From sequence record MT478991.1: DNA of 64,000 nt. The stretch is one strand, 5' to 3'. The DNA is from Escherichia phage vB_EcoM_011D4. The position numbers and the translations under genes are program-made. Under the pieces are notes generated by a model that saw only the letters and a list, made by a program, of their open reading frames with translations, did no database searches and had not been told where the DNA came from. Below, in pieces: positions 1 to 64,000 of the stretch (positions within the stretch are counted from its first letter, which is position 1; each line of letters begins with the position of its first letter).

Positions 1-273
1 GGAAGAAACCTTGATCCAGGTCGTCGATTTGGTTCTTATCAAGAAGACGCAATGCAGAGAATTACTGGTAAATTCCCTGTAGCTGACCGCTGGCGCGGTT
101 GGTATGGTGGAGCATTTACTGCACAGCGCGGTCAATGGAGCACGAACTATAAAAACGGTGGTGGTGATGATTGGGGTACTACTGTTAACTTTGACTCAGG
201 AAGATCCGTAAGAACGGCTAACGAGACTCGCGTCAAGAGTCTGGCATTAAACTATATCATAAGGGTGCGCTAA
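1..273 (+). CDS. 12: short tail fibre protein gp12, C-terminal fragment (5' end outside window)
   Basis: Frame is open from nt 1 into listed ORF 52..273; sits directly upstream of wac as in T4 gene order; Gly/Trp-rich C-terminus. Could be gp11 instead. Confidence 0.5.
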   Translation, partial: GRNLDPGRRFGSYQEDAMQRITGKFPVADRWRGWYGGAFTAQRGQWSTNYKNGGGDDWGTTVNFDSGRSVRTANETRVKSLALNYIIRVR

Positions 274-2042
274 TGATTGAACAATTAAACATCCACGAGA
301 TCCCACATGTTGACGGTGTACCAAGCGAAGGACAGCACCGTATTAACTGGATCAAGAATGGCGAATGTTTAAGCGCAGCAACGACACAGACTGGCAATGA
401 CGGGACGCTTAACCGCGCCCCTGTTGCAATTCAAGAAAACGTTGCACGCGTAAACGAAAACGCAAAATCAACCGTCGCTAAAGTTAACGAGGTTGTAACG
501 GCGGTTAACGATATTAAAACAACTTTAGGGGTAATTTCTGACGGAAGTATCATTGATGTGGTTAACCAGACTGTCGCAAAAGTTGAATCCGTCGAAGAGA
601 ACTTAGGAGAAACAGCAAGAACTCTGCAAACAACGGTAGACGCTGTATCAGAACTTAACATCAAGATTGGTGATCGCCCCGCTGCCGATCCTAGCACAAG
701 AACAATCTATGATGACATTTCTTTCATCAAACAAGAAATGGGTTCTTATCCTAACTTTAATATCAATGGTTCCCCTGATGCTGGCAGTTCCGGTTCTGGC
801 ATCAAATACCGAGTTATTCAGAATACCGCAGCATTAAATGACCACGGTCGCCGAATCGTTCAGCTTGAAAACGACTGGCAAGATTCTGACGTAGGCGAGT
901 TAACAAGACAAGTTAACAAAATGCGCAGTGAGATCGGCGACACGTCTCTTGCAACACAAGAAAATGTGTATGTTCGTCTCCGCACCAACGCAAGAAACAT
1001 TGCTAACTTATCAAACGAAGTTCTAGAAGTCAAGAAAGCAATTTTGTTTGATTCAATCCCTGATATCGGGACTAAAGTCACTACGCTGGGAACTAATTAT
1101 GAACGTCTAAACAATGATGTTAATGGTGTAGATTCCGGTATTCGTCCTCGTCTTCTGGCTGTCGAGAATAAGATCGGAACGCCTCAATCGGCTGGAAGCA
1201 TTGATTATCGATTAACCAACACAGAGCGAGAATTTTTAGATCTTAAACAGGTTGTTGGTGTAAGCGGTGCTGACGGTTTGCGCGGTGAAGTTGTTCGACT
1301 TTCCAATGAGATTGGCACTGACAGCGATCGACATACTCTAGCCGGACGTATTAAAGTTGTAGAAAACACTCAGGGTCGGTTAGAAGCAAGCGTACAGGAC
1401 ATGGAACAGCTTGTAGGTGATCGCGAATCAGGTTTGACCGCTGGCGTTATTAAACTATCAAGTGATATCTATGGCGATGATGGTTCAGAAGATCCATTTA
1501 CTCAGAAAGGCGTGATTAAAATCGTCAAAGAGCTACAAACATCTAACGGAAACAAAGTAGATGATGTACCTGATGACGGTTTTCATTATCTGCGTAAGCA
1601 CGGCGAATGGGTGCAAGTTGCATATGCTGCTGGAGCATTTAAAAATACCGCAGATATTACGGTTGAACTTGACGAACAGGATGTTTATAAACCGATTCCG
1701 CTAAACGATATGACCGAAGAAGTTCCTGCGCGTGGAATGGTTAAGAGCGAATCTCTTGTTACGGTTAACGACAAAGGCTTATTCCGTTGTGATTTCCGTT
1801 GTTCTGTAAATGCGGCACATAACGCTACTTTCGTAGTCGGTATTGCTAAAAATGGTCTGATTGTACATGAGGTACGAAATGGTCATTATGGAGCTGATGA
1901 TTTAATTAGCTATTCTACCAGTGCTTTCCTAAATATTGAAAAGGGCGACCGGATCGATATTCGCATTAAGGGCGTATCCGAAGAAGCATTAGCGCAACAG
2001 CTACAAATTAAAGAGTTCCTCTTTGGAATTTCTCCGGTATAA
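273..2042 (+). CDS. wac: fibritin (whisker/neck protein Wac) with foldon-like motif and extra C-terminal domain
   Basis: 589 aa; N-terminus IEQLNIHEIPHVDGVPSEGQHRINWIKNGE matches T4 Wac; long heptad-rich middle; foldon-like DDGFHYLRKHGEWVQV. Confidence 0.9.
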   Translation: MIEQLNIHEIPHVDGVPSEGQHRINWIKNGECLSAATTQTGNDGTLNRAPVAIQENVARVNENAKSTVAKVNEVVTAVNDIKTTLGVISDGSIIDVVNQTVAKVESVEENLGETARTLQTTVDAVSELNIKIGDRPAADPSTRTIYDDISFIKQEMGSYPNFNINGSPDAGSSGSGIKYRVIQNTAALNDHGRRIVQLENDWQDSDVGELTRQVNKMRSEIGDTSLATQENVYVRLRTNARNIANLSNEVLEVKKAILFDSIPDIGTKVTTLGTNYERLNNDVNGVDSGIRPRLLAVENKIGTPQSAGSIDYRLTNTEREFLDLKQVVGVSGADGLRGEVVRLSNEIGTDSDRHTLAGRIKVVENTQGRLEASVQDMEQLVGDRESGLTAGVIKLSSDIYGDDGSEDPFTQKGVIKIVKELQTSNGNKVDDVPDDGFHYLRKHGEWVQVAYAAGAFKNTADITVELDEQDVYKPIPLNDMTEEVPARGMVKSESLVTVNDKGLFRCDFRCSVNAAHNATFVVGIAKNGLIVHEVRNGHYGADDLISYSTSAFLNIEKGDRIDIRIKGVSEEALAQQLQIKEFLFGISPV

Positions 2043-2049
2043 GAAATTA

Positions 2050-2076
2050 AAGGGGCGTTAAGCCCCTTTTTCGTTT
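2050..2076 (+). terminator. rho-independent terminator after wac
   Basis: Hairpin AAGGGGCG-TTAA-GCCCCTT followed by TTTTCGTTT. Confidence 0.65.
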
Positions 2077-2088
2077 ATAGGTGATATT

Positions 2089-3021
2089 ATGTCAGGATAT
2101 GTAACAAATAACCCAAGAGAATTAAAAGACGCTATTCTGCGTCGTTTAGGCGCACCAGTAATTAACGTAGAAGTAACAGAAGACCAGATTTACGATTGTA
2201 TTCAGAGAGCATTAGAACTCTATGGGGAATATCATTTCGATGGTGTGAATAAAGGATATAAAGTATTTCGTGTTAGTGCAGAGCAAGCGCAACACGGGGT
2301 ATTTGATTTAAGCGATTCTGGGGTATTCGCAGTAACTAAAATAATTAGAACAAACGTAGGTAGCGCGGCTACGATGGATGGCACTGCCGTTTATCCGTGG
2401 TTTACTGACTTTCTGTTGGGTTTAGCTGGTGTAAATGGCGGTTTAGGATCTGGATGTAGTAAATTTTATGGTCCAAATGCAATGGGCGGTGATCTAGGAT
2501 ATTTCGAACAGCTTATGAGCTATCGAGCCACTATGCAAAATATGCTTAATCCACTGCCAGACTATTGGTATAATAGCGCAAACGGACAACTTAAGATTAC
2601 AGGAAACTTCCGAGAAGGTGATCTCATTGTTGTTGAATTATATGTTAAAAGCTATGTAGACGTTCCTGATATGATCGGCGCGGTTGCTGGTTATGCTCAT
2701 GCTGGAGGATGTTCTACCGCTGGCGGGATTAGCGCCGTTTATGATAATCCAACTGCTGGTTTAAGCGGGATTGTTGCTGGCATGGGACCGATCAGTGAGA
2801 ACAAGCAGGGCGCATATAATAACCGTTGGGTTAAAGACATGGCAACCGCTTTCACTAAGGAGGTGTGGGGGTCCATCATGGCTAAACATCAAGGTCTGCA
2901 ATTACCCGGCGGTGTCACTGTTGATGGTATCCGAATCATTGAAGAAGCACGCGCCGACATTGAGAAATTGCGACAAGAACTAGAATTATTAGATCCTCCG
3001 TTCGGCATCCTCATGATTTGA
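2089..3021 (+). CDS. 13: neck protein gp13
   Basis: 310 aa, T4 gp13 size and position between wac and gp14. Confidence 0.85.
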
Positions 3022-3057
3022 TTTATTGGGGGAGTATTCCCCCATTTGGAGTAACAT

Positions 3058-3798
3058 ATGTTTAACAACACTCTTTTTGCTCGCCTTGAATCGCAAAAGG
3101 ATTATGAGAATACACGACAAACAGAGATTCTTAATCCTTATGTGAACTTTCACAAATATACAAATACTCAGACGTTAGCCGACGTTATGGTCGCCGAAGC
3201 TATTCAGATGCGAGGTGTAGAATTATATTACATCCCTCGTGAATTTGTCAAACCAGATATGATCTTTGGTGAGGATGTTCAAAGCAAATTTACTAAAGCA
3301 TGGAAATTTGCGGCTTATATTAACTCATTTGATGGGTATGAAGGAGCGGGTAATTTCTTCTCTAGTTTCGGGTATCAAGCTAATGATGAACTAACTTTTA
3401 CGGTTAACCCCAACCTATTCAAGCATCAAGTAGATGATCAAGAGCCAAAATCAGGTGACTTAATTTATATTCCAATGAGTAATGATCTCTTTGAAATTAA
3501 TTACGTCGAGCCATATCAGCCGTTTTTTCAGGCTGGCAAAAATGCCATGCGTAAAATTATTGCAGAGAAATTCGTGTATAGCGGTGAGGAATTGCGACCA
3601 GAATTACAACGCAATGAGGGAATTAATGTTGATGAGTTTGCGGATCTGGATCTTGCACCGATCACTAATCTGGACGGGTTAACAGATATCAACTTAGATC
3701 AGTACAAAGAAGATAAGCAATTCAGAAGCGAAGGACAAGATTTTATTGATCCGTTTGATCCTATTAATGGCACTGGTTCACCTTTTGCTAATTTTTGA
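3058..3798 (+). CDS. 14: neck protein gp14
   Basis: 246 aa, conserved position; start/stop coupling with gp15. Confidence 0.85.
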
Positions 3799-4658
3799 TA
3801 AATACTCATAAACAAGGGGGTCAAATGTTTGGATGGCACTACAATTCGTCACTACGAAGATATATTGTATTGCTGGGTAATTTATTCTCCGGCGTACAAA
3901 TTAAAAGGGTGCGTAGTGACGGTGAGCGGTTTATTAAAGTTCCTATCACCTACGCAAAGAAAGAAAAATTCATGATGAGTCTGGACAAATATAACAATAT
4001 CTCAAGTGAGGAAGACGTAGCAAAGGTAGAAACTATTTTACCTCGTATGTGTCTTTCTTTGATTGATATGACATACGCCCAGAACTTTAAAACCAATATT
4101 GCAAATAAGACAGTACCAAAATATACAGCGGATGGAATCAGGAGCGTAACACAATATAATCCTGTACCATATAAGTTTACTTTCGAGTTAGGGATTTATA
4201 CGCGTAACGAAGATGATATGTTTCAGATAATTGAACAGATTCTTCCTTACTTCCAGCCTCATTTTAACTGTAAGATTAAAGAACTACACGGTAATGATGT
4301 ATGGATTGATCGAGATATTCAGGTCACAATTAGTTCTATTACTCCAGATGAACAGGTAGGCGAAGATAAGTTTTCTCGTCGTCGTCTTGAGTGGACCATT
4401 ATGTTTGAGTTCATCGGGTTTATCTATCCTCCAGCTACCGACGTTAAGGGGGAAATTAGAACGATTTATCTTGATTTTCATGCCAATTCTCGTGAATTGA
4501 ATCCTAGCGGTAATTTTGAATCTGTGGATCACGAGGTCGTTAAACGTGACGTCGAGCAAGAAGAATGGGACGGAACTATCAAAGAATCATATTCTAGTGA
4601 TATTCCAATACCAGTTGCACCGACTCCACCAGGTCCACGTATTGTAAGAGAATTTTAA
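3795..4658 (+). CDS. 15: tail sheath stabiliser / tail completion protein gp15
   Basis: 287 aa; ATGA overlap with gp14; T4 order. Confidence 0.85.
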
Positions 4659-4671
4659 GAGGTAATTTATT

Positions 4672-6992
<2,321 letters not shown>

Positions 6993-7023
6993 CGATAATG
7001 CATAAAAAGATGAGGAAATTCTA

Positions 7024-9024
7024 ATGACTCTATTATCACCGGGTTTCGAAACGAAAGAAACTACTCTCTCCACTACCATTGTGCAATCTGCGACTGGTCG
7101 CGCGGCACTGGTGGGTAAATTCCAATGGGGTCCAGCTTTCCAGATTATTCAAGTAACTAATGAAGTTGAATTAGTTAATAAATTTGGTCAGCCGGATAAT
7201 AACACCGCAGACTATTTCATGAGCGGGGCTAACTTCCTCCAGTACGGTAATGACCTGCGTGTTGTTCGTGTATTGAATAAAGAAAAAGCAAAAAACGCAA
7301 CTGCCCTAGCTGGTAACGTTGAGTTTGAAATCACAAACGAAGGTTCAAACTATGAAGTAGGCGATACCATCAAGATTAAACATAACCGTCAAGATATTGA
7401 AACGGCTGGTAAAGTAACTAAAGTTGATGGTGATGGTAAAGTTAAGGGCGTATTTATCCCAACTGGTAAAATTATCGCTCACGCTAAAGCAATCGGTGTA
7501 TATCCAGAACTTGATGGCGGTTGGACGGCAGAGTTCAATTCTTCGTCAGGTAACGGTAGTGCGGCGCTGTCAGTAACTAAAATTGTTACTGATTCCGGTC
7601 TTCTGTTAACGGATCTGGAAACTTCCCGCGCCAATATCACAAATCAAACTTTCTTGACTAAACTCCAGAAGTATGATATGCCAGCGGTAAGCGCGATCTA
7701 TGCTGGTGAGATTGGCAACTCGCTGGAAGTTGAAATTCTGGCACGTAGTGCGTTTAAGAACACTGCACCGGATCTGACCATGTATCCTTATGGTGGCGAG
7801 CGCACCGCAGCACGCAACCTGATTCCATATGCACCGCAGAATGATAATCAATATGCATTTATTGTTCGTCGCGATGGTGTTGTGGTAGAATCCTATGTAC
7901 TGTCTACTCTGAAAGGGGATAAAGACGTATACGGCAATTCTATCTACATGGACGACTTCTTTGCTCGTGGTTCTAGCCAGTACATCTATGCAACCGCTCA
8001 AGGGTGGGTAGATGGTTTCAGTGGTATTATCTCTCTTGCTGGTGGTGTTTCTGCTAACGAAGCAACGACTGCTGGTGTTGGTGCTGATCCGTTCATCGGT
8101 GCGATGATGCAAGGTTGGGATCTGTTTGCTGAACGAGAATCTATTCACGTAAACCTGTTGATCGCTGGTGCATGTGCTGGCGAAGGCGATGCGTTCTCTA
8201 CCGTACAGAAACATGCTGTTTCCATCGGTGATGAGCGTCAGGATTGCTTAGTAATGGTTTCTCCGCCGCGTAGCACTGTTGTTAATATTCCGGTGACTAC
8301 CGCAATTGATAACCTGATTGCATGGCGCGAAGGTTCAGGAAACTATAATGAAAACAACATGAACATTAATACCACTTACGCTGTTATTGATGGTAACTAC
8401 AAATATCAGTATGACAAATACAACGACGTAAACCGTTGGGTTCCGTTGGCTGCTGATATTGCTGGTTTGTGCGCTCGTACTGATGCTGTATCCCAGCCGT
8501 GGATGAGTCCGGCAGGTTATAACCGTGGTCAGATCATGAACGTGGTTAAACTGGCAATTGAGCCTCGCAAGGCGCACCGCGATCGTCTGTATCAGGCCGC
8601 AATTAACCCGGTAATCGGTGCTGGTGGTGAAGGGTTTATCCTGATGGGTGATAAAACCGCTACGACTGTTCCTAGCCCGTTTGACCGCATTAACGTTCGT
8701 CGTCTGTTTAACATGCTGAAAAAGAATATCGGCGATTCAAGCAAATACAAACTGTTTGAAAACAACGATAACTTTACTCGCGCTTCCTTCCGTATGGAGG
8801 TTTCGCAATATCTCAGCACGATTCGCTCTCTGGGTGGAATTTATGACTTCCGAGTACAATGCGACACCACGAATAACACGCCGGATGTAATTGATCGTAA
8901 CGAATTTGTTGCTAGTATGTTCATCAAACCAGCAAAATCGATCAACTATATCATGCTCAATTTCACTGCTGTTGCAACTGGTTCTGATTTTGACGAAATT
9001 ATCGGTCCAGCTAACCAGGCATAA
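7024..9024 (+). CDS. 18: tail sheath protein gp18
   Basis: 666 aa, matches T4 gp18 in size and position. Confidence 0.95.
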   Translation: MTLLSPGFETKETTLSTTIVQSATGRAALVGKFQWGPAFQIIQVTNEVELVNKFGQPDNNTADYFMSGANFLQYGNDLRVVRVLNKEKAKNATALAGNVEFEITNEGSNYEVGDTIKIKHNRQDIETAGKVTKVDGDGKVKGVFIPTGKIIAHAKAIGVYPELDGGWTAEFNSSSGNGSAALSVTKIVTDSGLLLTDLETSRANITNQTFLTKLQKYDMPAVSAIYAGEIGNSLEVEILARSAFKNTAPDLTMYPYGGERTAARNLIPYAPQNDNQYAFIVRRDGVVVESYVLSTLKGDKDVYGNSIYMDDFFARGSSQYIYATAQGWVDGFSGIISLAGGVSANEATTAGVGADPFIGAMMQGWDLFAERESIHVNLLIAGACAGEGDAFSTVQKHAVSIGDERQDCLVMVSPPRSTVVNIPVTTAIDNLIAWREGSGNYNENNMNINTTYAVIDGNYKYQYDKYNDVNRWVPLAADIAGLCARTDAVSQPWMSPAGYNRGQIMNVVKLAIEPRKAHRDRLYQAAINPVIGAGGEGFILMGDKTATTVPSPFDRINVRRLFNMLKKNIGDSSKYKLFENNDNFTRASFRMEVSQYLSTIRSLGGIYDFRVQCDTTNNTPDVIDRNEFVASMFIKPAKSINYIMLNFTAVATGSDFDEIIGPANQA

Positions 9025-9057
9025 TCAGTAAATTAGCATAGATTAAAAGTTAAATCA

Positions 9058-9078
9058 AGCGGGGAGAAAATCCCCGCT
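9058..9078 (+). terminator. hairpin (weak terminator/attenuator) after gp18
   Basis: AGCGGGGAG-AAAA-TCCCCGCT, poor T-run. Confidence 0.45.
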
Positions 9079-9097
9079 CTATTAAGGAATATCAATT

Positions 9098-9592
9098 ATG
9101 GCACTCGATTTGAATGATATTACACGCGGTTTCGAGTCTGGCGATTTTGCTCGTCCTAACCTGTTTGAAGTTGAGATCCCGTATCTGGGGCAAAACTTTA
9201 AGCTGATGTGTAAGGCTGCGACTGTCCCGGCTGCTACCGTAGAAAAAATTGCTATAGGCTATCAAAACCGTAAAATTAACATCGCTGGCGACCGTGTATA
9301 CGACGACTGGACCATCACTGTATTCAACGATGACGCACACAAGATCCGTGATGCTATCGTTGCATGGAGCGATCAGACACACGGCACTGGTTCGGCGATC
9401 ACTGGTGCAACTCCTGCACAATATAAGAAACAAGCTATTGTTCGTCAACTTAACCGTAACACCGAATCAACTAGCGAAAAAACATTGTACGGTATTTTCC
9501 CTACCAACGTTGGTGAAGTAACCCTCGATTGGGAACAAAACAACGAAGTTGAAACGTTTGAAGTTACTTTTGCTATCGATTGGGTAGAATAA
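9098..9592 (+). CDS. 19: tail tube protein gp19
   Basis: 164 aa, T4 gp19 size and position. Confidence 0.95.
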   Translation: MALDLNDITRGFESGDFARPNLFEVEIPYLGQNFKLMCKAATVPAATVEKIAIGYQNRKINIAGDRVYDDWTITVFNDDAHKIRDAIVAWSDQTHGTGSAITGATPAQYKKQAIVRQLNRNTESTSEKTLYGIFPTNVGEVTLDWEQNNEVETFEVTFAIDWVE

Positions 9593-9604
9593 ATATATTA
9601 TCAT

Positions 9605-9623
9605 GCGGGGAGAAGTTCCCCGC
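9605..9623 (+). terminator. hairpin (weak terminator) after gp19
   Basis: GCGGGGA-GAAGT-TCCCCGC followed by CTAATTT. Confidence 0.45.
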
Positions 9624-9650
9624 CTAATTTCTCCCAATTCGAGGTGAATA

Positions 9651-11216
9651 ATGTTTAGTAGATTAAAAATGCTTGCGCGTTGGGCTGATTTTGACAACGA
9701 CAAATACGAAGAACAAATTAAAGATAAAGCAGAGTCTATCGCCGCACCTAAAAACAATGATGGTGCTACGGAAGTAGAAATTAACGATAATTTACCTGCT
9801 AGCGCGTGGAACTCTCTTACCCAGCAATTTTACAGCACCGACCAGAAAATCAGCACAACTAAGCAATTAGTTAACACATATCGCGGTTTGATGAATAACC
9901 ATGAAGTCGAAAACGCTGTACAAAATATCGTTAACGATGCGATTGTATTTGAAGAAGGTCATGAAGTTGTTTCATTAAATCTTGAGGCGACTGGCTTTAG
10001 TGAATCTGTAAAAGAGCGCATTCATGAAGAATTTAAAGATCTTTTAAACACTATCCAGTTTGATAGGCGCGGTCAGGATATGTTCCGTCGCTGGTATGTC
10101 GATTCGCGTATTTTCTTCCATAAAATCATCGGCAAAAATCCAAAAGATGGTATCGTAGAATTACGCCAGCTTGACCCACGAAATCTTGAATATGTTCGCG
10201 AGATCATTACAGAAGACACACCGGAAGGTAAAATTTATAAAGCAACGAAAGAATATTTCATTTACACTGTAGGCAATAGCTCTTATTGCGCAGGTGGTCA
10301 AGTATTCTCTCCTAACAGTCGCGTTAAAATCCCGCGTAGTGCTATTACATACGCTCACAGCGGCTTGATGGATTGCGATGATAAATATATCATTGGTTAT
10401 TTGCATCGGGCGGTTAAGCCAGCAAACCAGCTTAAATTGTTGGAAGACGCAATGGTCGTTTATCGTATCACGCGTGCACCGGAACGCCGAGTGTTCTTTA
10501 TTGATACCGGAAACATGAACAACCGCAAGGCTGCACAGCACATGAACTCAGTGGCACAGTCTTTTAAAAACCGCGTTGTTTATGATGCATCGACTGGTAA
10601 ACTTAAAAACCAGCAAGCAAATCTATCAATGACAGAGGACTACTGGTTACAGCGTCGAGATGGTAAAGCAATCACCGACGTTACTACTTTACCCGGTGCA
10701 TCCGGTATGAGTGATATCGATGATATTCGCTACTTTAACCGTAAATTGTATGAAGCGTTGCGTGTGCCATTGTCACGCAGCAATCTCTCCGATGCTAATA
10801 TGGTGATCGGTGGTGACGGTTCAGAAATTACTCGCGATGAGTTGGAATTTTCGAAATTCATTAGAACTCTGCAATCACAGTTTTCGGAAGTATTGCGCGA
10901 TCCTCTGAAATATAATCTGATTCTCAAAAATGTAATTACGGAAGACGATTGGGATCGTGAAATAAATAATATCAAGGTGGTTTTCCATCGGGACTCTTAC
11001 TATACAGAAGTTAAAGACGCGGAAATTTTAGAACGTCGAATCGGTCTAATCGAACGTATTACACCTTACATTGGTAAATATTTCTCTAACCAGACAGTGA
11101 TGCGTGACATTCTGAAATATACCGATGACCAGATGGACACCGAGAAGAAACAGATCGAAGAAGAAGCGAACGATCCGCGCTTTAAACAAACTCCCGATGA
11201 AATAGAGGATTTTTAA
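9651..11216 (+). CDS. 20: portal vertex protein gp20
   Basis: 521 aa, T4 gp20 size and position. Confidence 0.95.
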   Translation: MFSRLKMLARWADFDNDKYEEQIKDKAESIAAPKNNDGATEVEINDNLPASAWNSLTQQFYSTDQKISTTKQLVNTYRGLMNNHEVENAVQNIVNDAIVFEEGHEVVSLNLEATGFSESVKERIHEEFKDLLNTIQFDRRGQDMFRRWYVDSRIFFHKIIGKNPKDGIVELRQLDPRNLEYVREIITEDTPEGKIYKATKEYFIYTVGNSSYCAGGQVFSPNSRVKIPRSAITYAHSGLMDCDDKYIIGYLHRAVKPANQLKLLEDAMVVYRITRAPERRVFFIDTGNMNNRKAAQHMNSVAQSFKNRVVYDASTGKLKNQQANLSMTEDYWLQRRDGKAITDVTTLPGASGMSDIDDIRYFNRKLYEALRVPLSRSNLSDANMVIGGDGSEITRDELEFSKFIRTLQSQFSEVLRDPLKYNLILKNVITEDDWDREINNIKVVFHRDSYYTEVKDAEILERRIGLIERITPYIGKYFSNQTVMRDILKYTDDQMDTEKKQIEEEANDPRFKQTPDEIEDF

Positions 11217-11459
11217 ATGAAACAATTTATCGAAGCAATTAAAACTCGCGATCTAACGCTGATCGAAAAAGAATTTGATAAGATCATGGAGGCTAAAAAA
11301 GCCCAGATCATCGAATCCCAGCGTGTCGAAATCGCATCCAGTATCATGATCGAAGGTGAAGAAGAAAAAGACCGCGATGATGAAGAAGATATGGAAGATG
11401 AGGACGACGAAGACGAAGATCGCAAAGACGATAAAAAAGACAAAGAAGACGACGAATAA
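11217..11459 (+). CDS. 67: prohead core protein gp67
   Basis: 80 aa with poly-acidic C-terminus, between gp20 and gp68. Confidence 0.8.
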   Translation: MKQFIEAIKTRDLTLIEKEFDKIMEAKKAQIIESQRVEIASSIMIEGEEEKDRDDEEDMEDEDDEDEDRKDDKKDKEDDE

Positions 11460-11471
11460 TAGGAAGCCAAC

Positions 11472-11879
11472 ATGATTAAAGATTTTACTCCTAAAGCTGA
11501 CTTAGAAACTTTTCTGCCGGAAGCACAGGAAAAATTGGACATGTTGGCTATGTTTGAGTCAGAAGAACTATTGAAAATCGTTGAAGGTATCTCCGAGGAT
11601 GAGCCGGAACTGGCGGTAGCAATGCTGTCTATCATCGACGGAATTACTGTAAATGAAGCAATGGTTAAACATGTAAACGCACGCGGGGAAGTTGCACGTA
11701 AGAAAGATCGCAAAACCCGTGAGCGTAATGCTTACATGACTACTGGCCTAAGCAAAGCTAAACGCCGTCAAATTGCCCGTCGTGCTGCAAAAACCAAACG
11801 TGCAAATCCATCTATCGAACGTCATGCGGAACGTAAGCGCAAAAAAGCAATGCGTAAACGTAAGGCGTTAGGATTATAA
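11472..11879 (+). CDS. 68: prohead core protein gp68
   Basis: 135 aa, basic C-terminus, conserved position. Confidence 0.8.
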   Translation: MIKDFTPKADLETFLPEAQEKLDMLAMFESEELLKIVEGISEDEPELAVAMLSIIDGITVNEAMVKHVNARGEVARKKDRKTRERNAYMTTGLSKAKRRQIARRAAKTKRANPSIERHAERKRKKAMRKRKALGL

Positions 11880-11890
11880 CAGGAAACAAC

Positions 11891-12586
11891 ATGGAAAAGA
11901 ACGAATTACTGATCGAACAATGGGGCGTTCCTTGTGCTCGCGGTAGTTCGTCATTGCTTGAATCATTTGATGATAAGGCTACAGGAAATCTCTATATTCA
12001 AGGGATTTTCCTGCAAGCCGAAACAGTAAACCGCAATAAACGCTGGTATCCTCGCAGTGTTCTAGAAAATGCGGTTACTAAATACATACATGAACAAGTT
12101 GAGACACATCAAGCTCTAGGCGAACTTAATCACCCAACAAGAGCAATGCCAGATCCATCTAATGCTTGCATCATAATTGAAAAATTATGGTGGGAAGGTA
12201 ATAACGTGATGGGTAAAGCCCGTGTTATTGAAGGGGATAAAGGCGCAGGTGATAAACTTGCTGCACTGATTCGCGCTGGCTGGATTCCTGGCGTTTCCTC
12301 CCGTGGGTTGGGTCGGTTGAAAGACTCTGGTCGCGGATACAATATTGTACAGGAAGGTTTTGTGTTGACGGTTGGTGTTGATGTTGTTTGGGGTCCGAGC
12401 GCACCAGATGCGTGGGTAACTCCTGTGGTTGAGTCAACGGATAGCGATTCTAGCGCGTCAGACGCACCAGAAAGCGATAAAACCGAAAAAGTGACTAACC
12501 CTACAGCCCCACAACAAAACATCGTAGAATCGAATAATAGCGCGTTTATGGCGCTCGCAGAAGCGTTATCTAAACGCTATAAATAA
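11891..12586 (+). CDS. 21: prohead core protease gp21
   Basis: 231 aa; conserved position upstream of scaffold gp22. Confidence 0.9.
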   Translation: MEKNELLIEQWGVPCARGSSSLLESFDDKATGNLYIQGIFLQAETVNRNKRWYPRSVLENAVTKYIHEQVETHQALGELNHPTRAMPDPSNACIIIEKLWWEGNNVMGKARVIEGDKGAGDKLAALIRAGWIPGVSSRGLGRLKDSGRGYNIVQEGFVLTVGVDVVWGPSAPDAWVTPVVESTDSDSSASDAPESDKTEKVTNPTAPQQNIVESNNSAFMALAEALSKRYK

Positions 12587-12617
12587 TAACGTCGTTATCA
12601 ACAAGAAGGTTATAACC

Positions 12618-13412
12618 ATGCTTAAAGAAATGCTGCTCGAAGAAGCAAAACAGATCACCGTAGACGTTGCTCTCGATGACCTGTTTGAATCCGTCGAACT
12701 GTCGCCGGAAGTAAAAGAAAATTTTGGTGCTATCTACGCTCAGGCGGTAAAAGCTAATGCTGTTGCTCTGGCAGAAAGCCACATTGAAAAAATCGCCGCT
12801 AAAGCCGATGAACTGGTAGAATCAAAGGTCGAAGAAGCACGCACCGAGATTGAAACCAAACTGTACGAAGATGCAGATAAATTCCTGAATCACTTAGGCG
12901 CTAAATGGCTGGCAGAAAATAAAGAAGCCGTCACCCGTAATATTAAAGCGGATCTGTGTGAATCCCTGATTGGTTCTCTGAAAGATGTTTTCGTTACTCA
13001 CAATGTTGTAGTACCGGAAGAATCTGTAGACGTTGTTGCTGAACTTGACGAAGCACTCAAAGAAGAAAAAGAAAAAACCTCTGAACTCTTTGATGCCAAA
13101 CTGCAACTTGAAAGCGAAATTCGTGGCATGAAGCGCGAACAAGCGATCAATGAAAGCACTCGTGATCTTTCCGATACTCAGAAAGAAAAAGTAACCGCGC
13201 TGATTGAAGGTCTGGAATATAGCGAAACTTTCGATAAGAAATTAACTGCAATTGTCGAAATGGTTGCTAAGAAAGAAGACAAACAAGCGAAGATTGAAGA
13301 ATCACTAAATACTGATGCCGACAAGCTGAATGTTATTGCAGAAAATGTCGAAAAATCAGATAAAAAGGCAACTGTAGATTCCGGCGTATCCCGCTACCTG
13401 AATTTCATCTAA
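12618..13412 (+). CDS. 22: prohead core scaffold protein gp22
   Basis: 264 aa, highly acidic, helical/Glu-Lys rich, directly upstream of gp23. Confidence 0.9.
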   Translation: MLKEMLLEEAKQITVDVALDDLFESVELSPEVKENFGAIYAQAVKANAVALAESHIEKIAAKADELVESKVEEARTEIETKLYEDADKFLNHLGAKWLAENKEAVTRNIKADLCESLIGSLKDVFVTHNVVVPEESVDVVAELDEALKEEKEKTSELFDAKLQLESEIRGMKREQAINESTRDLSDTQKEKVTALIEGLEYSETFDKKLTAIVEMVAKKEDKQAKIEESLNTDADKLNVIAENVEKSDKKATVDSGVSRYLNFI

Positions 13413-13430
13413 TGTAATTCAAATCTACTT

Positions 13431-13438
13431 TATAAATA
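13431..13438 (+). promoter_or_regulatory. T4-type late promoter TATAAATA upstream of gp23
   Basis: Exact TATAAATA about 34 nt upstream of the gp23 ATG. Confidence 0.6.
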
Positions 13439-13471
13439 CTTTAGGTTAACAACAAACAAGGTTTAAAGAAC

Positions 13472-15055
13472 ATGAAAACTACCAAAGAACTGATGGAAAA
13501 ATGGTCCCCGCTGCTGGAGAACGAAAAACTGCCGGAAATCGCAACTGCGTCTAAGCAGAAACTGGTTGCTAAAATTCTGGAATCTCAGGAAGCGGATTTT
13601 GCTGTAGACCCGATCTATAAGGATGAAAAAGTTGTTGAAGCATTCGGTGGCTTTATCGCAGAAGCCGAAGTTGCTGGCGACCACGGTTATGACGCATCTA
13701 ATATCGCGGCTGGTCAGACTACCGGTGCAATCACCAACGTAGGTCCGGCTGTTATCGGTATGGTTCGCCGTGCTATCCCTAACCTGATCGCATTTGATAT
13801 TTGTGGTGTTCAGCCGATGAGCACTCCGACTAGCCAGATCTTTGCAATCCGTTCTGTATACGGTGGCGACCCGCTGGCAAGTAATGCTCGTGAAGCATTC
13901 CATCCGATGTATGCGCCTGATGCTTTCCATAGCTCTCTTGCTGCTAAAGGTGCAACCACAAGCTCTCCGGCTGGTACTCCGTTTAGCAAACTGACTGCTA
14001 GCCAGGCTATCAATACGGGTGATATCGTATATCACGTATTCGAACAGACTGGTATTGCATATCTGCAAAACGTAACATCTGGCACTGTAACTCCTACTCA
14101 GGATGGCGATACCCTCGATGAATGCGTAATGAAACTGATCGAAAAAGGTGATCTGGCAGAAATCGCAGAAGGTATGGCTACTTCCATCGCTGAATTGCAG
14201 CAAGGGTTTAATGGTTCTCAGAATAACCCGTGGAACGAAATGTCAATGCGTATTGACAAACAGGTTGTTGAAGCGAAATCTCGCCAATTGAAAGCCCGTT
14301 ACTCTATCGAAGTTGCGCAGGATCTGCGTGCTGTACACGGTATGGACGCTGACGCTGAACTGAATGCGATCCTGGCTAACGAAGTTCTGCTTGAAATCAA
14401 CCGTGAAATCGTTGATGTAATCAACTTTACCGCTCAGGTTGGTAAAACTGGTATGACTCAGACCGTTGGTTCTAAAGCTGGTGTATTTGACCTGCAAGAC
14501 CCGATCGATACTCGCGGTGCTCGTTGGGCTGGTGAATCCTTCAAATCTCTGATCTACCAGATCGACAAAGAAGCTGCGGAAATCGCTCGTCAGACTGGTC
14601 GCGGTGCTGGTAACTTTATTATCGCTTCCCGTAACGTTGTAAACATTCTGGCTTCTGCTGATCAGGGTATCAGTCTTGCTATGCAGGGTGCTGCACAGGG
14701 TCTGAATACCGACACCACTAAAGCTGTTTTCGCTGGTGTTCTGGCTGGTAAGTACAAAGTATTCATCGACCAGTATGCTCGTCAGGACTACTTCACCGTA
14801 GGTTACAAAGGCGACAACGAAATGGATGCTGGTATCTACTATGCTCCGTATGTTGCTCTGACTCCGCTGCGTGCAACTGATCCGCAGTCTTTCCACCCGG
14901 TTCTGGGCTTCAAGACTCGCTACGGCATCGGTATTAACCCGTTTGCAGACAGCAAATCCCAGGCACCGTCCGCTCGCATCACCTCCGGTATGTTGAGCAA
15001 AGACAGCGTAGGTAAAAACGCATACTTCCGTCGTGTATGGGTTAAAGGTTGCTAA
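13472..15055 (+). CDS. 23: major capsid protein gp23
   Basis: 527 aa; about 70% identical by eye to T4 gp23 (e.g. GPAVIGMVRRAIPNLIAFDICGVQPM, GIYYAPYVALTPLR). Confidence 0.97.
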   Translation: MKTTKELMEKWSPLLENEKLPEIATASKQKLVAKILESQEADFAVDPIYKDEKVVEAFGGFIAEAEVAGDHGYDASNIAAGQTTGAITNVGPAVIGMVRRAIPNLIAFDICGVQPMSTPTSQIFAIRSVYGGDPLASNAREAFHPMYAPDAFHSSLAAKGATTSSPAGTPFSKLTASQAINTGDIVYHVFEQTGIAYLQNVTSGTVTPTQDGDTLDECVMKLIEKGDLAEIAEGMATSIAELQQGFNGSQNNPWNEMSMRIDKQVVEAKSRQLKARYSIEVAQDLRAVHGMDADAELNAILANEVLLEINREIVDVINFTAQVGKTGMTQTVGSKAGVFDLQDPIDTRGARWAGESFKSLIYQIDKEAAEIARQTGRGAGNFIIASRNVVNILASADQGISLAMQGAAQGLNTDTTKAVFAGVLAGKYKVFIDQYARQDYFTVGYKGDNEMDAGIYYAPYVALTPLRATDPQSFHPVLGFKTRYGIGINPFADSKSQAPSARITSGMLSKDSVGKNAYFRRVWVKGC

Positions 15056-15137
15056 TATAAGCCATTCCTGAAAACTCCTGTCGGGTGCAATGCCCGACTT
15101 ATCATAAACCTTATGACAGTGTAAAGTGTTAATTCCA

Positions 15138-15169
15138 AAGGGAAGACTCGAAAGGGTCTTCCCTTTTTG
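15138..15169 (+). terminator. strong rho-independent terminator after gp23
   Basis: 10-bp stem AAGGGAAGAC/GTCTTCCCTT followed by TTTTT; a weaker hairpin precedes it at 15080-15098. Confidence 0.8.
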
Positions 15170-15445
15170 CGTATTATATCAAGTTATAAATAGGGTTGCA
15201 AGCCTATATTCTATTGGGAGCGAAAATAGATACACACAACAAACATTTCCACCAATTTTCGTAGTAACTGCATGACAAAGGGACCAATGAATGAAATGAG
15301 CGTTCATGTTGATATTGGGTCGGATAGATTTGGTAGATATACAGATCTGCCTTGTTATGACATTCCAGCGTGACGCTAGCGGTAATTTTTGGTTTTGGTA
15401 CGCTGTTCCCTGAATTAACCCAAAATTCTCCATAAGGAGGAATGC

Positions 15446-15598
15446 ATGAGTAAGAAAGAAAACAGCTATGTTATGACTCGTAAGGAATACAACGAATTGA
15501 TGTTAGCATTAGCTTATGCAATTATTCGTTCTGATCATGCAATTAATCTGGTAAACAAAGTTAACCGTAGCGTTGATAATGTTTCTAGGAAGAAGTAA
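15446..15598 (+). CDS. small hypothetical protein (50 aa)
   Basis: ATG 7 nt after strong RBS TAAGGAGG; flanked by terminators; not in ORF track (<60 aa). Confidence 0.45.
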   Translation: MSKKENSYVMTRKEYNELMLALAYAIIRSDHAINLVNKVNRSVDNVSRKK

Positions 15599-15608
15599 GT
15601 TTATTTTT

Positions 15609-15636
15609 GGAATCCTTCGGATTCCTTTTTCTTTTT
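15609..15636 (+). terminator. rho-independent terminator
   Basis: GGAATCC-TTCG-GGATTCC followed by TTTTTCTTTTT. Confidence 0.75.
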
Positions 15637-15637
15637 G

Positions 15638-15645
15638 TATAAATA
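15638..15645 (+). promoter_or_regulatory. T4-type late promoter TATAAATA upstream of gp24
   Basis: Exact TATAAATA 38 nt upstream of the ATG at 15683. Confidence 0.6.
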
Positions 15646-15682
15646 TGATATATCCATTAAGGCAAATACAGGATTCATAAAC

Positions 15683-16924
15683 ATGACTCATATTTTTACT
15701 GAACTGTTGCGGGAATCTACTTCCTCAGTAGCTAACCAGACAGCGCGACCGCAACTATTATCATTAACTCGCGCGGTAAACAACCTGATTTTCTCTGATC
15801 TGGTAGCAATCCAGCCAACGGATCAACCAGTATCTGCATTGTACGGCCTACGTTATCTTAATCGTGATGGTCAGATGACTTTCCGAACTGCTACAACCTA
15901 CGGTGGCGCGGCTGGTGATCGCACAGAGATTGAAGAGTTTTCAAAAGAAAAATCTTATGACGAAGGCGCACTGTTCAAATCAGACAATGTTGTATACGAA
16001 GTTGTGACCGCTGGTACAGTCGGTGCAGATGCCGAAACTCCAGAAGCTGCAATCTTTAAAGGCGTAATGACAAACAAAATTCGTTTCTATAGCGATTGTG
16101 CATCGGTAGAATACTTTGAAGATAAAAACACCGAAATTTCGTCTACCTCTATGCAGTTTGATAAATGGCAGGTTAATGTAGGTTCTCGTAAACTGAAAAC
16201 CTCATTCACGACCGAATTAATGCAGGATCTTGAGGCAAGCCAAATCAACTCTGAAAACTCTGTAATTGATCTTCTGGCTACTGTTGCTTCCGAAGAGATC
16301 AACAAAGATATTATTCAGAAGTTGATCACTGTATCATCTCGCTATAAAATTAAAGGGATCACCCCTGATGGCGTACTTTCTCTCGTTAGCGTTCAGGATG
16401 CACCAACACAAGCGCGTGAACTTTACCGCTATGCTTGCGAAATGAGCAATCAAATGTTGCGGACTTCCTCCTTTGCTGGTACATACGTTTTGGCGTCTTC
16501 TCGCGTGGTTGGCCTCCTGCAATCTACCGGTTGGATGGAAGAAACCGACAATGCTCTAAGTGAAGGTCGTCTGCGTTGCGGTCTGGAAGTGTACGCAGAC
16601 ACGACGACACCTTTCGATTATATGCTCGTTGGTTGTAAGCACATGATCGGTGATATGGAGAGTGTAGGTTCTCTGTTCTACTCCCCATATACAGAAGCCG
16701 ACGGCGCTGGCGCGTATAAGAGCGTAATTGACCCTAATAGCTTCCAGCATCATGTAGCTATTATGAATCGTTATTCACTCTCTGTCAACCCATACACATC
16801 AAAAGTTGATCAGGAAGAACACCAGGTCATCAAGGGTGACGATTGGGGTAAAATGGCTGGACGTTCAGAAATGTCCTACATTTTAGGAATCGAACTGCCA
16901 CCGCTTGAGATTGACAACGCTTAA
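15683..16924 (+). CDS. 24: capsid vertex protein gp24
   Basis: Listed ORF begins at a TTG (15635); the ATG at 15683 (MTHIFTELLREST) aligns with the T4 gp24 N-terminus; gp23 paralogue. Confidence 0.93.
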   Translation: MTHIFTELLRESTSSVANQTARPQLLSLTRAVNNLIFSDLVAIQPTDQPVSALYGLRYLNRDGQMTFRTATTYGGAAGDRTEIEEFSKEKSYDEGALFKSDNVVYEVVTAGTVGADAETPEAAIFKGVMTNKIRFYSDCASVEYFEDKNTEISSTSMQFDKWQVNVGSRKLKTSFTTELMQDLEASQINSENSVIDLLATVASEEINKDIIQKLITVSSRYKIKGITPDGVLSLVSVQDAPTQARELYRYACEMSNQMLRTSSFAGTYVLASSRVVGLLQSTGWMEETDNALSEGRLRCGLEVYADTTTPFDYMLVGCKHMIGDMESVGSLFYSPYTEADGAGAYKSVIDPNSFQHHVAIMNRYSLSVNPYTSKVDQEEHQVIKGDDWGKMAGRSEMSYILGIELPPLEIDNA

Positions 16925-17512
16925 CTAAATATCTAACCAAGACAAGTCAGATCCGCCCAAGATTTTTTCGACGGCGGATCTATTTTCTTGATGATATAAG
17001 TTAAAACATGGTATCCCATGTCTACGGGCAACATAAACAGCAATTCGAGTTCCTCCAGAAACAATCCCATTAACTTCTTTCGCCCAAAATAACACACAAT
17101 CTACAGGATCATCAAGTGTCTCACCTAAGACTTGAGCAACATTTCTAGAAAACAGATTTTGCATGTATAACGGTATAGAACGAGGATTATCATAAACGTG
17201 TTCTAATTCATCCATCGCCAGATTTTTTTGTTCTAAGGTTTGCCATGCAATCACATCATGACCGTTATGCTTGTGGTCATAAAACTTCCAATTTGGAATG
17301 AAAATTTTTCTATAATCTGGATCGTAATACTTCATGAAAGCATTGTCCATACCGTAAGCCCCTCCAGAATGCGCTACAACGCGATTTTCTGACAATACCC
17401 TCCCAATGGTACTAGCCATTATCAAAATGTCGCTAGGCGCTTTTCTAGAGCCGATTAAAGCACATCTACGAAGTGGTTTTACTCCAAATAGATCTTGTAA
17501 CTGGTCAAACAT
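16925..17512 (-). CDS. SLOG-superfamily Rossmann-fold protein (DprA/Smf- or DUF2493-like)
   Basis: 195 aa; IGSRKAPSDIL...VVAHSGGAYGMDNAF resembles the DprA/SLOG GSR...SGGA.G.D core. Confidence 0.5.
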   Translation of the reverse strand: MFDQLQDLFGVKPLRRCALIGSRKAPSDILIMASTIGRVLSENRVVAHSGGAYGMDNAFMKYYDPDYRKIFIPNWKFYDHKHNGHDVIAWQTLEQKNLAMDELEHVYDNPRSIPLYMQNLFSRNVAQVLGETLDDPVDCVLFWAKEVNGIVSGGTRIAVYVARRHGIPCFNLYHQENRSAVEKILGGSDLSWLDI

Positions 17513-17666
17513 AATATTTCCTCCATAGAAAGCAATATCATACTACAAGTTAATAACAAATACAAGTATCCGCGTAGCGGAAGCGAGCACAGCGAGCAAT
17601 AAAAACACTTCCAGTAATTGATTAATAAATGTTCGAAACAAATTTTTATTATTCTATAAGATAAGT

Positions 17667-17870
17667 CTTCGTTTTGATCATAATTTAATCATACATGTAA
17701 AAACTACACAAAAGGATATCGCTTCGCGAACTCCTACGGAGTATAACATTTGTGTTACAATATGTAGTGATTAATAATTAACCAAAGATACATTTTCTAT
17801 GTTCTAAAGATCTTTCTTCGTTTTGGTCATAATTTAATCAAACAGTATTAATATTGTGCACATGTAAACT
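17667..17870. repeat. direct repeat pair in 414-bp noncoding region
   Basis: CTTCGTTTTG(A/G)TCATAATTTAATCA at 17667-17691 and 17816-17840, each followed by CATGTAAA(A)CT. Confidence 0.6.
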
Positions 17871-17893
17871 AAAATTATGTTAATAACAGATAC

Positions 17894-17918
17894 AAAAAAG
17901 CCGCCCAGAAGGACGGCT
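17894..17918 (-). terminator. rho-independent terminator (minus strand)
   Basis: Minus strand reads AGCCGTCC-TTCT-GGGCGGCT + TTTTTTG. Confidence 0.7.
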
Positions 17919-17926
17919 AATGTTAA

Positions 17927-18364
17927 TTATTTGTTGATAACGATCTGATTTCGGCGAATGGTAACATTACTCTTAGAGATGATCAGATCATCCGGCACTA
18001 CGTTAGTTTTGTATGGCTGGAAGCGAACAAGCATCTGATTGCGTTTAGACCCTTCCTTAATCTTGATTTCCATCTGGATATTGTTGCCTACGTGAGCAAC
18101 CGCAATTTCACCTTTATTCTCATAGACCCACTTGCTGGTAACGTCTCCAGCAAAAGCCTTAATAACTTGCAATGCTTCGTCATATGCGGTAGAGCTGTGA
18201 ACTTTCAGAAGACCAGCCGTAGCAAGACGGGAGCAGGTGATCGCCGGAGATTGCCAAACATCAACATTAATTTGCTCAATCAGAGTAACACCGCCCTGAT
18301 CAACTGCTTTGAATGCTTCGAACATTGCCTTTTTCATTGCTACGTGGTTTTTACGGAATTTCAT
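17927..18364 (-). CDS. hypothetical protein
   Basis: 145-aa ORF followed by terminator; no recognisable motif. Confidence 0.5.
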   Translation of the reverse strand: MKFRKNHVAMKKAMFEAFKAVDQGGVTLIEQINVDVWQSPAITCSRLATAGLLKVHSSTAYDEALQVIKAFAGDVTSKWVYENKGEIAVAHVGNNIQMEIKIKEGSKRNQMLVRFQPYKTNVVPDDLIISKSNVTIRRNQIVINK

Positions 18365-18410
18365 AATTATTCACCTCTATTGATTAGTTATTCAGAATAT
18401 TAATTACAAA

Positions 18411-18686
18411 TCAGGACATTGCCCGTTTGAATGCGTCCATTATAACAGTGTTATTTGGCTTGTCAACACGTTTTTGAACTTTATTTTTAAATTTTTTGTT
18501 GATGTGGTGTTTACGATAAACAACCTTTTCACGGCTGGCGTAAGCCTCGCGTGCATCTTTTACCATCAACCATGCCTTAGCCGCATCTTGTCCGCTGATC
18601 CCGCCAATCTTCTTAGCAATATCAACAAAATTAAGACCGTGGTCTTCGCGTAGCATGTAAACCATTAACGCTGTTTTCTTGTCCAT
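18411..18686 (-). CDS. hypothetical protein (likely starts at internal Met MDKKTALMV)
   Basis: Internal ATG overlaps the stop of the upstream 65-aa ORF (TGATG coupling); coordinates approximate. Confidence 0.4.
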   Translation of the reverse strand: MDKKTALMVYMLREDHGLNFVDIAKKIGGISGQDAAKAWLMVKDAREAYASREKVVYRKHHINKKFKNKVQKRVDKPNNTVIMDAFKRAMS

Positions 18687-18883
18687 CACTTCGCCCCATT
18701 GACGATTAACAGGATAGTGATCAGTACCGGAAACTGGATCATGACAGTACCAATAAACCGGATAAACGCATTTTCTGACTTCCACACATGACATGCGACT
18801 AGCTGATAGACCATTGTTGCAACCAAAGCCAGAAAATACATCTCGATAGGTGCTTCTTTGATCAATCGTACAATCTCATTCAT
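18686..18883 (-). CDS. small hydrophobic membrane protein
   Basis: 65 aa, two hydrophobic segments. Confidence 0.4.
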   Translation of the reverse strand: MNEIVRLIKEAPIEMYFLALVATMVYQLVACHVWKSENAFIRFIGTVMIQFPVLITILLIVNGAK

Positions 18884-19043
18884 ACTTCACCTCATACATT
18901 CATAAACACAACAACGAATAGGACAGTAACAGTTATTAAAGCCATTTTCAACCCCATATTCATAATATTTTCTTCGCCTCACTATGACAGTAGCATGTCG
19001 ATGCGTGCCATTATAGGCATCTAAATCGCTCTGTCAAGCACTA

Positions 19044-19073
19044 AAAACAAAAAAGCCACCCCGAAGGATGGCT
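19044..19073 (-). terminator. rho-independent terminator after hoc (minus strand)
   Basis: Minus strand AGCCATCC-TTCGG-GGTGGCT + TTTTTGTTTTT. Confidence 0.7.
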
Positions 19074-19084
19074 GATAGATTTCA

Positions 19085-20299
19085 TTAAGCAGGATGCGTT
19101 TCACGAATGCGTAGAACTCGCTCTAACGTATCTCGGTCCAGTTTATGTAACTCTTTGGAATGATACATGAAACCATTGCGAGATTCCATGCAAGTGCAAT
19201 CACTATATTTTTCTTCCGCTGCCGCGATCGTCTCCAGATCTTTGGCGTACTTGCTGGTAGAATAAACTTCTCGGTCACGCCACTCTAACCCAGCCTCATT
19301 GAATTTAACAATCTCGTCAAATACCCACCATCCAATGTAGATAAATGAAGTTTTGCGCCACGGGATCGGGTGTACGTAACGAAACATTTTAACAACTTCA
19401 ATGGAACATTTTCTGCTTGTACTTGCTGCAACTTCTACTGTTTCATCTTCGATCTGTTGATATAGTTTAGCAACACACCAGAATTTGGCTGTGTCATCGT
19501 AAGTAGCACTCTCTTTGAACAGATGACCGTCTGGCATGATAGAAAATCCTTCCAGTGCTTCGCCGTCCTCACTACCGATTAGAGTCGGTGACGGTTGCCC
19601 TTCGCGCTGCAAATACCAGTTATGTTTGATCGTCAATTCAGGCATACCGCTAGAATCGCCTACAATGTCCTCTGATACAACATAATTAAGTAAGATCTCA
19701 TTACCTAGTGCCACGGTCTTTGATTCCACCACATCCTGATCTACGTTCATTGTTGCCAGCATGATTTTAGTCGATGCGCTATTGGCTGAATTTTCCGACT
19801 CACCCCACACTTTTACAGTATACACGCCGTTTTTATCTGCTGTAAATTCTTGGATTGTAATATCCTGTTTTGTGTCTATAACTTCTTCGCCCTTACTCCA
19901 ACTATAATGTAGTTCATAGTTGTCTGCTGGAGTCTTCCCACCCGAAAATTTTACTGTTGCATGTAATTCTACGTCTTTTTGTGATGATACGTAGAAATGC
20001 GGCGGTTCGGTGATGTTTACGATTAATTCCGCTTCTTCCATGAGGAAAACTTCAGATTCTACTGATGCCATCGTATCGGTATCTTGTACCGTGACTTTAT
20101 AGCTACCAGCATTTTCACTTGTTGCGTCTGCTACAGTTAGCGTAGCTGTGTTATTTTCATGCTGTTGGTCGTCTTTTGTCCATGTATATGTCAAATTGCT
20201 GGGTAATGGTTCGTCACCCGTTACAGTCGCCGTTAAGGTGAAACCATCGCCAGCAAGAAAACATCTTTTGTCAGATTTAATTGATACTGTGAAAGCCAT
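19085..20299 (-). CDS. hoc: Hoc, highly immunogenic outer capsid protein (Ig-like repeats)
   Basis: 404 aa; C-terminal YVHPIPWRKTSFIYIGWWVFDEI and ESRNGF match the T4 Hoc capsid-binding tail. Confidence 0.9.
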   Translation of the reverse strand: MAFTVSIKSDKRCFLAGDGFTLTATVTGDEPLPSNLTYTWTKDDQQHENNTATLTVADATSENAGSYKVTVQDTDTMASVESEVFLMEEAELIVNITEPPHFYVSSQKDVELHATVKFSGGKTPADNYELHYSWSKGEEVIDTKQDITIQEFTADKNGVYTVKVWGESENSANSASTKIMLATMNVDQDVVESKTVALGNEILLNYVVSEDIVGDSSGMPELTIKHNWYLQREGQPSPTLIGSEDGEALEGFSIMPDGHLFKESATYDDTAKFWCVAKLYQQIEDETVEVAASTSRKCSIEVVKMFRYVHPIPWRKTSFIYIGWWVFDEIVKFNEAGLEWRDREVYSTSKYAKDLETIAAAEEKYSDCTCMESRNGFMYHSKELHKLDRDTLERVLRIRETHPA

Positions 20300-20468
20300 A
20301 TAAAGCCACTCCCATAGAAAATCCGAATTTAATTAATTGAAATAGTTGATTGTCATCAACCAGATAACCATTGCGAGATTCCAATATATGAGTATTAGAA
20401 TAGTGATGCAACGAGGCCGAAATAGTATCGATCTCGTCTGGGTATTTGTTCTGTTTGATGTAATACAT
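20277..20468 (-). CDS. Hoc C-terminus-like fragment (possible gene remnant)
   Basis: 63 aa; KYPDEIDTISASLHHYS..LESRNGY parallels Hoc C-terminal KYAKDLETIAAAEEKYS..MESRNGF; overlaps hoc start. Confidence 0.35.
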   Translation of the reverse strand: MYYIKQNKYPDEIDTISASLHHYSNTHILESRNGYLVDDNQLFQLIKFGFSMGVALYGFHSIN

Positions 20469-20564
20469 TGATTTTGTTAGACATGTAGTATCCTCTTTTT
20501 AATTGCATAACGGAACTACAATTAAAATTATAACAAATATTTCACAACTTTTATCACCCAAAAA

Positions 20565-21290
20565 TTACTTGAGTGTGTGGAATTGGCTATGTTTAGTCTC
20601 TCGCACCTTGACAGACCCATCGCGTTTGATATAATAGATCAGTGACTTGAGGGTGTCGTGTACATACGCGTGCGGGAAACGCTCTGGATACTTCTTCCAA
20701 TCTGGAGTATTAACGATCCAGTCGAAAATCCACCACGGGCAGGAGTAGTAACCACGACCGCCACCGATCAAGCAAATGGTCGGACGGAAGCCAGTAAGAT
20801 CGCAAAATGAATCAGTGTCATGTGCTGGGGAACGATGCTCTGCTTCGTTAGAGAAAATGTTGGCTACCGGAGATTCCACTTTAACTTCCGGTGCTTCTTC
20901 AACATCTGACTTAACTTCTTCGACCACTGGTTCAACTGCTGGAGATTCTTCTTTTGTTTCTTCAATGACGATCTCAGGTTCTTTCATTGCTTCAACCAGA
21001 GACGGATCAACTTCGTCGAATACCACTTTATCATCTGCGGTGTCTGCTGCCAGAATAAGATCGTTAATACTGGTTCCTTCTGCCGGAGTTTCTTCTTCCA
21101 TTTCGGAAGCCAGTTTAGTTAATTCGGTTTCTACGAACTCGATCATGTTCTCTAGGGATAAAGTCTTTTTGACCTTAATATCAAATTGTTTTGCGTAGTC
21201 AGCTAATTCTGTTTTAGCTGTTTTCTGTGCTTCTTTGTCGTCGGACGCCGCAATAGCGCGGAGTTCTTCGAAATATTCTTTATCAAACAT
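20565..21290 (-). CDS. inh: Inh-like protein (prohead protease inhibitor) with Hoc-like C-terminal domain
   Basis: 241 aa between hoc and uvsW as in T4; acidic middle; C-terminal CPWWIFDWI resembles Hoc IGWWVFDEI. Confidence 0.6.
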   Translation of the reverse strand: MFDKEYFEELRAIAASDDKEAQKTAKTELADYAKQFDIKVKKTLSLENMIEFVETELTKLASEMEEETPAEGTSINDLILAADTADDKVVFDEVDPSLVEAMKEPEIVIEETKEESPAVEPVVEEVKSDVEEAPEVKVESPVANIFSNEAEHRSPAHDTDSFCDLTGFRPTICLIGGGRGYYSCPWWIFDWIVNTPDWKKYPERFPHAYVHDTLKSLIYYIKRDGSVKVRETKHSQFHTLK

Positions 21291-21317
21291 GTTATTCTCC
21301 TGATTGGGGGGTGTTTG

Positions 21318-21325
21318 TATAAATA
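21318..21325 (+). promoter_or_regulatory. T4-type late promoter TATAAATA upstream of uvsW
   Basis: Exact TATAAATA 22 nt upstream of the uvsW ATG. Confidence 0.55.
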
Positions 21326-21346
21326 TTTGTATACTGTATTTATTGA

Positions 21347-22864
21347 GTGAGGCTATTCGCTATGCAAGATATTAAAATTCACTTTCTGAACTACTCCCAT
21401 GTTCAAATTGAATGTAGCGATTCAATTTTATTAGAAATGCGAGATTATTTTAGTTTTGAAGTCGAGGGAGCGCGGTTTCAAAAAAGATTTAAGTATGGTG
21501 GATGGGATGGGCGTATTCGTCTTTTAGATTACAACGGAAAGCTGCCAATCGGCCTAACTAAAACCGTGGGAATCTTCGCTAAAAATATGGGCTATAGCGT
21601 ATGGGTAGATCCTCGCTTATTCGAAAAAGAACAAGTTACAGAAGAAGAAATTACAAAATGGTGTAATGACTTAGAATTATATTCCGGTGCTAACAGGATC
21701 ACCCCGCATTGGTATCAATCAAAGGCCGTCTTTGAAGGTATTCATCATAAACGCCGTATGTTAGTTTTGCCTACGTCCGCTGGTAAATCTGCGATTGCTT
21801 GTATGTTGTCTCGCTGGTACTTAGAGAACTACGAAGGGAAAGTGCTGATCATCGTTCCTACCACGTCGCTAGTGCTGCAAATGCGTGATGACTTTGTTGA
21901 TTATCGCCAGTTTCCTTATGAAGCAATTCATACTATCATGAGCGGTACTAGTAAACACGTAGGTGATCGCCTGATCGTTGTTAGTACGTGGCAATCAGCA
22001 TGTAAACAGCCTCGTGAGTGGTTCCAACAATTCGGGATGGTTATTGTTGACGAATGTCACAAAGCCACTGCTAAAAACCTGCTAAACATCGTTACTGATA
22101 TGGATCATTGCCAATTTAAGATCGGCATGACTGGTTCACCTCGTGACGGGAAAGCTAACATGATGCAGTATGTCGGGCTTTTCGGTGATATTTCTAAGAT
22201 CGTGAGTATTGACCGCCTGATGGAAGAAGGGCAGGTGACAAAACTGAAAATTAACTGTCTTTTCCTTCGTTATACCGATGAGGAATGTAGCGCGGTTAAG
22301 GGTAGAGAATATGCGGAAGAGATCAAGTATATTACGTCTAACCCACGACGAAATAAGTTTGCTTGTAATTTGGCGCTAAAACTCGCTAAGAAGGGCGAAA
22401 ACGTATTCCTTATGTTCCGCAATACTAAGCACGGAAAACTTATGTATGACGCGTTACAGAAGGTACACGACAAGGTTTATTATATTGACGGTGGAGTTAA
22501 GACAGAAGAACGTGATGAATTTAAGAAAATGGCGGAGGGTGACACCGGGATCATTTGTGTTGCGTCTTATGGTGTATTCTCTACTGGTGTTTCAATTAAG
22601 AATTTGCATCATGTTATTTTCGGTCATCCAGTGAAGGAATCAACTATCGTTCGTCAGAGTATCGGTCGTGCATTGCGTAAACATGGTTCGAAAGACATTG
22701 CAACGGTCTGGGATCTTATAGATCATCTGGCGGTGAAGACAAAGAGCAAGAATGCTAAGAAACAGTTTAGCCACCTTAATTATGCTCTTAAACACGCGCT
22801 TGAAAGAATAAAAATTTACAACACCGATCGATTCGAATATGTCACGAAAACAATCGAGATCTAA
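21347..22864 (+). CDS. uvsW: UvsW DNA/RNA helicase
   Basis: 505 aa; SF2 helicase motifs LPTSAGKS, DECH; highly similar to T4 UvsW. Confidence 0.95.
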   Translation: MRLFAMQDIKIHFLNYSHVQIECSDSILLEMRDYFSFEVEGARFQKRFKYGGWDGRIRLLDYNGKLPIGLTKTVGIFAKNMGYSVWVDPRLFEKEQVTEEEITKWCNDLELYSGANRITPHWYQSKAVFEGIHHKRRMLVLPTSAGKSAIACMLSRWYLENYEGKVLIIVPTTSLVLQMRDDFVDYRQFPYEAIHTIMSGTSKHVGDRLIVVSTWQSACKQPREWFQQFGMVIVDECHKATAKNLLNIVTDMDHCQFKIGMTGSPRDGKANMMQYVGLFGDISKIVSIDRLMEEGQVTKLKINCLFLRYTDEECSAVKGREYAEEIKYITSNPRRNKFACNLALKLAKKGENVFLMFRNTKHGKLMYDALQKVHDKVYYIDGGVKTEERDEFKKMAEGDTGIICVASYGVFSTGVSIKNLHHVIFGHPVKESTIVRQSIGRALRKHGSKDIATVWDLIDHLAVKTKSKNAKKQFSHLNYALKHALERIKIYNTDRFEYVTKTIEI

Positions 22865-22869
22865 TAAAT

Positions 22870-22894
22870 AGGGGCTTTAATGCCCCTTTATTCT
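22870..22894 (+). terminator. rho-independent terminator after uvsW
   Basis: GGGGC-TTTAAT-GCCCC + TTTATTCT. Confidence 0.6.
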
Positions 22895-22907
22895 ACGGAG
22901 ATTAAAA

Positions 22908-23144
22908 ATGATTAGCTTTAAACGTTTTTTGGTTGAGGCCGCTATTGACGGTTTCATGCGTAAGATTTATTCTTGTAATACTATCGAGGGATTAAATGAA
23001 CTTGAGGCATATTATGAGAAGCGCAAGAAAGAAACAGAATTGAAACCTGCTGATGATATTTCGATCCGTGATGCCATCGCTGGACGCCGTAAGCAATTGG
23101 AAGCGGACAACGAGCCAGAAGAGGAGCCGGAAGAGGATTTTTAA
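22908..23144 (+). CDS. uvsW.1: UvsW.1-like small protein
   Basis: 78 aa immediately downstream of uvsW, acidic C-terminus. Confidence 0.7.
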   Translation: MISFKRFLVEAAIDGFMRKIYSCNTIEGLNELEAYYEKRKKETELKPADDISIRDAIAGRRKQLEADNEPEEEPEEDF

Positions 23145-23148
23145 GATA

Positions 23149-23174
23149 TAAAAAAGCCCCATCATTGATGGGGC
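23149..23174 (-). terminator. terminator hairpin (minus strand T-run)
   Basis: GCCCCA-TCATTGA-TGGGGC preceded on plus by A6. Confidence 0.6.
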
Positions 23175-23207
23175 AAAATAAACCAATTAAAATCGGTTAT
23201 CAACAAA

Positions 23208-23384
23208 TTACATTAACAGCATTGTTTGCTCTACGAGTTGTTCTTGTTCTTCGCCGTTCGCATCTTCACTAATCGAACGTTCTGTTACTAGCTGTAAGCA
23301 GTAGCCAGTGTGAACAACGCCGTTTTCTGTCTGGACGGCTAACGCATCCTCGACAGGTTGTTTACAACAAATACAGATTTTCAT
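23208..23384 (-). CDS. small Cys-rich protein (58 aa)
   Basis: RBS GGAGG 9 nt upstream of ATG, directly after uvsY stop; CICC...GYC; not in ORF track. Confidence 0.4.
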   Translation of the reverse strand: MKICICCKQPVEDALAVQTENGVVHTGYCLQLVTERSISEDANGEEQEQLVEQTMLLM

Positions 23385-23405
23385 AAAAATTCCTCCTGCA
23401 TGTAT

Positions 23406-23813
23406 TTAGCGACCAGATTCCAGCATACGCAATTCTATAGCATTCTTGATCGCAAAGCCACGAGATTTAACGATATCAAGTGCGCGACCAGCGAAATCCA
23501 TTACCATCTGGTAATATGCAATTTTCGTATCAAGTGGCAAGATCTCGTCGTCTGCTGCCATGACAACTTTCAATTCTGATTTCTCGTACTCTGCGCGACA
23601 CCAGTCATCACTACGGTTAGTATAAAAATCAAGACGATTTTTCATAGCCTTTTTCTTTTTAGCCTCAAGTGCAATCGTCTCTCGCTTCGCCTCGCTGTAA
23701 ATCCTTAACCACTTTGAGTATACTACCGGATTATTCAGCGCCTCCCATTGCAACTTAGTCGCATCGATCTTCATGTCAGCTTCTAATTGTTCTTTCAAAT
23801 CGTTTAGGTCCAT
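23406..23813 (-). CDS. uvsY: UvsY recombination mediator
   Basis: 135 aa; DATKLQWEA, KSRGFAIKN match T4 UvsY. Confidence 0.92.
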   Translation of the reverse strand: MDLNDLKEQLEADMKIDATKLQWEALNNPVVYSKWLRIYSEAKRETIALEAKKKKAMKNRLDFYTNRSDDWCRAEYEKSELKVVMAADDEILPLDTKIAYYQMVMDFAGRALDIVKSRGFAIKNAIELRMLESGR

Positions 23814-23860
23814 AATATCCCCTTATTCACACTAAGACCTATATCATATCACACACAAAA

Positions 23861-24259
23861 TCACTTTGCAAGTCTTATGCGTAGTTGTTCAAGATCATCT
23901 GGGTTATCTATTACTGAAAAGTAGATTGATACTATGATTGAGTTATCGTCGTACTGCGGAGTTACTTCTACTGTCAGGTTTCGGACCCGTGGTTCATAGT
24001 TTCGGATCGCCTCATTAATGTTTTTTGATAAGGTATCCACTGTCAGTGGGTTCATGTTCTCAAACAGTGATTTATTGAGATCGCATCCAAACAGTGGATC
24101 AAATGGACGAGATCCCTTGCGAGTAGTAACGATCAGTAGAATCGAATCCTTAACCGCTTTAATTCCTATGTTCTTTTTAACGTCGTTATTCCATGATCTG
24201 GATATATTGAGATCCAAATCAGTATACATCTGATTAATAGTTGCCATGTTATACCTCAA
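23861..24259 (-). CDS. 25: baseplate wedge protein gp25
   Basis: 132 aa; TTRKGSRPFDPLFGCDL and SVIDNPDDLEQL match T4 gp25. Confidence 0.92.
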   Translation of the reverse strand: MRYNMATINQMYTDLDLNISRSWNNDVKKNIGIKAVKDSILLIVTTRKGSRPFDPLFGCDLNKSLFENMNPLTVDTLSKNINEAIRNYEPRVRNLTVEVTPQYDDNSIIVSIYFSVIDNPDDLEQLRIRLAK

Positions 24260-24885
24260 AGAATTTTAAGGAAACTGGATAGACCTGATAATGAATATAC
24301 ACCAGATTCCCCGCATTCGCATTTGATCGGTACTGCCAGCGTGATTTGATTTCTTGTTAGCTCGTCGATCACTTCTTCCACTTTATCCGTGGTAAGCATA
24401 TCCAGCACGCGGTCAAAGTCCTGTGCGTTCAGGTCGTCTATATTGAATTGCTGATCGCCGATCACGATATATTCGATACATGCAATTACCATCTGCATAA
24501 TATCAACATCTTCTGTAAACTTAGGTTGACGAAACTTGATTTTTACTTGTCCTAAGTCCAGAATATACGGTTCAACTTCTGGTATCTGTGTGCGTGAAAC
24601 ATCAAGAGAATATACTTTCTCTTTATTGCATACACCGCATACCCAAGTAGCATCAATTTTCATCTTATTGAGGCTGTGACACCATAAGAGAAGAAAAATA
24701 TATTCTGCTTCGCATTTCTCTAGCTCTAATGCATTGATCCCCGTACATTCATGTATGATCTCTATAACAACCTCTGACAGCTTGCCAGTCTCTTTTGCTG
24801 CTACCAGTTTTTGAAATTCGCCGAAGGTGAAAGCACGGGCGTGTATCAACTTTTCGCCTAATTGGATCTTGAAAAAGTATTGCAT
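24256..24885 (-). CDS. 26: baseplate hub protein gp26
   Basis: 209 aa, ATGA coupling with gp25, T4 order. Confidence 0.85.
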   Translation of the reverse strand: MQYFFKIQLGEKLIHARAFTFGEFQKLVAAKETGKLSEVVIEIIHECTGINALELEKCEAEYIFLLLWCHSLNKMKIDATWVCGVCNKEKVYSLDVSRTQIPEVEPYILDLGQVKIKFRQPKFTEDVDIMQMVIACIEYIVIGDQQFNIDDLNAQDFDRVLDMLTTDKVEEVIDELTRNQITLAVPIKCECGESGVYSLSGLSSFLKIL

Positions 24886-24927
24886 AATAAAACACCCTTT
24901 ATAAACACATAGAATTATTTAGTATTT

Positions 24928-24935
24928 TATAAATA
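24928..24935 (+). promoter_or_regulatory. T4-type late promoter TATAAATA upstream of gp51
   Basis: Exact TATAAATA 21 nt upstream of the gp51 ATG in the divergent 26/51 intergenic region. Confidence 0.55.
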
Positions 24936-24955
24936 CCCGAAAGGGGGATTATACC

Positions 24956-25726
24956 ATGAATATTATCCGAATAAAACTACCGGAAGGTGTGCAGAGATTT
25001 AAACCATTCACGGTAAAAGATTATAGAGATTTCCTTCTGGTGTCAACTGAAATTAAGATGAATCCAGAAGAAGAACAAACGATTCTTGATGAGCTATTAG
25101 AAGAAATATATCCAGAAGTAGATCCTGCATTTCGTGAATATATTTTCCTGAATGTCTTTACTAGTTCAATTGGTAAAACTAAGATACCGCTTTGTTTTAC
25201 TTGCCCGACTTGCAACAAAGAAAGAAAAATGTTGCTTAACTTACAGATTGAAGCACTAAAACCAATCGTTCTGGAGGCCGCAGGGCTTAAAATAACTTTC
25301 CGGTATGTGAAACCATCAACCGACTATGCAAAAACGTTTCTAGATGCGATAGAGCGTGTATCTGATGGTATTAATGATTATCTATGGACTGAATTACCGG
25401 AAGAAGTTAGAGAACAGGTTATCGATTCAATCTCATTTGCTGAATTTGAAGAAGTTGTTAAGCAGATGCACACGATCAAGATCGAACAAAAGATATCTTG
25501 TTGTGAAAGTCATGATCTAAAATACATAGGTCTTCTTCCATTATTCAAATTGTTGTTGAATCCAGATGAGTTATTCATCTTTTATCGAATAAACCATCTA
25601 TTGGCAAAATCAAATTATTCTATCAGTGATCTTATGGATATGTTACCGATTGAGAGAAACATTGCATTGACACTGGTCGAGAAAGACGTAAAAGAGGCAA
25701 ACAATGCAAAGAACGGGGTTTCCTAA
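24956..25726 (+). CDS. 51: baseplate hub assembly protein gp51
   Basis: 256 aa, T4 position. Confidence 0.85.
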   Translation: MNIIRIKLPEGVQRFKPFTVKDYRDFLLVSTEIKMNPEEEQTILDELLEEIYPEVDPAFREYIFLNVFTSSIGKTKIPLCFTCPTCNKERKMLLNLQIEALKPIVLEAAGLKITFRYVKPSTDYAKTFLDAIERVSDGINDYLWTELPEEVREQVIDSISFAEFEEVVKQMHTIKIEQKISCCESHDLKYIGLLPLFKLLLNPDELFIFYRINHLLAKSNYSISDLMDMLPIERNIALTLVEKDVKEANNAKNGVS

Positions 25727-26813
25727 TGTCTCAATAAAACTTTATCAGGATTATGAGGCGTTTCTAAATCATCGCTTTATAGAGTTGGGTGCTACCTTTG
25801 TTACAATGACTCTGCGTGATTCGATCCGTGGGGTCAATGAAGGATTGTTGCAATTCTATGATAATAAAGCGATGCATACAAAATTAAACGGACGAGAGAT
25901 TATTCAGATTTCGCTATCCACTGCCAACACAGATGAAGTGTTCAACCGAATCTATGGGATCTCTCATAGTAATGTAACTATTGACCAAAAATCTGACAAC
26001 ATTTTAACATTCCAGTTAAAGAGCTATCACGAAACACTAAACCTTAAATTTTCTCGCGCATTGACAAATAACGCTGTTAATAACGTAACCAGTATGATTG
26101 ATGCCATCTATAAGGAAGTTCCTTTATGGAAACCTACTATAAAGGGCGATAACGTTGTTATTCCTCGTTGCCCGTGGGTTAGTACCATAAATGACTATAT
26201 GGATTTTGTTAGGGCATACGGGCAAAGCGTAGAAACCGAGTCTTTCGTGTATTGCTGGGAAGATTTTGATGGTATAACGATCGCTGGACACGATACAATA
26301 TTAAAAAATGAGCCAATACCAGCTATAATCTGTGAGCCTAGACTCATGGGGCAATTTATTGATATGTCGCCTAATCTGATGGTTTTTAATTTCGAGTGGC
26401 AGACTAAGAGCAATGCTAAAGTTAAAAATTCATTTAGCAATGTGACATACACAACTATTGATTTTGTTACTAAGCAGTATAATAAAATTGTTGTTGGTAA
26501 TGGGGATAATATTGCACACTTTGCTCATGGTGGCGCTTATGGTAATTTAACTTATAAGAATGCGTTTTTGGAAGGTTCTAAACTTGCCACAATAGAACAA
26601 TATGATTCATATGCTACCGCCGTGTGTCACGGTAATTTTTCGTTGCGCCCCGGTATGGTTATTCGATTCTTTGATGAGAAACAACAAGCACGCAATGATT
26701 TTATTGTTGACGAAGTTGTGCATGAAATTAGCCGAGAGCAATCATTAACTCACCTGTATATGATCGGTAACAGCGAAGAATTACAGGAAGTCAAATTTGA
26801 AGGTAAGATATAA
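25704..26813 (+). CDS. 27: baseplate hub protein gp27
   Basis: 369 aa, T4 order. Confidence 0.88.
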   Translation: MQRTGFPNVSIKLYQDYEAFLNHRFIELGATFVTMTLRDSIRGVNEGLLQFYDNKAMHTKLNGREIIQISLSTANTDEVFNRIYGISHSNVTIDQKSDNILTFQLKSYHETLNLKFSRALTNNAVNNVTSMIDAIYKEVPLWKPTIKGDNVVIPRCPWVSTINDYMDFVRAYGQSVETESFVYCWEDFDGITIAGHDTILKNEPIPAIICEPRLMGQFIDMSPNLMVFNFEWQTKSNAKVKNSFSNVTYTTIDFVTKQYNKIVVGNGDNIAHFAHGGAYGNLTYKNAFLEGSKLATIEQYDSYATAVCHGNFSLRPGMVIRFFDEKQQARNDFIVDEVVHEISREQSLTHLYMIGNSEELQEVKFEGKI

Positions 26814-27331
26814 TGACAGAAACTAAACCTATGTTAAAATTTGTTGTTCCTGTAAAAAAATTAGAGATAAACGGGAAACATATTAAGATCCCAAAAATGG
26901 GGATTAAGCAACATCGATTATTAAAAGATGTTCGTAGCTGTGATGAAACATTAAAGATTCTTCTTGATTCAATCTGTCCTGGGTTAAACGCTGCCGAGTC
27001 TGAATTGGTTATGCTTAACCTTTGTGCGTTTAATGGTAAGTGTCTGGAAGAAAAAGATGGTCTTAAGCTGTCTGATGTGTATATTTGTACAGAGACCGAA
27101 TTTACTTTAAATGGTAAAGTCTTTAAATTTAAAAATCCAATGTATACTTCTGACCCCATTATCGATGACGCTGATTTCTTGAGTCATCATTATCACGATC
27201 CTAGCGTAGACTTCCATGATTTCCCAGCTTTTATTATGGATTGGGCTACAGGATTAAGAAAAACTATTGCACTGGATACACCGGAAGGTACTATCTATGG
27301 TGGAATTAACATATTGGATCGCCTATCATGA
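26813..27331 (+). CDS. 28: baseplate hub distal subunit gp28
   Basis: 172 aa, T4 order. Confidence 0.8.
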   Translation: MTETKPMLKFVVPVKKLEINGKHIKIPKMGIKQHRLLKDVRSCDETLKILLDSICPGLNAAESELVMLNLCAFNGKCLEEKDGLKLSDVYICTETEFTLNGKVFKFKNPMYTSDPIIDDADFLSHHYHDPSVDFHDFPAFIMDWATGLRKTIALDTPEGTIYGGINILDRLS

Positions 27332-29061
27332 ATGACGCATTAACATCATTTCGCGGGATGCGCAAGGAAGCGGAAGAAAACCCGATTGATAAACTTAACA
27401 AGTTAGATAAACTTGATTCTATTGATAATTTGCAAGCCGCTACCGAATTGGTGGCAGAGACAGTAGAACAAAAATCTAATGAAGTTGTTGGTGCGGTAGA
27501 GGATAACACCGCAGCCAATGAATTGACGGCAGAGAATACCCAATCTACCGCTGGCAATACCCAAAAAACTTATGAAGAATTGCAAAAACTCAATAATTTC
27601 TCTTCTCAGATGAATGAGAAATTACGTGGTTTTGGTGTTATGATGGAACGTAGATTTGGTGTTGTCAGTAAAATGGCTAGCGGTATTGGTGCGATTGAAG
27701 AAGCACTGAAAAAACCGGAACAACCGCAAACAATGCCATCACCTCAGCCAGTTTTGCCTACTGTACCGGAACAGCCTAATAATGACAACTATCAAGGTCT
27801 TCCAAAGAAAAAACCAGATGTTGAGGAACGGAAGAAAAAGAACGCCGCAGATAAGCGTAATGCGGATTCTATGGAAAATCTTCTTAAAGTTGTTCGTGGA
27901 GGATTTAAAGAAACCATAGGCATCTCTAATAAGGTCTTAGGGATGTTATTTAAGATCACCTTGACCGCTATGGCAGAAGCCGCAAAATGGGGCGCTATTT
28001 TGATGGGTATTGTTTTTGCCATCGATACCCTTATGATTCATTTCAGATATTGGAGTGATTTATTCGAAACACAATTCGATGAATTTATGGATAAGGCCGG
28101 AGAATGGGCTGGACCAATTAGTGATATTCTAACAACTATTCGTCAAGTTCGAGATTATTGGTCTAAAGGTGAATATGGAGAATTAATTAAATCGCTGGTT
28201 ATGGGTATTGGTGATGCATTCTATAAAACCTTTATCCAACTTGATCGAATTATCACTACTGGTATTGCTAAAATTCTTCGCATGATCCCTGGTATGGGTG
28301 ATTATGCCGATAAGTTAGAATATGGTGCTTTAAAATCTGCTGTCGCTCAAGGCTATACGCCAAATGAAAGAGAACTCGAATTAATGGATAAGGTCGAGTC
28401 TGAACACGAAGAGGACAAATACGGGGAGCGCACAGGGTGGACCGGAAAAGCCCGTGATATTGGCGAAGCTATTGGGGATTCTATTAAGGATAAAGTTAAC
28501 GAAGGTCTTGTTAGTCTGGGTTGGAGAGATCAAAAGGATGTTGACGCAGAGAAACGACAAGAAGAGTTAAAGCGCGGGGAATACAAGTCTGTTTCTGCTG
28601 AACAACGATCTGCTAGTCGTAAACTTAAAATTAAAAGCGAGGGAGCGATCAATAATATTAATGAAGTTATGGAGAATTTGAGCGGTGACTATGACAAAGA
28701 AAGAATGGGAGAGTTGAAAAAGGATATTGATGTTTACCGTGAGAAAGTTCAAGATCCTACATTAGTTGAAAGTGATCGTTCTCAGTTAGAGCGTCTTATT
28801 GAAAAATTTGATGAGATGTATGCTGATAAAACTAAGGGTGTTGTGCAAACACAGCCAGTTCCGGCAACTGAAACGGAAACAGCAAAACAAGCGGAGCGTA
28901 CTGAACAAATGCAGAAACAAGCTGCAATCCAGCAACAAACGACAAATCAGACCTCAAACGTAAATAATACACAAATTGTAACAAACAATAGAACTATTAA
29001 ACAGGGTGCACCAACAACTAGAATTGATGCCCCCGGTACAATTAATATGGGGAACTTTTAA
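27328..29061 (+). CDS. 29: baseplate hub / tail length determinator gp29
   Basis: 577 aa, T4 order. Confidence 0.88.
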   Translation: MNDALTSFRGMRKEAEENPIDKLNKLDKLDSIDNLQAATELVAETVEQKSNEVVGAVEDNTAANELTAENTQSTAGNTQKTYEELQKLNNFSSQMNEKLRGFGVMMERRFGVVSKMASGIGAIEEALKKPEQPQTMPSPQPVLPTVPEQPNNDNYQGLPKKKPDVEERKKKNAADKRNADSMENLLKVVRGGFKETIGISNKVLGMLFKITLTAMAEAAKWGAILMGIVFAIDTLMIHFRYWSDLFETQFDEFMDKAGEWAGPISDILTTIRQVRDYWSKGEYGELIKSLVMGIGDAFYKTFIQLDRIITTGIAKILRMIPGMGDYADKLEYGALKSAVAQGYTPNERELELMDKVESEHEEDKYGERTGWTGKARDIGEAIGDSIKDKVNEGLVSLGWRDQKDVDAEKRQEELKRGEYKSVSAEQRSASRKLKIKSEGAINNINEVMENLSGDYDKERMGELKKDIDVYREKVQDPTLVESDRSQLERLIEKFDEMYADKTKGVVQTQPVPATETETAKQAERTEQMQKQAAIQQQTTNQTSNVNNTQIVTNNRTIKQGAPTTRIDAPGTINMGNF

Positions 29062-30119
29062 TGAAAATTAGTGTTATCAATGATGCCGTTGATAGCTTTA
29101 AAGCGGGGGTTAAAACCTCCGCTGGTTTTACCTCAAAAAATAAAGGGAAAACATTAACCGCTCAATTCCCCGCTGAACGTGCTAGCGGTAATGATGCTAG
29201 CGGTTATTATATCAACGACTTATATAATAATGGTCTGTTATTCACTGCATACGATTATACATCTCGTACTACTGGATCGTTGCGTGATTTCAGGAAAAAG
29301 AAAAATGTTGCTAGCGGTTTTGGCGGTAGCGTTAATATCGCTGGTTTTGATTTAAATTTGGGTGGGAGAAATGCTGCATTTGACCGAGAGGCAATTGCTA
29401 ATATTCTTCTTCCTCGTAGTCAATCTGACGTTGACGCTGCTAGCCATAAGTTTAATGATGTTGGTGAATCTGTCATTTCTCGCGGCGGTGGTACTTTAGG
29501 CGGTGCTCTTTCTAATATGGCATCTACTGCCGTTTTTGGTGGTATCGAAAGTATTACTGGTGGATACCTTGCCGATCACGGTGAACAGATTTATAATACT
29601 GCGCGAAGCATGTATGCGGGTGCTGACGCACGAACTAAAAACTACGTATGGCATCTAACCCCACGTAGTATTGAAGACCTTCGCAATATTCTGATCATAT
29701 ACGAAACGTTTTTAGAATTGTCTTATGGTTCTAGTGGTATTTCCAGCACCGCAAAAGAATTAAAAGCGGAAGTTGATGCGTGGTATAAAAAAACACTATT
29801 GAGAAAATCCACCCCAGAGGAAGCGAAGAGAAATGATACTCTGTTTGAAGGGATCACCGATTTTCTATCAAACGCAATTACTGTATCTAACCCGACAATA
29901 TGGATGATCTCTAACTTCGGTAAGCGTACATCGTTTGAAGGGCGTAGCGATGCATTTGGTCCCGCTCAGATCTCAAGTGTACGTCTGGACAAGTCGCCTG
30001 ATGGTAAGTTTAATGGCCTTGCTATTTCTCCTAACTTGCCGAGTACCTTTGTTCTGGAAGTATCATTTAGAGAGATCTTGACACTTTCCCGTGGTACTAT
30101 ATTTGGGAGTGCGGCATAA
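29061..30119 (+). CDS. 48: baseplate tail-tube junction protein gp48
   Basis: 352 aa, T4 order. Confidence 0.88.
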   Translation: MKISVINDAVDSFKAGVKTSAGFTSKNKGKTLTAQFPAERASGNDASGYYINDLYNNGLLFTAYDYTSRTTGSLRDFRKKKNVASGFGGSVNIAGFDLNLGGRNAAFDREAIANILLPRSQSDVDAASHKFNDVGESVISRGGGTLGGALSNMASTAVFGGIESITGGYLADHGEQIYNTARSMYAGADARTKNYVWHLTPRSIEDLRNILIIYETFLELSYGSSGISSTAKELKAEVDAWYKKTLLRKSTPEEAKRNDTLFEGITDFLSNAITVSNPTIWMISNFGKRTSFEGRSDAFGPAQISSVRLDKSPDGKFNGLAISPNLPSTFVLEVSFREILTLSRGTIFGSAA

Positions 30120-31051
30120 TGTTTGATTTAAATGACTTTAACGAACAAGCCGCTAACCTTGACTTTCAGCGATCTAACTTATTCAGCGTGGCATTTGCCA
30201 CCACTCCAAGTAATAAGACACAAGCGATCCTAGAAAGTATGGGCGGTGCGGTATATGATATTATACCAAATGCATTAAATGACTATTTCGGGATTACTCG
30301 TGGTGATTATACTGACGCATTAACAAATCTTGCTGTACAGGGTGTTAGGCGTGCTGTTGATTCATCCGGTGTCAAAAAGTATCTTTTAGGTGCAATGTCA
30401 TCCCGCGTAGTTCAATCTCTTCTGGGGCAATTTGATGTTGGTACGTATGCGCTTGACTGGTTCAATATGGCATATAAGACAAGCGGTCTTCTGGTGTATG
30501 CTGTTAAGGTTCCAGAAAACAGATTGAATTATGAAATGGACCGTAACCACAATGCGCCAAACATTCGAATTACCGGACGTGATTTTGATCCGCTTGTATT
30601 GAGCTTTAGAATGGACTCTAGCGCATCAAACTATAGAGCAATGCAGGATTGGGTTAACTCAGTAGAAGACCCCGTTACAGGGCTTCGTGCGCTTCCTGTT
30701 GACGTTGAAGCAGATATTCAGGTCAACTTACATAACCGAATGGGAGTTCCTCACACGATCATGATGTTTAATGGTTGTGTTCCTGTTGGTGTGAGTGCAC
30801 CGGAATTAAACTATGAAAACAACAACGAAATCACAACATTCGATGTTACTTTCGCATATCGTTCTATGCAAACTGGTGCTGTAGGAGAGCAAGCCGCGCG
30901 AGAATGGATTGAGGATAAGGCAATAAACGCAATAACAAACACGTTCGGCAATAATTTACTTGATAGTGGGTTATCTGCTGCTGGTAATGCTTTATCGCGT
31001 CTAAATGGCGTTGGTGGGCGTGTGGTGAATACTGTCACTAACTGGTTCTGA
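30119..31051 (+). CDS. 54: baseplate tail-tube initiator gp54
   Basis: 310 aa, gp19-like, T4 order. Confidence 0.88.
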   Translation: MFDLNDFNEQAANLDFQRSNLFSVAFATTPSNKTQAILESMGGAVYDIIPNALNDYFGITRGDYTDALTNLAVQGVRRAVDSSGVKKYLLGAMSSRVVQSLLGQFDVGTYALDWFNMAYKTSGLLVYAVKVPENRLNYEMDRNHNAPNIRITGRDFDPLVLSFRMDSSASNYRAMQDWVNSVEDPVTGLRALPVDVEADIQVNLHNRMGVPHTIMMFNGCVPVGVSAPELNYENNNEITTFDVTFAYRSMQTGAVGEQAAREWIEDKAINAITNTFGNNLLDSGLSAAGNALSRLNGVGGRVVNTVTNWF

Positions 31052-31060
31052 TAAGCGAAA

Positions 31061-31088
31061 GGCGGGGATAATCCCCGCCTTTTTATTT
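31061..31088 (+). terminator. rho-independent terminator ending the baseplate operon
   Basis: GGCGGGGA-TAA-TCCCCGCC + TTTTTATTT. Confidence 0.8.
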
Positions 31089-31598
31089 GATTAAATCATC
31101 ACATTGTTTGCGTAGTTTATAGCGATACTGTTTTGATTGTAGCAATTGAAGTTTTTCATAATCCCCTTCCTCATATGCAGCCGAAAGATCATCTTGATAT
31201 GCTGCTTCCGTCCCGATTACACATACTCCAAATTTTCTACGACGGTCGGCATCTTCCATTGCTTTGCGATTCATTTCTTCAATTGAATTTTCATGACCAT
31301 AATAATATTCGTAAATGCGTTTCTTCTCTGCTTCTTTATCTGCCTTAATCTTTGCGATCTGTTCTGCTGATTCCGGTTGACGACCTAAACGCTGTAATGA
31401 GGCGTCTTTCTTTTCAAGGTAGTCAATAACGCAATCTTCAACGCTATTAAATGGAAAACGTGACTCTTTCTGCCATCGTTCACATGACCGTACAAACTCG
31501 TGTGTATTCTTAGATGCAAGTGCCAGATCATGCACAGCGCACCCATTAAGCATAGCCACTAAAGCCGCAGCAAGACCAATCAGTTTAATCATTTTCAT
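31083..31598 (-). CDS. putative lipoprotein
   Basis: 171 aa; N-terminal signal peptide with Cys (LAAALVAMLNGC). Confidence 0.5.
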   Translation of the reverse strand: MKMIKLIGLAAALVAMLNGCAVHDLALASKNTHEFVRSCERWQKESRFPFNSVEDCVIDYLEKKDASLQRLGRQPESAEQIAKIKADKEAEKKRIYEYYYGHENSIEEMNRKAMEDADRRRKFGVCVIGTEAAYQDDLSAAYEEGDYEKLQLLQSKQYRYKLRKQCDDLIK

Positions 31599-32419
31599 TT
31601 AGTCACCTCACCGAAAATTGTAAATTGTCTACGATTCTCATCACCGAAAGATTCTACTACGTCGTTTACCTTGACGCAAGTCCCGCGCGGTAAAATTACT
31701 TCACATTCGCAAGGATTCCATGCAATTGACCCAACAACAAAACCTTTATGATCTTTTACGTCAATTACCCACGATACATTACAAGAATGTTGCATCTTTC
31801 CGGTCATGGATTCATATCGATTCTCACAATAAAGGCTAGTGCTGTTTGATAGCCAGCCTCCAAAGATGATCGGTGTCATGCTGGTTGACACAAAGTTTTT
31901 AAAGGTAAATTCCTTATCTTCAATAATACGCTCTATTGTCTGAATGTCAAGATGTTGACCGCGATAAAGAGTACCGTTTAACTTTTCGGTTTTATCCATG
32001 ACGCAATCCATCAAATCAACAATCTCTGATATCTCATCGGTCATGTCTTCTTCCCCTAAGAGAGCACCATTTACCCATTCGTATTGTTCAGACACATAAT
32101 CACAGATTGCATTATATTCTGCTGGGGTTATGTTGTTATGTTTGTAATGTTTGAATACATTATCTCCAAAGTCTTCGGAGTGTACTTCATACATCACATT
32201 AATGATTTTCTTGACAAATCCATAATCTTGTGTCTCACGCTCAAGGAAGCGGATAACCTTCACATAATCATCAAAGTTAATCTGATCGCTGATCATCTCA
32301 GTGATCATGTAACCATTAATCCCCTCAATGTCATATGTTTCGATGTAATTATCCATACGTTCCATCATTGATTCGCGTGATTCTTCTGAAAGACGAAAAT
32401 CCTGTAATTTCTTGAACAT
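31595..32419 (-). CDS. ADP-ribosyltransferase, Alt/Mod-family paralogue
   Basis: 274 aa; R-S-E triad TLYRGQ, FVSTS, CECEVILPRG parallels the Alt C-terminus. Confidence 0.7.
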   Translation of the reverse strand: MFKKLQDFRLSEESRESMMERMDNYIETYDIEGINGYMITEMISDQINFDDYVKVIRFLERETQDYGFVKKIINVMYEVHSEDFGDNVFKHYKHNNITPAEYNAICDYVSEQYEWVNGALLGEEDMTDEISEIVDLMDCVMDKTEKLNGTLYRGQHLDIQTIERIIEDKEFTFKNFVSTSMTPIIFGGWLSNSTSLYCENRYESMTGKMQHSCNVSWVIDVKDHKGFVVGSIAWNPCECEVILPRGTCVKVNDVVESFGDENRRQFTIFGEVTK

Positions 32420-32451
32420 TTTAAGCCTCCCATATAACAGAAAACGGGGCT

Positions 32452-32480
32452 AGTATAAAACTAGTCCCCGTTTGAGTCAA
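32452..32480 (-). promoter_or_regulatory. sigma70-type early promoter inside a stem-loop
   Basis: Minus strand TTGACT-N17-TATACT; hairpin CGGGGACTAG..CTAGCCCCG spans the -10; also ends alt. Confidence 0.6.
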
Positions 32481-32497
32481 CCATTATTTCTTAAAAA

Positions 32498-34549
32498 TTA
32501 CATTTTAAATTTATCTGGCATTGCGTCTACAGATACCAGATCAGCGATAAGCTGACGTAGAGTTGCCTTATCTGCTTTCTTACGTTCGGTTTTAGCTTCG
32601 CTAATGAAGCTGGAGAAAGACAGGTCAGAAGCAGGTTTAACAACACCTTCACGGATGAATGCATCACCGTCCGCGATCATCTCGCCAGATTCTTGTAATG
32701 CTGCCAGTTCATTTTTGTTCATAATATGTGCCTCAATGTAATAAGTTTCTTGTGAATCCGTCGATGCCGTAGCACGAGTTACCGTATCAAAGGATAACAC
32801 AACACCGCGAGGAAGTAAAATCTCGCATTCTTTGTAAGCAAATGCTTTGTTACCTACTGGCAAGACAGGGATGTTTTCCGCGCCAGCAATGGAGAAAGCA
32901 ACATTAGCGCCACCTTCACCGCGAGAGCCAGCCATAGAATCAACACCAGCAACGGCACTAGCCACGTTTGCATTCCAGCCGCCAAAAATGTTAGGTGCAA
33001 GGGAAGTGCTCACATAGTTTTTAAAGTAAAACGCTTTTTGCTTACGTGCAGTTTCCCACATTTGCGACCGGAAGTCCATACCACGATACAGAATAGTACC
33101 CGGATCAAGTTTAACTCCATAGTTGGAGAAGGCATTATCCAGTGCATCACACATCTTGACCAATTCTTCTGGATCTGCGATGCCTTCAAACTCTTCCAGC
33201 TTACGGTCGGTTAGGAAGTTGTTCATATTGATGTATGCTGCATCGGCATATTCGCTCAACACAAAACCTTCCGCGCCAGGCAGATCAAGATCAATATCTG
33301 CCATCATTTCACCCATGTTGCTAGCAATTGCTTCAAACATACCGGAAGCAACATTACGTAGGGCATCGGTTTTAATCTGGGTGATATGACTACGCAACAT
33401 TTCAGCTTTTACATCTGCTGGCATAGACTGGTCTACTCGATCCATTGCCAGAGCGGTGATCTTGTTTTCGAATACTTCCTCGCTCATGATTTCTTTTAAG
33501 CGTTTGATTGATGCTGCGATAACTTCCGCAGACAACGGATCATATTGATCCTGAACTTTTACCAGTTCGCTTACTGCGTATTTTGCATCGGCTTCGCTTT
33601 CAAAAATAGTACGCATGAAACCATAGCGAGTGATAATATCACTTGTCCAGTCATTCAGAGAACGGGCGGTTGAACGTTCTAAGGCTTGACGATCAATCAG
33701 AGTATTAAACTGTTTCTTAGGTTCGGCTTCGGTGATATCTTCTTCCGGTTTAAGATTAATTTTTTCTGGATGATTCACATAGTCGCTGTTATAGGTCGCT
33801 TGAGTTTTCAGCATTTCTTCTTTAGTCAAACGAGATTTAGCCGCTACGCGTTGTTCCGCTTCCGCGTTTCGTTCTTCTTCTGACACAAGACTAGCCGCAT
33901 ACGCCTCATCTTTAGTCAGAGATTCACCAGTAGCCTTAGATACCCAGCGATCACCTAAATCACTTTCTACTTTAGTGAACAAGGATTCATCAAGTTTAAT
34001 CCCTTTAATCTTATCAATCGCCATACCGCGACGCTTGACAACAACTAAAGCGATCTTTTTGCTGGTCATTACTTCCTGCTGGAATACTTCAAACTTCGGT
34101 GTACGACGCACCAAACGCTCTATAACGCGCTTAACCAGTTCGGTCTTACCTTTCATGCGGGATACGTTAAAACGGAACATAACAGCGTCTAACTGCGCTT
34201 TACGGGCTGTTTCCATAACCACATCAAAAGCACTTGCCATAACTGCAATCGGGTTATCGCCTAGACCATTTTTAAGCTGTACAATACGACCGCTTTTGTT
34301 CATTTCGCACAGTACAACATGTGCGGTCTTGTCACCCATACGAATGATTTTAGGTGTTTTGTTGGTGAAGTTACAAAGACGGACAATCACATCTTTATCG
34401 CGTGTCTGTACTGCAAAAAGCTGTTTAGGATTCTGCTTAGGCTTTAAGCACTGTACCGGGGCAATACTACCAAAGTTTTCTTCCTCTTCCGTCAACAGCC
34501 ATTTCTCGAAAGATTCAATCATTAGATCGTCGATTTCTAAGTTAAACAT
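32498..34549 (-). CDS. alt: Alt ADP-ribosyltransferase (head-packaged)
   Basis: 683 aa; C-terminal ART motifs YRG, STS, ECE; downstream of gp54 as in T4. Confidence 0.88.
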   Translation of the reverse strand: MFNLEIDDLMIESFEKWLLTEEEENFGSIAPVQCLKPKQNPKQLFAVQTRDKDVIVRLCNFTNKTPKIIRMGDKTAHVVLCEMNKSGRIVQLKNGLGDNPIAVMASAFDVVMETARKAQLDAVMFRFNVSRMKGKTELVKRVIERLVRRTPKFEVFQQEVMTSKKIALVVVKRRGMAIDKIKGIKLDESLFTKVESDLGDRWVSKATGESLTKDEAYAASLVSEEERNAEAEQRVAAKSRLTKEEMLKTQATYNSDYVNHPEKINLKPEEDITEAEPKKQFNTLIDRQALERSTARSLNDWTSDIITRYGFMRTIFESEADAKYAVSELVKVQDQYDPLSAEVIAASIKRLKEIMSEEVFENKITALAMDRVDQSMPADVKAEMLRSHITQIKTDALRNVASGMFEAIASNMGEMMADIDLDLPGAEGFVLSEYADAAYINMNNFLTDRKLEEFEGIADPEELVKMCDALDNAFSNYGVKLDPGTILYRGMDFRSQMWETARKQKAFYFKNYVSTSLAPNIFGGWNANVASAVAGVDSMAGSRGEGGANVAFSIAGAENIPVLPVGNKAFAYKECEILLPRGVVLSFDTVTRATASTDSQETYYIEAHIMNKNELAALQESGEMIADGDAFIREGVVKPASDLSFSSFISEAKTERKKADKATLRQLIADLVSVDAMPDKFKM

Positions 34550-34589
34550 TTTATATCCTCTAGTTGATAACCTATAAACCTATATTTAT

Positions 34590-34611
34590 GAAAACGGGGC
34601 TTAACGCCCCA
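34590..34611 (-). terminator. terminator hairpin (minus strand)
   Basis: Minus strand GGGGCGTTAAGCCCC + GTTTT. Confidence 0.6.
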
Positions 34612-34615
34612 TTTA

Positions 34616-34828
34616 TTATAATGCACCATCGAGCAATTGCTCTAAGGTGTATCCTGAATAGTCTTTTTCAATCAGGATATATTTTCCTACTCGTTTAATA
34701 CAACCACGCATTTCAACGTATTCTGCGTAGTTGATGGTACGAGTTGTTCCATCTTCCAGTAATGCAGTACCGATTTCGTTAATGCGGTCATAAGTTACGT
34801 CGGTAATGATGATTTCGATGTTAGCCAT
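34616..34828 (-). CDS. hypothetical early protein
   Basis: 70 aa behind consensus early promoter and conserved leader. Confidence 0.5.
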   Translation of the reverse strand: MANIEIIITDVTYDRINEIGTALLEDGTTRTINYAEYVEMRGCIKRVGKYILIEKDYSGYTLEQLLDGAL

Positions 34829-34864
34829 TTGATACTCCTTAGTAGTTCGTTTCGGTATGGGTGT

Positions 34865-34893
34865 ATTATGATATACACCCTCTGTTATGTCAA
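34865..34893 (-). promoter_or_regulatory. sigma70-type early promoter
   Basis: Minus strand TTGACA-N17-CATAAT then ACACCCATACCGAAACGA leader. Confidence 0.6.
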
Positions 34894-34899
34894 CAACTT

Positions 34900-35079
34900 T
34901 TAGAACATTTTTGAAATTAATTCTGCTTTGATTTCGCAGAGAACATCTAAAGATTTCTCGTCACCTGCTTTTGCGGCTTCTGCTTGCATTTTTGAAATGG
35001 CTTCAATGTCAGTGCAATTATAAGCCGCTTGAACTTTAGCGATTGCGATGATTGCCGATTCGATGGTTAATTGTTTCAT
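34900..35079 (-). CDS. hypothetical early protein (59 aa)
   Basis: ATG after AGGAGAATCAAAC leader; not in ORF track. Confidence 0.45.
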   Translation of the reverse strand: MKQLTIESAIIAIAKVQAAYNCTDIEAISKMQAEAAKAGDEKSLDVLCEIKAELISKMF

Positions 35080-35111
35080 GTTTGATTCTCCTTTCGTTTC
35101 GGTATGGGTGT

Positions 35112-35140
35112 ATTATAGGGGATCGATGATCCCCTGTCAA
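35112..35140 (-). promoter_or_regulatory. early promoter with palindromic spacer (PeSL-like)
   Basis: Minus strand TTGACA-GGGGATCATCGATCCCC-TATAAT. Confidence 0.7.
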
Positions 35141-35148
35141 CAAATTTT

Positions 35149-35667
35149 TTAGTTATTTTTTAATTGCTCATCTTGCAATAGGGCAATCACATGCTGGCGA
35201 TGTTCTTCCGATTGAGGCACACCGAAAAAGTTTGTTTTGTAGAAATACTCTAATCGGTCTTCTCGTGTGCTCTCTTCCATCATGATCGCGGGTAGTCCGA
35301 GATTTCGGAAACGTCGCTTTTCTGCTGGCGTAAAATCACTGTAATACAACATAGAATCATCATTACAAGCAATGCTAAACTCATCCTTCATAAAGGAGAA
35401 TATTGCGTTTAAACGCTGTTTACCGTCCACGATTTCGATCTCATAGCGAGAGCCATCATCAATCTTAGCCATTGCGATAGCACCAACCGGAAAATCATTA
35501 ATCAGGTTTTCGATAAACATACGTTTGTTTTCGGTGTCCCATACTAAAGGACGCTGATAATCTGGGTTCATGTTGATATAGCCATCTTCTAACCATGCAT
35601 CATAAACAGAGATGACAAAGTTTTTAGTATTGGTATAGTAACGGCGTTTAGGCGTTAAACGGTTCAT
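35149..35667 (-). CDS. DUF262 / ParB-like nuclease-domain protein
   Basis: DYQRPLVWD...FPVGAI...IVDGKQRLNAI matches the DUF262 signature; start taken at MNRL with RBS AGGAGA. Confidence 0.65.
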   Translation of the reverse strand: MNRLTPKRRYYTNTKNFVISVYDAWLEDGYINMNPDYQRPLVWDTENKRMFIENLINDFPVGAIAMAKIDDGSRYEIEIVDGKQRLNAIFSFMKDEFSIACNDDSMLYYSDFTPAEKRRFRNLGLPAIMMEESTREDRLEYFYKTNFFGVPQSEEHRQHVIALLQDEQLKNN

Positions 35668-35668
35668 G

Positions 35669-35998
35669 TTATAGTCTCCTGAATGGATCATCACGTAAAT
35701 CAATATCTTTTAAGAACTCATCCCATGAATGGCGGATGTTGTTCTTAATTCTCCAGATAAGAGCAGGGATTGAACGCTCTCCCATCTGGAAGTATGGATC
35801 ATATGATCCGTATGCCCAATATGCTACTACAATTCCACAATCAGCGCAATAGTATTCTATTTCACTTGCTGGCGACCAAAGTCCATCAATATGATCGGTG
35901 ATCTTGCTTTCGATGTTATGGCTATGACAATCAGGGCAACGGATGCAATGACCTTGTTTATCGTAATTTGACGTTAGCGAATACTTAAACAATCTCAT
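35669..35998 (-). CDS. zinc-ribbon protein
   Basis: 109 aa; CIRCPDC...CADC; start/stop coupled with flanking genes. Confidence 0.5.
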   Translation of the reverse strand: MRLFKYSLTSNYDKQGHCIRCPDCHSHNIESKITDHIDGLWSPASEIEYYCADCGIVVAYWAYGSYDPYFQMGERSIPALIWRIKNNIRHSWDEFLKDIDLRDDPFRRL

Positions 35999-36714
35999 TA
36001 TAGATCCTTATTTGCTTCAAATACTGCCTTTGCGAATCCTCGCGGGGTAAGTGACCTTATAGTCTTTGTTTTCGTTCCTTTCCCGCCTAGCTTAGAATGC
36101 TGTTTACTGTACCCTTTATTAATCTGCAACGGTTTCTTTTCTGGCATTATAAAGCCTTGTCCGGTCCATAAGCAAGTCTTTTTCGGGTACATATCACGGG
36201 CGGCAATATACTCAGGAAACGTAGGATGCTTATCATCTTCCGGCAAATAACCGCCATATTCCCACGGATGGAACATGTAATCAGGCTTACGCCACATGCT
36301 AGAGATAACGCTTACAGGATTCTCTATCATGTAGGGAACTCCGAGCCATTCACCCAAATAAGCGGTTATTTTAGCTGCCCGTACATCATGAACTTGAATC
36401 AATGGTCCTTGTTCTCGTTTCTTTCGTTCAAAGTGCGCAGCGCCACTAACAGCTAAATTGGTGCACGGTGGGAATGCAAAGATAATATCCGGTTTCCCCC
36501 ATTCAAGGTCCATTGCTCTTTCCAGCCAGTTCAAATCAATCCAGGTGTTTACATAGGTAATGTTTGGATGTTCAAATCTGGTATTATACTTTTTGTATGT
36601 ACCGTGGTCGGCGTCATCCGCATTAAAGCAGACTACCTTATGACCTGCTTTAGCCCATTCTAGCCCCATTATCCCCGATCCGTCAAAGTTGCAGAATATT
36701 AATTTTTGTTTCAT
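35998..36714 (-). CDS. compact DNA (cytosine-5)-methyltransferase-like protein
   Basis: 238 aa; motif I FDGSG, motif IV FAFPPCTNLAVSG (Pro-Cys), motif VI MIENP, motif IX RSLTPRGF. Confidence 0.6.
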   Translation of the reverse strand: MKQKLIFCNFDGSGIMGLEWAKAGHKVVCFNADDADHGTYKKYNTRFEHPNITYVNTWIDLNWLERAMDLEWGKPDIIFAFPPCTNLAVSGAAHFERKKREQGPLIQVHDVRAAKITAYLGEWLGVPYMIENPVSVISSMWRKPDYMFHPWEYGGYLPEDDKHPTFPEYIAARDMYPKKTCLWTGQGFIMPEKKPLQINKGYSKQHSKLGGKGTKTKTIRSLTPRGFAKAVFEANKDL

Positions 36715-36956
36715 ATACGACCCTTTAACCCAGCACAGATTTTAGTCGGTTCTTTACCGTGCCACATTAAGTAAATTCCGTTAATGCGTCCTTGTTTTGT
36801 ATATGATTCTTTTCTGATCTTCTTATAGTGTCGTGCTTCCTCCGCCGATTGTTTAGAATGTCGGTCATAAAGGAAGAGGAACAAAGGCCAACCATTAGCG
36901 ACCTTAATGCAGTTATTCAAAAATTCCTTATTTCGTTTAATTAATTTTCTTTTCAC
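36711..36956 (-). CDS. hypothetical basic protein
   Basis: 81 aa; ATGA coupling on both sides. Confidence 0.5.
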   Translation of the reverse strand: MKRKLIKRNKEFLNNCIKVANGWPLFLFLYDRHSKQSAEEARHYKKIRKESYTKQGRINGIYLMWHGKEPTKICAGLKGRI

Positions 36957-37204
36957 GCTGCCCCCATTGGTTTGATAGTAACCGAATCTAAAAGACCTTT
37001 GTTAGCCAGTTCGCGGCAAGTTTTCAGATCCGCAACTTCCCAGCCAGCCGCAATCAGGTTATCAATGAGGCTGTTAGCAACTTCTTCGCTCATGAAAGAG
37101 CACTGTTTGCCGATGGTGTAGCGCACACGCTGTAATTTCAGTTTACGGAAGCCTTTAACGTTCAGGTCTTTAGCGATTTTCTTTGCGGTTTCGATGTTAG
37201 CCAT
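36953..37204 (-). CDS. hypothetical protein (first gene of operon)
   Basis: 83 aa directly behind promoter. Confidence 0.5.
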   Translation of the reverse strand: MANIETAKKIAKDLNVKGFRKLKLQRVRYTIGKQCSFMSEEVANSLIDNLIAAGWEVADLKTCRELANKGLLDSVTIKPMGAA

Positions 37205-37244
37205 TGTTTGATTCTCCTAAGTGGTATCTCGTCTTGATGGTTGT

Positions 37245-37273
37245 ATTGTAGGGGAGTTATCCTCCCCTGTCAA
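37245..37273 (-). promoter_or_regulatory. early promoter with palindromic spacer (PeSL-like)
   Basis: Minus strand TTGACA-GGGGAGGATAACTCCCC-TACAAT. Confidence 0.65.
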
Positions 37274-37287
37274 CACTTTTTATAAAA

Positions 37288-37455
37288 TTATTTGTTAATT
37301 TCTGGTGCGTTGCTAGGATAGTAACCTTCTTTAACTCCGAGGTATTTCGCAACCATCCCTACAATCTTCTGTGCTACTACAATGTCAAATTTCAGATAAT
37401 CTTCACCGTAGGTTTCAATGATATATGCTTCACATGCTGCTTTAGTCTCGAACAT
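37288..37455 (-). CDS. hypothetical protein, paralogue of 40544..40711 (copy 1)
   Basis: 55 aa MFETKAACEAYIIETYGEDYLKFDIVVAQKI.GMVAKYLGVKEGYYPSNAPEINK; not in ORF track. Confidence 0.5.
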   Translation of the reverse strand: MFETKAACEAYIIETYGEDYLKFDIVVAQKIVGMVAKYLGVKEGYYPSNAPEINK

Positions 37456-37488
37456 TTTGATTCTCCTATTTCGTTTCGGTATGTGTGC

Positions 37489-37517
37489 ATTATAGGGGAT
37501 CTCCCGATCCCCGTCAA
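37489..37517 (-). promoter_or_regulatory. early promoter with palindromic spacer (PeSL-like)
   Basis: Minus strand TTGACG-GGGATCGGGAGATCCCC-TATAAT. Confidence 0.65.
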
Positions 37518-37530
37518 CAACTTTTTTAAA

Positions 37531-37812
37531 TTATTCGTGATTAGTTTCGATGTTGTGCATTTTGCACCAGTTCAGCCAATCGCCAAGATCTTGATAGTTG
37601 ATGCTTTTATCTGCTGCCATCGTTTTTGTCTTGATACCCATATGTGCGTTATGAGTAAGCATTTTTACAGTGAACTCGATTTTATCGCCTTTAGCTTTAA
37701 CATCAACCAGTTTGGTCCACTGGCTACCAGCGCCGCGAATGTTCATACCAACGATGTTTCCGATGTATGCTTCTTTGTTTTTCAGGATTTCGGTTGCTTT
37801 GATGAATTTCAT
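37531..37812 (-). CDS. hypothetical early protein
   Basis: 93-aa ORF behind consensus promoter/leader. Confidence 0.5.
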   Translation of the reverse strand: MKFIKATEILKNKEAYIGNIVGMNIRGAGSQWTKLVDVKAKGDKIEFTVKMLTHNAHMGIKTKTMAADKSINYQDLGDWLNWCKMHNIETNHE

Positions 37813-37845
37813 TTTTGATTCTCCAGTTCGTTTCGGTATGGGTGT

Positions 37846-37874
37846 ATTATGCTATGTTCTTACTTTGGTGTCAA
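37846..37874 (-). promoter_or_regulatory. sigma70-type early promoter
   Basis: Minus strand TTGACA-N17-CATAAT. Confidence 0.6.
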
Positions 37875-37881
37875 CAACTTT

Positions 37882-38151
37882 TTAGATATTTTCAGAAATA
37901 AATTTTAAAACTTGACGTAAATGTTTCTCATCTTTGATAGTCGCCGGAAGTTCTTCTTTTACTTCCTGTGCAAGATAGATATTTCCGTTCCAAGTGAAAG
38001 ATCCGTCTTCGTTTACGAGATAGCTGAACATCCACTCGCAATCATTTTCGATTTCATATACACACAGAAGGGTGTAATCGTTAAAGCTATTGATTTCAAG
38101 GTCGAAGCCGTGACGTTTTGCAAAGTTGGTAGTGGTTTTAGTCAGTGCCAT
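37882..38151 (-). CDS. hypothetical early protein
   Basis: 89-aa ORF behind consensus promoter/leader. Confidence 0.5.
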   Translation of the reverse strand: MALTKTTTNFAKRHGFDLEINSFNDYTLLCVYEIENDCEWMFSYLVNEDGSFTWNGNIYLAQEVKEELPATIKDEKHLRQVLKFISENI

Positions 38152-38191
38152 TGTTTGATTCTCCTAAGTGGTATCTCGTTTCGATGGGTGT

Positions 38192-38220
38192 ATTATGCTA
38201 TAGGCGTGTTCTGGTGTCAA
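38192..38220 (-). promoter_or_regulatory. sigma70-type early promoter
   Basis: Minus strand TTGACA-N17-CATAAT. Confidence 0.6.
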
Positions 38221-38279
38221 TTCTTTTTTTAAAAAATTTTATGCAATAAAAAAGCCGACGCTAAGGTCGGCTAATAAAA

Positions 38280-38588
38280 TCATTTAGACAAATAATCATT
38301 CTGTGCAATCCGGTCGGCGTATGCTGGTGTTACGTCAATCGCAATCACTTTAACGCGTGCTTTCTTGCGACCTGGGTTTTCTCGTAACCAGTGCTCATGA
38401 CCGTGCACATTTTTATACTTTGATGCTTCTTCGAAGGTACGGATCGGACCTGGGTAATCAGCGTAAAGGATCTCTAGATCTTCGGTGATGTAAAAATATA
38501 CATCGTAATTGCTGTTCTCTAGCTTAAGCAGAGACTTTCGGAACATTGGGAGATTTTCGCGGGTAAATTCAAAGATATTATCTTTCAT
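38280..38588 (-). CDS. HxHW-family small protein (paralogue A)
   Basis: Start at internal MKDNIF with RBS GAGGA; motifs YFYITEDLEIL, HGHEHW, VIAIDV. Confidence 0.5.
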   Translation of the reverse strand: MKDNIFEFTRENLPMFRKSLLKLENSNYDVYFYITEDLEILYADYPGPIRTFEEASKYKNVHGHEHWLRENPGRKKARVKVIAIDVTPAYADRIAQNDYLSK

Positions 38589-38611
38589 AGTATTATCCTC
38601 AATAGTTGGAT

Positions 38612-38633
38612 GAAAAGGGGGCTTAACGCCCCA
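38612..38633 (-). terminator. intercistronic terminator-like hairpin
   Basis: Minus strand GGGGCGTTAAGCCCCC + TTTT. Confidence 0.5.
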
Positions 38634-38637
38634 TATA

Positions 38638-38925
38638 TTAAAACAGTCCTTCCTGTACACCGTAATAGAGTTCGTCGCTGATAATTTCATTAATGCGACG
38701 GTGTGCATATTCCTGATTTGCGAAGTTGTCAGCAAGTTCTACTTTAGTTTCTCCGTCATGAGTCCATTTAGTGATAACTTTACCATCTGCAAATTTGAAG
38801 TTGAACTCTTTAGCTACCGCATCGCGTACCAGACGTGCAAACTTATTGTTGCGGATTGCATTGTCGGTTTCGTGTGCAGCGTGAGCGAATTTGTTAACTT
38901 TCAGAGTGATAGTAATGTATGCCAT
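38638..38925 (-). CDS. hypothetical protein, paralogue of 41912..42223
   Basis: 95 aa; shared NAI.IR..R.A.AKEFN.K segment. Confidence 0.5.
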   Translation of the reverse strand: MAYITITLKVNKFAHAAHETDNAIRNNKFARLVRDAVAKEFNFKFADGKVITKWTHDGETKVELADNFANQEYAHRRINEIISDELYYGVQEGLF

Positions 38926-38971
38926 AATTTGATTCTCCTAGTTAGAAAGTGTATCTCGTTTCGATGGGTGT

Positions 38972-39000
38972 ATTATGCTATACACCCGACCTCATGTCAA
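38972..39000 (-). promoter_or_regulatory. early promoter with stem-loop over the -10 (PeSL-like)
   Basis: Minus strand TTGACA-N17-CATAAT; GGGTGTAT..ATACACCC inverted repeat. Confidence 0.6.
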
Positions 39001-39006
39001 CACTTT

Positions 39007-39285
39007 TTATAAAATAATTTTTTGATATTTTTCTATGATGTTTGTGTAGGTCACATCAACCGCTAGCACCGTTGCTTCGAATCCACCGTCTAGCCAATGG
39101 CTATGATCTCTTTCATCAAAGAAGCCGAGGCCAATACGAAGACCATCCTTAAACTCTGCGCGTACATTTAGATCATCATCGATAAACAGATAAAACCATG
39201 AATTTTTACTAGGATTGATGATACAACCTTTCAGATTAGGGAGAATATCACGACTAAGAATAAACTTATCACCTACTTTGAACAT
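39007..39285 (-). CDS. HxHW-family small protein (paralogue B)
   Basis: Start at MFKVGDKF; FYLFIDDDLNV, HSHW, VLAVDV. Confidence 0.5.
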   Translation of the reverse strand: MFKVGDKFILSRDILPNLKGCIINPSKNSWFYLFIDDDLNVRAEFKDGLRIGLGFFDERDHSHWLDGGFEATVLAVDVTYTNIIEKYQKIIL

Positions 39286-39299
39286 AATATTTTCCTCAC

Positions 39300-39608
39300 T
39301 TATAAAGTTTGACCGTTGTTTTTCGCGTAATGCTGAATGCGTGCTTGATCTGCTTCCGCTGGTGATAGATTCCATGCGATCACTACAACTTCTGACGCAT
39401 CATGATCATTATCACTTACCCAATGATTGTGATTCATACAGTTATTTGCTATCGCGTGAGAAAATGATTTCATCACTGGAGACGTATAATCATAGTAACG
39501 GATTTTCAGATTTTCATCAACGTACAAATAGATCGTATAAGGTTTATATTCAGTAACCAGTAACAGACAGTTACGCAATTCTGGGAAAATCTTTTTAGTT
39601 AATTTCAT
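39300..39608 (-). CDS. HxHW-family small protein (paralogue C)
   Basis: 102 aa; YLYVDENLKI, HNHW, VVVIAW. Confidence 0.5.
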   Translation of the reverse strand: MKLTKKIFPELRNCLLLVTEYKPYTIYLYVDENLKIRYYDYTSPVMKSFSHAIANNCMNHNHWVSDNDHDASEVVVIAWNLSPAEADQARIQHYAKNNGQTL

Positions 39609-39810
39609 ATTCTAGTTCTCCGTAATACACAGTAATCCATTTTTCTTCATACTTTGTATCTTTCCAGCACACAATCCCGTTTACTGTGCAATCTTTGGAA
39701 TTGACGAATGATTCATATTGTTCTGCATCTTCCATCATTGCATGAGCGGTCTTTTCATCGAATATATCGCAGATCGCTTTATATGCTCGATAATCTTTAA
39801 ATTTGCTCAT
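39595..39810 (-). CDS. hypothetical protein, tandem paralogue 1 (MSKFKDYRAY)
   Basis: Listed ORF starts at a TTG; ATG at 39810; about 50% identical to the next gene. Confidence 0.45.
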   Translation of the reverse strand: MSKFKDYRAYKAICDIFDEKTAHAMMEDAEQYESFVNSKDCTVNGIVCWKDTKYEEKWITVYYGELEYEIN

Positions 39811-39812
39811 AA

Positions 39813-40028
39813 TTAACACCAATCAAGAGTTTTTGAGAAAACCTCTATCCATTGTTGAGTATATGCGGTTTCTTTCCATGACACAATACCAGTCGAATAA
39901 TGGTTTTTGTTTCCAGAAAAGGACGGGCATTTTGATGCATCTTCCATCATCTTTTCGGCGAACTCTGGTGCGTATACTCGCAAAATCTGTTGATATGCTT
40001 TGTATTCTTTAAATTTGCTCATAATCAT
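39813..40028 (-). CDS. hypothetical protein, tandem paralogue 2 (MIMSKFKEYKAY)
   Basis: 71 aa; shares MSKFK.Y.AY, MMEDA, GIV.WK.T.Y with the neighbour. Confidence 0.45.
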   Translation of the reverse strand: MIMSKFKEYKAYQQILRVYAPEFAEKMMEDASKCPSFSGNKNHYSTGIVSWKETAYTQQWIEVFSKTLDWC

Positions 40029-40287
40029 TCACTACCTTATCAGCTTCTTTTGTTGTTTTTACATCAACTGCGATAACTCGTAAAGGTTCGTCATGGTTCC
40101 ACCAGTGGTCATGAATATCGGCTTGTGATTTATCACCAAAGGAATCACGAATATCATTTTTACATTTATAGCTAATGTGACCGTCATAGTCAACATAAAG
40201 GTAATTATCGAAAATCGGCGTTTTTAAGATCATACCGAAAAATCTTTCTTTGTGTGTCTTATCCAGCGTTGCAGTAATTCGCATCAT
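40009..40287 (-). CDS. HxHW-family small protein (paralogue D)
   Basis: 92 aa; YLYVDYDGHISY, HDHWW, VIAVDV. Confidence 0.5.
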   Translation of the reverse strand: MMRITATLDKTHKERFFGMILKTPIFDNYLYVDYDGHISYKCKNDIRDSFGDKSQADIHDHWWNHDEPLRVIAVDVKTTKEADKVVNDYEQI

Positions 40288-40299
40288 AATATATTCCTC

Positions 40300-40479
40300 T
40301 TAGAAAGGGATGGTCATTTCTTGAGCTTGTACATTCTCGTTAGGATTAAACTTCATCCAACCGATATTGTCTACCAGCATATGCACATTTTTATCATATC
40401 CTACGTGGGTAGTCAATACTGTATGTGCTTTACCTTCAATGATGAGTTCCATGTACTTCTGAACTTCGATAGCTTTCAT
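40300..40479 (-). CDS. hypothetical early protein (59 aa)
   Basis: ATG after GGAGAATCAAA leader; not in ORF track. Confidence 0.4.
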   Translation of the reverse strand: MKAIEVQKYMELIIEGKAHTVLTTHVGYDKNVHMLVDNIGWMKFNPNENVQAQEMTIPF

Positions 40480-40511
40480 TTTGATTCTCCGTTTGTTGTC
40501 TTTATGGGAGT

Positions 40512-40540
40512 ATCTTACTACTCCCTTTAATCATTGTCAA
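40512..40540 (-). promoter_or_regulatory. early promoter with stem-loop (PeSL-like)
   Basis: Minus strand TTGACA then GGGAGTAGTAAGATACTCCC hairpin; -10 approximate (TAAGAT). Confidence 0.5.
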
Positions 40541-40543
40541 CTA

Positions 40544-40711
40544 TTATTTGTTAATTTCTGGTGCGTTGCTTGGATAGTAACCTTCTTTAACACCCAGATA
40601 TTTTGCAACCATTCCGGTGATCTTCTGTGCTACTACGATATCGAATTTCAGGTAGTCTTCACCGTGGTTTGCTACAATGTATGCTTCGCATTCTGCTTTA
40701 GTCTGGAACAT
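40544..40711 (-). CDS. hypothetical protein, paralogue of 37288..37455 (copy 2)
   Basis: Starts at internal Met MFQTKAECEAY of listed ORF 40544..40747; near-identical C-terminus to copy 1. Confidence 0.5.
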   Translation of the reverse strand: MFQTKAECEAYIVANHGEDYLKFDIVVAQKITGMVAKYLGVKEGYYPSNAPEINK

Positions 40712-40745
40712 TTTTGATTCTCCTATATCTCGTTGGTATGTGTGC

Positions 40746-40774
40746 ATTATAGGGGATCACAGATCCCCTGTCAA
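40746..40774 (-). promoter_or_regulatory. early promoter with palindromic spacer (PeSL-like)
   Basis: Minus strand TTGACA-GGGGATCTGTGATCCCC-TATAAT. Confidence 0.7.
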
Positions 40775-40779
40775 CAACT

Positions 40780-41073
40780 TTATAATGCTTTATATGCGTA
40801 TTTCATAAATTTGTCTGCCACTTCATTGGCATGTTCAGATTCTACGCCTGATTCGAGAACAATAGCTAGGTCGGTTTCGTCATTCCCGCCGTACCAATGA
40901 TTTGATGTTCGATTTTTTTCAATTGGAAATTGGTCACTTTTATCTGTGCGACAAAATACATCTAAATGCTCGTCTATGTAAAAGATCCAATCCTCATAAA
41001 GAATAACGGTATTAGCCAGATTTTTATTGCCTTCAACGAAAGGTTCAGCTACAAATAGCTTAGTTTGTTCCAT
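40780..41073 (-). CDS. HxHW-family-like small protein (paralogue F, divergent)
   Basis: Start at MEQTKLF with RBS GAGGA; IFYIDEHLDVF, NHWY. Confidence 0.4.
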   Translation of the reverse strand: MEQTKLFVAEPFVEGNKNLANTVILYEDWIFYIDEHLDVFCRTDKSDQFPIEKNRTSNHWYGGNDETDLAIVLESGVESEHANEVADKFMKYAYKAL

Positions 41074-41089
41074 AGTAATTTCCTCAAAA

Positions 41090-41281
41090 TTATACAGCTT
41101 CGTAAACTTCCCAATGTCCAACACCAGCACGCTTAACGAAAAGGTTTTCTTTGATGTTATTCATAAACGTCTGGATGGATTTAATGCGGTTGGAAGGTTT
41201 CCAGTCTTCGTTAGCATTGCGGCGATACATTATAACATTACCAGATCGCTTATATTCAGCAACCATTTTAAGACCACACAT
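41090..41281 (-). CDS. hypothetical protein
   Basis: 63 aa, RBS GAGGA; preceded by GGGAG..CTCCC hairpin. Confidence 0.4.
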   Translation of the reverse strand: MCGLKMVAEYKRSGNVIMYRRNANEDWKPSNRIKSIQTFMNNIKENLFVKRAGVGHWEVYEAV

Positions 41282-41337
41282 AATATTATCCTCAATTTGT
41301 GGGAGAGTATTACCCTCCCAATTATTGTTATACTACA

Positions 41338-41640
41338 TTACGCAAAATGGCGTGTCAATGCTTCTTTTGCTGTTCCGCTAAGATTCTCGATCTCTCCTGG
41401 CATAACATCAACCGCCAGAACTTCTACAACATCCTCTGATCCTAACCAGTGAGTATGACCTTTGTAGAACTTGATATCCCATTTAACGCTATCGCTAGCC
41501 CACCACACATCACCGTCGATAAAGTTGATGTAAAGCACACTACGCCACATTGAATTAATTACTTTCAATACTGCGCCTTTCATCTCTTCCACGGTATGGT
41601 CTTCCATTTTGAAGACCTCACCTACCTGAACTTTTGCCAT
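41338..41640 (-). CDS. HxHW-family small protein (paralogue E)
   Basis: 100 aa; YINFIDGDVWW, HTHW, VLAVDV. Confidence 0.5.
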   Translation of the reverse strand: MAKVQVGEVFKMEDHTVEEMKGAVLKVINSMWRSVLYINFIDGDVWWASDSVKWDIKFYKGHTHWLGSEDVVEVLAVDVMPGEIENLSGTAKEALTRHFA

Positions 41641-41657
41641 TTAGTCACCTCTCTTTA

Positions 41658-41837
41658 TTACATAACAATCACGCCAGCCGTTGAAAGTTGATGTTTCAAC
41701 TGAGCATTTTCTGCTACCGTCAAATCAATGATTTCTTGTGACGCTGCAATCATATAGCCATTGGTGATATTGTTTTGCATCAGTTCAATGGTTTCTTCGT
41801 TGTAGCGGATTTTAGCGATGATTTCGTTGAAGTTCAT
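41658..41837 (-). CDS. hypothetical early protein (59 aa)
   Basis: ATG after GGAGAATCAAT leader; not in ORF track. Confidence 0.4.
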   Translation of the reverse strand: MNFNEIIAKIRYNEETIELMQNNITNGYMIAASQEIIDLTVAENAQLKHQLSTAGVIVM

Positions 41838-41871
41838 AATTGATTCTCCTAGTTCGTTTCGGTATGTGTGT

Positions 41872-41901
41872 ATTATAGGGGAGTTTAACCTCCCCTGTCA
41901 A
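41872..41901 (-). promoter_or_regulatory. early promoter with palindromic spacer (PeSL-like)
   Basis: Minus strand TTGACA-GGGGAGGTTAAACTCCCC-TATAAT. Confidence 0.65.
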
Positions 41902-41911
41902 CAACTTTTTT

Positions 41912-42223
41912 TTAAAGTTTTTCCATGATAACGGTCATAATTACATCTTCTGCGCGAGCGGTCAGATTATCAGCGTCAGCATGTGGGCGGTTGGTTGTTA
42001 CAGAGATAACACCGTTGCGCACTGGTTTGATATTGATATCAAGATGATCCGCGAAACGTTCGCCAGTTACAGAATGAATTTTGGTGTTAAATTCTTTTGC
42101 CAGTGCCTTGCGAACTTCACGAATCAGGATAGCGTTTTTCAGTTGGTTCTCTGCGCTCATGGTCTTCTGGGTGTTCATGGTTCCGTCGAAGTCAATCATT
42201 GGCAGCGTTACGATGTATTTCAT
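41912..42223 (-). CDS. hypothetical protein, paralogue of 38638..38925
   Basis: 103 aa; shared NAI.IR..R.A.AKEFN.K segment. Confidence 0.5.
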   Translation of the reverse strand: MKYIVTLPMIDFDGTMNTQKTMSAENQLKNAILIREVRKALAKEFNTKIHSVTGERFADHLDINIKPVRNGVISVTTNRPHADADNLTARAEDVIMTVIMEKL

Positions 42224-42268
42224 TTTTTATTCTCCGTTTAAGAAAGTGTGTTTCGTTTTGATGTGTGT

Positions 42269-42297
42269 AGTATAGGGGATCGGTGATCCCCTGTCAA
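42269..42297 (-). promoter_or_regulatory. early promoter with palindromic spacer (PeSL-like)
   Basis: Minus strand TTGACA-GGGGATCACCGATCCCC-TATACT. Confidence 0.65.
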
Positions 42298-42310
42298 CAA
42301 CTTTTTTGAA

Positions 42311-42655
42311 TTATTTTTTCATGAGCTTAATTGCTTCTTCCATAGCCAACACATTTCGATAGTTAGGGTATCGTGTTAGATCGTCATACATTCGCTTAAG
42401 GGTGGAAACTTCCTCAAACTCTGGGTTTTCTAGATACAGTTGAACAAATTGTTTCTCTACCATCTCTGCTTTTAGCTTGTCTGCTTGTTCCTGTTCATAT
42501 GATTTAGTTGGACCCAACACCAACAAAATGATAAAGGTGATCAACGGGCTAATGATCAATGATAGGATAACATAACCGATAACGCTACGGTTTAAACGGC
42601 TTGCATACATGCCTACCAGGAAAACAAAAAGGATATAGATAAACAGAAAGAACAT
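42311..42655 (-). CDS. small membrane protein (two N-terminal TM helices)
   Basis: 114 aa; hydrophobic MFFLFIYILFVFLVGMY and VILSLIISPLITFIILLVLG. Confidence 0.55.
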   Translation of the reverse strand: MFFLFIYILFVFLVGMYASRLNRSVIGYVILSLIISPLITFIILLVLGPTKSYEQEQADKLKAEMVEKQFVQLYLENPEFEEVSTLKRMYDDLTRYPNYRNVLAMEEAIKLMKK

Positions 42656-42662
42656 ATAATGG

Positions 42663-43136
42663 CTACTCCTTATTTTCGCGCTCGTACTTTTCGAAATAAA
42701 ATTCTACTGGCTGGTCATGAATTGACAGCAAGCCAAAGCGTTTAGCCGCTCGCAATCCCATATTGCGCTGAATGTACTTCTGGAAGTTCTCGCGTATACA
42801 CTTACGCCAGTATTCTAAGCCCATACAACTTTTATAAAGATTGCATTGCACACACGCCGGATTCATGTTATCAAGTATATCATGTTCCGGTTTATGCATT
42901 CCTACAACCTTATACTTCCACGATCCATCATCATTACGGGCAATTCGTCCATTTTCATCATAGACTACCTTTGAGCGTCGCAATACTGGTTTGATGTGGT
43001 CTGCGTGCCAGCGATCCCCTAGTTCCTCGCCACAATAGGCACAACGTCCACCATATTTCATTTTCAGGATCTGGCGTTGCTCTTTCTTTGACAATTTTTT
43101 AGGTTTAGGGGCTTTCGCCCCTTCATTATCACACAT
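42663..43136 (-). CDS. HNH endonuclease (putative freestanding homing endonuclease)
   Basis: 157 aa; CAYCGEELGDRWHADHIKP...HDILDNMNPACVQCN; start overlaps ligase stop by 8 nt. Confidence 0.7.
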   Translation of the reverse strand: MCDNEGAKAPKPKKLSKKEQRQILKMKYGGRCAYCGEELGDRWHADHIKPVLRRSKVVYDENGRIARNDDGSWKYKVVGMHKPEHDILDNMNPACVQCNLYKSCMGLEYWRKCIRENFQKYIQRNMGLRAAKRFGLLSIHDQPVEFYFEKYERENKE

Positions 43137-44631
43137 CGAATACCTCTTTTACTGTATTTGCAGTGGTCTTGTCGTAGCGAATACGTTTGATGATTGGGAG
43201 AAATAAAGAGAACTCCGGTTCATCTTCTTTACGTGATTTGCTGCGGATATACCCGTTGCATGTCATCTCAATGACTTTTCCAATCAGGTTATGACGGTCA
43301 GCCCATAACATTTCTCGGTCGAGTTCATTTCGACGATCGAACGGAATTACACGTTCAATACCAACATCATCTTTTTCGGTTGTGGTGTCTGTCAATCCCG
43401 ATCCGGTGTTAGTCGTCATTCGTCCGCACGCACTACGGACAGTAAAACCGCCTACCTTATTGGGGTCTTTACTATGCGGATATACATCAACAATTTCCGC
43501 GTCGAAGTCAATCACTTCTTTAAATTTAACCTGATCTTTACTACGGCGATCTTCAAATACACCATGTAAATTTTTAAGGATAATACCTTCTAAGCCCATG
43601 TTTACATAACGATGATATACTTCGCGAGCTTCATCGATATTGTTAACTACAGTGTTTTCGATGATCTGAACACGAGGATCGTTAAGTTCTTCAACAATCT
43701 GTTTTAGTTCTTCGAATCGATCTTTATATTGCTTCGTTGCCTTCTCGTTTCCATAATACACATCACGGTCGATAACATCCCAGACAGTGTAAACAATACA
43801 TTGGGCTTCTTCTTTTGGAATAGTTCCTTTAAGTGATTTGTTGAGGATACCATTTCCGGTCTGACGATCTGCAACAACGGATTGTTTCACTGCTTCCGCT
43901 ACTGGCGTTAATGGCATTTCCTCTTCTTCAAATATCCATGACAGAGTACCATCATAAACGCTTTCAACGAAGTTCTGCGCTGGTGTTTGCGAAAGGGTAG
44001 GCATATATACCAATTCGCCATCTAGAACAATTCCACGGCCTCGTAGACGCTCTAAAACCGCAAACAAATCATCAAGTCCTTGATAGGTATTACCTGAGCG
44101 GGTATAGATTGCTAATGTTTCCCCGTCAATATCAGCCATACCACGAGCGCCATCGCTTTTAAGTTGTGCATACGCCGGATACTTGATATTAGCAATAGTC
44201 TTATCAGAACATGACGATGCAAGGTGGCACGGCTGCTGGGGGATCAGTTTCTTCCATACCTTGTTTGCAGTGGTAGCTGAACAGCCGCATTCCAGATCAC
44301 GATTCAGGACCATCATTGCAACTTTAGCATCATCCTCTGACAAGCAAGTCAGAGTATCGGTAACTAGCTGTATTGCTGCATTACCAGTTACTTGACGCGT
44401 GGCAAGTTTATTTTTAAAGACCTGTAATGCACCGGATAAAGACAATACAGACGAATAGCGAGATGGTTTATCGTATTTCTTTACGCCAAACGTAACCTGT
44501 TTGCAATATGCCAGATAAAAGCATTCTTTCAGCGTTTCATTGCTTGCAGATTCTTTCAGGATCTTTTCTTTCAGCGATGTTTTGTCGGTTGCTGCAAGCT
44601 GATTAATGATATTAAGAATTGACATTTTCAC
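43129..44631 (-). CDS. 30: ATP-dependent DNA ligase gp30
   Basis: 500 aa; KSDGARG adenylation motif, LDGELVY, EGIILKN; similar to T4 ligase throughout. Confidence 0.95.
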   Translation of the reverse strand: MKMSILNIINQLAATDKTSLKEKILKESASNETLKECFYLAYCKQVTFGVKKYDKPSRYSSVLSLSGALQVFKNKLATRQVTGNAAIQLVTDTLTCLSEDDAKVAMMVLNRDLECGCSATTANKVWKKLIPQQPCHLASSCSDKTIANIKYPAYAQLKSDGARGMADIDGETLAIYTRSGNTYQGLDDLFAVLERLRGRGIVLDGELVYMPTLSQTPAQNFVESVYDGTLSWIFEEEEMPLTPVAEAVKQSVVADRQTGNGILNKSLKGTIPKEEAQCIVYTVWDVIDRDVYYGNEKATKQYKDRFEELKQIVEELNDPRVQIIENTVVNNIDEAREVYHRYVNMGLEGIILKNLHGVFEDRRSKDQVKFKEVIDFDAEIVDVYPHSKDPNKVGGFTVRSACGRMTTNTGSGLTDTTTEKDDVGIERVIPFDRRNELDREMLWADRHNLIGKVIEMTCNGYIRSKSRKEDEPEFSLFLPIIKRIRYDKTTANTVKEVFDV

Positions 44632-45091
44632 CTCGTTTTGTTAAACGTTCACGAATATCATTGAGGATACTACAAAATTCCGATTCAGTCAATATAGTCT
44701 TTAACGGATCAGTTCCACCTATACTATGACGTAATTTCTTATTTCCGGTAGAGAGTAATGCTTTACAAAATTCTGGGTTATTCTGTGCCATCGTAACAAA
44801 TGCCAGATGTACCAGTCTGTAATAATGCTCACTCATTCGATGAATCGGGCGACCCTGAAAATATAACATGTGATTCTCAATCTTTTCAGTTCTTCCGGTT
44901 CTTTTTGCTTTGCCGCCGTGCATCAAAAAGATTTCTCTTTGTCTCTGAGGGTTCTTAAATCTTAGCCCCTGTAAAAATCCTTCTGTGCTGTTAATATCGC
45001 AACCAAATAGACGGAATGGTCTTTTATTGAAATTACTCAATTCACCCGATGGATAAGGTCCACCCGCATAGATATCAATTTCAGAAGTCAT
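44612..45091 (-). CDS. NADAR-domain (YbiA-like, DUF1768) protein
   Basis: 159 aa; GELSNFNKRPF...NSTEGFLQGLRF...GGKAKRTGR...LLSTG match NADAR conserved blocks. Confidence 0.65.
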   Translation of the reverse strand: MTSEIDIYAGGPYPSGELSNFNKRPFRLFGCDINSTEGFLQGLRFKNPQRQREIFLMHGGKAKRTGRTEKIENHMLYFQGRPIHRMSEHYYRLVHLAFVTMAQNNPEFCKALLSTGNKKLRHSIGGTDPLKTILTESEFCSILNDIRERLTKRGENVNS

Positions 45092-45245
45092 TGAAACTAA
45101 TCTCGCTAATCAGAGAGAACGGATCATAATCGTCATTAGGAATATCGATAGTAATCGAATGAGGATTTACCCATACACCAAACTGGTCTTCTTCGGTGAA
45201 TACTTCGGTATGGATTTCGTGGATGTTTACATTCATAGTTTTCAT
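45081..45245 (-). CDS. small hypothetical protein (54 aa)
   Basis: RBS AAGGAA upstream of ATG; overlaps NADAR start by 11 nt; not in ORF track. Confidence 0.35.
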   Translation of the reverse strand: MKTMNVNIHEIHTEVFTEEDQFGVWVNPHSITIDIPNDDYDPFSLISEISFNDF

Positions 45246-45289
45246 AATAAAATTCCTTAATAATCAATAACTTACAAAATCATATAGCC

Positions 45290-45316
45290 AAAATATAGGC
45301 GGGATTATTTCCCGCC
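45290..45316 (-). terminator. terminator hairpin after gp31 (minus strand)
   Basis: Minus strand GGCGGGAAATAATCCCGCC + TATATTTT. Confidence 0.5.
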
Positions 45317-45327
45317 GTTTAAAATCA

Positions 45328-45651
45328 TTAACCGTAAACTACCACAATATTCTGTTTGTGCGTTACAGTCCATTTCAGGTCGATCTCTTCTTCCTTCTTA
45401 ACGCCGTTAATAACGTCTGGATGAGGAACTTTATTCATCTTGCCATGTGGCAGTAGAACAGTTTTACCCAGCAATTCTTTATCTACCGTTTCACCAATAT
45501 CAATAATCTTACCTACCAGCGGAATCTCACCCATAGTGCGCTTTTGCTCAATAATGATCCCCATAGAGCTTTTTACTTCGGTCCCTGCGCTTTCTGCTTT
45601 AGCTTCGATAATTACATAATCACCAAGTGCTTTAGGAGTTTTAACGGTCAT
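45328..45651 (-). CDS. 31: co-chaperonin GroES homologue gp31
   Basis: 107 aa GroES-like fold pattern (GDYVIIEAK...GKIIDIG); T4 position next to cd. Confidence 0.8.
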   Translation of the reverse strand: MTVKTPKALGDYVIIEAKAESAGTEVKSSMGIIIEQKRTMGEIPLVGKIIDIGETVDKELLGKTVLLPHGKMNKVPHPDVINGVKKEEEIDLKWTVTHKQNIVVVYG

Positions 45652-45692
45652 AATTTTATTACCTCTTCAAATCAATACAGTTTAATGATGAA

Positions 45693-46013
45693 TTATTTAT
45701 AAATTTCGACGATCTGCTCTGGAGTCAGCCCGTCTACATTAATCAGACTATCAAGCCCAAAACTACGGAAACCTTCAACTGCAATTTCATATACTGGCAA
45801 AGATGTTTCTGATTCTTTACGCGGTTTTTCAACATTCGGAACTAACCACTTTTCGTATGTTTCAAACGGCATCAGTGCCGGATCTCGCGTGGCGATCATC
45901 TCACGGACAGTACCATCTTTCTTAGTAAACTGCAAAGAGTGAGTACCGACCGAAAACATTTTCTTTAGTGCTTCACGAAGTGCGATATTATCAACTTGTT
46001 CAGTCATTATCAA
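45693..46013 (-). CDS. hypothetical protein
   Basis: 106-aa ORF between cd and gp31. Confidence 0.5.
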   Translation of the reverse strand: MIMTEQVDNIALREALKKMFSVGTHSLQFTKKDGTVREMIATRDPALMPFETYEKWLVPNVEKPRKESETSLPVYEIAVEGFRSFGLDSLINVDGLTPEQIVEIYK

Positions 46014-46506
46014 TACCCTTCAAATCAGTCAATAATGCTTTTGGAATACGCGTGATCGTAATATCTGCATTATTCAGAATATCAGCCCAATCACGCCCAC
46101 CATTTCGATCATATGTGTCGCAATAGTATAAATGTTTAATTCCACTGTTTGCAATTGCTTTAGCGCAATCTGGACACGGTGAAGCAGTACACCACATACT
46201 AGCGCCTTCAATCGATACACCGCTACGGGCAGCAAACAAAATAGCATTTAATTCAGCATGGATCTCGTTTTTCTGTGACCATGCACTATGCTCTGGTCGT
46301 TTTTCTGGGATCATTTTGCCGTCATCATCCAGCCAACCGTTTTTATGTGCATGACAGCTACAATTTACTTGCCCTGCTGGAGTTCCGTTAAATCCAGTAG
46401 AAATGATTCGCCCGTCTTTTTCGATCAGTGCGCCTACCTTCCACGAAACACATTTAGAGTTCTTTGCGATCAGATAGGCGATCTGCATGTAAGTTTGTGA
46501 CAACAT
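46000..46506 (-). CDS. cd: dCMP deaminase
   Basis: 168 aa; zinc motifs HAELNA and PCPDC. Confidence 0.9.
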   Translation of the reverse strand: MLSQTYMQIAYLIAKNSKCVSWKVGALIEKDGRIISTGFNGTPAGQVNCSCHAHKNGWLDDDGKMIPEKRPEHSAWSQKNEIHAELNAILFAARSGVSIEGASMWCTASPCPDCAKAIANSGIKHLYYCDTYDRNGGRDWADILNNADITITRIPKALLTDLKGIDND

Positions 46507-46527
46507 AATATAATCCTCACATATTAA

Positions 46528-46731
46528 TTAACCGTATACGCGAAAGTATTCTACTGATCCGTCGCTATACTGTTTTACATTGAATGTATTCACACCATGA
46601 TTATTTCTCATGATGACATATAAACTACGACGTTCATCGCTAAACGGCATAACTGGCGCGGGTTCAATATCAACACTAAAACCACGTTTAGCAAGTGCTT
46701 CGCCTAATTGCTTGATTTTATCGGTAAACAT
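46528..46731 (-). CDS. hypothetical protein
   Basis: 67-aa ORF. Confidence 0.45.
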   Translation of the reverse strand: MFTDKIKQLGEALAKRGFSVDIEPAPVMPFSDERRSLYVIMRNNHGVNTFNVKQYSDGSVEYFRVYG

Positions 46732-47609
46732 TAAAAGTCTCCGTAGTTAACCTGAAAACATTCTACACCAATTGAGCGGTACATGTCAACCACTTGATCA
46801 CGATCATCTACTGCCAACACAACATGATAACGCGGTGCAATTTCAGTGAAGAAAATCTCTTTCTTCACTTCATGATCAGGACGACGATCATTAGTTTCAC
46901 GTTGAAAGTGATCACTCGGTTCAATACCCTGTTCACGCAACCATTGCAGAGTATCTTCTTCGCAAACATCCTCACGCCCTGAGCATGTAATGATACGATA
47001 GCCATTATCACGATACAGTTTAAGCATTTCGATCACTTGCGGACGTGGTTTATCTTCTTTGACCTTTGTCCAGTCAAACGGATGACGACCGCCCTTATCC
47101 GCTAATGTTCCATCAATATCAAAGATCACTGCCTTCGGCAGCATGGTATTCGGTTTGTATACTTCTTGACCCATATATTCCTGCATCAGATAAAATTGGT
47201 TACGCAAATGAGAAAGTGGAATTGCTTTCTCACCGCGATAGAAATTACGTTTCTTTAGTGTCTCAAATGATTCATTGAACACTTGTTCAGTATACACCGC
47301 GTTAAATTCTTTTGCAAGTTCTTTGTAGAATACACGATGTTTTTCTTTCAGGTTGGTATCAGAGATAATGATACTCAATCCGCGTGATAGAGTCTCGCGA
47401 GCAATCATTCTCTGAATAGACTCTACCAGCTTTTCCTTTTCCTTAGTATATTTGTATTTCAAAGGTGAGTCAACACCAAACAACATAAGACGAAGATCAT
47501 CACGATTCACATTACGATAATTACTAAACCGTTTACACGTTTCCATAGCCCATGTAGTTTTACCGGACCCAGAACAACCAACGGTTAAAATCACTTCACA
47601 TTTCGGCAT
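46731..47609 (-). CDS. pseT: polynucleotide 5'-kinase/3'-phosphatase PseT
   Basis: 292 aa; P-loop GCSGSGKTT plus HAD motif DIDGTL; similar to T4 Pnk. Confidence 0.93.
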   Translation of the reverse strand: MPKCEVILTVGCSGSGKTTWAMETCKRFSNYRNVNRDDLRLMLFGVDSPLKYKYTKEKEKLVESIQRMIARETLSRGLSIIISDTNLKEKHRVFYKELAKEFNAVYTEQVFNESFETLKKRNFYRGEKAIPLSHLRNQFYLMQEYMGQEVYKPNTMLPKAVIFDIDGTLADKGGRHPFDWTKVKEDKPRPQVIEMLKLYRDNGYRIITCSGREDVCEEDTLQWLREQGIEPSDHFQRETNDRRPDHEVKKEIFFTEIAPRYHVVLAVDDRDQVVDMYRSIGVECFQVNYGDF

Positions 47610-48061
47610 TATTTCTCCTTCGGTTTACACCGTTCCTCATTGAGTTCTTTGCGATAATAACACATGATCAACTTACTTTCAAGTGTATATCTCTTAATAT
47701 CAGCCAACCAGACTCTAAATTTTTGGGAGTCCTCCCACGACATAGAAACTCTAGGCTTACCGTCTATTGTATCCACTTTCAGGTTAACGTCAACTTTTTC
47801 TATTGGTGTTGGTAGTGGAGGATGTAATTTCGGTTCCTGTGAATAATGGTCCATTGTACACGAAGAAAGCGCAAATACAATAGGTACAGCAAAAACATGG
47901 ATTATGGCGGTCTGGAAATTCTTATGTGCTTTCTTAAACATCCAATGTATTACGAAAATTGAAAACACCATCAGGATAATAATGCTTGCACCTATCCCCA
48001 GATAATCAACCAGATTAAAATTGCTTATCTGCTCTTGCGTAGGCAACATTTCTATGCTCAT
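47609..48061 (-). CDS. putative o-spanin-like lipoprotein / membrane protein
   Basis: 150 aa; hydrophobic N-terminus, LSSC lipobox-like site, Pro-rich periplasmic part; adjacent to pseT like T4 pseT.2. Confidence 0.45.
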   Translation of the reverse strand: MSIEMLPTQEQISNFNLVDYLGIGASIIILMVFSIFVIHWMFKKAHKNFQTAIIHVFAVPIVFALSSCTMDHYSQEPKLHPPLPTPIEKVDVNLKVDTIDGKPRVSMSWEDSQKFRVWLADIKRYTLESKLIMCYYRKELNEERCKPKEK

Positions 48062-48381
48062 TTAGTAGCCTCCTTTAATTCTTCGGTAAACTCCTTAAAT
48101 GAGTCATTAAGCTGTTTCTCTACCAACTTGGGTTTTTGTGCTACTACATAGCCTCGTGTAGCGTCTTTCATTGCTTTGTTTTGTTCTTCGGCAAACTTAG
48201 TTCTTATTCCGTACATCTCCTTTTGTAGTGAGTCTACAATCTTCATCTTCTCATCGGTCTTTTTCTTATACTCTGTAAATTCCTGATTCAGTCGATCTAC
48301 CTCCTTTTTATTTTCCCACCACATATTGCCACCTACCCCCAACAACACAGATATGATAACAATGTATATCAGCTTTGACAT
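48058..48381 (-). CDS. putative i-spanin
   Basis: Start at MSKLIYIVIISVLLGV (one N-terminal TM) then charged helical domain; T4 pseT.3 position. Confidence 0.5.
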   Translation of the reverse strand: MSKLIYIVIISVLLGVGGNMWWENKKEVDRLNQEFTEYKKKTDEKMKIVDSLQKEMYGIRTKFAEEQNKAMKDATRGYVVAQKPKLVEKQLNDSFKEFTEELKEATK

Positions 48382-48395
48382 ATTACCCCCAACGA

Positions 48396-48420
48396 CAAAA
48401 GGCGGGGAACTAGCCCCGCT
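48396..48420 (-). terminator. terminator hairpin after rnlA (minus strand)
   Basis: Minus strand GCGGGGCTAGTTCCCCGC + TTTT. Confidence 0.5.
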
Positions 48421-48425
48421 TATTA

Positions 48426-49595
48426 TTACCAATCAATCTTATCAGCCGGAATCAGTTTCTTATAATTCCGTAGATAGTAAGTTTTCATTGAATCCAGAAT
48501 ACGGTCATAATCAAGACCATCAAATGCAATCATCAGACACATGAAAATATATGCTTGTGCATCACCATGTTTACGTGATTCGATAGTCGCATTTGATGCA
48601 TATGTCTTTCTGTCTTCTCCCGCGTGTGCGTTATAAAATTCTGTTGCTGTCGTGAAGGCATTGCGAAGAATAGACCTGAATGCTTCCTCGAATAGCTCGA
48701 TTCGTTCCAGTGCTTCCGGTTCGCCTTCATATGCAGCACGCAAATCATCGGTTTCGCTTTCTACGACATAGTAGATCAGGTTATTAGGAAACATCGATGT
48801 GTTTTTAATGTTATGCACACCAATATACCATTCACTCTTCACCTTGAACATTTGACCGTCTTTAGTGCGTGCAACAATTCCTTCGATACCTTCTGCGGTC
48901 CGAACTTCATCAAGAATATTGCTAAACCGCGCTGAATCAACTTGTAACGCATTTACCAGATGAGGACGTAGGATTGCATCAGCGAATAGTATTTGATGCG
49001 GTACATACTCTCCTGTGACGTTATGGCGTACATTCAGAAGTGTTAGCGACGGTTCAGAATATTCTACAACAATTCGGTTGCTTGGTGCTGTATATTCAAA
49101 GTTGAAAGTATAATCAGACCCAATATCAGAGATCTTAGCGCGTAGATCTGCATACTTCTCTGAATACAGAAGACCGTTTGCTCTCTCTGCCTGGCTTGAG
49201 TACAAGGCCGCTTTAGACTTCAACTGAACATAGCCGTTATCAATGTATGTGCTTACTAGACTACCGTCCATTTTGTCCATGACCATTTCCACATCTTCCG
49301 GCTTAAAGCGAGCGCGATCATTCTCACCCAAATTAAAAAACTTCTCCATAGGACGAGATGCGATGCGGACCGGACGACCTTTATCGTCAATTTCAAACAT
49401 GATCCCGCGACACTCTAACGCATCTGGTTTATTCCACATTTCCGGTTTGCTCAAGTACAGATAACTAAAAATGCGCATACGGGTTTGCATCGCCGTAATT
49501 TCATCTTTGTAATAGAACGTATCAGATCCGTCACATAGTGCCATAAGATTTTTGAACAATGCTAAAACTTTTTTGTTGTTTTCTTTTGTTGACAT
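48426..49595 (-). CDS. rnlA: RNA ligase 1
   Basis: 389 aa; lysine-adenylation motif MDKMDGSL; PDALECRGIMFE and RIASRPMEKFFNL match T4 RnlA. Confidence 0.92.
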   Translation of the reverse strand: MSTKENNKKVLALFKNLMALCDGSDTFYYKDEITAMQTRMRIFSYLYLSKPEMWNKPDALECRGIMFEIDDKGRPVRIASRPMEKFFNLGENDRARFKPEDVEMVMDKMDGSLVSTYIDNGYVQLKSKAALYSSQAERANGLLYSEKYADLRAKISDIGSDYTFNFEYTAPSNRIVVEYSEPSLTLLNVRHNVTGEYVPHQILFADAILRPHLVNALQVDSARFSNILDEVRTAEGIEGIVARTKDGQMFKVKSEWYIGVHNIKNTSMFPNNLIYYVVESETDDLRAAYEGEPEALERIELFEEAFRSILRNAFTTATEFYNAHAGEDRKTYASNATIESRKHGDAQAYIFMCLMIAFDGLDYDRILDSMKTYYLRNYKKLIPADKIDW

Positions 49596-49992
49596 AATTT
49601 GTGTTCCATTCTGGTTTAAATTTGGTGATCAAAACAGGTTCTTCGATATCGGCAGTGCTTATAATATCCTTACCCGTTGGATTCTCGATGTACAACTCAA
49701 AGCACTGGCGGTAATAGAATGTTACTGTCTTACCTTCCTCTAGCGCCTTATGAATATTCTTACTCTTTCGAGTATCCGCCGTTGGTGTTTGTCTGTTAAT
49801 GCTCGTCCGGTAATAATTGATCCGCTTTCTGAGATTAACAGTCTGACCAATGTATACCAGTTCACCATCAACCGCAATAGCGTAAAGAACATTTAAACGG
49901 TTCTTCTGAGGCGGTAAAATCACATCACCATCTTTACACTCTAAACATGAATATTTAACGAATCCATAGTTTTCTATTAGCTCATTAATCAT
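49531..49992 (-). CDS. denA: endonuclease II (GIY-YIG)
   Basis: 153 aa; NVLYAIAVDGELVYIGQTVNLRKRINYYRTSINR nearly identical to the T4 DenA core. Confidence 0.9.
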   Translation of the reverse strand: MINELIENYGFVKYSCLECKDGDVILPPQKNRLNVLYAIAVDGELVYIGQTVNLRKRINYYRTSINRQTPTADTRKSKNIHKALEEGKTVTFYYRQCFELYIENPTGKDIISTADIEEPVLITKFKPEWNTNYVNKRKQQKSFSIVQKSYGTM

Positions 49993-50017
49993 TATCCTTT
50001 CCTCACGTCACAACAAA

Positions 50018-50035
50018 GGCGGGATTTCTCCCGCC
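50018..50035 (-). terminator. terminator-like hairpin (minus strand)
   Basis: Minus strand GGCGGGAGAAATCCCGCC + TTTGTT. Confidence 0.45.
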
Positions 50036-50042
50036 CACCTTA

Positions 50043-50441
50043 TTAACTTTCCAGAATATCGCGAGCTTCGTTACGCTCCTTGATGATTTTCAGGATAAAT
50101 TCCAGTTTTTCTTTGTTCAGTGTCCCGTTTTCCATTGCCTCTTTGACGGTGAACACTCCGCCACCTTGCCCGTATACAGTGACAGTGATTTCACCTAACA
50201 TCGTGGTATGAAAACCGCCAATTTTCGGTGATTCGAAAGAAACAATTACCTCGCGAACAGTATTACCGTCGTTGATTTCTGAGAGGGTAATGTCGTTTTT
50301 GTAGGCGGTTGCTTTAACCATACGGATCAGCATAGTCTGATCTGGGGAGATGGTCATTTTGTCCATTGCATGTTGCAATGCAGCGTAACCGAAAACTTTA
50401 ACGAAGTCCAGAACATCTTTGCGAGTTTGAAATTTAATCAT
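50043..50441 (-). CDS. hypothetical early protein
   Basis: 132-aa ORF behind promoter/leader. Confidence 0.5.
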   Translation of the reverse strand: MIKFQTRKDVLDFVKVFGYAALQHAMDKMTISPDQTMLIRMVKATAYKNDITLSEINDGNTVREVIVSFESPKIGGFHTTMLGEITVTVYGQGGGVFTVKEAMENGTLNKEKLEFILKIIKERNEARDILES

Positions 50442-50474
50442 CTTGATACTCCTTAGTTGTTTTGGTATGGGAGT

Positions 50475-50503
50475 ATCTTACTACTCCCGTGATATACTGT
50501 CAA
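50475..50503 (-). promoter_or_regulatory. early promoter with stem-loop (PeSL-like)
   Basis: Minus strand TTGACA then the same GGGAGTAGTAAGATACTCCC hairpin as at 40505. Confidence 0.5.
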
Positions 50504-50511
50504 CTGCTTTT

Positions 50512-50661
50512 TTATGCAACCGCAAACATCAACATTTGAACATTCTTGGCTGTATGGCTTTCAAAGTTCTGACATTCTTTGATAATGTCCTCTACTTTCT
50601 CGCCGGAGATCTCCGCGTAAGTTTCGATTGCCATTTTCAGTACCGCGTCAAAGTTGTTCAT
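50512..50661 (-). CDS. small hypothetical protein (49 aa)
   Basis: ATG after GGAGAATCAAA leader; not in ORF track. Confidence 0.35.
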   Translation of the reverse strand: MNNFDAVLKMAIETYAEISGEKVEDIIKECQNFESHTAKNVQMLMFAVA

Positions 50662-50699
50662 TTGATTCTCCTTAAAGTGTATTTCGTTTCGATGGGGGT

Positions 50700-50728
50700 A
50701 TATTACTACCCCCGTTTCATGCTGTCAA
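50700..50728 (-). promoter_or_regulatory. early promoter with stem-loop (PeSL-like)
   Basis: Minus strand TTGACA; GGGGGTA..TACCCCC hairpin covers the -10 region. Confidence 0.45.
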
Positions 50729-50947
50729 CTACTTTTTAATGACAAGTTCAAATTTTGCTACTTTGCGTCCGCGTTTATTGAAAGCCACCCACGGACGGTT
50801 TTCAATGTAGAACAACTCTTCACCTATAATGAATACTGGCTGATTGTAAAGGCGACCCATCAGGTCACGCTGGCGAATGGTAGTAGATTCGTATACTTCG
50901 CCTACTACAAAGTGTTTGCTGATAGAGTCGGTGCAAGTAAATTTCAT
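50729..50947 (-). CDS. hypothetical early protein
   Basis: Start at internal MKFTCTD after GGAGAATCAAA leader. Confidence 0.45.
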   Translation of the reverse strand: MKFTCTDSISKHFVVGEVYESTTIRQRDLMGRLYNQPVFIIGEELFYIENRPWVAFNKRGRKVAKFELVIKK

Positions 50948-50980
50948 TTTGATTCTCCTTTGTTTCGTTTCGATGGGAGT

Positions 50981-51009
50981 ATTATGCAATACTCCCTAAT
51001 GTGTGTCAA
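50981..51009 (-). promoter_or_regulatory. early promoter with stem-loop (PeSL-like)
   Basis: Minus strand TTGACA-N17-CATAAT; GGGAGTATT..AATACTCCC hairpin spans the -10. Confidence 0.6.
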
Positions 51010-51173
51010 CTGCCTTTTTGAAAGTTTTCTGCTTTTCTTAGGTGAAATTTCGAGGAATAAAAATTAAAGTCTTCCTCTTTCACGATACTAATTGACGTTG
51101 CAAGGTTTTCGTCCCAATGGTTGATGATATAGAGATTTCCTTCCGCTCTAAAATACCAACGTTGTTCTTTCAT
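51006..51173 (-). CDS. small hypothetical protein (55 aa)
   Basis: RBS GAGGTG 3 nt before ATG; not in ORF track. Confidence 0.35.
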   Translation of the reverse strand: MKEQRWYFRAEGNLYIINHWDENLATSISIVKEEDFNFYSSKFHLRKAENFQKGS

Positions 51174-51182
51174 GTTCACCTC

Positions 51183-51350
51183 TTAGCTAAACCAGATTTT
51201 ACCATCGTTAGATACTTCGCAGATCAGGCGATTGCGCCATGTGCAGAAGTAAACACGTCCGAATTTACCTTCACCTGCATCGTGCTCGAAAGTAACGCCT
51301 TTGTTTTTCTTAGCCATGTTGCAAGCCTGACGATAAGTTAAAGTTTTCAT
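51183..51350 (-). CDS. small hypothetical protein (55 aa)
   Basis: ATG after GGAGAATCAAA leader; not in ORF track. Confidence 0.4.
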   Translation of the reverse strand: MKTLTYRQACNMAKKNKGVTFEHDAGEGKFGRVYFCTWRNRLICEVSNDGKIWFS

Positions 51351-51383
51351 TTGATTCTCCTTAAAGTGTGTTTCGATGTGCGT

Positions 51384-51412
51384 ATTATGCTATGACAAGA
51401 TCCGATTGTCAA
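51384..51412 (-). promoter_or_regulatory. sigma70-type early promoter
   Basis: Minus strand TTGACA-N17-CATAAT. Confidence 0.6.
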
Positions 51413-51459
51413 CAGCCAATAACAAAAAAGTCGCCACTATGGGCGACTTTGAACAAACA

Positions 51460-51936
51460 TTAATCATGACCGTGATTTGCAATATCCGCTCGCGTCTTAT
51501 CTTTGTGATTTCCTACGTCAAAGACACGATAACCATTTTCACGCAAAACTTTAATCACTTCTGGGTTATCCTCAAAGACTCCGACAACTTCATCTTTATC
51601 AAAGGATTTAATTACCTCTAATTTGATGTGATAGTCTTTACGGGAATCGGTACGGCCTCTCATAAAGATTTTATCAAAACACACCCCGTTAGAAATTAAC
51701 CAATCAATTGTTTCCATGTAAGCATGTGAACTTCGTCCGGTGAGGATGTAAATCAAATGCCCGTTGTCGGAAAGAGCATTAATAACACGAATTACATCGT
51801 AAATGGGGGAATCTCCCCCACATGCCTTGTTATATTCGACCCATGACTCGACTTTATCAAGATTTTCGGTTGGCATCTTTGCTAGTCGATGTGTTGGATC
51901 TGTGATCGTAAAATCTAAATCGACAAAATATATCAT
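51460..51936 (-). CDS. HAD-superfamily phosphatase-like protein
   Basis: 158 aa; motif I FVDLDFT, motif II ILTGR, Lys and acidic motifs downstream; ATGA coupling to nrdB. Confidence 0.55.
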   Translation of the reverse strand: MIYFVDLDFTITDPTHRLAKMPTENLDKVESWVEYNKACGGDSPIYDVIRVINALSDNGHLIYILTGRSSHAYMETIDWLISNGVCFDKIFMRGRTDSRKDYHIKLEVIKSFDKDEVVGVFEDNPEVIKVLRENGYRVFDVGNHKDKTRADIANHGHD

Positions 51937-53093
51937 AGATATTTCCCGAATCGGTTGTAGTCATTGTCTGTTAAATCGGTATTAACCTGAGATACCAGAT
52001 ACATAATCTCTACTTCCTGCGCTGCATTCTGTACTTCGTCAGAGTTCAACCATTTACGCATCCACGGTAACGGATGACGACGAACACTAAACGGGCTTTT
52101 CAGTCCGGCAGCACGCATACGGGAATCTGCCAGGTATTCTACATAGGTTTTCAGAATTTCCGGTGACAGGTTAGGAATTGCCCCCATTGCGAATAGGTGG
52201 TCTACCCATTCTTTTTCTTGCTCGACAACATCCAGAAAGATTTTCGTTGCTTCGCCTTCAAGTTCTTCCGCAATCTGTTTCCACTCATCACCATCAACCC
52301 CCGTTTGCCATTGACGAATAATGTATTGTGTGCCTTTTAAGTGAAGTTGTTCATCACGCGCAATAAATTTCATGATCTTCGCGTTACCTTCCAGTAAACC
52401 ACGTTCGGCAAAGCTGAAAGTACATGCAAATGACACATAAAAACGAATTGCTTCCAGTGCATTTACGCAGTGTGCACACAGATAAATCGAAGCCATCAGA
52501 TCTCGTTTTGTGTCTTCAAAAAATCTTCTTGCATCATCTAATGCTGTCTGATCGTCTCGTTCTTCCCAATAGCGGAGTTCTTCTTTTGCATTCTCATACT
52601 TACGAATCCAATAAAGAACATCATCATAATATTGCCCGATAGATTCCGCTCGCTTCATGATAGCAGGGTTATCGATGATCTGGTCGAACTCACTAGCCGG
52701 ATCAATGAAACAGTTACGCATAATGTGTGTATAGCTTCGGCTATGAATCGTTTCGCTGAATGTCCATGTTTGCAACCATGTATCGAGAGTTGGATCAGAT
52801 ACAATTGGACCAAATGCTGCGGACGGTGCGCGACCTTGAATAGAATCAAGTAATGTCTGATACTTCAAGTTTTCAGTAAAGAAACGCTTTTCAACGTCAC
52901 CCATATTAAGATATTGAATGCGGTCGGTTGCAAGTGAAATTTCTTCGGGGCGCCAGAAAAATGACAATTGCTTTTCGATCAGTTCTTCAAATACTTGATG
53001 ACGCTGAATATCATAGCGAGCGATACCCAACCCACTACCCAGAAACATTGGTTCGTTCATAATATCAACATGTTCGCGGTTAAATACGCTCAT
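51933..53093 (-). CDS. nrdB: ribonucleotide reductase small subunit NrdB
   Basis: 386 aa; di-iron/tyrosyl radical R2 fold; T4 NrdB-like. Confidence 0.93.
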   Translation of the reverse strand: MSVFNREHVDIMNEPMFLGSGLGIARYDIQRHQVFEELIEKQLSFFWRPEEISLATDRIQYLNMGDVEKRFFTENLKYQTLLDSIQGRAPSAAFGPIVSDPTLDTWLQTWTFSETIHSRSYTHIMRNCFIDPASEFDQIIDNPAIMKRAESIGQYYDDVLYWIRKYENAKEELRYWEERDDQTALDDARRFFEDTKRDLMASIYLCAHCVNALEAIRFYVSFACTFSFAERGLLEGNAKIMKFIARDEQLHLKGTQYIIRQWQTGVDGDEWKQIAEELEGEATKIFLDVVEQEKEWVDHLFAMGAIPNLSPEILKTYVEYLADSRMRAAGLKSPFSVRRHPLPWMRKWLNSDEVQNAAQEVEIMYLVSQVNTDLTDNDYNRFGKYL

Positions 53094-53108
53094 TAATTCA
53101 CCTCACTA

Positions 53109-53276
53109 TCACTTTTTAACACAAAAGAACTTAGTATTTCTGTTAACTTCGCTATCCTGCTGCAATTCCTGCACAGCTTCAAAACAATTTTGATGTGATG
53201 AAAACTCTACGCTGGTAACAGTTCCTTTATTATATGATCCTACGCTAACGGAAAGCAATAACCATAATGTAGCCAT
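53109..53276 (-). CDS. small signal-peptide-like protein, tandem paralogue 1
   Basis: 55 aa MATLWLLLSVSVGS...; TAATG coupling; not in ORF track. Confidence 0.4.
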   Translation of the reverse strand: MATLWLLLSVSVGSYNKGTVTSVEFSSHQNCFEAVQELQQDSEVNRNTKFFCVKK

Positions 53277-53449
53277 TAGTTCACCTTTTGTTTTTCAACG
53301 CAATATAGATTCATAAAGCGTTTATTGTCTTCACGGATAATCTCGCGAGCTTTAACGCAATCCTGCTTTGTGGAAAATTCAATGCTTGACATATTTCCGT
53401 AATTATACATTGAATTGCTTATTGCAATCAATAACCATACAGTAGCCAT
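53276..53449 (-). CDS. small signal-peptide-like protein, tandem paralogue 2
   Basis: 57 aa MATVWLLIAISNS...; coupled to neighbours. Confidence 0.4.
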   Translation of the reverse strand: MATVWLLIAISNSMYNYGNMSSIEFSTKQDCVKAREIIREDNKRFMNLYCVEKQKVN

Positions 53450-53616
53450 TATCCGACAACCTCAAAACATTTATCATCAGGAAGAATAGCCCATTCTACG
53501 CCGTATTCATCCTTAACGTAGTAGCAAGTCCCATCATGTCGAGCATCATATTCATCACCGACAACAAAGCTATCAGCTAGTTCAAAATCTACAGCAACAC
53601 ATTTTAATTTGGTCAT
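53449..53616 (-). CDS. small hypothetical protein
   Basis: Start at internal MTKLKCVAV with RBS GAGGA; listed ORF start would overlap the promoter. Confidence 0.4.
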   Translation of the reverse strand: MTKLKCVAVDFELADSFVVGDEYDARHDGTCYYVKDEYGVEWAILPDDKCFEVVG

Positions 53617-53647
53617 AATAAAATCCTCACTTGTTTTTGATGGTTGT

Positions 53648-53676
53648 ATTATAGCGGGGATTTCTCCCCGCGTCAA
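53648..53676 (-). promoter_or_regulatory. early promoter with palindromic spacer (PeSL-like)
   Basis: Minus strand TTGACG-CGGGGAGAAATCCCCGC-TATAAT. Confidence 0.65.
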
Positions 53677-53684
53677 CACTTATT

Positions 53685-55928
53685 TTACAGCTTGCAAGAT
53701 GAGCACTCGCTAGCGTCTTCCGTACCATCAGCACCATCACGCACGTTAGCGTAATACAGGGTTTTCAGACCGTAATATTGAGCAAACAGCATATCATCTA
53801 ACACATCAGCAATATCGACTTTACCAGTCTTATAAGTGCTTGGATCATAGGATGTATTGGAACTAATCGCCTGATCTACAAACTTCTGCATGATCGCTGC
53901 CAGTGTCAGATAGGGCTTGTTACCTTTCTTGATCAGTGTCCAAAGCAGGTCAATAACATCAGCATTATTCTCTACGTTCGGAATAACCTGATTAAATTGC
54001 CCTTCTTTCGATCCTTTAACCGATACAATCCCGCGAGGCGGTTCAATACCATTTGTGCTGTTAGACACCTGAGAGGACGACTCACAAGGCATCAGCGCCG
54101 ACAGTGTACTGTTACGAATGCCATATTTTTTCAGGTCTTCGCGCAGTTCTTCCCAATCCATCTCATACACCGGATCAACCAGTTCATCTACTGTCTTTTT
54201 GTACCAGTCGATAGGAAGTTCACCGCGACCATAGCGTGTTTCGTGCATCAGTTCGCAAGCACCCTTCTCTTTAGCCAGTCGCACACTAGCCTTAATCAGA
54301 GCATATTGCAAGCGTTCAAACGTTTTATGCGTAAACTCGTTAGCGTCTTCATATGTGAAGAAATTATCTGCTAGATATGATGCAAAGTTAGTAACACCAA
54401 CACCCAGAGAGCGACGTTTTTTGGCTGTCAGAGCTTGTTCTACAGGATAATCCTGATAATCTAACAGGTTGTCAAGTGCACGCACCATAACCATAGCAAT
54501 GCGTTCTACTTCTTCCATATTTTCGATATCGAAATTACCTAAAACATATGCTGCCAAAGTACATAGGCTAATTTCTGAATCATCCCGACCCATCGGTTTA
54601 GTAGGCAGTGCAATTTCACAACACAGGTTAGATTGTTTAATCGGTGCTACATTACGAATAAACGCCCCATGATTGTTCATGTTGTCTGTGAACGTTGGGT
54701 AGATTCGACCAGTGTTAAAACGTTCAATTGCCACCGCTAAAAACAGGTCTTCGGCTTTAACACGAGTTTTACGAACACTCGGATCTTTTTCCAGTTTTTC
54801 GTAAAGCTGGCGGAAACCTTCCTCATCTCGGAAGTACAGATCCCACAACAAGCCACCCGCAACATCTGGACTAAACAGAGTAATGTAATCCCGTTTAAGG
54901 AATCGCTCTACCATCAGGTTATTAATCTGTACGCCGTAATCAAGATGACGAATGCGGTTATCTTCCACCCCCTTATTGTTCTTCAACACAATCAGACTTT
55001 CAAACTCTAAATGCCACATTGGGTAATAGAGAGTCGCCGCCCCGCCACGAATACCGCCTTGTGAGCATGACTTAACGGCAGTCTGAAAATGTTTCCAGAA
55101 TGGGATAACGCCAGTATGACGAACTTCACCATGCCCGATCTTAGATCCTTCCGCGCGAATCATACCAGCATTGATACCGATACCAGCACGCTTACTAATA
55201 TACTTGATGATTGCATTTGCTGTTTCGTTGATGCCCTGCAATGAGTCATCACTTTCAATAACCACACACGAACTAAATTGTCGTGTCGGGGTACGCACAC
55301 CCGCCATAATCGGAGTAGGCAGAGAGATTTGCTTATTCGCAACAGCATTATAAAAATCAATCACATGTTCAAGTCGATTTTCTGTCTCTTCTTGATGCAA
55401 GCACATACCGATCAGCATATACGCAAATTGCGGTGTTTCAATGATTTTCTTAGTGCTGCGATCCTGAACAAGATATTTCTCTTTTAACTGCATCGCACCA
55501 GCGTAGGTCATTTTAAAATCAAGTTTATGATCGATGAATTTCTCCAGATATTCCACTTCTTCGCGGGAATACTTTTGCAGAATTTCGCGATCATATTTTC
55601 CGGTTGCAATATTACGCTCAATATGGCTATAAAAATCAATCGGTTGGAATTGACCGTATACTGATTTACGAAGCGCGAACATTGCAAGGTTACTTGCTAC
55701 ATATTGATAATCAGGTGTTTCTACAGTAATGTTATCTGCGGCGACCTTAATCAATACTTTCTGGATATCATTGGTAGACATACCTTCTGTCAGAAGTGGT
55801 TCAACCATATCAAACAATTCATATGGATCAACGTTATGACCTTCGGCTGCCGCTTCCAGAATTTTCATTACTTTTTCTTTTTCAAACGGAACAGTCAGAC
55901 CGGAAGACTTAACAACATTTTTAATCAT
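53685..55928 (-). CDS. nrdA: ribonucleotide reductase large subunit NrdA
   Basis: 747 aa; N-terminal ATP-cone, C-terminal redox Cys pair CSSCKL; class Ia RNR. Confidence 0.95.
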   Translation of the reverse strand: MIKNVVKSSGLTVPFEKEKVMKILEAAAEGHNVDPYELFDMVEPLLTEGMSTNDIQKVLIKVAADNITVETPDYQYVASNLAMFALRKSVYGQFQPIDFYSHIERNIATGKYDREILQKYSREEVEYLEKFIDHKLDFKMTYAGAMQLKEKYLVQDRSTKKIIETPQFAYMLIGMCLHQEETENRLEHVIDFYNAVANKQISLPTPIMAGVRTPTRQFSSCVVIESDDSLQGINETANAIIKYISKRAGIGINAGMIRAEGSKIGHGEVRHTGVIPFWKHFQTAVKSCSQGGIRGGAATLYYPMWHLEFESLIVLKNNKGVEDNRIRHLDYGVQINNLMVERFLKRDYITLFSPDVAGGLLWDLYFRDEEGFRQLYEKLEKDPSVRKTRVKAEDLFLAVAIERFNTGRIYPTFTDNMNNHGAFIRNVAPIKQSNLCCEIALPTKPMGRDDSEISLCTLAAYVLGNFDIENMEEVERIAMVMVRALDNLLDYQDYPVEQALTAKKRRSLGVGVTNFASYLADNFFTYEDANEFTHKTFERLQYALIKASVRLAKEKGACELMHETRYGRGELPIDWYKKTVDELVDPVYEMDWEELREDLKKYGIRNSTLSALMPCESSSQVSNSTNGIEPPRGIVSVKGSKEGQFNQVIPNVENNADVIDLLWTLIKKGNKPYLTLAAIMQKFVDQAISSNTSYDPSTYKTGKVDIADVLDDMLFAQYYGLKTLYYANVRDGADGTEDASECSSCKL

Positions 55929-55975
55929 ATTACCTCACTTCATATTTTAGCAGGAACAAGTTTATCCTCCATATT

Positions 55976-55991
55976 GGGGGCTTTCGCCCCC
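55976..55991. repeat. hairpin GGGGGC-TTTC-GCCCCC, copy 1 of a direct repeat flanking the methyltransferase gene
   Basis: TGGGGGCTTTCGCCCCC(C)TTTGTT also at 56775-56796; core GGGGCTTTCGCCCC also at 43108-43121. Confidence 0.6.
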
Positions 55992-55996
55992 CTTTG

Positions 55997-56386
55997 TTAC
56001 AAGTCTAACGTATTTTGATGTATTCTGTCAACGGCAATTTGATAATATTTTTCGTCTTTCTCTATGCCGACAAAATTTCGATTTAAGTTTCGACACGCAA
56101 CACCAGTTGTTCCACTTCCCATAGTAAAATCCAGAACAGTTTCCCCCTCGTTGGTGTAAGTTTTTATCAGATATTCCATTAACTCTACTGGTTTCTGTGT
56201 TGGGTGCAATCCTCTTTCTTTACATCGACCGGAATAACTTACAATAGATTCTGGGCATTTGGTATCGTATGTTTTATTATTATAGCTTTGGTTTGTGACT
56301 AAAGGGATCGCCCCACTTTCATTTTTGTTGCTTCCTTTTTTAATTGGCTTGTCTCTTTTCGTCATTTGCGGATAATAAAGTGGCAT
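55997..56386 (-). CDS. DNA methyltransferase (N6-A/N4-C, beta class), C-terminal part after frameshift
   Basis: 129 aa; HPTQKPVEL and AdoMet motif FTMGSGTTG. Confidence 0.6.
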   Translation of the reverse strand: MPLYYPQMTKRDKPIKKGSNKNESGAIPLVTNQSYNNKTYDTKCPESIVSYSGRCKERGLHPTQKPVELMEYLIKTYTNEGETVLDFTMGSGTTGVACRNLNRNFVGIEKDEKYYQIAVDRIHQNTLDL

Positions 56387-56754
56387 TTTCCAGTTCTTGA
56401 AAATATGATAACATCTTCATGAATTTTTAACGGTTGTCGTTTTGCTTGAACAAAATTTGCCGCAAATTTTTTATCCCACACCCAAGAATAACAGAATCCG
56501 TTCATATTACTATGAATTAATGCCGTTGTGAATGGTTGAGACGCGGTCATGACAATGGCATTTTTAGGTTTAATTATTCTATTAATCGCCGCCCACATTT
56601 CAGTAAATGGTATAACACTATCCCATTTACACGCTGTTGTTCCATATGGAGGATCACAAAGAATTAAATCTACGCTTTCCGTTTCAATTTCTTTCATCAG
56701 TTCCAGACAATCCCCGTTCATCAACCAGATTTTGTCAGTTCTAACGTCATTCAT
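56362..56754 (-). CDS. DNA methyltransferase (N6-A/N4-C, beta class), N-terminal part before frameshift
   Basis: 130 aa; catalytic DPPY; overlaps the C-terminal ORF by 25 nt in another frame. Confidence 0.6.
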   Translation of the reverse strand: MNDVRTDKIWLMNGDCLELMKEIETESVDLILCDPPYGTTACKWDSVIPFTEMWAAINRIIKPKNAIVMTASQPFTTALIHSNMNGFCYSWVWDKKFAANFVQAKRQPLKIHEDVIIFSRTGKCHFIIRK

Positions 56755-56775
56755 GATATACTATTCCTCATAAAT

Positions 56776-56791
56776 GGGGGCTTTCGCCCCC
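56776..56791. repeat. hairpin GGGGGC-TTTC-GCCCCC, copy 2
   Basis: Identical to copy at 55976-55991. Confidence 0.6.
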
Positions 56792-56796
56792 TTTGT

Positions 56797-58029
56797 TTAT
56801 ACTGCCATTTGAGCGGTGATCGCTGGATGGCTTTGATAGTTGTGGATTTTAAAGTCTTTCGGAGTCTTTGTCAATACCTCATCTAAAGATTTAAATTCCG
56901 GCAACTCAATTGTTGGTTTATCAAACGGAACACGGCTTAACTGTTCCATAACTTGATCAAAATGGTTTTTGTAAATGTGAGTATCTCCACCAGAGAAAAT
57001 CAGTTCTCCTACCTCAAGATCACACATTTTCGCTATGATGTGAGTTAACAGCGCATAGCTGGCAACATTAAAGGGCAAGCCCAAAAAGCTGTCTACGCTT
57101 CGCTGAAACCACATACAAGATAGTTTACCTTCATTGACGTAGAATTGCACGAAAGGATGACATACACCTAATACAGCATTATGTGTTCCTTGTACGTTCC
57201 ATGCGTCAATGATAATACGTCTATTATACGGATCATTCTTGATTAAGTCAATCACGTTTTGTAACTGGTCTTCCCAAATCTTCGGGCGATAGACATATTC
57301 TTCATCGTCTTTAGTGCTTGATGTGTCTACGTCCATACTAACAAAGATCGTGGTATCCGGTGCTATAATATCCCCACCCAGATAATCACTATCAAGCAGA
57401 TAACCGAAATAACCATCATCTACCCATTCCTGGAATCCCCACAAGCAATATGCATCATTAACAAAATTAGATTGGGTCTTCCAGTGATCTGCTACTAAGA
57501 ATTGATTATATTCAGAATCAAACTCTTCATAACGCATACCACGCCAGATAGCACATAAACGGTCTTCTGTTTCATTGGTTGGCGTAAAGTCTTCTACCCA
57601 CGGGTGTTTAAATGTATGTGTATATTTGCTATTAACGCGCTTAATTTTGATTTCACCATGTGGATGAATCGGTTTGCGTCGCCACGCCATACCATACATA
57701 TTGCCGACATTATAACCATTGAATCGCAAAGGATTCTTTTCTTTCATATCAAGACAGTTACCGCGCCAAATGTCAAAGGCTTCTTCGTCAAACTTACCGC
57801 GTGTAATTTCCTGTAAGCGACGGCGGTCAAGTGATCCTTCCATAAACCATAGCAACTCGCCAATTACAGAGGCTGTAGCCATCTTTTTAGTAGTCAGTAA
57901 GGGGAAACCCTTGCTTAAATCAATTCGCATCTCTGCACCGAATTTAGAGAGCGTACCGACCCCCGTGCGGTCTTCACGAGGCCAGCCATTATCAAGAACA
58001 TCACGCAACAGTTTCAAATATTCTTTCAT
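56797..58029 (-). CDS. td: thymidylate synthase with ~125-aa internal insertion
   Basis: 410 aa; ThyA motifs DRTGVGT, ELLWF, catalytic GVCHPFVQFYV, GLPFNVASYALL; extra segment between MYGMAWRR and DQLQNVIDLIKNDPYNRR. Confidence 0.85.
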   Translation of the reverse strand: MKEYLKLLRDVLDNGWPREDRTGVGTLSKFGAEMRIDLSKGFPLLTTKKMATASVIGELLWFMEGSLDRRRLQEITRGKFDEEAFDIWRGNCLDMKEKNPLRFNGYNVGNMYGMAWRRKPIHPHGEIKIKRVNSKYTHTFKHPWVEDFTPTNETEDRLCAIWRGMRYEEFDSEYNQFLVADHWKTQSNFVNDAYCLWGFQEWVDDGYFGYLLDSDYLGGDIIAPDTTIFVSMDVDTSSTKDDEEYVYRPKIWEDQLQNVIDLIKNDPYNRRIIIDAWNVQGTHNAVLGVCHPFVQFYVNEGKLSCMWFQRSVDSFLGLPFNVASYALLTHIIAKMCDLEVGELIFSGGDTHIYKNHFDQVMEQLSRVPFDKPTIELPEFKSLDEVLTKTPKDFKIHNYQSHPAITAQMAV

Positions 58030-58270
58030 CCCACTTCACCTTTTTCTTGTTCATTGCTTTCTTACGCAGTTTTGCTACTGTCTCATCAATATCGATAAAG
58101 ACAACACCCGGATCGAATACAGTAACAGGTCTTGAAATATCGCTATTTTCCTGTACCGGAAGCCATGATGCTTCCGCTTCAACATAGGCATATTGTAAGC
58201 CGTAATAATCTACGGCTACTGCGTAGTTTTCACTGGTAGCCGACCATAGTTGAATAATGGTGATTTTCAT
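58001..58270 (-). CDS. hypothetical protein
   Basis: Start at internal MKITIIQLW; TAATG coupling to upstream mini-ORF. Confidence 0.4.
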   Translation of the reverse strand: MKITIIQLWSATSENYAVAVDYYGLQYAYVEAEASWLPVQENSDISRPVTVFDPGVVFIDIDETVAKLRKKAMNKKKVKWDERIFETVA

Positions 58271-58362
58271 TATTGTTCCCTTCCGCAATGTAAACACCGA
58301 CCACCAGCAAACATCAAAGATTCACCACAATGTTTGCACTCATAATCTGTCAGAATTTTCAT
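58270..58362 (-). CDS. 30-aa zinc-ribbon mini-protein
   Basis: MKILTDYECKHCGESLMFAGGRCLHCGREQ; squeezed between frd stop and next start. Confidence 0.3.
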   Translation of the reverse strand: MKILTDYECKHCGESLMFAGGRCLHCGREQ

Positions 58363-58363
58363 G

Positions 58364-58963
58364 TTACGCCTTCTTACGTTCTAAAATTTGTTCGCTGATC
58401 AGGTAATCATCAAGGAAGTAATTATGTTCTTCTTTTGTTACAAAGTCAAAATATAATTCCTGAATCATTTCCTTAGAGATACCAACATCATATTCAAACG
58501 GATCGTTGATTCCTGAACGTTGAACATACGTTAACACAATACGGTCCGCAAAGTCAACTGCTTTTTCAATCAGGGAAGGTCCACCGATAACGCTTACCAT
58601 ACCTTGCAATTTCTCTATGACTTCCAATAAATCCTTCAAACCACCATCATTAGTAATCGCGGTATACACATCAGGCTGTTCGCCGTTTTTTGCTTTCGGT
58701 GCTGGCTTACTGGTATCGGTACTAACAACCACATTCACACGACCTTCCAGTGCTTTAGGAAGACTTTCAAAGGTATTACGTCCCATTACTACCGCCGCAA
58801 GATCAACATCTCCCATAGTGCGCATTTTAAAGTTTTCCATATCTTTTTTGATTGGACGACCCCACGGTAAGCCGCCTTTAAAACCAAACGCCCAATTTTC
58901 ATCCGACATTTTAGTGTCACCAATCGCAAATACACATTGAATCATAATATAATCTCCTGTCAA
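58364..58963 (-). CDS. frd: dihydrofolate reductase
   Basis: 199 aa; GGLPWGRPIKKDMENFK and VIGGPSLIEKA match the DHFR fold; T4 frd position. Confidence 0.9.
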   Translation of the reverse strand: MTGDYIMIQCVFAIGDTKMSDENWAFGFKGGLPWGRPIKKDMENFKMRTMGDVDLAAVVMGRNTFESLPKALEGRVNVVVSTDTSKPAPKAKNGEQPDVYTAITNDGGLKDLLEVIEKLQGMVSVIGGPSLIEKAVDFADRIVLTYVQRSGINDPFEYDVGISKEMIQELYFDFVTKEEHNYFLDDYLISEQILERKKA

Positions 58964-59289
58964 ATCAGTTTAAAGAAGTTTTCGTTTACATTTTCTTCGG
59001 TGATTGCTGTCTTAAATTCTTGACCGTTATCCGGTGTGATGAAATAACGGTCAGAATAATCACGAAAACGTTTTAAGTGAGATACCCCAACATTAACACC
59101 ATTTTCCCAAAAACGAAAGGTAATCATTTTTGGTTCATATCGATAGTCGCTGGTTAACACAGTACCATCACCGCGACGGGCTTCATAAACCGTAATACAT
59201 TCACGATTAGCGGCTTTAAGGCATTCTTCAATAGTGCCACACGAGATAATACTTACTTTTTCATCTACGATTTGCTCTACAGTCCACAT
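58960..59289 (-). CDS. hypothetical protein
   Basis: 109-aa ORF behind early promoter, ATGA-coupled to frd. Confidence 0.5.
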   Translation of the reverse strand: MWTVEQIVDEKVSIISCGTIEECLKAANRECITVYEARRGDGTVLTSDYRYEPKMITFRFWENGVNVGVSHLKRFRDYSDRYFITPDNGQEFKTAITEENVNENFFKLI

Positions 59290-59320
59290 AATATAATCCT
59301 CTCTTCGTTTCGATGTTTGT

Positions 59321-59348
59321 ATTATACATCATCTGTATTCGGTGTCAA
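59321..59348 (-). promoter_or_regulatory. sigma70-type early promoter
   Basis: Minus strand TTGACA-N16-TATAAT. Confidence 0.55.
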
Positions 59349-59674
59349 CCTTTTTGTTCCATGAAAAGCGGTGCTGTTTCTTCTTTCAGTTTAATAACTA
59401 GCGCGGAAACTTCATCAAGAAAATCTTTTTCCATATGAGCAAGCATTGATTTAGAATCTTTGATGACTTTCAAAGAATATTCACTTAGATCTCCTTTTCC
59501 TAACAATAATGCAGGATACACACTATGTGGGATCTCGATTTCATGATATTCGCTCATAGTATAATATTTGTGAATTTTTAAATCTATATTTCTTCGTTGT
59601 ACGTCTACCTCAGCAATGACATACAGAAGTTCGATTTTATCACTTTTCTGGGAAAGGGTAGCATTCAAAAACAT
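59345..59674 (-). CDS. hypothetical protein
   Basis: 109-aa ORF behind early promoter. Confidence 0.5.
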   Translation of the reverse strand: MFLNATLSQKSDKIELLYVIAEVDVQRRNIDLKIHKYYTMSEYHEIEIPHSVYPALLLGKGDLSEYSLKVIKDSKSMLAHMEKDFLDEVSALVIKLKEETAPLFMEQKG

Positions 59675-59703
59675 TGTTAATCCTCCGTTGTTTCGATGAG
59701 CGC

Positions 59704-59731
59704 ATTATACATTACCACATCAGCATGTCAA
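59704..59731 (-). promoter_or_regulatory. sigma70-type early promoter
   Basis: Minus strand TTGACA-N16-TATAAT. Confidence 0.55.
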
Positions 59732-59758
59732 CACCTTTTTCATAAAATTTTAGGCAAT

Positions 59759-59783
59759 AAAAAAGCCTCCCCGAAGGGAGGCT
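59759..59783 (-). terminator. rho-independent terminator after gene 32 (minus strand)
   Basis: Minus strand AGCCTCCC-TTCG-GGGAGGCT + TTTTTTAT. Confidence 0.8.
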
Positions 59784-59793
59784 GTAAAATTCA

Positions 59794-60741
59794 TTAGAGA
59801 TTCAGAAGAGAATCAAGGTCATCCAGATCCGAAGCGGAGGAAGTACCGCCACCCAGGTCCAGAGATGCCATCAGGTCATCAGCGGAAGAACTCGACGCGG
59901 TGATAGCTGAGGTAGTACCAGCGTCGAATGCATTCATCTGAGCATCGAAATCATCAAGCTGGCTGTTAATCGCTGCCGCAGCACTGGAAGCCGCAGCACC
60001 AGCTACCATAGACACGCCCATAGTTTTCTTAAATTTGGTTTCCAGTTCATCAAACGGTTTAAACTGGCTAGGTGCTACAATCTCACCCAGATCAACCATG
60101 TTTTCCATCAGATATTTCTGATATGCTTCGTCTTCAATTTTCGGAAGCTGTGATTGCTGCATGAAACGAGAATCATCATAGTTCTGGTGTTTATCAACCT
60201 TCTTAGCTTTCAGGAGGAAGTTAGCGCCAGAGAACACACAAGTTACATCGACCGGAACTTCGCCCATATCGGTATTCACGTTCACCATTGCAACGATCTT
60301 ATCATAAATTTTCTGACCGAAGCGGAATTTGAATACCTTACCTTCGTTTTCTGGTGCTTGAGGATCTTTCAGTACCAGAATATTTGCGTAGTAAGACGCT
60401 TTACGTTTAATCAGTTGCCATTCGGTTTTATCGGTATTGTACAGATCTTTTTCGTTAATATATTTGCACACCGGGCAAGAATCAAAATCACCGTGGGTGC
60501 TGGAGCAGTTTTCCCAATACCATTTTCCATTAACTTTGAAGGAATGGTTTACCAGTTTCACAATCGGCAGACCGTCTTCTGTCTTAGACGGCAGGAAGCG
60601 AATCAGGGCTTCACCGTTACCCGCTGCATCAGTCTTAATCTTCCACTCTTTCGGATCTTCTTTGGAAAAACCGTTGCCACCTTTCAGTGCGGCCAGTTGA
60701 GCTTGCAGTTTGGAGCTATCTTGACGTTTAAACATATTCAC
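59794..60741 (-). CDS. 32: single-stranded DNA-binding protein gp32
   Basis: 315 aa; zinc site [18 protein letters not shown], acidic Ser/Asp-rich C-terminus; about 65% identical to T4 gp32 by eye. Confidence 0.95.
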
Positions 60742-60788
60742 TATTCCTTCTTTTGATTAATTTACTAGACTATTATACAGATTTAAAT

Positions 60789-61382
60789 TTACTTGTCAAA
60801 TACTTTATTAATTATATCTAACAACTTTGGTTTTCTATTTTCAAATTCTAACATTTCTTCGGGAGAAATATCAACTACTTCTGTTTTATGAAAGAAATCA
60901 GGATCTATTGCATCGGCAACAAAATTTCTAGCTAACGCAGCGGCCTTTTCGTAATCATAAAGACCTAGATACAAAAGTTTCCCTCTATCAACCTGAATAC
61001 ATGCTTTATATTTACCATCTCGTTTATAAAAACTTACTCCGATATACTCAGACGTCTTACCTTTTTGCTTTCCAACATTTCTTGAGTTTTGTTGGTCAGT
61101 CGCATCTCTCAAGTTTTCAATCCGATTATCGGTTATAACTCGGTTTACATGGTCAACACATTTTGGCATATATCCATGATGCATGAAGAAAATTATTCTA
61201 TGCTCTTTGTGCAATCGACCATCAAACTTAACTACTCTATATCCAATTCTTGGATTTACATAGCCCGCTCTAGATCCGACTTTATGCTTTCGGTTTGTCG
61301 ATATCTTGCGAATCAGCTTACCGTTATCATATTTAAAGAGTTCATGACAACGAGCATACAATTCAGGATCATATGTTTTCAC
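60789..61382 (-). CDS. HNH homing endonuclease with AP2-type DNA-binding domain
   Basis: 197 aa; HNH core HKEHRIIFFMHHG...VDHVNRVITDNRIENL; AP2-like YIGVSFYKRDGKYKA; inserted between 32 and 59. Confidence 0.75.
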   Translation of the reverse strand: MKTYDPELYARCHELFKYDNGKLIRKISTNRKHKVGSRAGYVNPRIGYRVVKFDGRLHKEHRIIFFMHHGYMPKCVDHVNRVITDNRIENLRDATDQQNSRNVGKQKGKTSEYIGVSFYKRDGKYKACIQVDRGKLLYLGLYDYEKAAALARNFVADAIDPDFFHKTEVVDISPEEMLEFENRKPKLLDIINKVFDK

Positions 61383-62046
61383 CTTTTAACCTCGATATTT
61401 CTTTACACTCTTTAACTACTTTAACAAATAATGTTCTTGCTTTTGCGGCGTCAATAACAAGTAGTTTCTTGTACGCCTTCATTTTAACACTATAAGTTTG
61501 CCAAATCAAGTCTTTGGCTACCTTGTCGTGTTCGTCGATTATATTTAGAAAGCTATCTAACAACATAAACGACTCAAACGATATAATCCGATTTTGCAGT
61601 AGTTTAAAGATACCGCTAGTTTCGGTTGCGGGATTGTATGTAATTAGCTCTTTAAGAGTAACCCCGCGTTTCTCTGAGAAGTATACAAGACTTTTAATGT
61701 CATCGTCAAATCGTGTTGCAGCATCAGTGATCTTACCGATATACTCCATGTAAAATCCGTATGCGTCAACATCAGTGATTTCACCTACCCATGCATCGGT
61801 ATTGGCTACCAGATTGCTTAGGAATAGGAAGTATAATTCTCTTAGATTGTACTTTTCCGCTAATTTCGCGAAATAATACTTATCTCTGCGTTTATTGAAT
61901 GCGGCATCAGACAACCGCATCCTCCAATTGTATTTTACGCAATCATAACGCCCGTTCATGTGAGCTTTCATCATGCAATATAACATATACACAGATTTAG
62001 CATTAATTCGCATATCTGGATCTGGAGGAAGACGGTTTCTGATCAT
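61369..62046 (-). CDS. 59: helicase loader gp59
   Basis: 225 aa; KSVYMLYCMMKAHMNGRYDCVKYNWRMRLSDAAFNKRRDKYYF closely matches T4 gp59. Confidence 0.93.
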   Translation of the reverse strand: MIRNRLPPDPDMRINAKSVYMLYCMMKAHMNGRYDCVKYNWRMRLSDAAFNKRRDKYYFAKLAEKYNLRELYFLFLSNLVANTDAWVGEITDVDAYGFYMEYIGKITDAATRFDDDIKSLVYFSEKRGVTLKELITYNPATETSGIFKLLQNRIISFESFMLLDSFLNIIDEHDKVAKDLIWQTYSVKMKAYKKLLVIDAAKARTLFVKVVKECKEISRLKGENI

Positions 62047-62055
62047 ACATACCCC

Positions 62056-62325
62056 TTAAATATCGAGAGTGTTGGTCGGTTCGTCGATCACTCCCTTCCT
62101 GAGCGTTCTATTTACTATACATTCTTGTGTGATCTTGTCAATAATGGACACCGGAATATATTTCTGATAGTGACCATATTCGATAGAGTTTTCCTCTACA
62201 AACTGCGTTGTCGCTTCAAGATAAGTCAATCCCTCTTCAACAACCAGTTTTTCGATTGCAAGACCGTTTGCTGTTTTGTTCGCGGCTTTTACCGCATGTT
62301 CATTAAGCATTGAACACCCGATCAT
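62056..62325 (-). CDS. 33: late transcription co-activator gp33
   Basis: 89 aa; YLEATTQFVEENSI..KYIP matches T4 gp33; T4 order 59-33-dsbA. Confidence 0.8.
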   Translation of the reverse strand: MIGCSMLNEHAVKAANKTANGLAIEKLVVEEGLTYLEATTQFVEENSIEYGHYQKYIPVSIIDKITQECIVNRTLRKGVIDEPTNTLDI

Positions 62326-62578
62326 AGAGTTCTACTGCTTCGTCGCGTTCTGCTTCGAAGGTTTCGCGCTGTTGCTGGTGATACAGTTTAAACAGAATGC
62401 CCCACATTTTACCATCGACGCCTAATTCTTCTTTAGCACGCTGTTTGATCTCTTTGATCTTATCGCCGTATGCTTCTTGAATGGTTTTCTGATCGCTGGC
62501 TTCTTTAATCAGTTGTGCCAGGGTATTTCCGTGTACATTTTCATCGAATACTACTTTTTCTTTTTTCTGTTCAGTCAT
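62303..62578 (-). CDS. dsbA: double-stranded DNA-binding protein DsbA
   Basis: 91 aa; IKEASD, RAKEELGVDGKM, ELYDRVF match T4 DsbA. Confidence 0.85.
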   Translation of the reverse strand: MTEQKKEKVVFDENVHGNTLAQLIKEASDQKTIQEAYGDKIKEIKQRAKEELGVDGKMWGILFKLYHQQQRETFEAERDEAVELYDRVFNA

Positions 62579-62583
62579 AATAT

Positions 62584-63180
62584 TTAACCCTCTTTCGTCA
62601 TTAATTGAAAACCACGTTCAGCTTTTGAAATTTCGCTAGGACTTAAATCGTCACCAACATATTCTAGCATCATTTCTCGGATAATGTCAAGTGCTTTTTC
62701 ATCACCTGATTTTAACTCGAACTCAAGTTCATAGTGAGCATCTCCCATTACTTCGCCGACTTTGCAATAATAGAAAGTGTCTTTGCACATTTCCACTATA
62801 GCACCCTCAAGGTCAATTGTCAATGACTTGCGGTATGTCATTACTTGCAATAAAGGAACGATAAGGTCGGAGTTTACGCCTAGACTATCAACATAATGAT
62901 AGAAATCATCCATTGTTGAAAAAGTAATTTCTTCTCGGTTGAAGAGTCCAGATTCACTATCACCTATTTTGACCATGATCAATGATCTATTAACGTCAAG
63001 TCGAGCATAAATTCCTTTTCGACGCAGTGCATGATCTTCGGTATCATAATAAAATTCGTGTTTTAGAGTGTTAGCACGATCTACTAGATTGTACCCGTCA
63101 TACATTGCTACCCACAAATCACAGATTGTTTCGACGCCAATTTGTGAGTGTGCATAGTATTTTAATTCAAGTTCTTTCAT
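62584..63180 (-). CDS. CYTH-domain protein (triphosphate tunnel metalloenzyme-like)
   Basis: 198 aa; N-terminal ELELKY (ExExK), HEFYYDTEDHALRRKGIYARLD, C-terminal YELEFELK acidic strands typical of CYTH. Confidence 0.6.
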   Translation of the reverse strand: MKELELKYYAHSQIGVETICDLWVAMYDGYNLVDRANTLKHEFYYDTEDHALRRKGIYARLDVNRSLIMVKIGDSESGLFNREEITFSTMDDFYHYVDSLGVNSDLIVPLLQVMTYRKSLTIDLEGAIVEMCKDTFYYCKVGEVMGDAHYELEFELKSGDEKALDIIREMMLEYVGDDLSPSEISKAERGFQLMTKEG

Positions 63181-63190
63181 ATGTCAACCC

Positions 63191-64000
63191 TTAGAACTCA
63201 CCAATTTTCTGCAACATTTTAACTAACGCATTTGTTACAAAATAGTTATAAATTTTACCGCGTGGTGCTGGTTTAGATTTTTCCCATGCTAACAAAATTT
63301 CATACTCAATGTTATCAGGAATAAATTCAAAATCAATAAGTTCGCGGTTTTCGTCAAAGCGTCGTGCTTCTTCCTCTGTCATCAAAGACTTTGGATCTTC
63401 GGCATCGAAAATTTGCTCTAACCATTTGGTTGCAATTGGTTTAGCTCGTTCACCTTCCAGTCGTGAGATAATGAAATCACTACGGCACTTGATAGAAGCT
63501 ACACCGTCTTTTGCGTCGCCCTTAACACATTTTACCATAAGGTCTTTGTAAGGGCTACCATATTTGCATTTCTTCCATGCTTTCTGTACTGGCGCCCACT
63601 GTTTCACGTTTTTGTATTTGTGCAACTGTGTGTAGTCACCATCACCGGAGTTGATCAGCACCTGGCGACCTTCTACAGAAAACTTTTTAGTTAACACAGC
63701 GATTATATCATCTGCTTCAACTTTGTCAACCTTAATAACGTGATAAGGCATGTTCTCTTTAAACTCTTCGGTGATCTTATTGATCGCAGCAAAGATCATC
63801 TCCCAATCACGCGGATCTGCGTCTCGTTTTTCCTTACGGTTGCGTTTATAGTAAGATGCGATATCACGTCGCCAGTAACCTTTGCTTGAATCAAAGGCAA
63901 GTACCGTAATTGGGTATTGCTCTTTGAATTTTGTCATATTATAACGCATGGTGTCAAGGATAAGATGACGGATCATGCCTTCATTAATAGGATCTTCCGG
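63191..64000 (-). CDS. rnh: RNase H / 5'-3' exonuclease (FEN), 5' end outside window
   Basis: MIRHLIL...GYWRRD...EADDIIAVL...INSGDGDYTQLHKY match T4 RNase H; frame stays open to the window edge. Confidence 0.9.
   Translation of the reverse strand, partial: PEDPINEGMIRHLILDTMRYNMTKFKEQYPITVLAFDSSKGYWRRDIASYYKRNRKEKRDADPRDWEMIFAAINKITEEFKENMPYHVIKVDKVEADDIIAVLTKKFSVEGRQVLINSGDGDYTQLHKYKNVKQWAPVQKAWKKCKYGSPYKDLMVKCVKGDAKDGVASIKCRSDFIISRLEGERAKPIATKWLEQIFDAEDPKSLMTEEEARRFDENRELIDFEFIPDNIEYEILLAWEKSKPAPRGKIYNYFVTNALVKMLQKIGEF

What the first reader, a model, noticed from the sequence alone, without database searches (positions are those of the whole stretch)
17513..17926. 414-bp ORF-free island with direct repeats between the SLOG-like gene and the next operon
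In a genome that is otherwise tightly packed (many ATGA overlaps), this stretch has no ORF on either strand. It contains a 25-bp direct repeat (CTTCGTTTTGATCATAATTTAATCA at 17667-17691; CTTCGTTTTGGTCATAATTTAATCA at 17816-17840), each followed by CATGTAAA(A)CT, plus a GC-rich segment (CCGCGTAGCGGAAGCGAGCACAGCGAGC). It may encode a small RNA, carry regulatory or packaging signals, or be a scar of cassette exchange. In T4 the corresponding position after gene 24 holds other genes (rnlB region).
Basis: seen in the sequence. Interest (0 to 1): 0.45.

Follow-up and report, generated by a model that had tools for sequence, protein, structure and literature searches.

The report
Tandem non-coding promoter–hairpin cassettes
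The gene-free gap in this RB49-like phage is real and evolutionarily protected, and it consists of two side-by-side copies of a roughly 150-bp non-coding element that also sits in front of two late genes elsewhere in the genome; its exact job (short RNAs, a replication start site or a protein docking site) is still open.

Summary
The window is an RB49-like phage (Krischvirus). The island at 17513-17926 lies between ORF164 (DprA-like) and ORF165, both on the minus strand. It is real, and it is the longest stretch in the ~165-kb genome without an ORF of at least 40 aa.

The 25-bp repeat is the core of a ~77-bp AT-rich dyad module, repeated with a 149-bp period. Each module is followed by small GC hairpins. 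A profile search found two more copies in the genome: one between genes 35 and 36, and one upstream of gene 3. All four copies point towards the downstream gene.

Metagenomic relatives, with ORF165 at 56-92% aa identity, keep a two-unit, ORF-free island with compensatory hairpin changes. Across 13 Krischvirus genomes the modules and hairpins vary as little as codon positions 1+2, while the linkers vary like third positions. A neutral scar is therefore unlikely, and no conserved ORF, tRNA or Rfam family is present.

In relatives the module arms carry near-consensus sigma70 promoter hexamers, pointing in both directions. In this window they are degenerate.

My best reading is ORF-less promoter/hairpin cassettes of the PeSL kind that make short non-coding transcripts. 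The main rival is a T4-style origin built from a promoter and an unwinding element. Function is inferred, not shown.

The parts
17899..17918 (-). T1: intrinsic terminator of ORF165 (AGCCGTCC-TTCT-GGGCGGCT followed by a T run). It contains a T.G wobble, so it reads as an RNA-level element on the minus strand.
   Evidence: 8 pairs, 6 GC, T tail. Annotated as a terminator in several records and in Nolan 2006 for RB49.
17768..17844 (.). Module B: a 77-bp AT-rich imperfect palindrome.
   Evidence: nhmmer E=3.6e-18. 6 of 77 sites vary across 13 genomes.
17823..17851 (+). Promoter-like site in the left arm of module B: TTGGTC-17-TATTAA. It is degenerate here. The homologous site in relatives is TTGATG/TTGCTA-16/17-TATAAT.
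   Evidence: relatives score 9.5-11.4. Sequence.
17757..17785 (-). Promoter-like site in the right arm of module B: TTGGTT-17-TATTGT. It points into the two hairpins.
   Evidence: score 6.0; L033_B has the same arrangement.
17731..17741 (-). Unit B hairpin 1: CTCC-GTA-GGAG, a C(GNA)G triloop.
   Evidence: The stem is replaced by ATCC/GGAT, CATGCC/GGCATG or GTGCC/GGCAC in other copies. 0 of 31 sites vary within the genus.
17719..17729 (-). Unit B hairpin 2: TCGC-GAA-GCGA, containing the GCGAAGC mini-hairpin motif.
   Evidence: 96.8% of cells paired, and 2 of 4 pairs change on both sides (CG to UA, UA to AU). The motif is described in PMC13037366.
17619..17695 (.). Module A: a 77-bp AT-rich imperfect palindrome, paralogous to module B.
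   Evidence: nhmmer E=1.8e-12. 3 of 77 sites vary. Third least stable 80-bp duplex window in the genome.
17674..17703 (+). Promoter-like site in the left arm of module A: TTGATC-18-TAAAAA. It is weak here. Homologues in relatives are TTGATG/TTGATT-16-TATAAT.
17651..17681 (-). Central promoter-like site of module A: ATGATC-19-TAGAAT. The homologous site is TTGAAC/ATGATC/TTCATC-17-TATAAT in L031, L028 and L027.
17583..17597 (-). A-type GC block: GCTCGC-TGT-GCTCGC. It is conserved in L007 and L026, and in variant form in L028 and L091.
17569..17581 (-). T2: hairpin TCCGC-TAC-GCGGA followed by a T-rich tail. It is terminator-like and closes unit A.
   Evidence: 100% paired in 5 lineages, with a CG to GC double change. 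A hairpin-preserving +1/+1 indel occurs in L028.
17537..17565 (-). P164: a sigma70-like promoter for ORF164 (TTGTAT-17-TATGAT), overlapping the T2 tail. T2 plus P164 has the PeSL layout.
   Evidence: score 6.7. Homologues are TTGTTT-17-TATGAT, TTGTTT-17-TATAAT and TTGATT-17-TATAGT, read from the relatives' sequences.
17520..17524 (-). Shine-Dalgarno GGAGG of ORF164 (ATG at 17512-17510).
   Evidence: A ribosome-binding site is annotated here in Makalu_001.

Best explanation
The island is two tandem copies (unit B at about 17715-17860, unit A at about 17569-17710) of a clade-specific non-coding cassette present four times per genome. Each cassette is an easily melted AT-rich dyad with back-to-back sigma70-type promoter hexamers, followed on the gene-sense (minus) strand by two very small, very stable GC hairpins. 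Proposed mechanism, inferred rather than shown: host RNA polymerase binds the dyad early in infection. It then makes only short transcripts of about 50-100 nt. On the minus strand these run into the unit's own hairpins or T2. On the plus strand they run back into the preceding hairpins or T1. The island therefore yields small non-coding or antisense RNAs rather than mRNA. T1 and T2 insulate it from ORF165 read-through, and T2 plus P164 (a normal PeSL-type terminator/promoter joint) drives ORF164. In short, these are ORF-less members of the promoter/stem-loop (PeSL) kind of regulatory cassette known from RB49 and phi1. Shown here: the repeat anatomy, the four-copy family, its fixed orientation, conservation and purifying selection, hairpin covariation, and the absence of coding potential. 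Inferred: promoter activity, transcript ends, and any role of the RNAs.
For: 1. Family and orientation. A profile built from 11 units finds modules A and B plus copy C (between genes 35 and 36) and copy D (upstream of gene 3). Every copy has the order module, two hairpins, promoter and SD of the downstream gene.

2. Promoters. The homologous left-arm site scores 9.5-11.4 in six units from relatives (for example TTGATG-17-TATAAT). L007_B and copy D score lower, at 7.9 and 7.3. The central sense-strand site scores 7.6-11.4 in L031, L028 and L027. L007 has TTGACA-17-TGTAAT in both units. A real PeSL downstream of hoc scores 13.5. Chance gives 0.14 hits of at least 9.5 per 414-nt strand. The outward promoter of copy D faces a real gene, ORF127.

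3. Hairpins. They are conserved as structures, with double-sided changes, whole-stem replacements and a +1/+1 indel in both arms of T2. T2 with its T-rich tail is terminator-like. A second terminator 330 bp after T1 only makes sense if transcription starts between them.

4. Constraint. Modules and hairpins have 10 of 217 variable sites, against 176 of 643 at third codon positions (p=9e-15). Linkers have 31 of 114, the same rate as third positions.

5. Persistence. A two-unit ORF-free gap of 326-600 bp is kept between ORF165 and ORF164 homologues in five metagenomic lineages.

6. Precedent. RB49 and phi1 are known to carry about 50 promoter/stem-loop cassettes with demonstrated promoter and terminator activity (PMC2839356).
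Against: In this window and in all Krischvirus genomes the module promoters are weak by a sigma70 matrix (best 6.0-6.7 against 13.5), yet the modules are still strongly constrained. Something other than plain promoter strength must be under selection there. The favoured direction differs between lineages: antisense in L007, L026, L027 and L033, sense in L031. The unit B hairpins have only 4-bp stems and an inconsistent U tail, so they are poor intrinsic terminators. None of the roughly 28 unit hairpins contains a G.T wobble, and 25 of 28 loops are C(GNA)G or its complement. That is the signature of stable DNA mini-hairpins rather than RNA terminators, whereas T1-type terminators here use UUCG/UUCU loops and do contain wobbles. 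No Rfam family matches. I found no transcript data for RB49-like phages. Nolan 2006 lists only T1 within the island coordinates searched (974xx-978xx); whether that paper's RB49 early-promoter list is complete could not be confirmed.
Confidence: 0.4

Rival explanations
1. Replication-origin-like element of the T4 oriF/oriG/oriE kind. An early promoter fires into an A+T-rich unwinding element. The transcript forms an R-loop that primes leading-strand synthesis. The adjacent C(GNA)G mini-hairpins extrude on the displaced or unwound strand and stabilise opening or mark a priming site. The four copies would be the (shared-sequence) origins of RB49-like phages.
For: [quoted passage not shown] Origins cluster in late-gene regions and near strand switches (PMC3016281). 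Modules D, A and B are the 2nd, 3rd and 10th least stable 80-bp duplex windows of 165.5 kb, 3.2-3.9 sd above the mean. RB49 has no MotA or middle promoters, so only early promoters are available. CCGAAGG and GCGAAGC-type mini-hairpins are known at single-strand initiation sites, namely the phage G4 origin and RSF1010 ssiA. 25 of 28 loops fall in the GNA class on one strand or the other, and no stem has a wobble pair, which fits a DNA-level structure (sequences). The three loci (around gene 3, the 24-hoc-uvsW region, and genes 35/36) lie within a few kb of where T4 has oriE, oriF and oriG; this last point is from my own knowledge of the T4 map. A relative (L090) carries an iteron-like array at the gene-3 locus instead.
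Against: T4 origins share no sequence motif and have no such hairpins. The promoters in Krischvirus modules are weak. The tandem duplication has no origin precedent in T4. Composition skew is confounded by transcription direction, so I did not use it. The match to T4 origin neighbourhoods is only approximate, and large intergenic gaps are few. There is no replication data.
Confidence: 0.25
2. Binding sites for a dimeric phage or host DNA-binding protein. Under this reading the dyads are operator or architectural sites that control the downstream genes (ORF164, gene 36, gene 3), and their promoter-likeness is secondary.
For: Each module is a dyad, and each arm is itself a 17-bp TGAT...ATCA palindrome. 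Primary sequence is conserved well beyond what structure would need (pi 0.011-0.022). Copies within one genome resemble each other more than orthologous copies in other lineages do: C and D look about 95% alike by eye, and the L088 D copy closely matches L028_B. That pattern fits co-evolution with a trans factor. All copies sit immediately upstream of a gene's own promoter, in a fixed orientation.
Against: No candidate protein was identified. Concerted evolution is equally explained by gene conversion in a highly recombinogenic phage. L007 has lost the dyad but kept the unit, and it carries a consensus promoter there. Fixed orientation is not expected for a symmetric site.
Confidence: 0.15
3. 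Non-functional remnant: decayed promoters and terminators left after loss of small ORFs (a PeSL-mediated deletion scar), or a selfish MITE-like repeat.
For: The region next to hoc is plastic. Phi1 and RB49 differ there, and L034 has a two-gene cassette inserted right after ORF165. T1 and T2 are followed by the same 17-mer (D2), as expected for recombining PeSLs. The promoters are degenerate in this window.
Against: Modules and hairpins are as constrained as codon positions 1+2, while adjacent linkers drift at the third-position rate. The layout is retained across lineages with 56-92% identical flanking proteins. All 58 matching records in the phage collection (all RB49-like by name, those fetched being Krischvirus) match at the island locus, and 57 of 58 cover copy C fully, so there is no presence/absence polymorphism. 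The D locus is also occupied in a 76%-identity relative.
Confidence: 0.07
4. A small protein gene, such as the hydrophobic 32-aa ORF at 17543-17641 on the minus strand that some annotation pipelines call.
For: The ORF exists and PHANOTATE calls it in FL38. Its peptide looks membrane-like.
Against: It has a TTG start and no SD. The homologous stretch has in-frame stops in L007, is read in another frame in L026, and carries a structure-preserving +2-nt change in L028. No ORF of at least 18 aa is shared across lineages on either strand.
Confidence: 0.02

Closest known systems
PeSLs (promoter-early stem-loop cassettes) of RB49/phi1 (Arbiol et al. 2010, PMC2839356; Comeau et al. 2014, PMC4122927)
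   Same: Same phage group. Both are intergenic repeated motifs that combine sigma70-type promoter hexamers, AT-rich DNA and stable stem-loops. T1 and the T2+P164 joint look like ordinary PeSLs, and the hoc neighbourhood is named in the paper as PeSL-associated.
   Different: Ordinary PeSLs are compact (about 100 bp from stop codon to start codon), have consensus promoters and G/C-tract terminators, and sit directly in front of an ORFan (examples). The island units have no ORF behind them. They are dyad-symmetric with divergent promoter hexamers, use 4-5-bp C(GNA)G mini-hairpins, occur in tandem, and two copies sit in front of late structural genes. The papers do not mention the 164/165 gap.
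T4 replication origins oriF/oriG (promoter plus downstream unwinding element, R-loop) and oriE (early promoter, iterons)
   Same: A functional unit of about 100 bp made of a promoter and very A+T-rich, easily unwound DNA. There are several copies per genome, in late-gene regions.
   Different: T4 origins share no sequence and lack the hairpins. oriF and oriG use MotA-dependent promoters, which RB49 does not have. No replication evidence exists for the elements described here.
Short antisense or terminator-bounded phage RNAs such as lambda OOP (my own knowledge)
   Same: A promoter facing the 3' end and terminator hairpin of the upstream gene would give an RNA of about 60-70 nt, antisense to that gene's end. 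This applies to unit B against ORF165 and copy C against gene 35.
   Different: No transcript has been shown. The promoter is weak in this genome. T1 read in reverse has no good U tract.
DNA mini-hairpins d(GCGAAGC)/CCGAAGG at single-strand initiation sites (G4 origin, RSF1010 ssiA; review PMC13037366)
   Same: Identical heptamers and the same C(GNA)G loop class, kept through several loop substitutions.
   Different: Those systems act on single-stranded replicons with dedicated primases. Here the motifs lie in a double-stranded T4-like genome, and no role for them has been tested.

Membership tests
PeSL (RB49/phi1 promoter-early stem-loop cassette) | Repeated intergenic motif | tested here: met
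   Four copies per genome, all intergenic.
PeSL (RB49/phi1 promoter-early stem-loop cassette) | Sequence matching the E. coli sigma70 -35/-10 consensus | tested here: inconclusive
   In this window the modules score at most 6.0 and P164 scores 6.7, against 13.5-14.5 for true PeSLs. Homologous sites in relatives score 9.5-11.4.
PeSL (RB49/phi1 promoter-early stem-loop cassette) | Stable stem-loop acting as terminator, often with G and C tracts | tested here: inconclusive
   T1 fits. T2 is terminator-like. The unit B hairpins are 4-bp C(GNA)G mini-hairpins, not G/C-tract terminators.
PeSL (RB49/phi1 promoter-early stem-loop cassette) | SD and start codon of a downstream ORF(an) at the 3' end | tested here: not met
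   Met only by T2+P164 in front of ORF164. Unit B and the module of unit A have no ORF behind them.
T4-type R-loop origin (oriF/oriG) | Promoter immediately upstream of an A+T-rich unwinding element, within about 100 bp | tested here: met
   Promoter-like hexamers are present, and the modules are among the least stable duplex windows in the genome. The promoter is sigma70-type, not MotA-type.
T4-type R-loop origin (oriF/oriG) | Persistent R-loop and infection-dependent autonomous replication | not testable with these tools
   Needs wet-lab assays.
Bacterial/phage small RNA gene | Own promoter and intrinsic terminator bounding a 50-300-nt transcript | tested here: inconclusive
   Unit A ends in T2. 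Unit B has no clear terminator. Promoter strength and direction vary by lineage.
Bacterial/phage small RNA gene | Conserved secondary structure with covariation | tested here: met
   Holds for the short hairpins only. The long dyad shows no strand preference in folding energy and is lost in L007.
Bacterial/phage small RNA gene | Match to a described RNA family | tested here: not met
   No Rfam hit at gathering score; the best E-value is 0.08, far below threshold. No tRNA or tmRNA.
MITE/REP-like mobile repeat | Presence/absence polymorphism between close genomes | tested here: not met
   All 58 matching records carry the island locus, and 57 of 58 cover copy C fully. The D locus is also occupied in L088.
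Small protein / type I toxin-like ORF | Reading frame conserved in relatives | tested here: not met
   Stops, frame changes and +2-nt structure-preserving indels.

The most novel reading that the evidence does not exclude
The four copies of this element are the replication origins of RB49-like phages. They would form a sequence-defined origin family: an early promoter, an extremely unstable A+T dyad, and C(GNA)G DNA mini-hairpins. It would replace the MotA-dependent origins of T4, with the 164/165 island as a doubled origin next to the capsid genes.
Probability: 0.2. Interest if true: 0.7.

Novelty: new variant of a known kind. Interest (0 to 1): 0.45.

Why it matters
RB49-like phages lack the MotA middle-mode system on which T4's best-understood origins depend, and I am not aware of any mapped origins or non-coding RNAs for them. 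This element family accounts for three of the five largest gene-free gaps in the genome. It is held under selection as strong as that on protein sequence. It also pairs the most meltable DNA in the genome with hairpin motifs known from single-strand initiation sites. Whether it makes small RNAs or starts replication, it is a compact and experimentally tractable handle on how this widely used therapy-phage group organises early events. It also extends the PeSL idea from gene-shuffling joints to ORF-less, conserved cassettes.

Tried and rejected
1. Known RNAs. Rfam searches (E-value mode on the island; gathering mode on relatives and the other two loci) and ARAGORN gave nothing.

2. Small protein. 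Rejected by comparing frames across relatives.

3. A single long RNA hairpin formed by the dyad. Folding energies show no strand bias, z-scores are inconsistent, and the dyad is lost in L007.

4. More relatives by DNA pattern. TTCGCGAAGCGATATC in IMG/VR found only 3 true loci among 15. A 20-base gapped pattern in the metagenome collection found only 2 true loci, both near-identical Krischvirus, among 40. A module-plus-hairpin pattern in IMG/VR found 0 true loci among 7. The family seems confined to this clade.

5. blastn of the island against 50,697 phage records. The only hit outside RB49-like phages was a 32-nt match to a Vibrio phage within the T1 terminator region.

6. Literature on RB49 or Krischvirus transcriptomes and small RNAs. 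Nothing found.

7. Matches to known transcription-factor boxes (Fur, ArgR, LexA, DnaA, PurR, TyrR, IHF), by eye only. No convincing or consistent match, so not pursued.

8. Late promoters. TATAAATA follows copy C and AATAAATA follows copy D, but neither occurs in the island, so the element is not simply a late-promoter accessory.

9. GC skew as an origin test. Not used, because it is confounded by strand switches in transcription.

10. TRF does not report the 149-bp period, because the identity is too low outside the module.

Full report
**Context.** The 651 bases around the finding match 58 phage records at 95-99.8% identity. All are RB49-like by name, and those whose records I fetched are classified as Krischvirus. 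In RB49 and phi1 the island lies between ORF164c and ORF165c, downstream of gene 24 and before 24.3 and hoc. Both flanking genes are on the window's minus strand. ORF164 (16925-17512) is DprA-like (phrog_768, E=2e-60; weak PF02481). ORF165 (17927-18364) has no known domain.

**Observation.**
- The similarity extends to about 77 bp (17619-17695 against 17768-17844, 77% identity, period 149), and each copy is an imperfect palindrome.
- No ORF of at least 40 aa lies in 17529-17926 in any frame. This is the longest such stretch in the roughly 165.5-kb genome, which I reconstructed from the window plus phage Whisky.
- Island GC is 26-30% against 40% for the genome.

**Anatomy on the minus strand, the sense of the flanking genes**.
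- ORF165 stop, then a strong terminator T1 (17918-17899).
- About 50 nt of unconstrained AT-rich DNA.
- Module B (17844-17768), then about 25 nt of linker.
- Hairpin CTCC-GTA-GGAG (17741-17731) and hairpin TCGC-GAA-GCGA (17729-17719).
- Module A (17695-17619), then a linker.
- The GC block GCTCGCTGTGCTCGC (17597-17583) and hairpin T2, TCCGC-TAC-GCGGA (17581-17569), with a T-rich tail.
- TTGTAT-17-TATGAT (P164, 17565-17537), GGAGG, and the ATG of ORF164.

**A dispersed family.**
- An nhmmer profile of the module, built from 11 units of the window and its relatives, finds two further copies in the genome.
- Copy C lies between gene 35 and gene 36. Its order is terminator, module, GTGCC-TCC-GGCAC, TCGC-GAA-GCGA, TATAAATA, SD, ATG.
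- Copy D lies upstream of gene 3. Its order is module, GTGCC-TAC-GGCAC, GTCGC-AAA-GCGAC, AATAAATA, SD, ATG.
- All four copies have the same orientation relative to the downstream gene.
- The D and C gaps (189 and 160 bp) are themselves among the five largest ORF-free stretches.
- All 58 matching records carry copy C, 57 of them across the full query.

**Relatives.**
- Homologues of ORF165 at 56-92% identity exist only in metagenome assemblies.
- In five lineages with enough sequence (L007, L026, L028/L029, L031, L033), an ORF-free gap of 326-600 bp with two tandem units separates the ORF165 and ORF164 homologues.
- The B-type and A-type 3' parts stay distinct across lineages. Modules within one genome resemble each other closely, which indicates concerted evolution.
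- The same holds at the gene-3 locus: the D-type copy in L088 closely matches the island module of that lineage.
- L034 carries a two-gene insertion between ORF165 and T1, which shows the plasticity of the site.

**Selection.**
- In an alignment of 13 Krischvirus genomes, modules and hairpins have 10 variable sites out of 217. Unit B's hairpins have 0 of 31 and module A has 3 of 77.
- This is indistinguishable from codon positions 1+2 (51 of 1286, p=0.71). It is far below third positions (176 of 643, p=9e-15).
- Island linkers have 31 of 114 variable sites, the same rate as third positions.
- A neutral scar is therefore very unlikely.

**No coding and no known RNA.**
- No ORF of at least 18 aa is shared between lineages.
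- The 32-aa ORF that some pipelines call is interrupted in L007, is read in another frame in L026, and is shifted by a stem-preserving +1/+1 indel in L028.
- Rfam and ARAGORN find nothing.

**Promoter content.**
- A sigma70 matrix scan shows that the left arm of the module is a near-consensus promoter pointing away from the downstream gene, that is, on the window's + strand, in most units from relatives.
- Examples: TTGATG-17-TATAAT (11.4), TTGCTA-17-TATAAT (11.2), TTGATG-16-TATAAT (10.4, twice), TTGATC-17-TATATT (9.8) and TTGATT-16-TATAAT (9.5).
- A second, sense-strand promoter shares the same -35 region: TTGAAC-17-TATAAT (11.4 in L031), and ATGATC or TTCATC-17-TATAAT (7.6-8.0).
- L007 has TTGACA-17-TGTAAT in both units.
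- Chance gives 0.14 hits of at least 9.5 per island-sized strand.
- In copy D the outward promoter faces a real gene, ORF127.
- In this window the homologous sites are degenerate: TTGGTC-17-TATTAA, TTGATC-18-TAAAAA and ATGATC-19-TAGAAT. None scores above 6.7, whereas true PeSL promoters nearby score 13.5-14.5.

**Hairpins.**
- Hairpin 2 is paired in 96.8% of cells, and two of its four pairs change on both sides.
- T2 is paired in all five lineages, with a CG to GC swap.
- The stem of hairpin 1 is replaced outright between copies.
- Counting about 28 unit hairpins by eye in those sequences, 25 have a C(GNA)G loop or its complement (GTA, GAA, GGA, GCA in either orientation). One has GATA and two have AAA/TTT. 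None has a G.T wobble.
- By contrast, T1-type terminators use UUCG/UUCU loops and do contain wobble pairs.
- GCGAAGC and CCGAAGG are the classic, very stable DNA mini-hairpins found at the G4 origin and at RSF1010 ssiA (PMC13037366).
- Modules D, A and B are the 2nd, 3rd and 10th least stable 80-bp duplex windows of the genome.

**Interpretation.**
- The well-supported statement is that the island is a tandem pair of a conserved, selected, non-coding cis-element, built from a promoter-bearing AT-rich dyad and stable small hairpins.
- I favour (0.4) the reading that these are ORF-less relatives of the PeSL promoter/terminator cassettes already shown to work in RB49 and phi1. They would produce short transcripts bounded by the hairpins, T1 and T2.
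- This reading uses only elements known to act in this phage group. It also explains why a second terminator (T2) follows T1 with no gene between them, and why orientation is fixed.
- The main rival (0.25) is a T4-style origin made of a promoter and an unwinding element. It better explains the DNA-type hairpin loops, the extreme duplex instability, the constraint despite weak promoters, the location of the loci in late-gene regions, and the iteron array at the gene-3 locus of another relative.
- A protein-binding dyad (0.15) cannot be excluded.
- The scar and small-protein readings are disfavoured.

**Limits.**
- All functional statements are inferences from sequence.
- The relatives are few (five to seven lineages), so the covariation statistics are modest.
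- Promoter scores come from a simple matrix.
- The positions of T4 origins relative to these loci rest on my own knowledge of the T4 map plus the qualitative statements in PMC3016281.

Noticed in passing
L034:3439-4347 (metagenomic relative): A two-gene cassette is inserted between the ORF165 stop and the usual T1 terminator. It encodes a 197-aa protein with a CapR-homology / treble-clef zinc-finger domain (PF21817, E=3e-7) and a 73-aa ORF. The cassette has its own terminator upstream. It looks like a mobile or PeSL-type cassette insertion at this plastic site.
   Followed up: partly
L090:1440-2000 (metagenomic relative, upstream of gene 3): The gap upstream of gene 3 is 560 bp. It holds an iteron-like cluster: 10 of the 19 TAATCGCT-like 8-mers (at most 1 mismatch) in the locus fall within 1553-1711, and none of 200 shuffles reaches 19. 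There is no AT-rich module at this site. This is reminiscent of the iterons at T4 oriE.
   Followed up: partly
Whisky MZ504878: L039:6579-6780 (gene 35/36 gap) and L038:13706-13894 (gene 3 / ORF127 gap): Copies C and D of the same element appear about 95% identical to each other by eye. Each sits directly upstream of a late-promoter-like TATAAATA or AATAAATA. The outward promoter-like site of copy D (TTGGTT-17-TATATT) faces ORF127.
   Followed up: yes
window 18960-19084 (-), 59700-59790 (-); L037:47740-47810 (-): Textbook PeSLs: a stop codon, a G/C-rich terminator with a UUCG-type loop, TTGACA-16/17-TATAAT, SD and ATG. I used them as positive controls. Of the promoter hits scoring at least 11 in the window, 45 of 48 are on the minus strand.
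   Followed up: partly
L037:47810-47990 (Whisky, outside the window): A stretch of about 180 bp with no ORF of at least 40 aa, which does not look AT-rich by eye, lies just upstream of a normal PeSL. It is unlike the island and might be a pseudogene or a structured RNA.
   Followed up: no
whole genome (window + Whisky pieces): The heptamer GCGAAGC occurs 27 times on both strands combined, against about 9.5 expected from base composition. Most occurrences appear to fall within annotated genes, which I did not tabulate. The composite used for this count double-counted about 1.2 kb.
   Followed up: no
window 17879-17895 and 17549-17565: The same 17-mer (GTTAATAACARATACAA on the + strand) follows both T1 and T2 on the minus strand. 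The island is therefore bracketed by direct repeats 330 bp apart, the geometry PeSL-mediated recombination would use. Relative L007 shows a similar pair.
   Followed up: partly
window 20608 (+): A consensus promoter TTGACA-16-TATAAT on the + strand, one of only three strong + strand hits in 64 kb. It lies in the hoc-inh region, roughly 3 kb upstream of uvsW.
   Followed up: no

Follow-up and report, generated by a model that had tools for sequence, protein, structure and literature searches.

The alt locus and its two ADP-ribosyltransferase genes

The window (the whole 64,000-nucleotide stretch of Escherichia phage vB_EcoM_011D4 analysed here; MT478991.1) derives from a Krischvirus (RB49/phi1/JSE group), an RB49-type coliphage. 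Two adjacent ADP-ribosyltransferase (ART) genes had been proposed at this locus in a sequence-only reading of the DNA, and minus-strand open reading frames for proteins of 683 aa (alt) and 274 aa (here short ART) were found with exactly the limits given in Table 1. The translations incorporate the motifs LYR489G, S514-T-S516 and E574-C-E576 in Alt, and LYR153GQ, FVS178-T-S180 and CE238-C-E240-VILPRG in short ART. The Pfam domain PF03496 (ADPrib_exo_Tox; cut-off 23.4 bits) is matched by residues 425-610 of the former (37.3 bits, E 2e-9) and residues 82-266 of the latter (59.3 bits, E 4e-16), which is also matched by a PHROG profile, and BlastP comparison of the two proteins yields 37 % amino acid identity over 109 aa (E 1e-16). 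Reading frames, motifs, Pfam and BlastP thus agree on two adjacent ART genes with intact catalytic motifs; both are real and, as far as can be judged from sequence, both look functional.

Table 1. Features of the alt-gene 54 region, in window coordinates
Feature	Position	Strand	Description
Intrinsic-terminator-like hairpin	34596..34610	-	GGGGC-gttaa-GCCCC then TTTT; after upstream early 70-aa ORF
Late-promoter-like octamer	34583..34590	-	CATAAATA; first base 41 nt from alt ATG
alt	32498..34549	-	683 aa, T4 Alt orthologue; catalytic domain approximately residues 372-610
PeSL	32442..32480	-	Putative composite terminator/early promoter; -35 TTGACT 32480-32475, -10 TATACT 32457-32452
Short ART	31595..32419	-	274 aa, Alt-derived, catalytic-domain-only paralogue; GGGAGG ribosome-binding site upstream
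Short ART catalytic codons	R153 31961-31963; S178-T-S180 31880-31888; E238-C-E240 31700-31708	-	
Predicted lipoprotein	31083..31598	-	171 aa, signal peptide with lipobox LNGC; PHROG 16112, function unassigned
Bidirectional terminator	31057..31083	.	Between convergent gene 54 (+) and short ART/lipoprotein unit (-)

Both genes, their paralogy and the early promoter between them are already known, having been on record since 2003-2006. Short ART is 100 % identical to RB49p183/ORF183c (NP_891754) and to the phi1 and GEC-3S proteins, and the Krischvirus orthologues (phi1, JSE, GEC-3S) represent the same gene, located between alt and gene 54 with identical neighbours. The RefSeq record of RB49 names the 683-aa orthologue alt and annotates RB49p183 as 'ADP-ribosyltransferase; similar to C-terminal part of T4 Alt protein', while Nolan et al. 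(2006) listed RB49ORF183c among the paralogous duplications, with the neighbouring alt as its source, and placed a predicted early promoter between them. As the pair had been annotated and described by 2006, its presence is in itself an ordinary finding. The literature search recovered no functional study of RB49 ORF183c or its orthologues, and nothing relevant on Krischvirus expression, virion proteomics or ARTs. Added here are the exact homology limits between Alt and short ART, the purifying selection on the short copy, the deep conservation of the PeSL and the coupling of short ART to a lipoprotein gene.

By profile and synteny, the 683-aa protein is an orthologue of T4 Alt, a NAD:arginine ADP-ribosyltransferase that is packaged in the T4 virion. 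Residues 16-683 match positions 2-674 of the 674 positions in the PHROG 802 profile (E 7e-180), and the gene, like T4 alt, has the ligase-side early genes on one side and gene 54 on the other. A full-length alignment (A5) gives 27 % identity with T4 Alt, and its invariant columns run from Q43 to F681, in the N-terminal and catalytic parts alike. The layout upstream of the gene, a terminator followed by a late-type octamer, is also common to T4 alt. The palindrome of the hairpin was flagged in a scan and read directly from the sequence, it corresponds to the predicted terminator 'alt<--RB49ORF185c' of Nolan et al. (2006), and hairpins occur at the equivalent place in T4 and the relative L007; it would insulate alt from early transcription. 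The octamer CATAAATA differs from the consensus TATAAATA at the first base; within positions 29596-37276 of the minus strand, no other site comes within one mismatch of this consensus. The equivalent post-hairpin position is occupied by TATAAATA in T4 and AATAAATA in L007, and the spacing fits that in the late genes of the window, whose start codons are preceded by exact octamers at 28-41 nt. RB49 alt seems to be absent from the late-promoter list of Nolan et al. (2006).

Origin, fold and conservation of the short enzyme

Although the N-terminal half of short ART had been read as unrelated to Alt, residues 43-273 align with Alt residues 372-610 (hhalign, probability 99.95 %, E 1e-37), including the helical region upstream of the catalytic core, so that only about 42 residues are unique to the short protein. 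Absent from it are the N-terminal approximately 370 aa and the C-terminal tail of approximately 70 aa of Alt (hhalign; alignment A1). When its N-terminal 95 residues were compared with 1.8 billion representative proteins, nothing was recovered beyond a fragment of short ART itself and a repeat protein (P0010); the latter, a low-complexity sequence with IPSLDGYAKT repeats, was judged to be spurious. Evidence for a portable domain at the N-terminus is thus lacking. The catalytic domain is shared with T4 Alt (31 % identity over 181 aa). The score of short ART against Alt of the same phage (67 bits) does not exceed those against T4 Alt (88 bits) and T2 Alt2 (82 bits), which suggests an ancient split. 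On these sequence comparisons the 274-aa protein is a paralogue derived from Alt rather than an Alt orthologue.

The sequence-only reading had named the absence of the catalytic glutamate or of the NAD-binding fold as what would refute its proposal; E238/E240 are present, and the fold is predicted. The AF2 model of short ART (pLDDT 80.5, pTM 0.77) places R153, STS and E240 in or at the strands 150-158, 177-180 and 240-243. With this predicted structure as query, the top Foldseek matches in the PDB are Vis, Certhrax, C3bot, CDTa, iota Ia and Tre1, with E 3e-10 to 1e-8 and approximately 215-225 aligned columns for the first five, and the motifs can be aligned with the Tre1 motifs (PDB 6dre). Alt-type and 'split Alt' proteins top the viral fold matches, and no Mod protein occurs among the first fifty. 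Short ART is thus modelled as having a C3/VIP2/Vis-type NAD-binding fold. Fold and catalytic motifs are held in common with the R-S-E toxins of the C3/VIP2/iota/Vis/Tre1 type (PF03496); however, those are bacterial proteins of 13-19 % identity, while short ART is phage-encoded and has its own family-specific conserved loop after STS. This loop, GGWxxNSTSLYCExxY (residues 187-202), is invariant in the family yet poorly modelled by AF2, which suggests a dedicated substrate-binding element.

Second alt-derived genes between alt and gene 54 are common among T4-like phages. Two full-length tandem alt genes occupy the slot in T2, JS98 and Citrobacter phage Ursula, with the second copy 0-35 nt from alt and devoid of a promoter element, and further alt-derived genes are found there in 44RR (ORF187c/188c) and Acinetobacter phage ZZ1 ('split Alt'). 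The Krischvirus copy differs in retaining the catalytic part only and in having its own terminator/promoter cassette, whereas T4 contains only N-terminal, non-catalytic fragments (alt.-1/alt.-2) of a second alt. The contrast drawn earlier with T4, where the shorter ARTs lie elsewhere, holds for the locus of modA and modB but was overstated, as these fragments are remnants of a second alt in the same slot.

The T4 fragments offer a precedent for reading the short gene as a decaying duplication remnant without function, and ORF183c has been grouped with them as alt duplications (Nolan et al. 2006). Such decay is, however, hardly credible here. The short ART gene occurs with its reading frame intact in 58/58 Krischvirus records found by DNA similarity, and the frame is likewise intact in five divergent lineages. 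No change occurs at R153, STS or E238/E240 in six lineages with identities as low as 42 %, the catalytic motifs of both short ART and Alt are likewise invariant in alignments A4 and A5, and dN/dS against an 83 %-identical relative is 0.10. The complete ART fold of the AF2 model and the gene's own conserved promoter and ribosome-binding site likewise argue against a remnant. Conservation and dN/dS led to the pseudogene reading being rejected, and by this measure the short gene is functional.

Short ART shares with T4 ModA and ModB a small size, R-S-ExE chemistry and a predicted early sigma-70 expression from the genome, but not their locus. The alignment with T4 enzymes that had been suggested as a check holds for Alt only, with no pairwise similarity to ModA/ModB detected apart from the motifs: no BLAST match to either was obtained at E <=0.01, and identity is 14-17 % in alignment A1. 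Krischvirus is without ModA, and its modB-like gene (RB49p014) adjoins srd in a single copy per genome. As the latter is kept at the srd locus, short ART is an addition and not a relocated Mod gene; lacking both the similarity and the srd location, it is not, on sequence grounds, a member of the ModA/ModB family.

The intergenic element and the downstream lipoprotein gene

A stem-loop promoter of its own had been ascribed to the short gene, and the intergenic sequence does contain a sigma-70-type element that is kept in 5/5 divergent relatives sampled. The promoter (TTGACT-17-TATACT) matches the consensus at 10/12 positions, and its spacer and -10 box overlap with a G4/C4 hairpin (32473-32442), behind which lies TTTTCTGTT. 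The 81-nt intergenic region folds with -23 kcal/mol (z -3.35), with 0/200 shuffled sequences being as stable. By the sequence criteria of Arbiol et al. 2010 and Comeau et al. 2014 (PMC2839356, PMC4122927), this is a promoter-early stem-loop or PeSL, a member of a local set that numbers about a dozen on the minus strand of the window. In common with the RB49/phi1 PeSLs, it is intergenic with AT-rich sequence upstream, has sigma-70 hexamers 17 nt apart and a Gn-loop-Cn stem overlapping the promoter, and is followed by a Shine-Dalgarno sequence and ATG. Strong promoter and terminator activity has been demonstrated by experiment for PeSL193/192, 206/205 and 211/210 of phi1/RB49 (PMC2839356). Compared with typical TTGACA-GGGGA..TCCCC-TATAAT elements in the vicinity, however, its hexamers (TTGACT/TATACT) are weaker, and its hairpin has a greater length and more of a terminator character. 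None of the other local promoters is as weak; the early promoter predicted at this spot by Nolan et al. (2006), Pe:112388, has an HMM score of 9.3 versus 31-39 for neighbouring promoters. The hairpin has one bulge and just four consecutive U residues, so late alt transcripts could run through it and allow late expression of the short gene as well.

Conservation of the element exceeds that of the coding sequence: at 80 % coding-sequence identity (dS 1.1) its 43-nt core is still 100 % identical, and at 51-64 % the core retains 79-84 % identity. Across five divergent lineages, 10/12 pairs of the stem are invariant, and the other two have compensatory changes in both partners. The covariation score was reached by 56/500 shuffles and is not statistically significant, the stem being too little varied to provide such support. 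An Rfam scan of positions 30900-35300 returned only sub-threshold matches, at the bidirectional terminator, and thus no known RNA family in this region.

The lipoprotein gene, whose ATG overlaps the stop codon of short ART (ATGA), is predicted to be the second gene of the short ART early unit. A lipobox-bearing homologue lies 3' of short ART in 4/5 related lineages, with the contig of L013 ending before that point. Homology of the lipoprotein to T4 alt.-3 was considered, and the test was negative. The terminator beyond it, with a 12-bp stem including seven GC pairs, is contained in the list of Nolan et al. (2006) as '54-><-RB49ORF182c'.

Proposed timing and targets of the two enzymes

From these features we infer the expression timing, packaging, enzymatic activity and arginine specificity of the pair: Alt is probably late and packaged, and short ART an early, cytoplasmic and active arginine-specific enzyme, so that two diverged copies of one enzyme domain would be under opposite temporal control. 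In T4, alt is a late gene and Alt a virion component, whereas ModA and ModB are made early (PMC9697503). By homology, Alt would be synthesised late and packaged in the head via its large non-catalytic portion; once injected along with the DNA, it would ADP-ribosylate the arginines of host proteins, including RNA polymerase alpha, in the first seconds of infection. The late promoter of T4 alt contrasts with the sigma-70 PeSL promoter of short ART. The intergenic hairpin would end alt transcripts, and the embedded promoter would start a new early transcript, comprising short ART and the translationally coupled lipoprotein gene and running to the bidirectional terminator shared with gene 54. With such a PeSL-driven transcript, the cell would produce short ART early, in the first minutes, as happens with T4 ModA/ModB, and the product would be an active arginine-specific mono-ART.

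It is quite improbable that short ART is likewise packaged in the virion and injected as an effector, expressed by late read-through from alt, targeted to the prohead by its N-terminus and cleaved at L-S-E. T4 internal proteins are packaged with the capsid targeting sequence MKTYQEFIAE/, which the N-terminus of short ART, MFKKLQDFRLSE/E, loosely resembles. Residues 10-12 (L-S-E) form a possible prohead-protease-type site of the (L/I)-x-E kind, leaving some room for packaging, and the weak PeSL promoter and imperfect terminator, as well as the head packaging of many phage ARTs (PMC9503650), point the same way. However, the motif is not kept in relatives of 42-63 % identity and is found in no other ORF of the window or of RB49 stretches 1-50 kb and 108-118 kb, on which grounds a capsid-targeting sequence was set aside, and the AF2 model puts residues 11-28 in a confident helix of the folded domain. 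The minus-strand scan of positions 29596-37276 gave no late-type octamer upstream of the short gene, and short ART is without both the N-terminal and C-terminal regions specific to Alt; the earlier suggestion that it is expressed early rather than packaged is therefore plausible from the sequence.

Phage ARTs are of current interest, with Alt acting on MazF, ModB performing RNAylation and NAD-based host defences emerging. Rather than host protein arginines, the substrates of an early short ART could be RNA (by RNAylation), other nucleic acids or small molecules, or the enzyme could counter NAD- or ADP-ribose-based defence, which we regard as unlikely. The transfer of NAD-capped RNA by ModB serves as a precedent (bioRxiv 10.1101/2021.06.04.446905; PMC9503650), and the invariant, poorly modelled loop fits a dedicated substrate-binding element. 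Against this, the E-x-E, R-S-E architecture and the Alt-type core most simply predict protein-arginine modification, and no sequence feature points specifically to RNA or DNA substrates. It may tentatively be suggested that short ART is a dedicated early effector with targets unlike those of Alt, either as a stand-in for the absent ModA that would complete the modification of RNA polymerase alpha or as an agent against a host defence or toxin, that it may also form a conserved two-gene early module with the lipoprotein, and that the loop would be its recognition element for substrates. A natural pair of paralogues of which one is virion-delivered and the other early-made would provide a clean system for the temporal redeployment and retargeting of one catalytic scaffold.

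The alt gene pair and its catalytic core

The two adjacent ADP-ribosyltransferase (ART) frames proposed in the sequence-only reading, alt (683 aa) and a short ART of 274 aa, were recovered with exact coordinates and lengths, and both products match Pfam PF03496 (ADPrib_exo_Tox) well over the cut-off. As claimed, both carry the same R/S-T-S/E-x-E triad (Alt: R489, S514-T-S516, E574-C-E576; short ART: R153, S178-T-S180, E238-C-E240), with 37 % identity over 109 aa of the catalytic core (E 1e-16). The 4.2-kb region with both genes shows 95-99 % identity to 58 phage records, all Krischvirus (RB49/phi1/JSE/GEC-3S-type coliphages), the short ART being 100 % identical to RB49p183 (ORF183c) and 97-100 % identical across all 58. 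RefSeq names the 683-aa gene of RB49 alt and describes RB49p183 as resembling the C-terminal part of T4 Alt. Nolan et al. 2006 listed ORF183c as a paralogous duplication of the neighbouring alt, and their supplementary table includes a predicted early promoter (Pe:112388; RB49 112338-112388; score 9.3) located exactly between alt and ORF183c. The observation is thus correct yet already on record, the pair being known through annotation and comparative genomics, while the interpretation attached to it is borne out only in part.

The N-terminal half of the short ART had been described as unrelated to Alt, which does not hold. The Pfam match spans residues 82-266, the Alt PHROG profile aligns with residues 8-268, and a profile of six short-ART lineages, aligned with a profile of nine Alt proteins, paired residues 43-273 with Alt 372-610 (probability 99.95 %, E 1e-37), leaving ~42 N-terminal residues as the only part lacking an Alt counterpart. 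Relative to Alt, the short ART lacks residues 1 to ~371 and the C-terminal tail of ~70 aa. In its AlphaFold2 model (mean pLDDT 80.5, pTM 0.77) seven helices precede a beta core, with R153, STS and E240 on or beside strands, and Foldseek matched it to Vis, Certhrax, C3bot, CDTa, iota Ia and Tre1 (E 3e-10 to 1e-8; ~215-225 aligned columns). The nearest viral models are proteins of the Alt or 'split Alt' type; the top 50 viral model matches include no Mod (T4 ModA/ModB-type early ART). Given this predicted ART-like fold and the intact motifs, the loss of the catalytic Glu or NAD-binding fold, named beforehand as evidence against a second enzyme, was not observed. Residues 187-210 are poorly modelled by AlphaFold2 and include GGWxxNSTSLYCExxY, which is invariant in the short-ART family. 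Within the loop GGWLSNSTSLYCENRY (pLDDT < 50), ten positions are invariant over six lineages, at an overall identity of only 42-83 %; the loop is a candidate family-specific site for binding a substrate or partner.

Features of the alt region and the Krischvirus mod gene
Feature	Coordinates	Strand	Remarks
alt, 683 aa	32498..34549	(-)	reading frame; Pfam PF03496 match
short ART, 274 aa	31595..32419	(-)	reading frame; Pfam PF03496 match
loop GGWLSNSTSLYCENRY	31808-31861	(-)	short-ART residues 187-204
octamer CATAAATA, presumed late promoter of alt	34583-34590	(-)	41 nt from ATG
terminator hairpin after preceding early ORF	34596-34610		upstream of alt; from sequence
predicted lipoprotein, 171 aa	31083-31598	(-)	MKMIKLIGLAAALVAMLNGC..., lipobox LNGC; PHROG 16112
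putative DNA methyltransferase, 238 aa	35998-36714		just upstream of ORF 35149-35703
Krischvirus mod gene, 167 aa	L005 (RB49) 8917-9420	(-)	

Predicted regulatory elements preceding the two genes

Read along the minus strand, the 78 nt that separate alt from the short ART run TAA-tttttaagaaataatgg-TTGACT-caaacggggactagttt-TATACT-agccccgttttctg...GGGAGG...ATG. A stem-loop promoter of its own had been attributed to the short ART, and sigma-70-like hexamers (10/12 matches, 17-nt spacer) are indeed predicted here, combined with a G4/C4 hairpin and subsequent T run; the 81-nt intergenic region folds at -23 kcal/mol (z -3.35). By its sequence, the element at 32442-32480 (-) is a promoter-early stem-loop (PeSL), the composite terminator/early-promoter cassette of RB49 and phi1, other copies of which are strong promoters and terminators by experiment (PMC2839356, PMC4122927). 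Approximately twelve similar elements occur on the same strand of the window; in this set, the alt/short-ART copy combines the most stable and most terminator-like hairpin with comparatively weak hexamers. A PeSL occupies this gap in all five divergent lineages (L007, at 7940-7985, L010, L012, L013 and L015). Its 43-nt core retains 100 % identity where the CDS has 80 %, and 79-84 % where the CDS has only 51-64 %. Conservation far beyond that of the adjacent coding DNA (79-100 % versus 51-80 %, with saturated dS) implies that this putative regulatory cassette is strongly constrained or evolves in concert. Two stem pairs vary on both sides, in a sample too small for significance.

The layout upstream of alt differs, with a terminator hairpin followed by an octamer. 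At the equivalent place, T4 alt has a hairpin and TATAAATA, and L007 (the 44 %-identity relative) a hairpin and AATAAATA (5892-5899). The first base of the octamer thus varies among the three, while ATAAATA and its placement after the hairpin are kept. Where exact TATAAATA octamers occur in the window, a late-gene start follows 28-41 nt downstream. Between alt's own site and 29596, the minus strand has no octamer with up to one mismatch. A late promoter for RB49 alt is apparently not listed in Nolan 2006. The T4 alt gene is expressed late and its product forms part of the virion, as opposed to ModA and ModB, which are made early (PMC9697503).

Age and distribution of alt-derived genes

As judged from sequence, the short ART is a live gene. 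Metagenomic relatives occur at 83, 63, 48, 44 and 45 % identity, with all catalytic residues invariant, and comparison with the 83 % relative gives a dN/dS of 0.10 (dS 1.1). Wherever a contig extends far enough, the gene directly follows an alt gene. Bit scores place the short ART no nearer to its own Alt (67) than to T4 Alt (88) or T2 Alt2 (82), which marks the split between the two as old.

A second alt-derived gene recurs between alt and gene 54 in T4-like phages. Two full-length alt genes stand in tandem in T2, JS98 and Citrobacter phage Ursula; 44RR has one full-length and one partial copy. T4 alt.-1 and alt.-2 (L002 2066-2451) correspond to residues 1-56 and 62-116 of the full-length second alt of T2 (L004 2747-4804); their 95-96 % identity to its N-terminus identifies them as deletion remnants and indicates that the greater part of a T2-type alt2 disappeared from T4 quite recently. 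Krischvirus genomes contain a single modB-like gene beside srd (RB49p014) and no modA, so their ART complement comprises Alt, the short Alt-like protein and one Mod. The latter shares 33 % identity with T4 ModB and retains LYRG and E-R-E, with S-F-T at the expected S-T-S position. A single mod gene is also found in many other T4-like genera.

Proposed deployment of the paralogues, and neighbouring genes

As regards the timing, packaging, activity and targets of Alt and the short ART, we infer that the two paralogues, built on one enzyme core, quite probably serve at different stages of infection. Alt would be a late product, packaged by means of its large non-catalytic region and then injected. 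Expression of the short ART would start early, on a PeSL transcript that also covers a translationally coupled gene for a predicted lipoprotein, and the enzyme would work in the cytoplasm as a mono-ART whose E-x-E motif makes arginine specificity probable. The low promoter score of the short ART and the non-consensus alt octamer are weak points for this timing, and the imperfect terminator after alt may permit late read-through into the short ART. No Krischvirus expression or virion-proteome dataset was found in the literature search. Packaging of the short ART as well, through its unique N-terminus, is weakly supported by the L-S-E site found there, but this N-terminus is not conserved and similar N-termini are absent from other ORFs in the window and in the RB49 stretches 1-50 kb and 108-118 kb. 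Decay of the short ART to a remnant is ruled out by the conservation data. Its substrate may, though less probably, be non-protein or one used in RNAylation. On a tentative and rather doubtful reading, the short ART would be an effector dedicated to early infection and with targets of its own, and might work together with the co-translated lipoprotein.

The lipoprotein ATG overlaps the short-ART stop codon (ATGA at 31595-31598), and in 4/5 related lineages a small lipobox-bearing homologue with several conserved cysteines lies directly 3' of the short ART, followed by gene 54; the L013 contig ends before this position. The lipoprotein is unrelated to alt.-3, found at the same place in T4, and an early superinfection-exclusion role would be a guess. 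Long antisense ORFs in alt (33975-34577 (+), 200 aa) and the short ART (32084-32371 (+), 95 aa) have neither a family match nor an annotation in any related record, and in all likelihood are spurious. Furthermore, a 184-aa ORF in an early-gene cluster (35149-35703 (-)) matches Pfam GmrSD_N (DUF262; E 7e-20) over the N-terminal part only (profile positions 7-78 of 199), and is apparently a piece of a type IV restriction-like protein, either truncated or stand-alone.

What the first reader, a model, noticed from the sequence alone, without database searches (positions are those of the whole stretch)
34865..53676. Repeated early-promoter/stem-loop modules (PeSL-like) bounding nearly every small gene of the hyperplastic region
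At least 19 minus-strand intergenic sites carry one ~70-bp module: TTGAC(A/G), a 16-18 nt spacer, (T/C)ATAAT, then a conserved leader ACACCCATACCGAAACGA...AGGAGAATCAAA-ATG. In about 11 of them a GC-rich inverted repeat lies in the spacer or over the -10 (GGGGATC-N3/4-GATCCCC at 35118, 37495, 40752, 42275; GGGGAG..CTCCCC at 37251 and 41878; GGGAGTA..TACTCCC at 40505 and 50468; CGGGGA..TCCCCG at 53654). Sigma70 does not need such a hairpin, so it may be an operator for a dimeric regulator, an RNA hairpin for read-through transcripts, or a recombination hotspot that shuffles gene cassettes. It resembles the promoter-early-stem-loop elements reported for RB49-group T4-like phages. The conserved GGAG Shine-Dalgarno is also the motif cut by T4 RegB endoribonuclease.
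Basis: partly seen in the sequence, partly recalled or inferred. Interest (0 to 1): 0.6.

Follow-up and report, generated by a model that had tools for sequence, protein, structure and literature searches.

The report
Known PeSL promoter/stem-loop cassettes in Krischvirus
The repeated ~70-bp promoter/hairpin/leader module is real, but it is the already published "PeSL" regulatory cassette of RB49-type T4-like phages, found here in the same genome region where PeSLs were first defined.

Summary
The window is a Krischvirus (RB49/Phi1/GEC-3S group) genome, 94-98% identical to known ones. Region 34.8-53.7 kb is the minus-strand hyperplastic region between alt and nrdA, orthologous to RB49/phi1 ORF185-233. 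Arbiol et al. 2010 defined and tested promoter-early stem-loops (PeSLs) in this region.

The module is real, with corrections:
- There are 16 copies in the stated range, not 19 or more.
- 13 of the 16 carry a stable hairpin (ΔG -12 to -15 kcal/mol), not about 11.
- They occupy 16 of 49 gene junctions, not "nearly every" one.

Each copy is AT-rich, then TTGACA, a 17-nt spacer, a -10, an invariant CAT (inferred +1), an unstructured 25-40-nt leader, GGAGAATCAAA and ATG. Every hairpin ends upstream of the inferred +1, so only read-through RNA contains it. Three stem positions show compensatory changes.

Across 11 relatives, cassette gains and losses use 12 of 16 module junctions against 8 of 33 others. 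Six deletion junctions are chimeric single modules whose crossover lies in the shared -10-to-leader tract.

Small additions to the literature:
- Two of the three hairpin-less modules have a canonical terminator just upstream.
- The conserved SD 11-mer matches the T4 RegB/S1 target consensus at 10-11 of 11 positions in 12 of 16 modules, against 0 of 34 other genes.

Verdict: already known; low interest.

The parts
34829..34899 (-). PeSL 186|185: -35 at 34893, CATAAT -10; hairpin GGGTGTAT/ATACACCC overlapping the -10; leader plus GGAGTATCAAA
   Evidence: (ΔG -12.1, z -3.9)
35080..35148 (-). PeSL 187|186: hairpin GGGGATC-ATC-GATCCCC fills the 17-nt spacer
   Evidence: (ΔG -12.8)
37205..37287 (-). 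PeSL 191|190: spacer hairpin GGGGAG-GATAA-CTCCCC, TACAAT -10
   Evidence: ΔG -13.6
37456..37530 (-). PeSL 193|191: spacer hairpin GGGGATC-GGGA-GATCCCC. ORF192 (RB49, G2494) or another gene (JSE) is inserted at this site
   Evidence: ΔG -13.9; Arbiol 2010 Fig. 3 example
37813..37881 (-). PeSL-type promoter/leader 194|193 with no hairpin and no terminator
   Evidence: ΔG 0.0
38152..38279 (-). Promoter/leader 197|194 without a hairpin, preceded by the canonical terminator GCCGACCTTAGCGTCGGC-TTTTTT (38253-38272). ORF195/196 is inserted here in RB49 and JK32
38926..39006 (-). PeSL 199|198: hairpin GGGTGTAT/ATACACCC over the -10. The orthologous stem in Phi1/RB49 is GGGGATAT/ATATCCCC, with two compensated pairs
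   Evidence: (ΔG -13.9)
40480..40543 (-). PeSL 205|204: hairpin GGGAGTA/TACTCCC over the TAAGAT -10
   Evidence: (ΔG -11.9)
40712..40779 (-). PeSL 206|205, orthologue of the PeSL206/205 tested as a promoter by Arbiol 2010: spacer hairpin GGGGATC-TGT-GATCCCC. It is one end of the 13-gene deletion in phage Cognac
41838..41911 (-). PeSL 210|209: spacer hairpin GGGGAG-GTTAAA-CTCCCC (18-nt spacer). Breakpoint of the ORF210+211 deletion in ELT3, SFHK24, AV108 and JK32
   Evidence: ΔG -13.9
42224..42310 (-). PeSL 211|210, orthologue of the PeSL211/210 whose stem-loop was tested as a terminator: GGGGATC-ACC-GATCCCC, TATACT -10. Its SD GGAGAATAAAA matches the RegB/S1 consensus 11/11
50442..50511 (-). 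PeSL 226|225: hairpin GGGAGTA/TACTCCC over the -10
   Evidence: (ΔG -11.9)
50662..50728 (-). PeSL 227|226: hairpin GGGGGTA/TACCCCC over the TAATAT -10
   Evidence: (ΔG -14.0)
50948..51023 (-). PeSL new-b|227: 9-bp hairpin GGGAGTATT/AATACTCCC over the -10; the -35 overlaps the stop codon of the upstream gene
   Evidence: ΔG -12.8
51351..51459 (-). Promoter/leader 229|new-a without a hairpin, preceded by the canonical terminator GTCGCCCATAGTGGCGAC-TTTTTT (51427-51450)
53617..53684 (-). PeSL nrdA|233: spacer hairpin GCGGGGA-GAAA-TCCCCGC; divergent leader and a GAGG SD (weakest profile match)
   Evidence: E 2.7e-6; ΔG -15.1, z -5.7
41282..41358 (-). Possible 17th, divergent PeSL (208|207): TTGACA-17-TAGTAT followed by hairpin GGGAG..CTCCC downstream of the -10. 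It has no conserved leader and no GGAG
   Evidence: not picked up by the profile
32417..32490 (-). Outside the finding: PeSL-like site downstream of alt. TTGACT-17-TATACT with a long hairpin over the -10, followed by TTTTCTG
   Evidence: ΔG -26.7 for the -45..+47 stretch around the -35 that was folded
59290..59793 (-). Outside the finding: two related promoter/leader modules (-35 at 59731 and 59348). The first is preceded by a canonical terminator; neither has an internal hairpin
   Evidence: (E 2.9e-9 and 8.5e-5)

Best explanation
These are PeSLs (promoter-early stem-loops), the composite regulatory cassettes described for the RB49/phi1 group of T4-like phages, in a new isolate of the same genus.

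Each module fills the whole intergenic space in front of a small early gene. It has four parts:
(1) An AT-rich tract and a near-consensus sigma70 promoter (TTGACA, 17 nt, TATAAT or CATAAT) that host RNA polymerase uses immediately after infection. The start is inferred at the A of an invariant CAT, 7 nt after the -10.
(2) A G-rich/C-rich hairpin placed in the spacer or across the -10 and discriminator. It always lies upstream of the module's own +1, so it exists only in RNA read through from the upstream gene. There it attenuates or terminates that transcript, insulating each cassette and keeping the promoter from being occluded.
(3) A short unstructured A-rich leader.
(4) A strong SD, GGAGAATCAAA, followed by ATG.

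About 25 nt running from the end of the -10 into the leader (ATAAT-ACACCC-ATACCGAAACGA), plus the -35 region, are shared between copies. The modules therefore also serve as patches of homology at which the phage recombination system deletes, inserts or swaps the flanked ORFan cassettes.

Basis of each step:
- Shown here: the anatomy, hairpin stability, stem covariation, breakpoint association and chimeric junctions.
- Shown in the literature for orthologous elements: promoter activity (PeSL206/205), terminator-like activity of the PeSL211/210 stem-loop, and mini-circle formation.
- Inferred: the +1 position, attenuation at every copy, and RegB cleavage of the SD.
For: Identity of genome and locus: 94-98% nucleotide identity to Krischvirus genomes. 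The region is collinear with RB49/phi1 ORF185-233.

Published definition matched feature by feature:
- sigma70 consensus with a 17-nt spacer;
- AT-rich upstream tract, SD and ATG;
- Gn-loop-Cn hairpins either in the spacer or over the -10;
- intergenic position before ORFans.

Hairpins: 13 of 16 have ΔG -11.9 to -15.1 kcal/mol, z -2.3 to -5.7. Compensatory pair changes occur at three stem positions across 34 distinct copies (UA/GC/AU, GC/AU, GC/AU). All hairpins end at -1 or at -12/-13 relative to the inferred +1. Two of the three hairpin-less modules have a canonical hairpin+T-tract terminator in the same intergenic region, against 0 of 13 hairpin-bearing ones.

Recombination: against 11 relatives, 12 of 16 module junctions are rearrangement breakpoints compared with 8 of 33 other junctions (Fisher p = 0.001). 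After loss of ORF186, ORF191 or ORF226 the single remaining module is a chimera: upstream part from the upstream module, downstream part from the downstream module, with the switch in the shared -10-to-leader tract. The 13-gene deletion in Cognac joins the 206|205 module to the ORF191 coding sequence. The new-a/new-b cassette, flanked by modules on both sides, replaces ORF228 and occurs in only 2 of 50,697 phage records.
Against: - The hairpins have no T-tract. A generic terminator scan and the ARNold/GEC-3S annotations of relatives call only the canonical terminators, never the PeSL hairpins. "Terminator" therefore rests on one published lacZ assay of one stem-loop.
- One module (194|193) has neither a hairpin nor a terminator.
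- No transcript-end data exist for any Krischvirus in the searchable library.
- The breakpoint association could partly reflect selection for self-sufficient cassettes rather than a mechanistic preference. The copies are homologous, so the statistics over copies are not independent.
- 8 non-module junctions also rearrange: homing-endonuclease inserts, the ORF189.1 deletion and others.
Confidence: 0.9

Rival explanations
1. The palindromes are DNA operators or targets for a dimeric DNA-binding protein: a repressor of early promoters, or a recombinase or helper protein that recognises GGGG...CCCC.
For: Seven copies carry 6-7-bp perfect inverted repeats exactly between -35 and -10, where a bound protein would block RNA polymerase. 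[quoted passage not shown]
Against: - Arm sequences differ: GGGGATC, GGGGAG, GCGGGGA, GGGTGTAT, GGGGATAT, GGGAGTA, GGGGGTA.
- Loop length ranges from 3 to 6 nt.
- The position shifts from the spacer to the -10/discriminator.
- Pairing, not sequence, is conserved: three positions change on both sides.
- Single mismatches in core stems are mostly G.T on the sense strand (6, against 1 A.C), which suits a folded sense strand rather than duplex recognition.
- The mapped crossovers lie downstream of the hairpin, in the longest shared tract, as plain homology predicts.
Confidence: 0.08
2. The hairpins do not stop transcription. They act after transcription on read-through RNA, as 3'-end protectors or processing sites, or they act as DNA cruciforms that modulate the promoter or initiate recombination.
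For: There is no U-tract after any PeSL hairpin (UAUAAUAC or AUACCGAA follows the stem). The published assay measured lacZ output, which does not separate termination from RNA cleavage or decay. The phage group encodes RegB, endonuclease VII and Dmd.
Against: Hairpin-less modules are paired with true intrinsic terminators, which suggests the hairpin substitutes for a terminator. The reduction in the reporter was comparable to rrnB T1. None of this excludes a dual role.
Confidence: 0.25
3. The modules are simply strong early promoters with insulators. Gene content changes at them because only promoter-equipped cassettes survive insertion or deletion (selection), not because recombination is favoured there.
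For: Modules sit only in front of dispensable ORFans. Non-module junctions also rearrange (8 of 33). Several events have only one end at a module, e.g. the ORF211 and ORF210+211 deletions, whose other end is at 42676.
Against: Six junctions are precise chimeras of two modules, with the switch inside 20-25 nt of shared sequence and no extra bases. The Cognac junction has the same form. Arbiol et al. recovered the predicted reciprocal mini-circles by PCR and sequencing.
Confidence: 0.2

Closest known systems
PeSLs (promoter-early stem-loops) of coliphages RB49 and phi1 (Arbiol et al. 2010, PMC2839356)
   Same: Same genus, same genome region (ORF185-233), same architecture: AT-rich tract, TTGACA-N17-TATAAT, Gn-loop-Cn stem-loop in the spacer or over the -10, then SD and ATG. 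Same association with ORFan indels. The window contains orthologues of the tested PeSL206/205 and PeSL211/210, and the single PeSL at the ORF192 insertion site.
   Different: Nothing categorical. This isolate has its own cassette complement, e.g. the new-a/new-b cassette in place of ORF228, and ORF211 present as in RB49. The papers do not mention the match to the RegB/S1 consensus or the pairing of hairpin-less modules with canonical terminators.
PeSLs/PmSLs of T4/PST and KVP40/nt-1 (Comeau et al. 2014, PMC4122927)
   Same: Composite promoter plus stem-loop plus SD elements in hyperplastic regions, linked to indels between close relatives.
   Different: Those elements use T4-type or Vibrio-phage promoter consensus (TTTACW / TTGYVH) and AT-richer stems (A3-4G3...C3T3-4, AGNA...TCNT), usually upstream of the promoter. 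Here the promoter is near-perfect sigma70 and the stems are G/C-rich inside the promoter.
T4 RegB/S1 cleavage sites in early-gene Shine-Dalgarno regions (Durand et al. 2006, PMC1702504)
   Same: An 11-nt single-stranded GGAG plus A-rich element, consensus GGAGRAYARAA. Modules carry GGAGAATCAAA (10/11) or GGAGAATAAAA (11/11) in unstructured leaders of early genes. RB49 encodes a RegB that cleaves GGAG/GGAU.
   Different: Position 8 is C rather than the preferred A in most copies. RB49 RegB is divergent from T4 RegB and its sequence preference is not defined. No cleavage data exist for these sites.
Intrinsic (Rho-independent) terminators
   Same: A GC-rich hairpin immediately after a stop codon; one orthologous hairpin reduced downstream reporter expression as much as rrnB T1 did.
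   Different: No U-tract follows the stem. Genuine intrinsic terminators with T-tracts occur elsewhere in the same region (38272, 38632, 45316, 48419, 50036, 51450).
Morons and integron gene cassettes (analogies drawn by Arbiol et al.)
   Same: Small accessory genes move as units together with expression signals; conserved boundary elements mark the exchange points.
   Different: No integrase or attC-type site-specific recombination is present. Exchange appears to be homology-driven between the repeated regulatory modules themselves.

Membership tests
PeSL (RB49/phi1 type) | Near-consensus sigma70 promoter TTGACA-N17-TATAAT | tested here: met
   All 16 have TTGAC(A/G). The spacer is 17 nt in 15 copies and 18 nt in one. 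The -10 is TATAAT, CATAAT, TACAAT, TATACT, TAAGAT or TAATAT. The strict pattern gives 17 matches against 0.88 expected.
PeSL (RB49/phi1 type) | Stable Gn-loop-Cn stem-loop within or adjacent to the promoter (between -35 and -10, or overlapping the -10, being the commonest subclasses) | tested here: met
   13 of 16: 7 in the spacer, 6 over the -10. ΔG -11.9 to -15.1 kcal/mol, z -2.3 to -5.7. Covariation. Three copies lack it.
PeSL (RB49/phi1 type) | AT-rich tract upstream of the -35, starting at the stop codon of the upstream gene | tested here: met
   Consensus TAAAAAAGTTG before TTGACA; the stop codon lies 0-15 nt upstream.
PeSL (RB49/phi1 type) | Shine-Dalgarno and start codon of the downstream gene at the 3' end | tested here: met
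   GGAG in 15 of 16, GAGG in one; ATG in all.
PeSL (RB49/phi1 type) | Located mainly in hyperplastic regions, immediately upstream of ORFans | tested here: met
   All 16 lie between alt and nrdA, before genes of 49-132 aa annotated as hypothetical in all relatives.
PeSL (RB49/phi1 type) | Insertions, deletions and replacements between close relatives occur at the elements | tested here: met
   12 of 16 module junctions against 8 of 33 others (p = 0.001). Chimeric junction modules.
PeSL (RB49/phi1 type) | Promoter and attenuator/terminator activity; formation of mini-circles | not testable with these tools
   Published for the orthologous PeSL206/205, 193/192 and 211/210 and for ORF192/ORF210 mini-circles. 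Not measured for this isolate.
Intrinsic terminator | GC-rich hairpin followed directly by a U-rich tract | tested here: not met
   None of the 13 module hairpins is called on the sense strand by the hairpin+T-run scan. The six canonical terminators in the region are called.
RegB/S1 target site (T4) | GGA(G) followed by an A-rich 7-mer, consensus GGAGRAYARAA, in single-stranded RNA of an early transcript | tested here: met
   12 of 16 module genes score at least 10/11 against 0 of 34 other genes. Leader MFE is 0 to -2.6 kcal/mol. This is a sequence match only.
RegB/S1 target site (T4) | Cleavage between GG and AG by the phage RegB in vivo, stimulated by S1 | not testable with these tools
   RB49 has regB (RB49p094) and cleaves its own GGAU SD. 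No data exist for PeSL leaders. regB lies outside this window.
Operator of a dimeric repressor | One conserved palindromic sequence at a fixed position and with fixed half-site spacing | tested here: not met
   At least seven different arm sequences, loops of 3-6 nt and two positions relative to the -10. Pairing is conserved through compensatory change.

The most novel reading that the evidence does not exclude
The PeSL is a complete on/insulate/off unit. Besides the sigma70 promoter and the read-through-blocking hairpin, its conserved GGAGAATCAAA is a built-in RegB/S1 cleavage site. Every ORFan that travels with a PeSL would then automatically inherit early expression and also RegB-mediated translational shut-off. 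The PeSL papers never mention RegB. A second small point is that hairpin and canonical terminator appear interchangeable: modules that lost the stem have a T-tract terminator next to them.
Probability: 0.4. Interest if true: 0.3.

Novelty: already known. Interest (0 to 1): 0.15.

Why it matters
PeSLs are one of the few concrete mechanisms proposed for modular shuffling of accessory genes in large lytic phages. This window adds a further Krischvirus genome and an 11-genome comparison, and both agree with the published model: chimeric junction modules, with crossovers in the -10-to-leader tract. That is confirmation, not discovery. The only new leads are modest. A near-consensus RegB/S1 site is part of the conserved cassette, and stem-less copies are backed up by canonical terminators. 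It also remains unresolved how hairpins without a U-tract could terminate transcription.

Tried and rejected
- G.U strand test by comparing MFE folds of sense and antisense 47-mers. It was confounded by peripheral pairs added outside the core stem, so I dropped it. The core-stem mismatch count gives 6 sense G.T against 1 A.C. That is only suggestive, and 8 further "A.C" calls were artefacts of extending the stem outward.
- Generic sigma70 scan. 65 loose matches against 58 expected, so it is uninformative overall; only the 11-12/12 matches correspond to the modules.
- Rfam over the whole window: no family at gathering threshold.
- tblastn of a T4 RegB sequence written from memory against the window: only noise. 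The recalled sequence was not validated, so I draw no conclusion from it. I used the RB49 annotation instead, which places regB outside the window's span.
- Desplats et al. 2002 (RB49 promoter mapping, PMC135041) is not held. A search for Krischvirus transcript-end data found nothing relevant.
- A single covariance model for all copies was not built. The hairpins occupy at least three registers relative to the promoter, so I tested each register separately.
- The first automatic chain for Cognac placed a breakpoint at 205|204. Three-way alignment showed the true junction is the 206|205 module joined to ORF191.

Full report
**What the window is.** Megablast of 34800-42500 and of 34000-54500 finds 60-90 phage records, all Krischvirus (RB49, Phi1, JSE, GEC-3S, ECD7, ELT3/4 and others), at 94-98% identity. 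Annotated regions from 11 relatives show what the finding spans. It is the minus-strand block between alt (32498-34549) and nrdA (53685-55928), collinear with RB49/phi1 ORF185-233. The block contains two ORFan stretches (34.6-42.7 kb and 50.0-51.4 kb), separated by the conserved genes 30, 31, cd, pseT, rnlA and denA.

- The strict pattern TTGAC-N15-19-TAYAAT occurs 17 times in the window against 0.88 expected from shuffles.
- A profile HMM built from the copies finds 15 minus-strand matches in 34.8-51.4 kb at E = 1e-13 to 1e-19. There is a weaker one at 53687 and two related ones at 59744 and 59350, outside the stated range.
- A junction-by-junction census gives 49 gene junctions from alt to nrdA. 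16 carry the module. 25 are overlapping or separated by less than 20 nt. 5 have only a canonical hairpin+T-tract terminator. 3 have something else.

So the count is 16, not at least 19, and "nearly every small gene" is too strong. The aligned consensus is TAAAAAAGTTG-TTGACA-17 nt-(T/C)ATAAT-ACACC-CAT-(AC)CGAAACGA-variable-GGAGAATCAAA-(0-3 nt)-ATG.

**Hairpins.** Folding the 47 nt from the -35 onward gives a stable hairpin in 13 of 16 copies (ΔG -11.9 to -15.1 kcal/mol; z -2.3 to -5.7 against dinucleotide shuffles).
- Seven fill the promoter spacer (GGGGATC-N3/4-GATCCCC, GGGGAG-N5/6-CTCCCC, GCGGGGA-GAAA-TCCCCGC).
- Six span the end of the spacer, the -10 and the discriminator (GGGTGTAT/ATACACCC, GGGAGTA(TT)/(AA)TACTCCC, GGGGGTA/TACCCCC).

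The three copies without a hairpin are at 37874, 38220 and 51412. The last two each have a canonical terminator with a T-run in the same intergenic region (38253-38272 and 51427-51450). None of the 13 hairpin-bearing modules does.

**Is the pairing selected?** From the window and 11 relatives I collected 175 copies, giving 96 distinct 47-mers. In the two -10-overlapping registers, 94% and 97.5% of cells pair, against 27-76% when the partner is slid by 1-3 columns. Three positions change on both sides: UA/GC/AU, GC/AU and GC/AU, with G.U intermediates. At the orthologous 199|198 site the window has GGGTGTAT/ATACACCC where Phi1 and RB49 have GGGGATAT/ATATCCCC, which is two compensated pairs. These sets were chosen for having a hairpin, and copies are related, so the shuffle counts overstate significance. 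The compensatory changes themselves are unambiguous. Single mismatches in core stems are G.T on the sense strand in 6 distinct copies and A.C in 1, which weakly favours folding of the sense strand.

**Position relative to the transcript.** All 16 copies have an invariant CAT whose A lies 7 nt after the -10. That is the usual distance and the usual pyrimidine(-1)/purine(+1) context for a sigma70 start, so +1 is inferred there. Every hairpin ends at -1 (over-the-10 class) or at -12/-13 (spacer class). It is therefore absent from the module's own mRNA and present only in RNA read through from the upstream gene. The leaders are 25-40 nt long and essentially unstructured (MFE 0 to -2.6 kcal/mol).

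**Literature.** Arbiol et al. 2010 (PMC2839356) describe exactly this in phi1 and RB49. About 50 repeated motifs per genome lie mostly in hyperplastic regions upstream of ORFans. Each has an AT-rich tract, a sigma70-consensus promoter, a Gn-loop-Cn stem-loop (most often between -35 and -10 or overlapping the -10), an SD and a start codon.
- PeSL206/205 drove about 13,000 Miller units of lacZ.
- The stem-loop of PeSL211/210 lowered downstream lacZ as much as rrnB T1.
- Recombination between flanking PeSLs was proposed to delete or insert ORFans such as ORF192.
- The predicted mini-circles were recovered, one with a crossover between the SD and the -10.

Comeau et al. 2014 (PMC4122927) extend the concept to the T4/PST and KVP40/nt-1 pairs, with different consensus sequences. 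The window contains the orthologues of PeSL206/205 (40712-40779) and PeSL211/210 (42224-42310), and the single PeSL at the ORF192 site (37456-37530). Rfam has no family for these elements.

blastn chains of the window against the 11 relatives give these events.
- Both ends in or within 10 nt of modules:
  - loss of ORF186 (ECD7, JK32, Cognac);
  - loss of ORF191 (JK32);
  - insertion of ORF192 (RB49, G2494) or another gene (JSE) at 37525-37535;
  - insertion of ORF195/196 at 38173-38271 (RB49, JK32);
  - loss of ORF226 (five phages);
  - replacement of 50738-51370 (ELT3, AV108);
  - replacement of 51018-51370 (new-a/new-b here, ORF228 in seven relatives; GEC-3S and Cognac show a related replacement starting at 50966, also within the new-b|227 module; in ELT3 and AV108 the segment falls inside the larger 50738-51370 replacement).
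- One end at a module: loss of ORF211 or of ORF210+211, with the other end at 42676.
- Not at modules: loss of ORF189.1, a 265-bp insert at 41640, part of a JSE replacement (39043-39804), and homing-endonuclease inserts at 45674-45700 and 53087-53448.

By junction, 12 of 16 module junctions are used against 8 of 33 others (Fisher p = 0.001). Three-way alignments cover the loss of ORF186 (three phages), ORF226 (two phages examined) and ORF191. In each case the single remaining module takes its AT-rich tract, -35, hairpin and -10 from the upstream module. Its distal leader, SD and ATG come from the downstream one. The switch falls inside the shared ATAAT-NCACNC-ATACCGAAACGA tract, which is the longest run of identity between copies. 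In Cognac a 13-gene deletion (ORF193-205) joins the 206|205 module to the coding sequence of ORF191, an 87%-identical paralogue of ORF205. These junctions are what homologous exchange between modules predicts, and they match the published crossover position.

**Mechanism and its weak point.** The best-supported reading is the published one. Each module restarts transcription with a strong host-type promoter and blocks what arrives from upstream. Its conserved sequence doubles as a recombination linker.

The weak point is termination. No PeSL hairpin is followed by a T-run. The generic scan, the ARNold annotation of G2494 and the GEC-3S annotation call only the canonical terminators. The pairing of stem-less modules with true terminators argues that the hairpin does a terminator-like job. 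Whether that job is termination, pausing, or RNA processing and stabilisation is not settled by one lacZ assay.

The operator idea fits poorly. Arm sequence, loop length and position all vary, while complementarity is kept.

**The RegB remark.** Durand et al. 2006 (PMC1702504) define the T4 RegB/S1 target as 11 nt of single-stranded RNA, GGAGRAYARAA (ideal GGAGAAUAAAA). The module SD is GGAGAATCAAA (10/11), and for ORF210 it is GGAGAATAAAA (11/11). 12 of 16 module genes score at least 10/11, against 0 of 34 other genes in the region. The copies are homologous, so this is one conserved feature rather than 12 independent events. The 11-mer stays fixed while its distance to the ATG varies. RB49 encodes a divergent RegB that cleaves its own GGAU SD. 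regB (RB49p094) is annotated at 51.6 kb of RB49, outside this window. Neither PeSL paper mentions RegB. So it is a reasonable but untested inference that PeSL-driven mRNAs are RegB substrates.

**Verdict.** The interpretation as PeSL-like is right, and the elements are the known PeSLs of this very phage group. Novelty: already known. Interest is low. The RegB/S1 match and the hairpin/terminator complementarity are small additions worth a line in a Krischvirus transcriptomics study.

Noticed in passing
window 51006-51350 (-): A two-gene cassette (new-a 55 aa, new-b 57 aa) flanked by PeSLs occupies the site where the nine relatives whose alignments resolve it (all but ELT3 and AV108, which carry a larger replacement there) have ORF228. 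The segment occurs in only 2 of 50,697 phage records: ELT4 at 100% and E26 at 99.4%.
   Followed up: partly
window 37288-37455 and 40544-40711 (-): ORF191 and ORF205 are 87%-identical paralogues, each preceded by a spacer-class PeSL. Phage Cognac has a 13-gene deletion between them.
   Followed up: yes
window 38280-41640 (-): A family of small paralogous ORFans (ORF197, 199, 200, 203, 208; 25-34% identity). By eye they share an H-x-H-W motif, and most share V-[IL]-A-[IV]-D-V. They lie mostly in a translationally coupled block without PeSLs. ORF201/202 (43%) and ORF231/232 (40%) are tandem duplicates. Function unknown.
   Followed up: partly
window 41282-41358 (-): The 208|207 intergenic region has TTGACA-17-TAGTAT followed by a hairpin GGGAG..CTCCC downstream of the -10, with no conserved leader. 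It may be a PeSL of the rarer "stem-loop after the -10" subclass, in which case the hairpin would sit in the 5' UTR.
   Followed up: partly
window 32417-32490, 59290-59793 and about 19000-19080 (-): Further promoter/terminator composites outside the finding. At 32480 a long hairpin lies over the -10 and is followed by a T-run. At 59731 and 19037 a canonical terminator is followed directly by a consensus promoter. At 59348 there is a promoter plus a CATCGAAACGA leader.
   Followed up: partly
window 35118-35134, 37495-37512, 40752-40768, 42275-42291 (-): Four spacer hairpins contain two GATC sites each. RB49 encodes a Dam methyltransferase (RB49p063), so these promoter spacers would be Dam-methylated. 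GATC is not avoided in the window (387 observed against 232 expected). Any effect on the promoter or the hairpin is unknown.
   Followed up: no
window 45674-45700 and 53087-53448; L005, L008, L004, L007, L009: Relatives carry HNH or homing-endonuclease genes inserted between genes 31 and 31.1 (ECD7, G2494) and downstream of nrdB (JSE, SFHK24, AV108, G2494). The window lacks them. These rearrangements are independent of PeSLs.
   Followed up: partly
window 36713-36940 (-): ORF189.1 is deleted in JSE and JK32, with a 16-bp overlap at the junction and no PeSL nearby. This looks like a microhomology deletion inside the coupled dcm operon.
   Followed up: no
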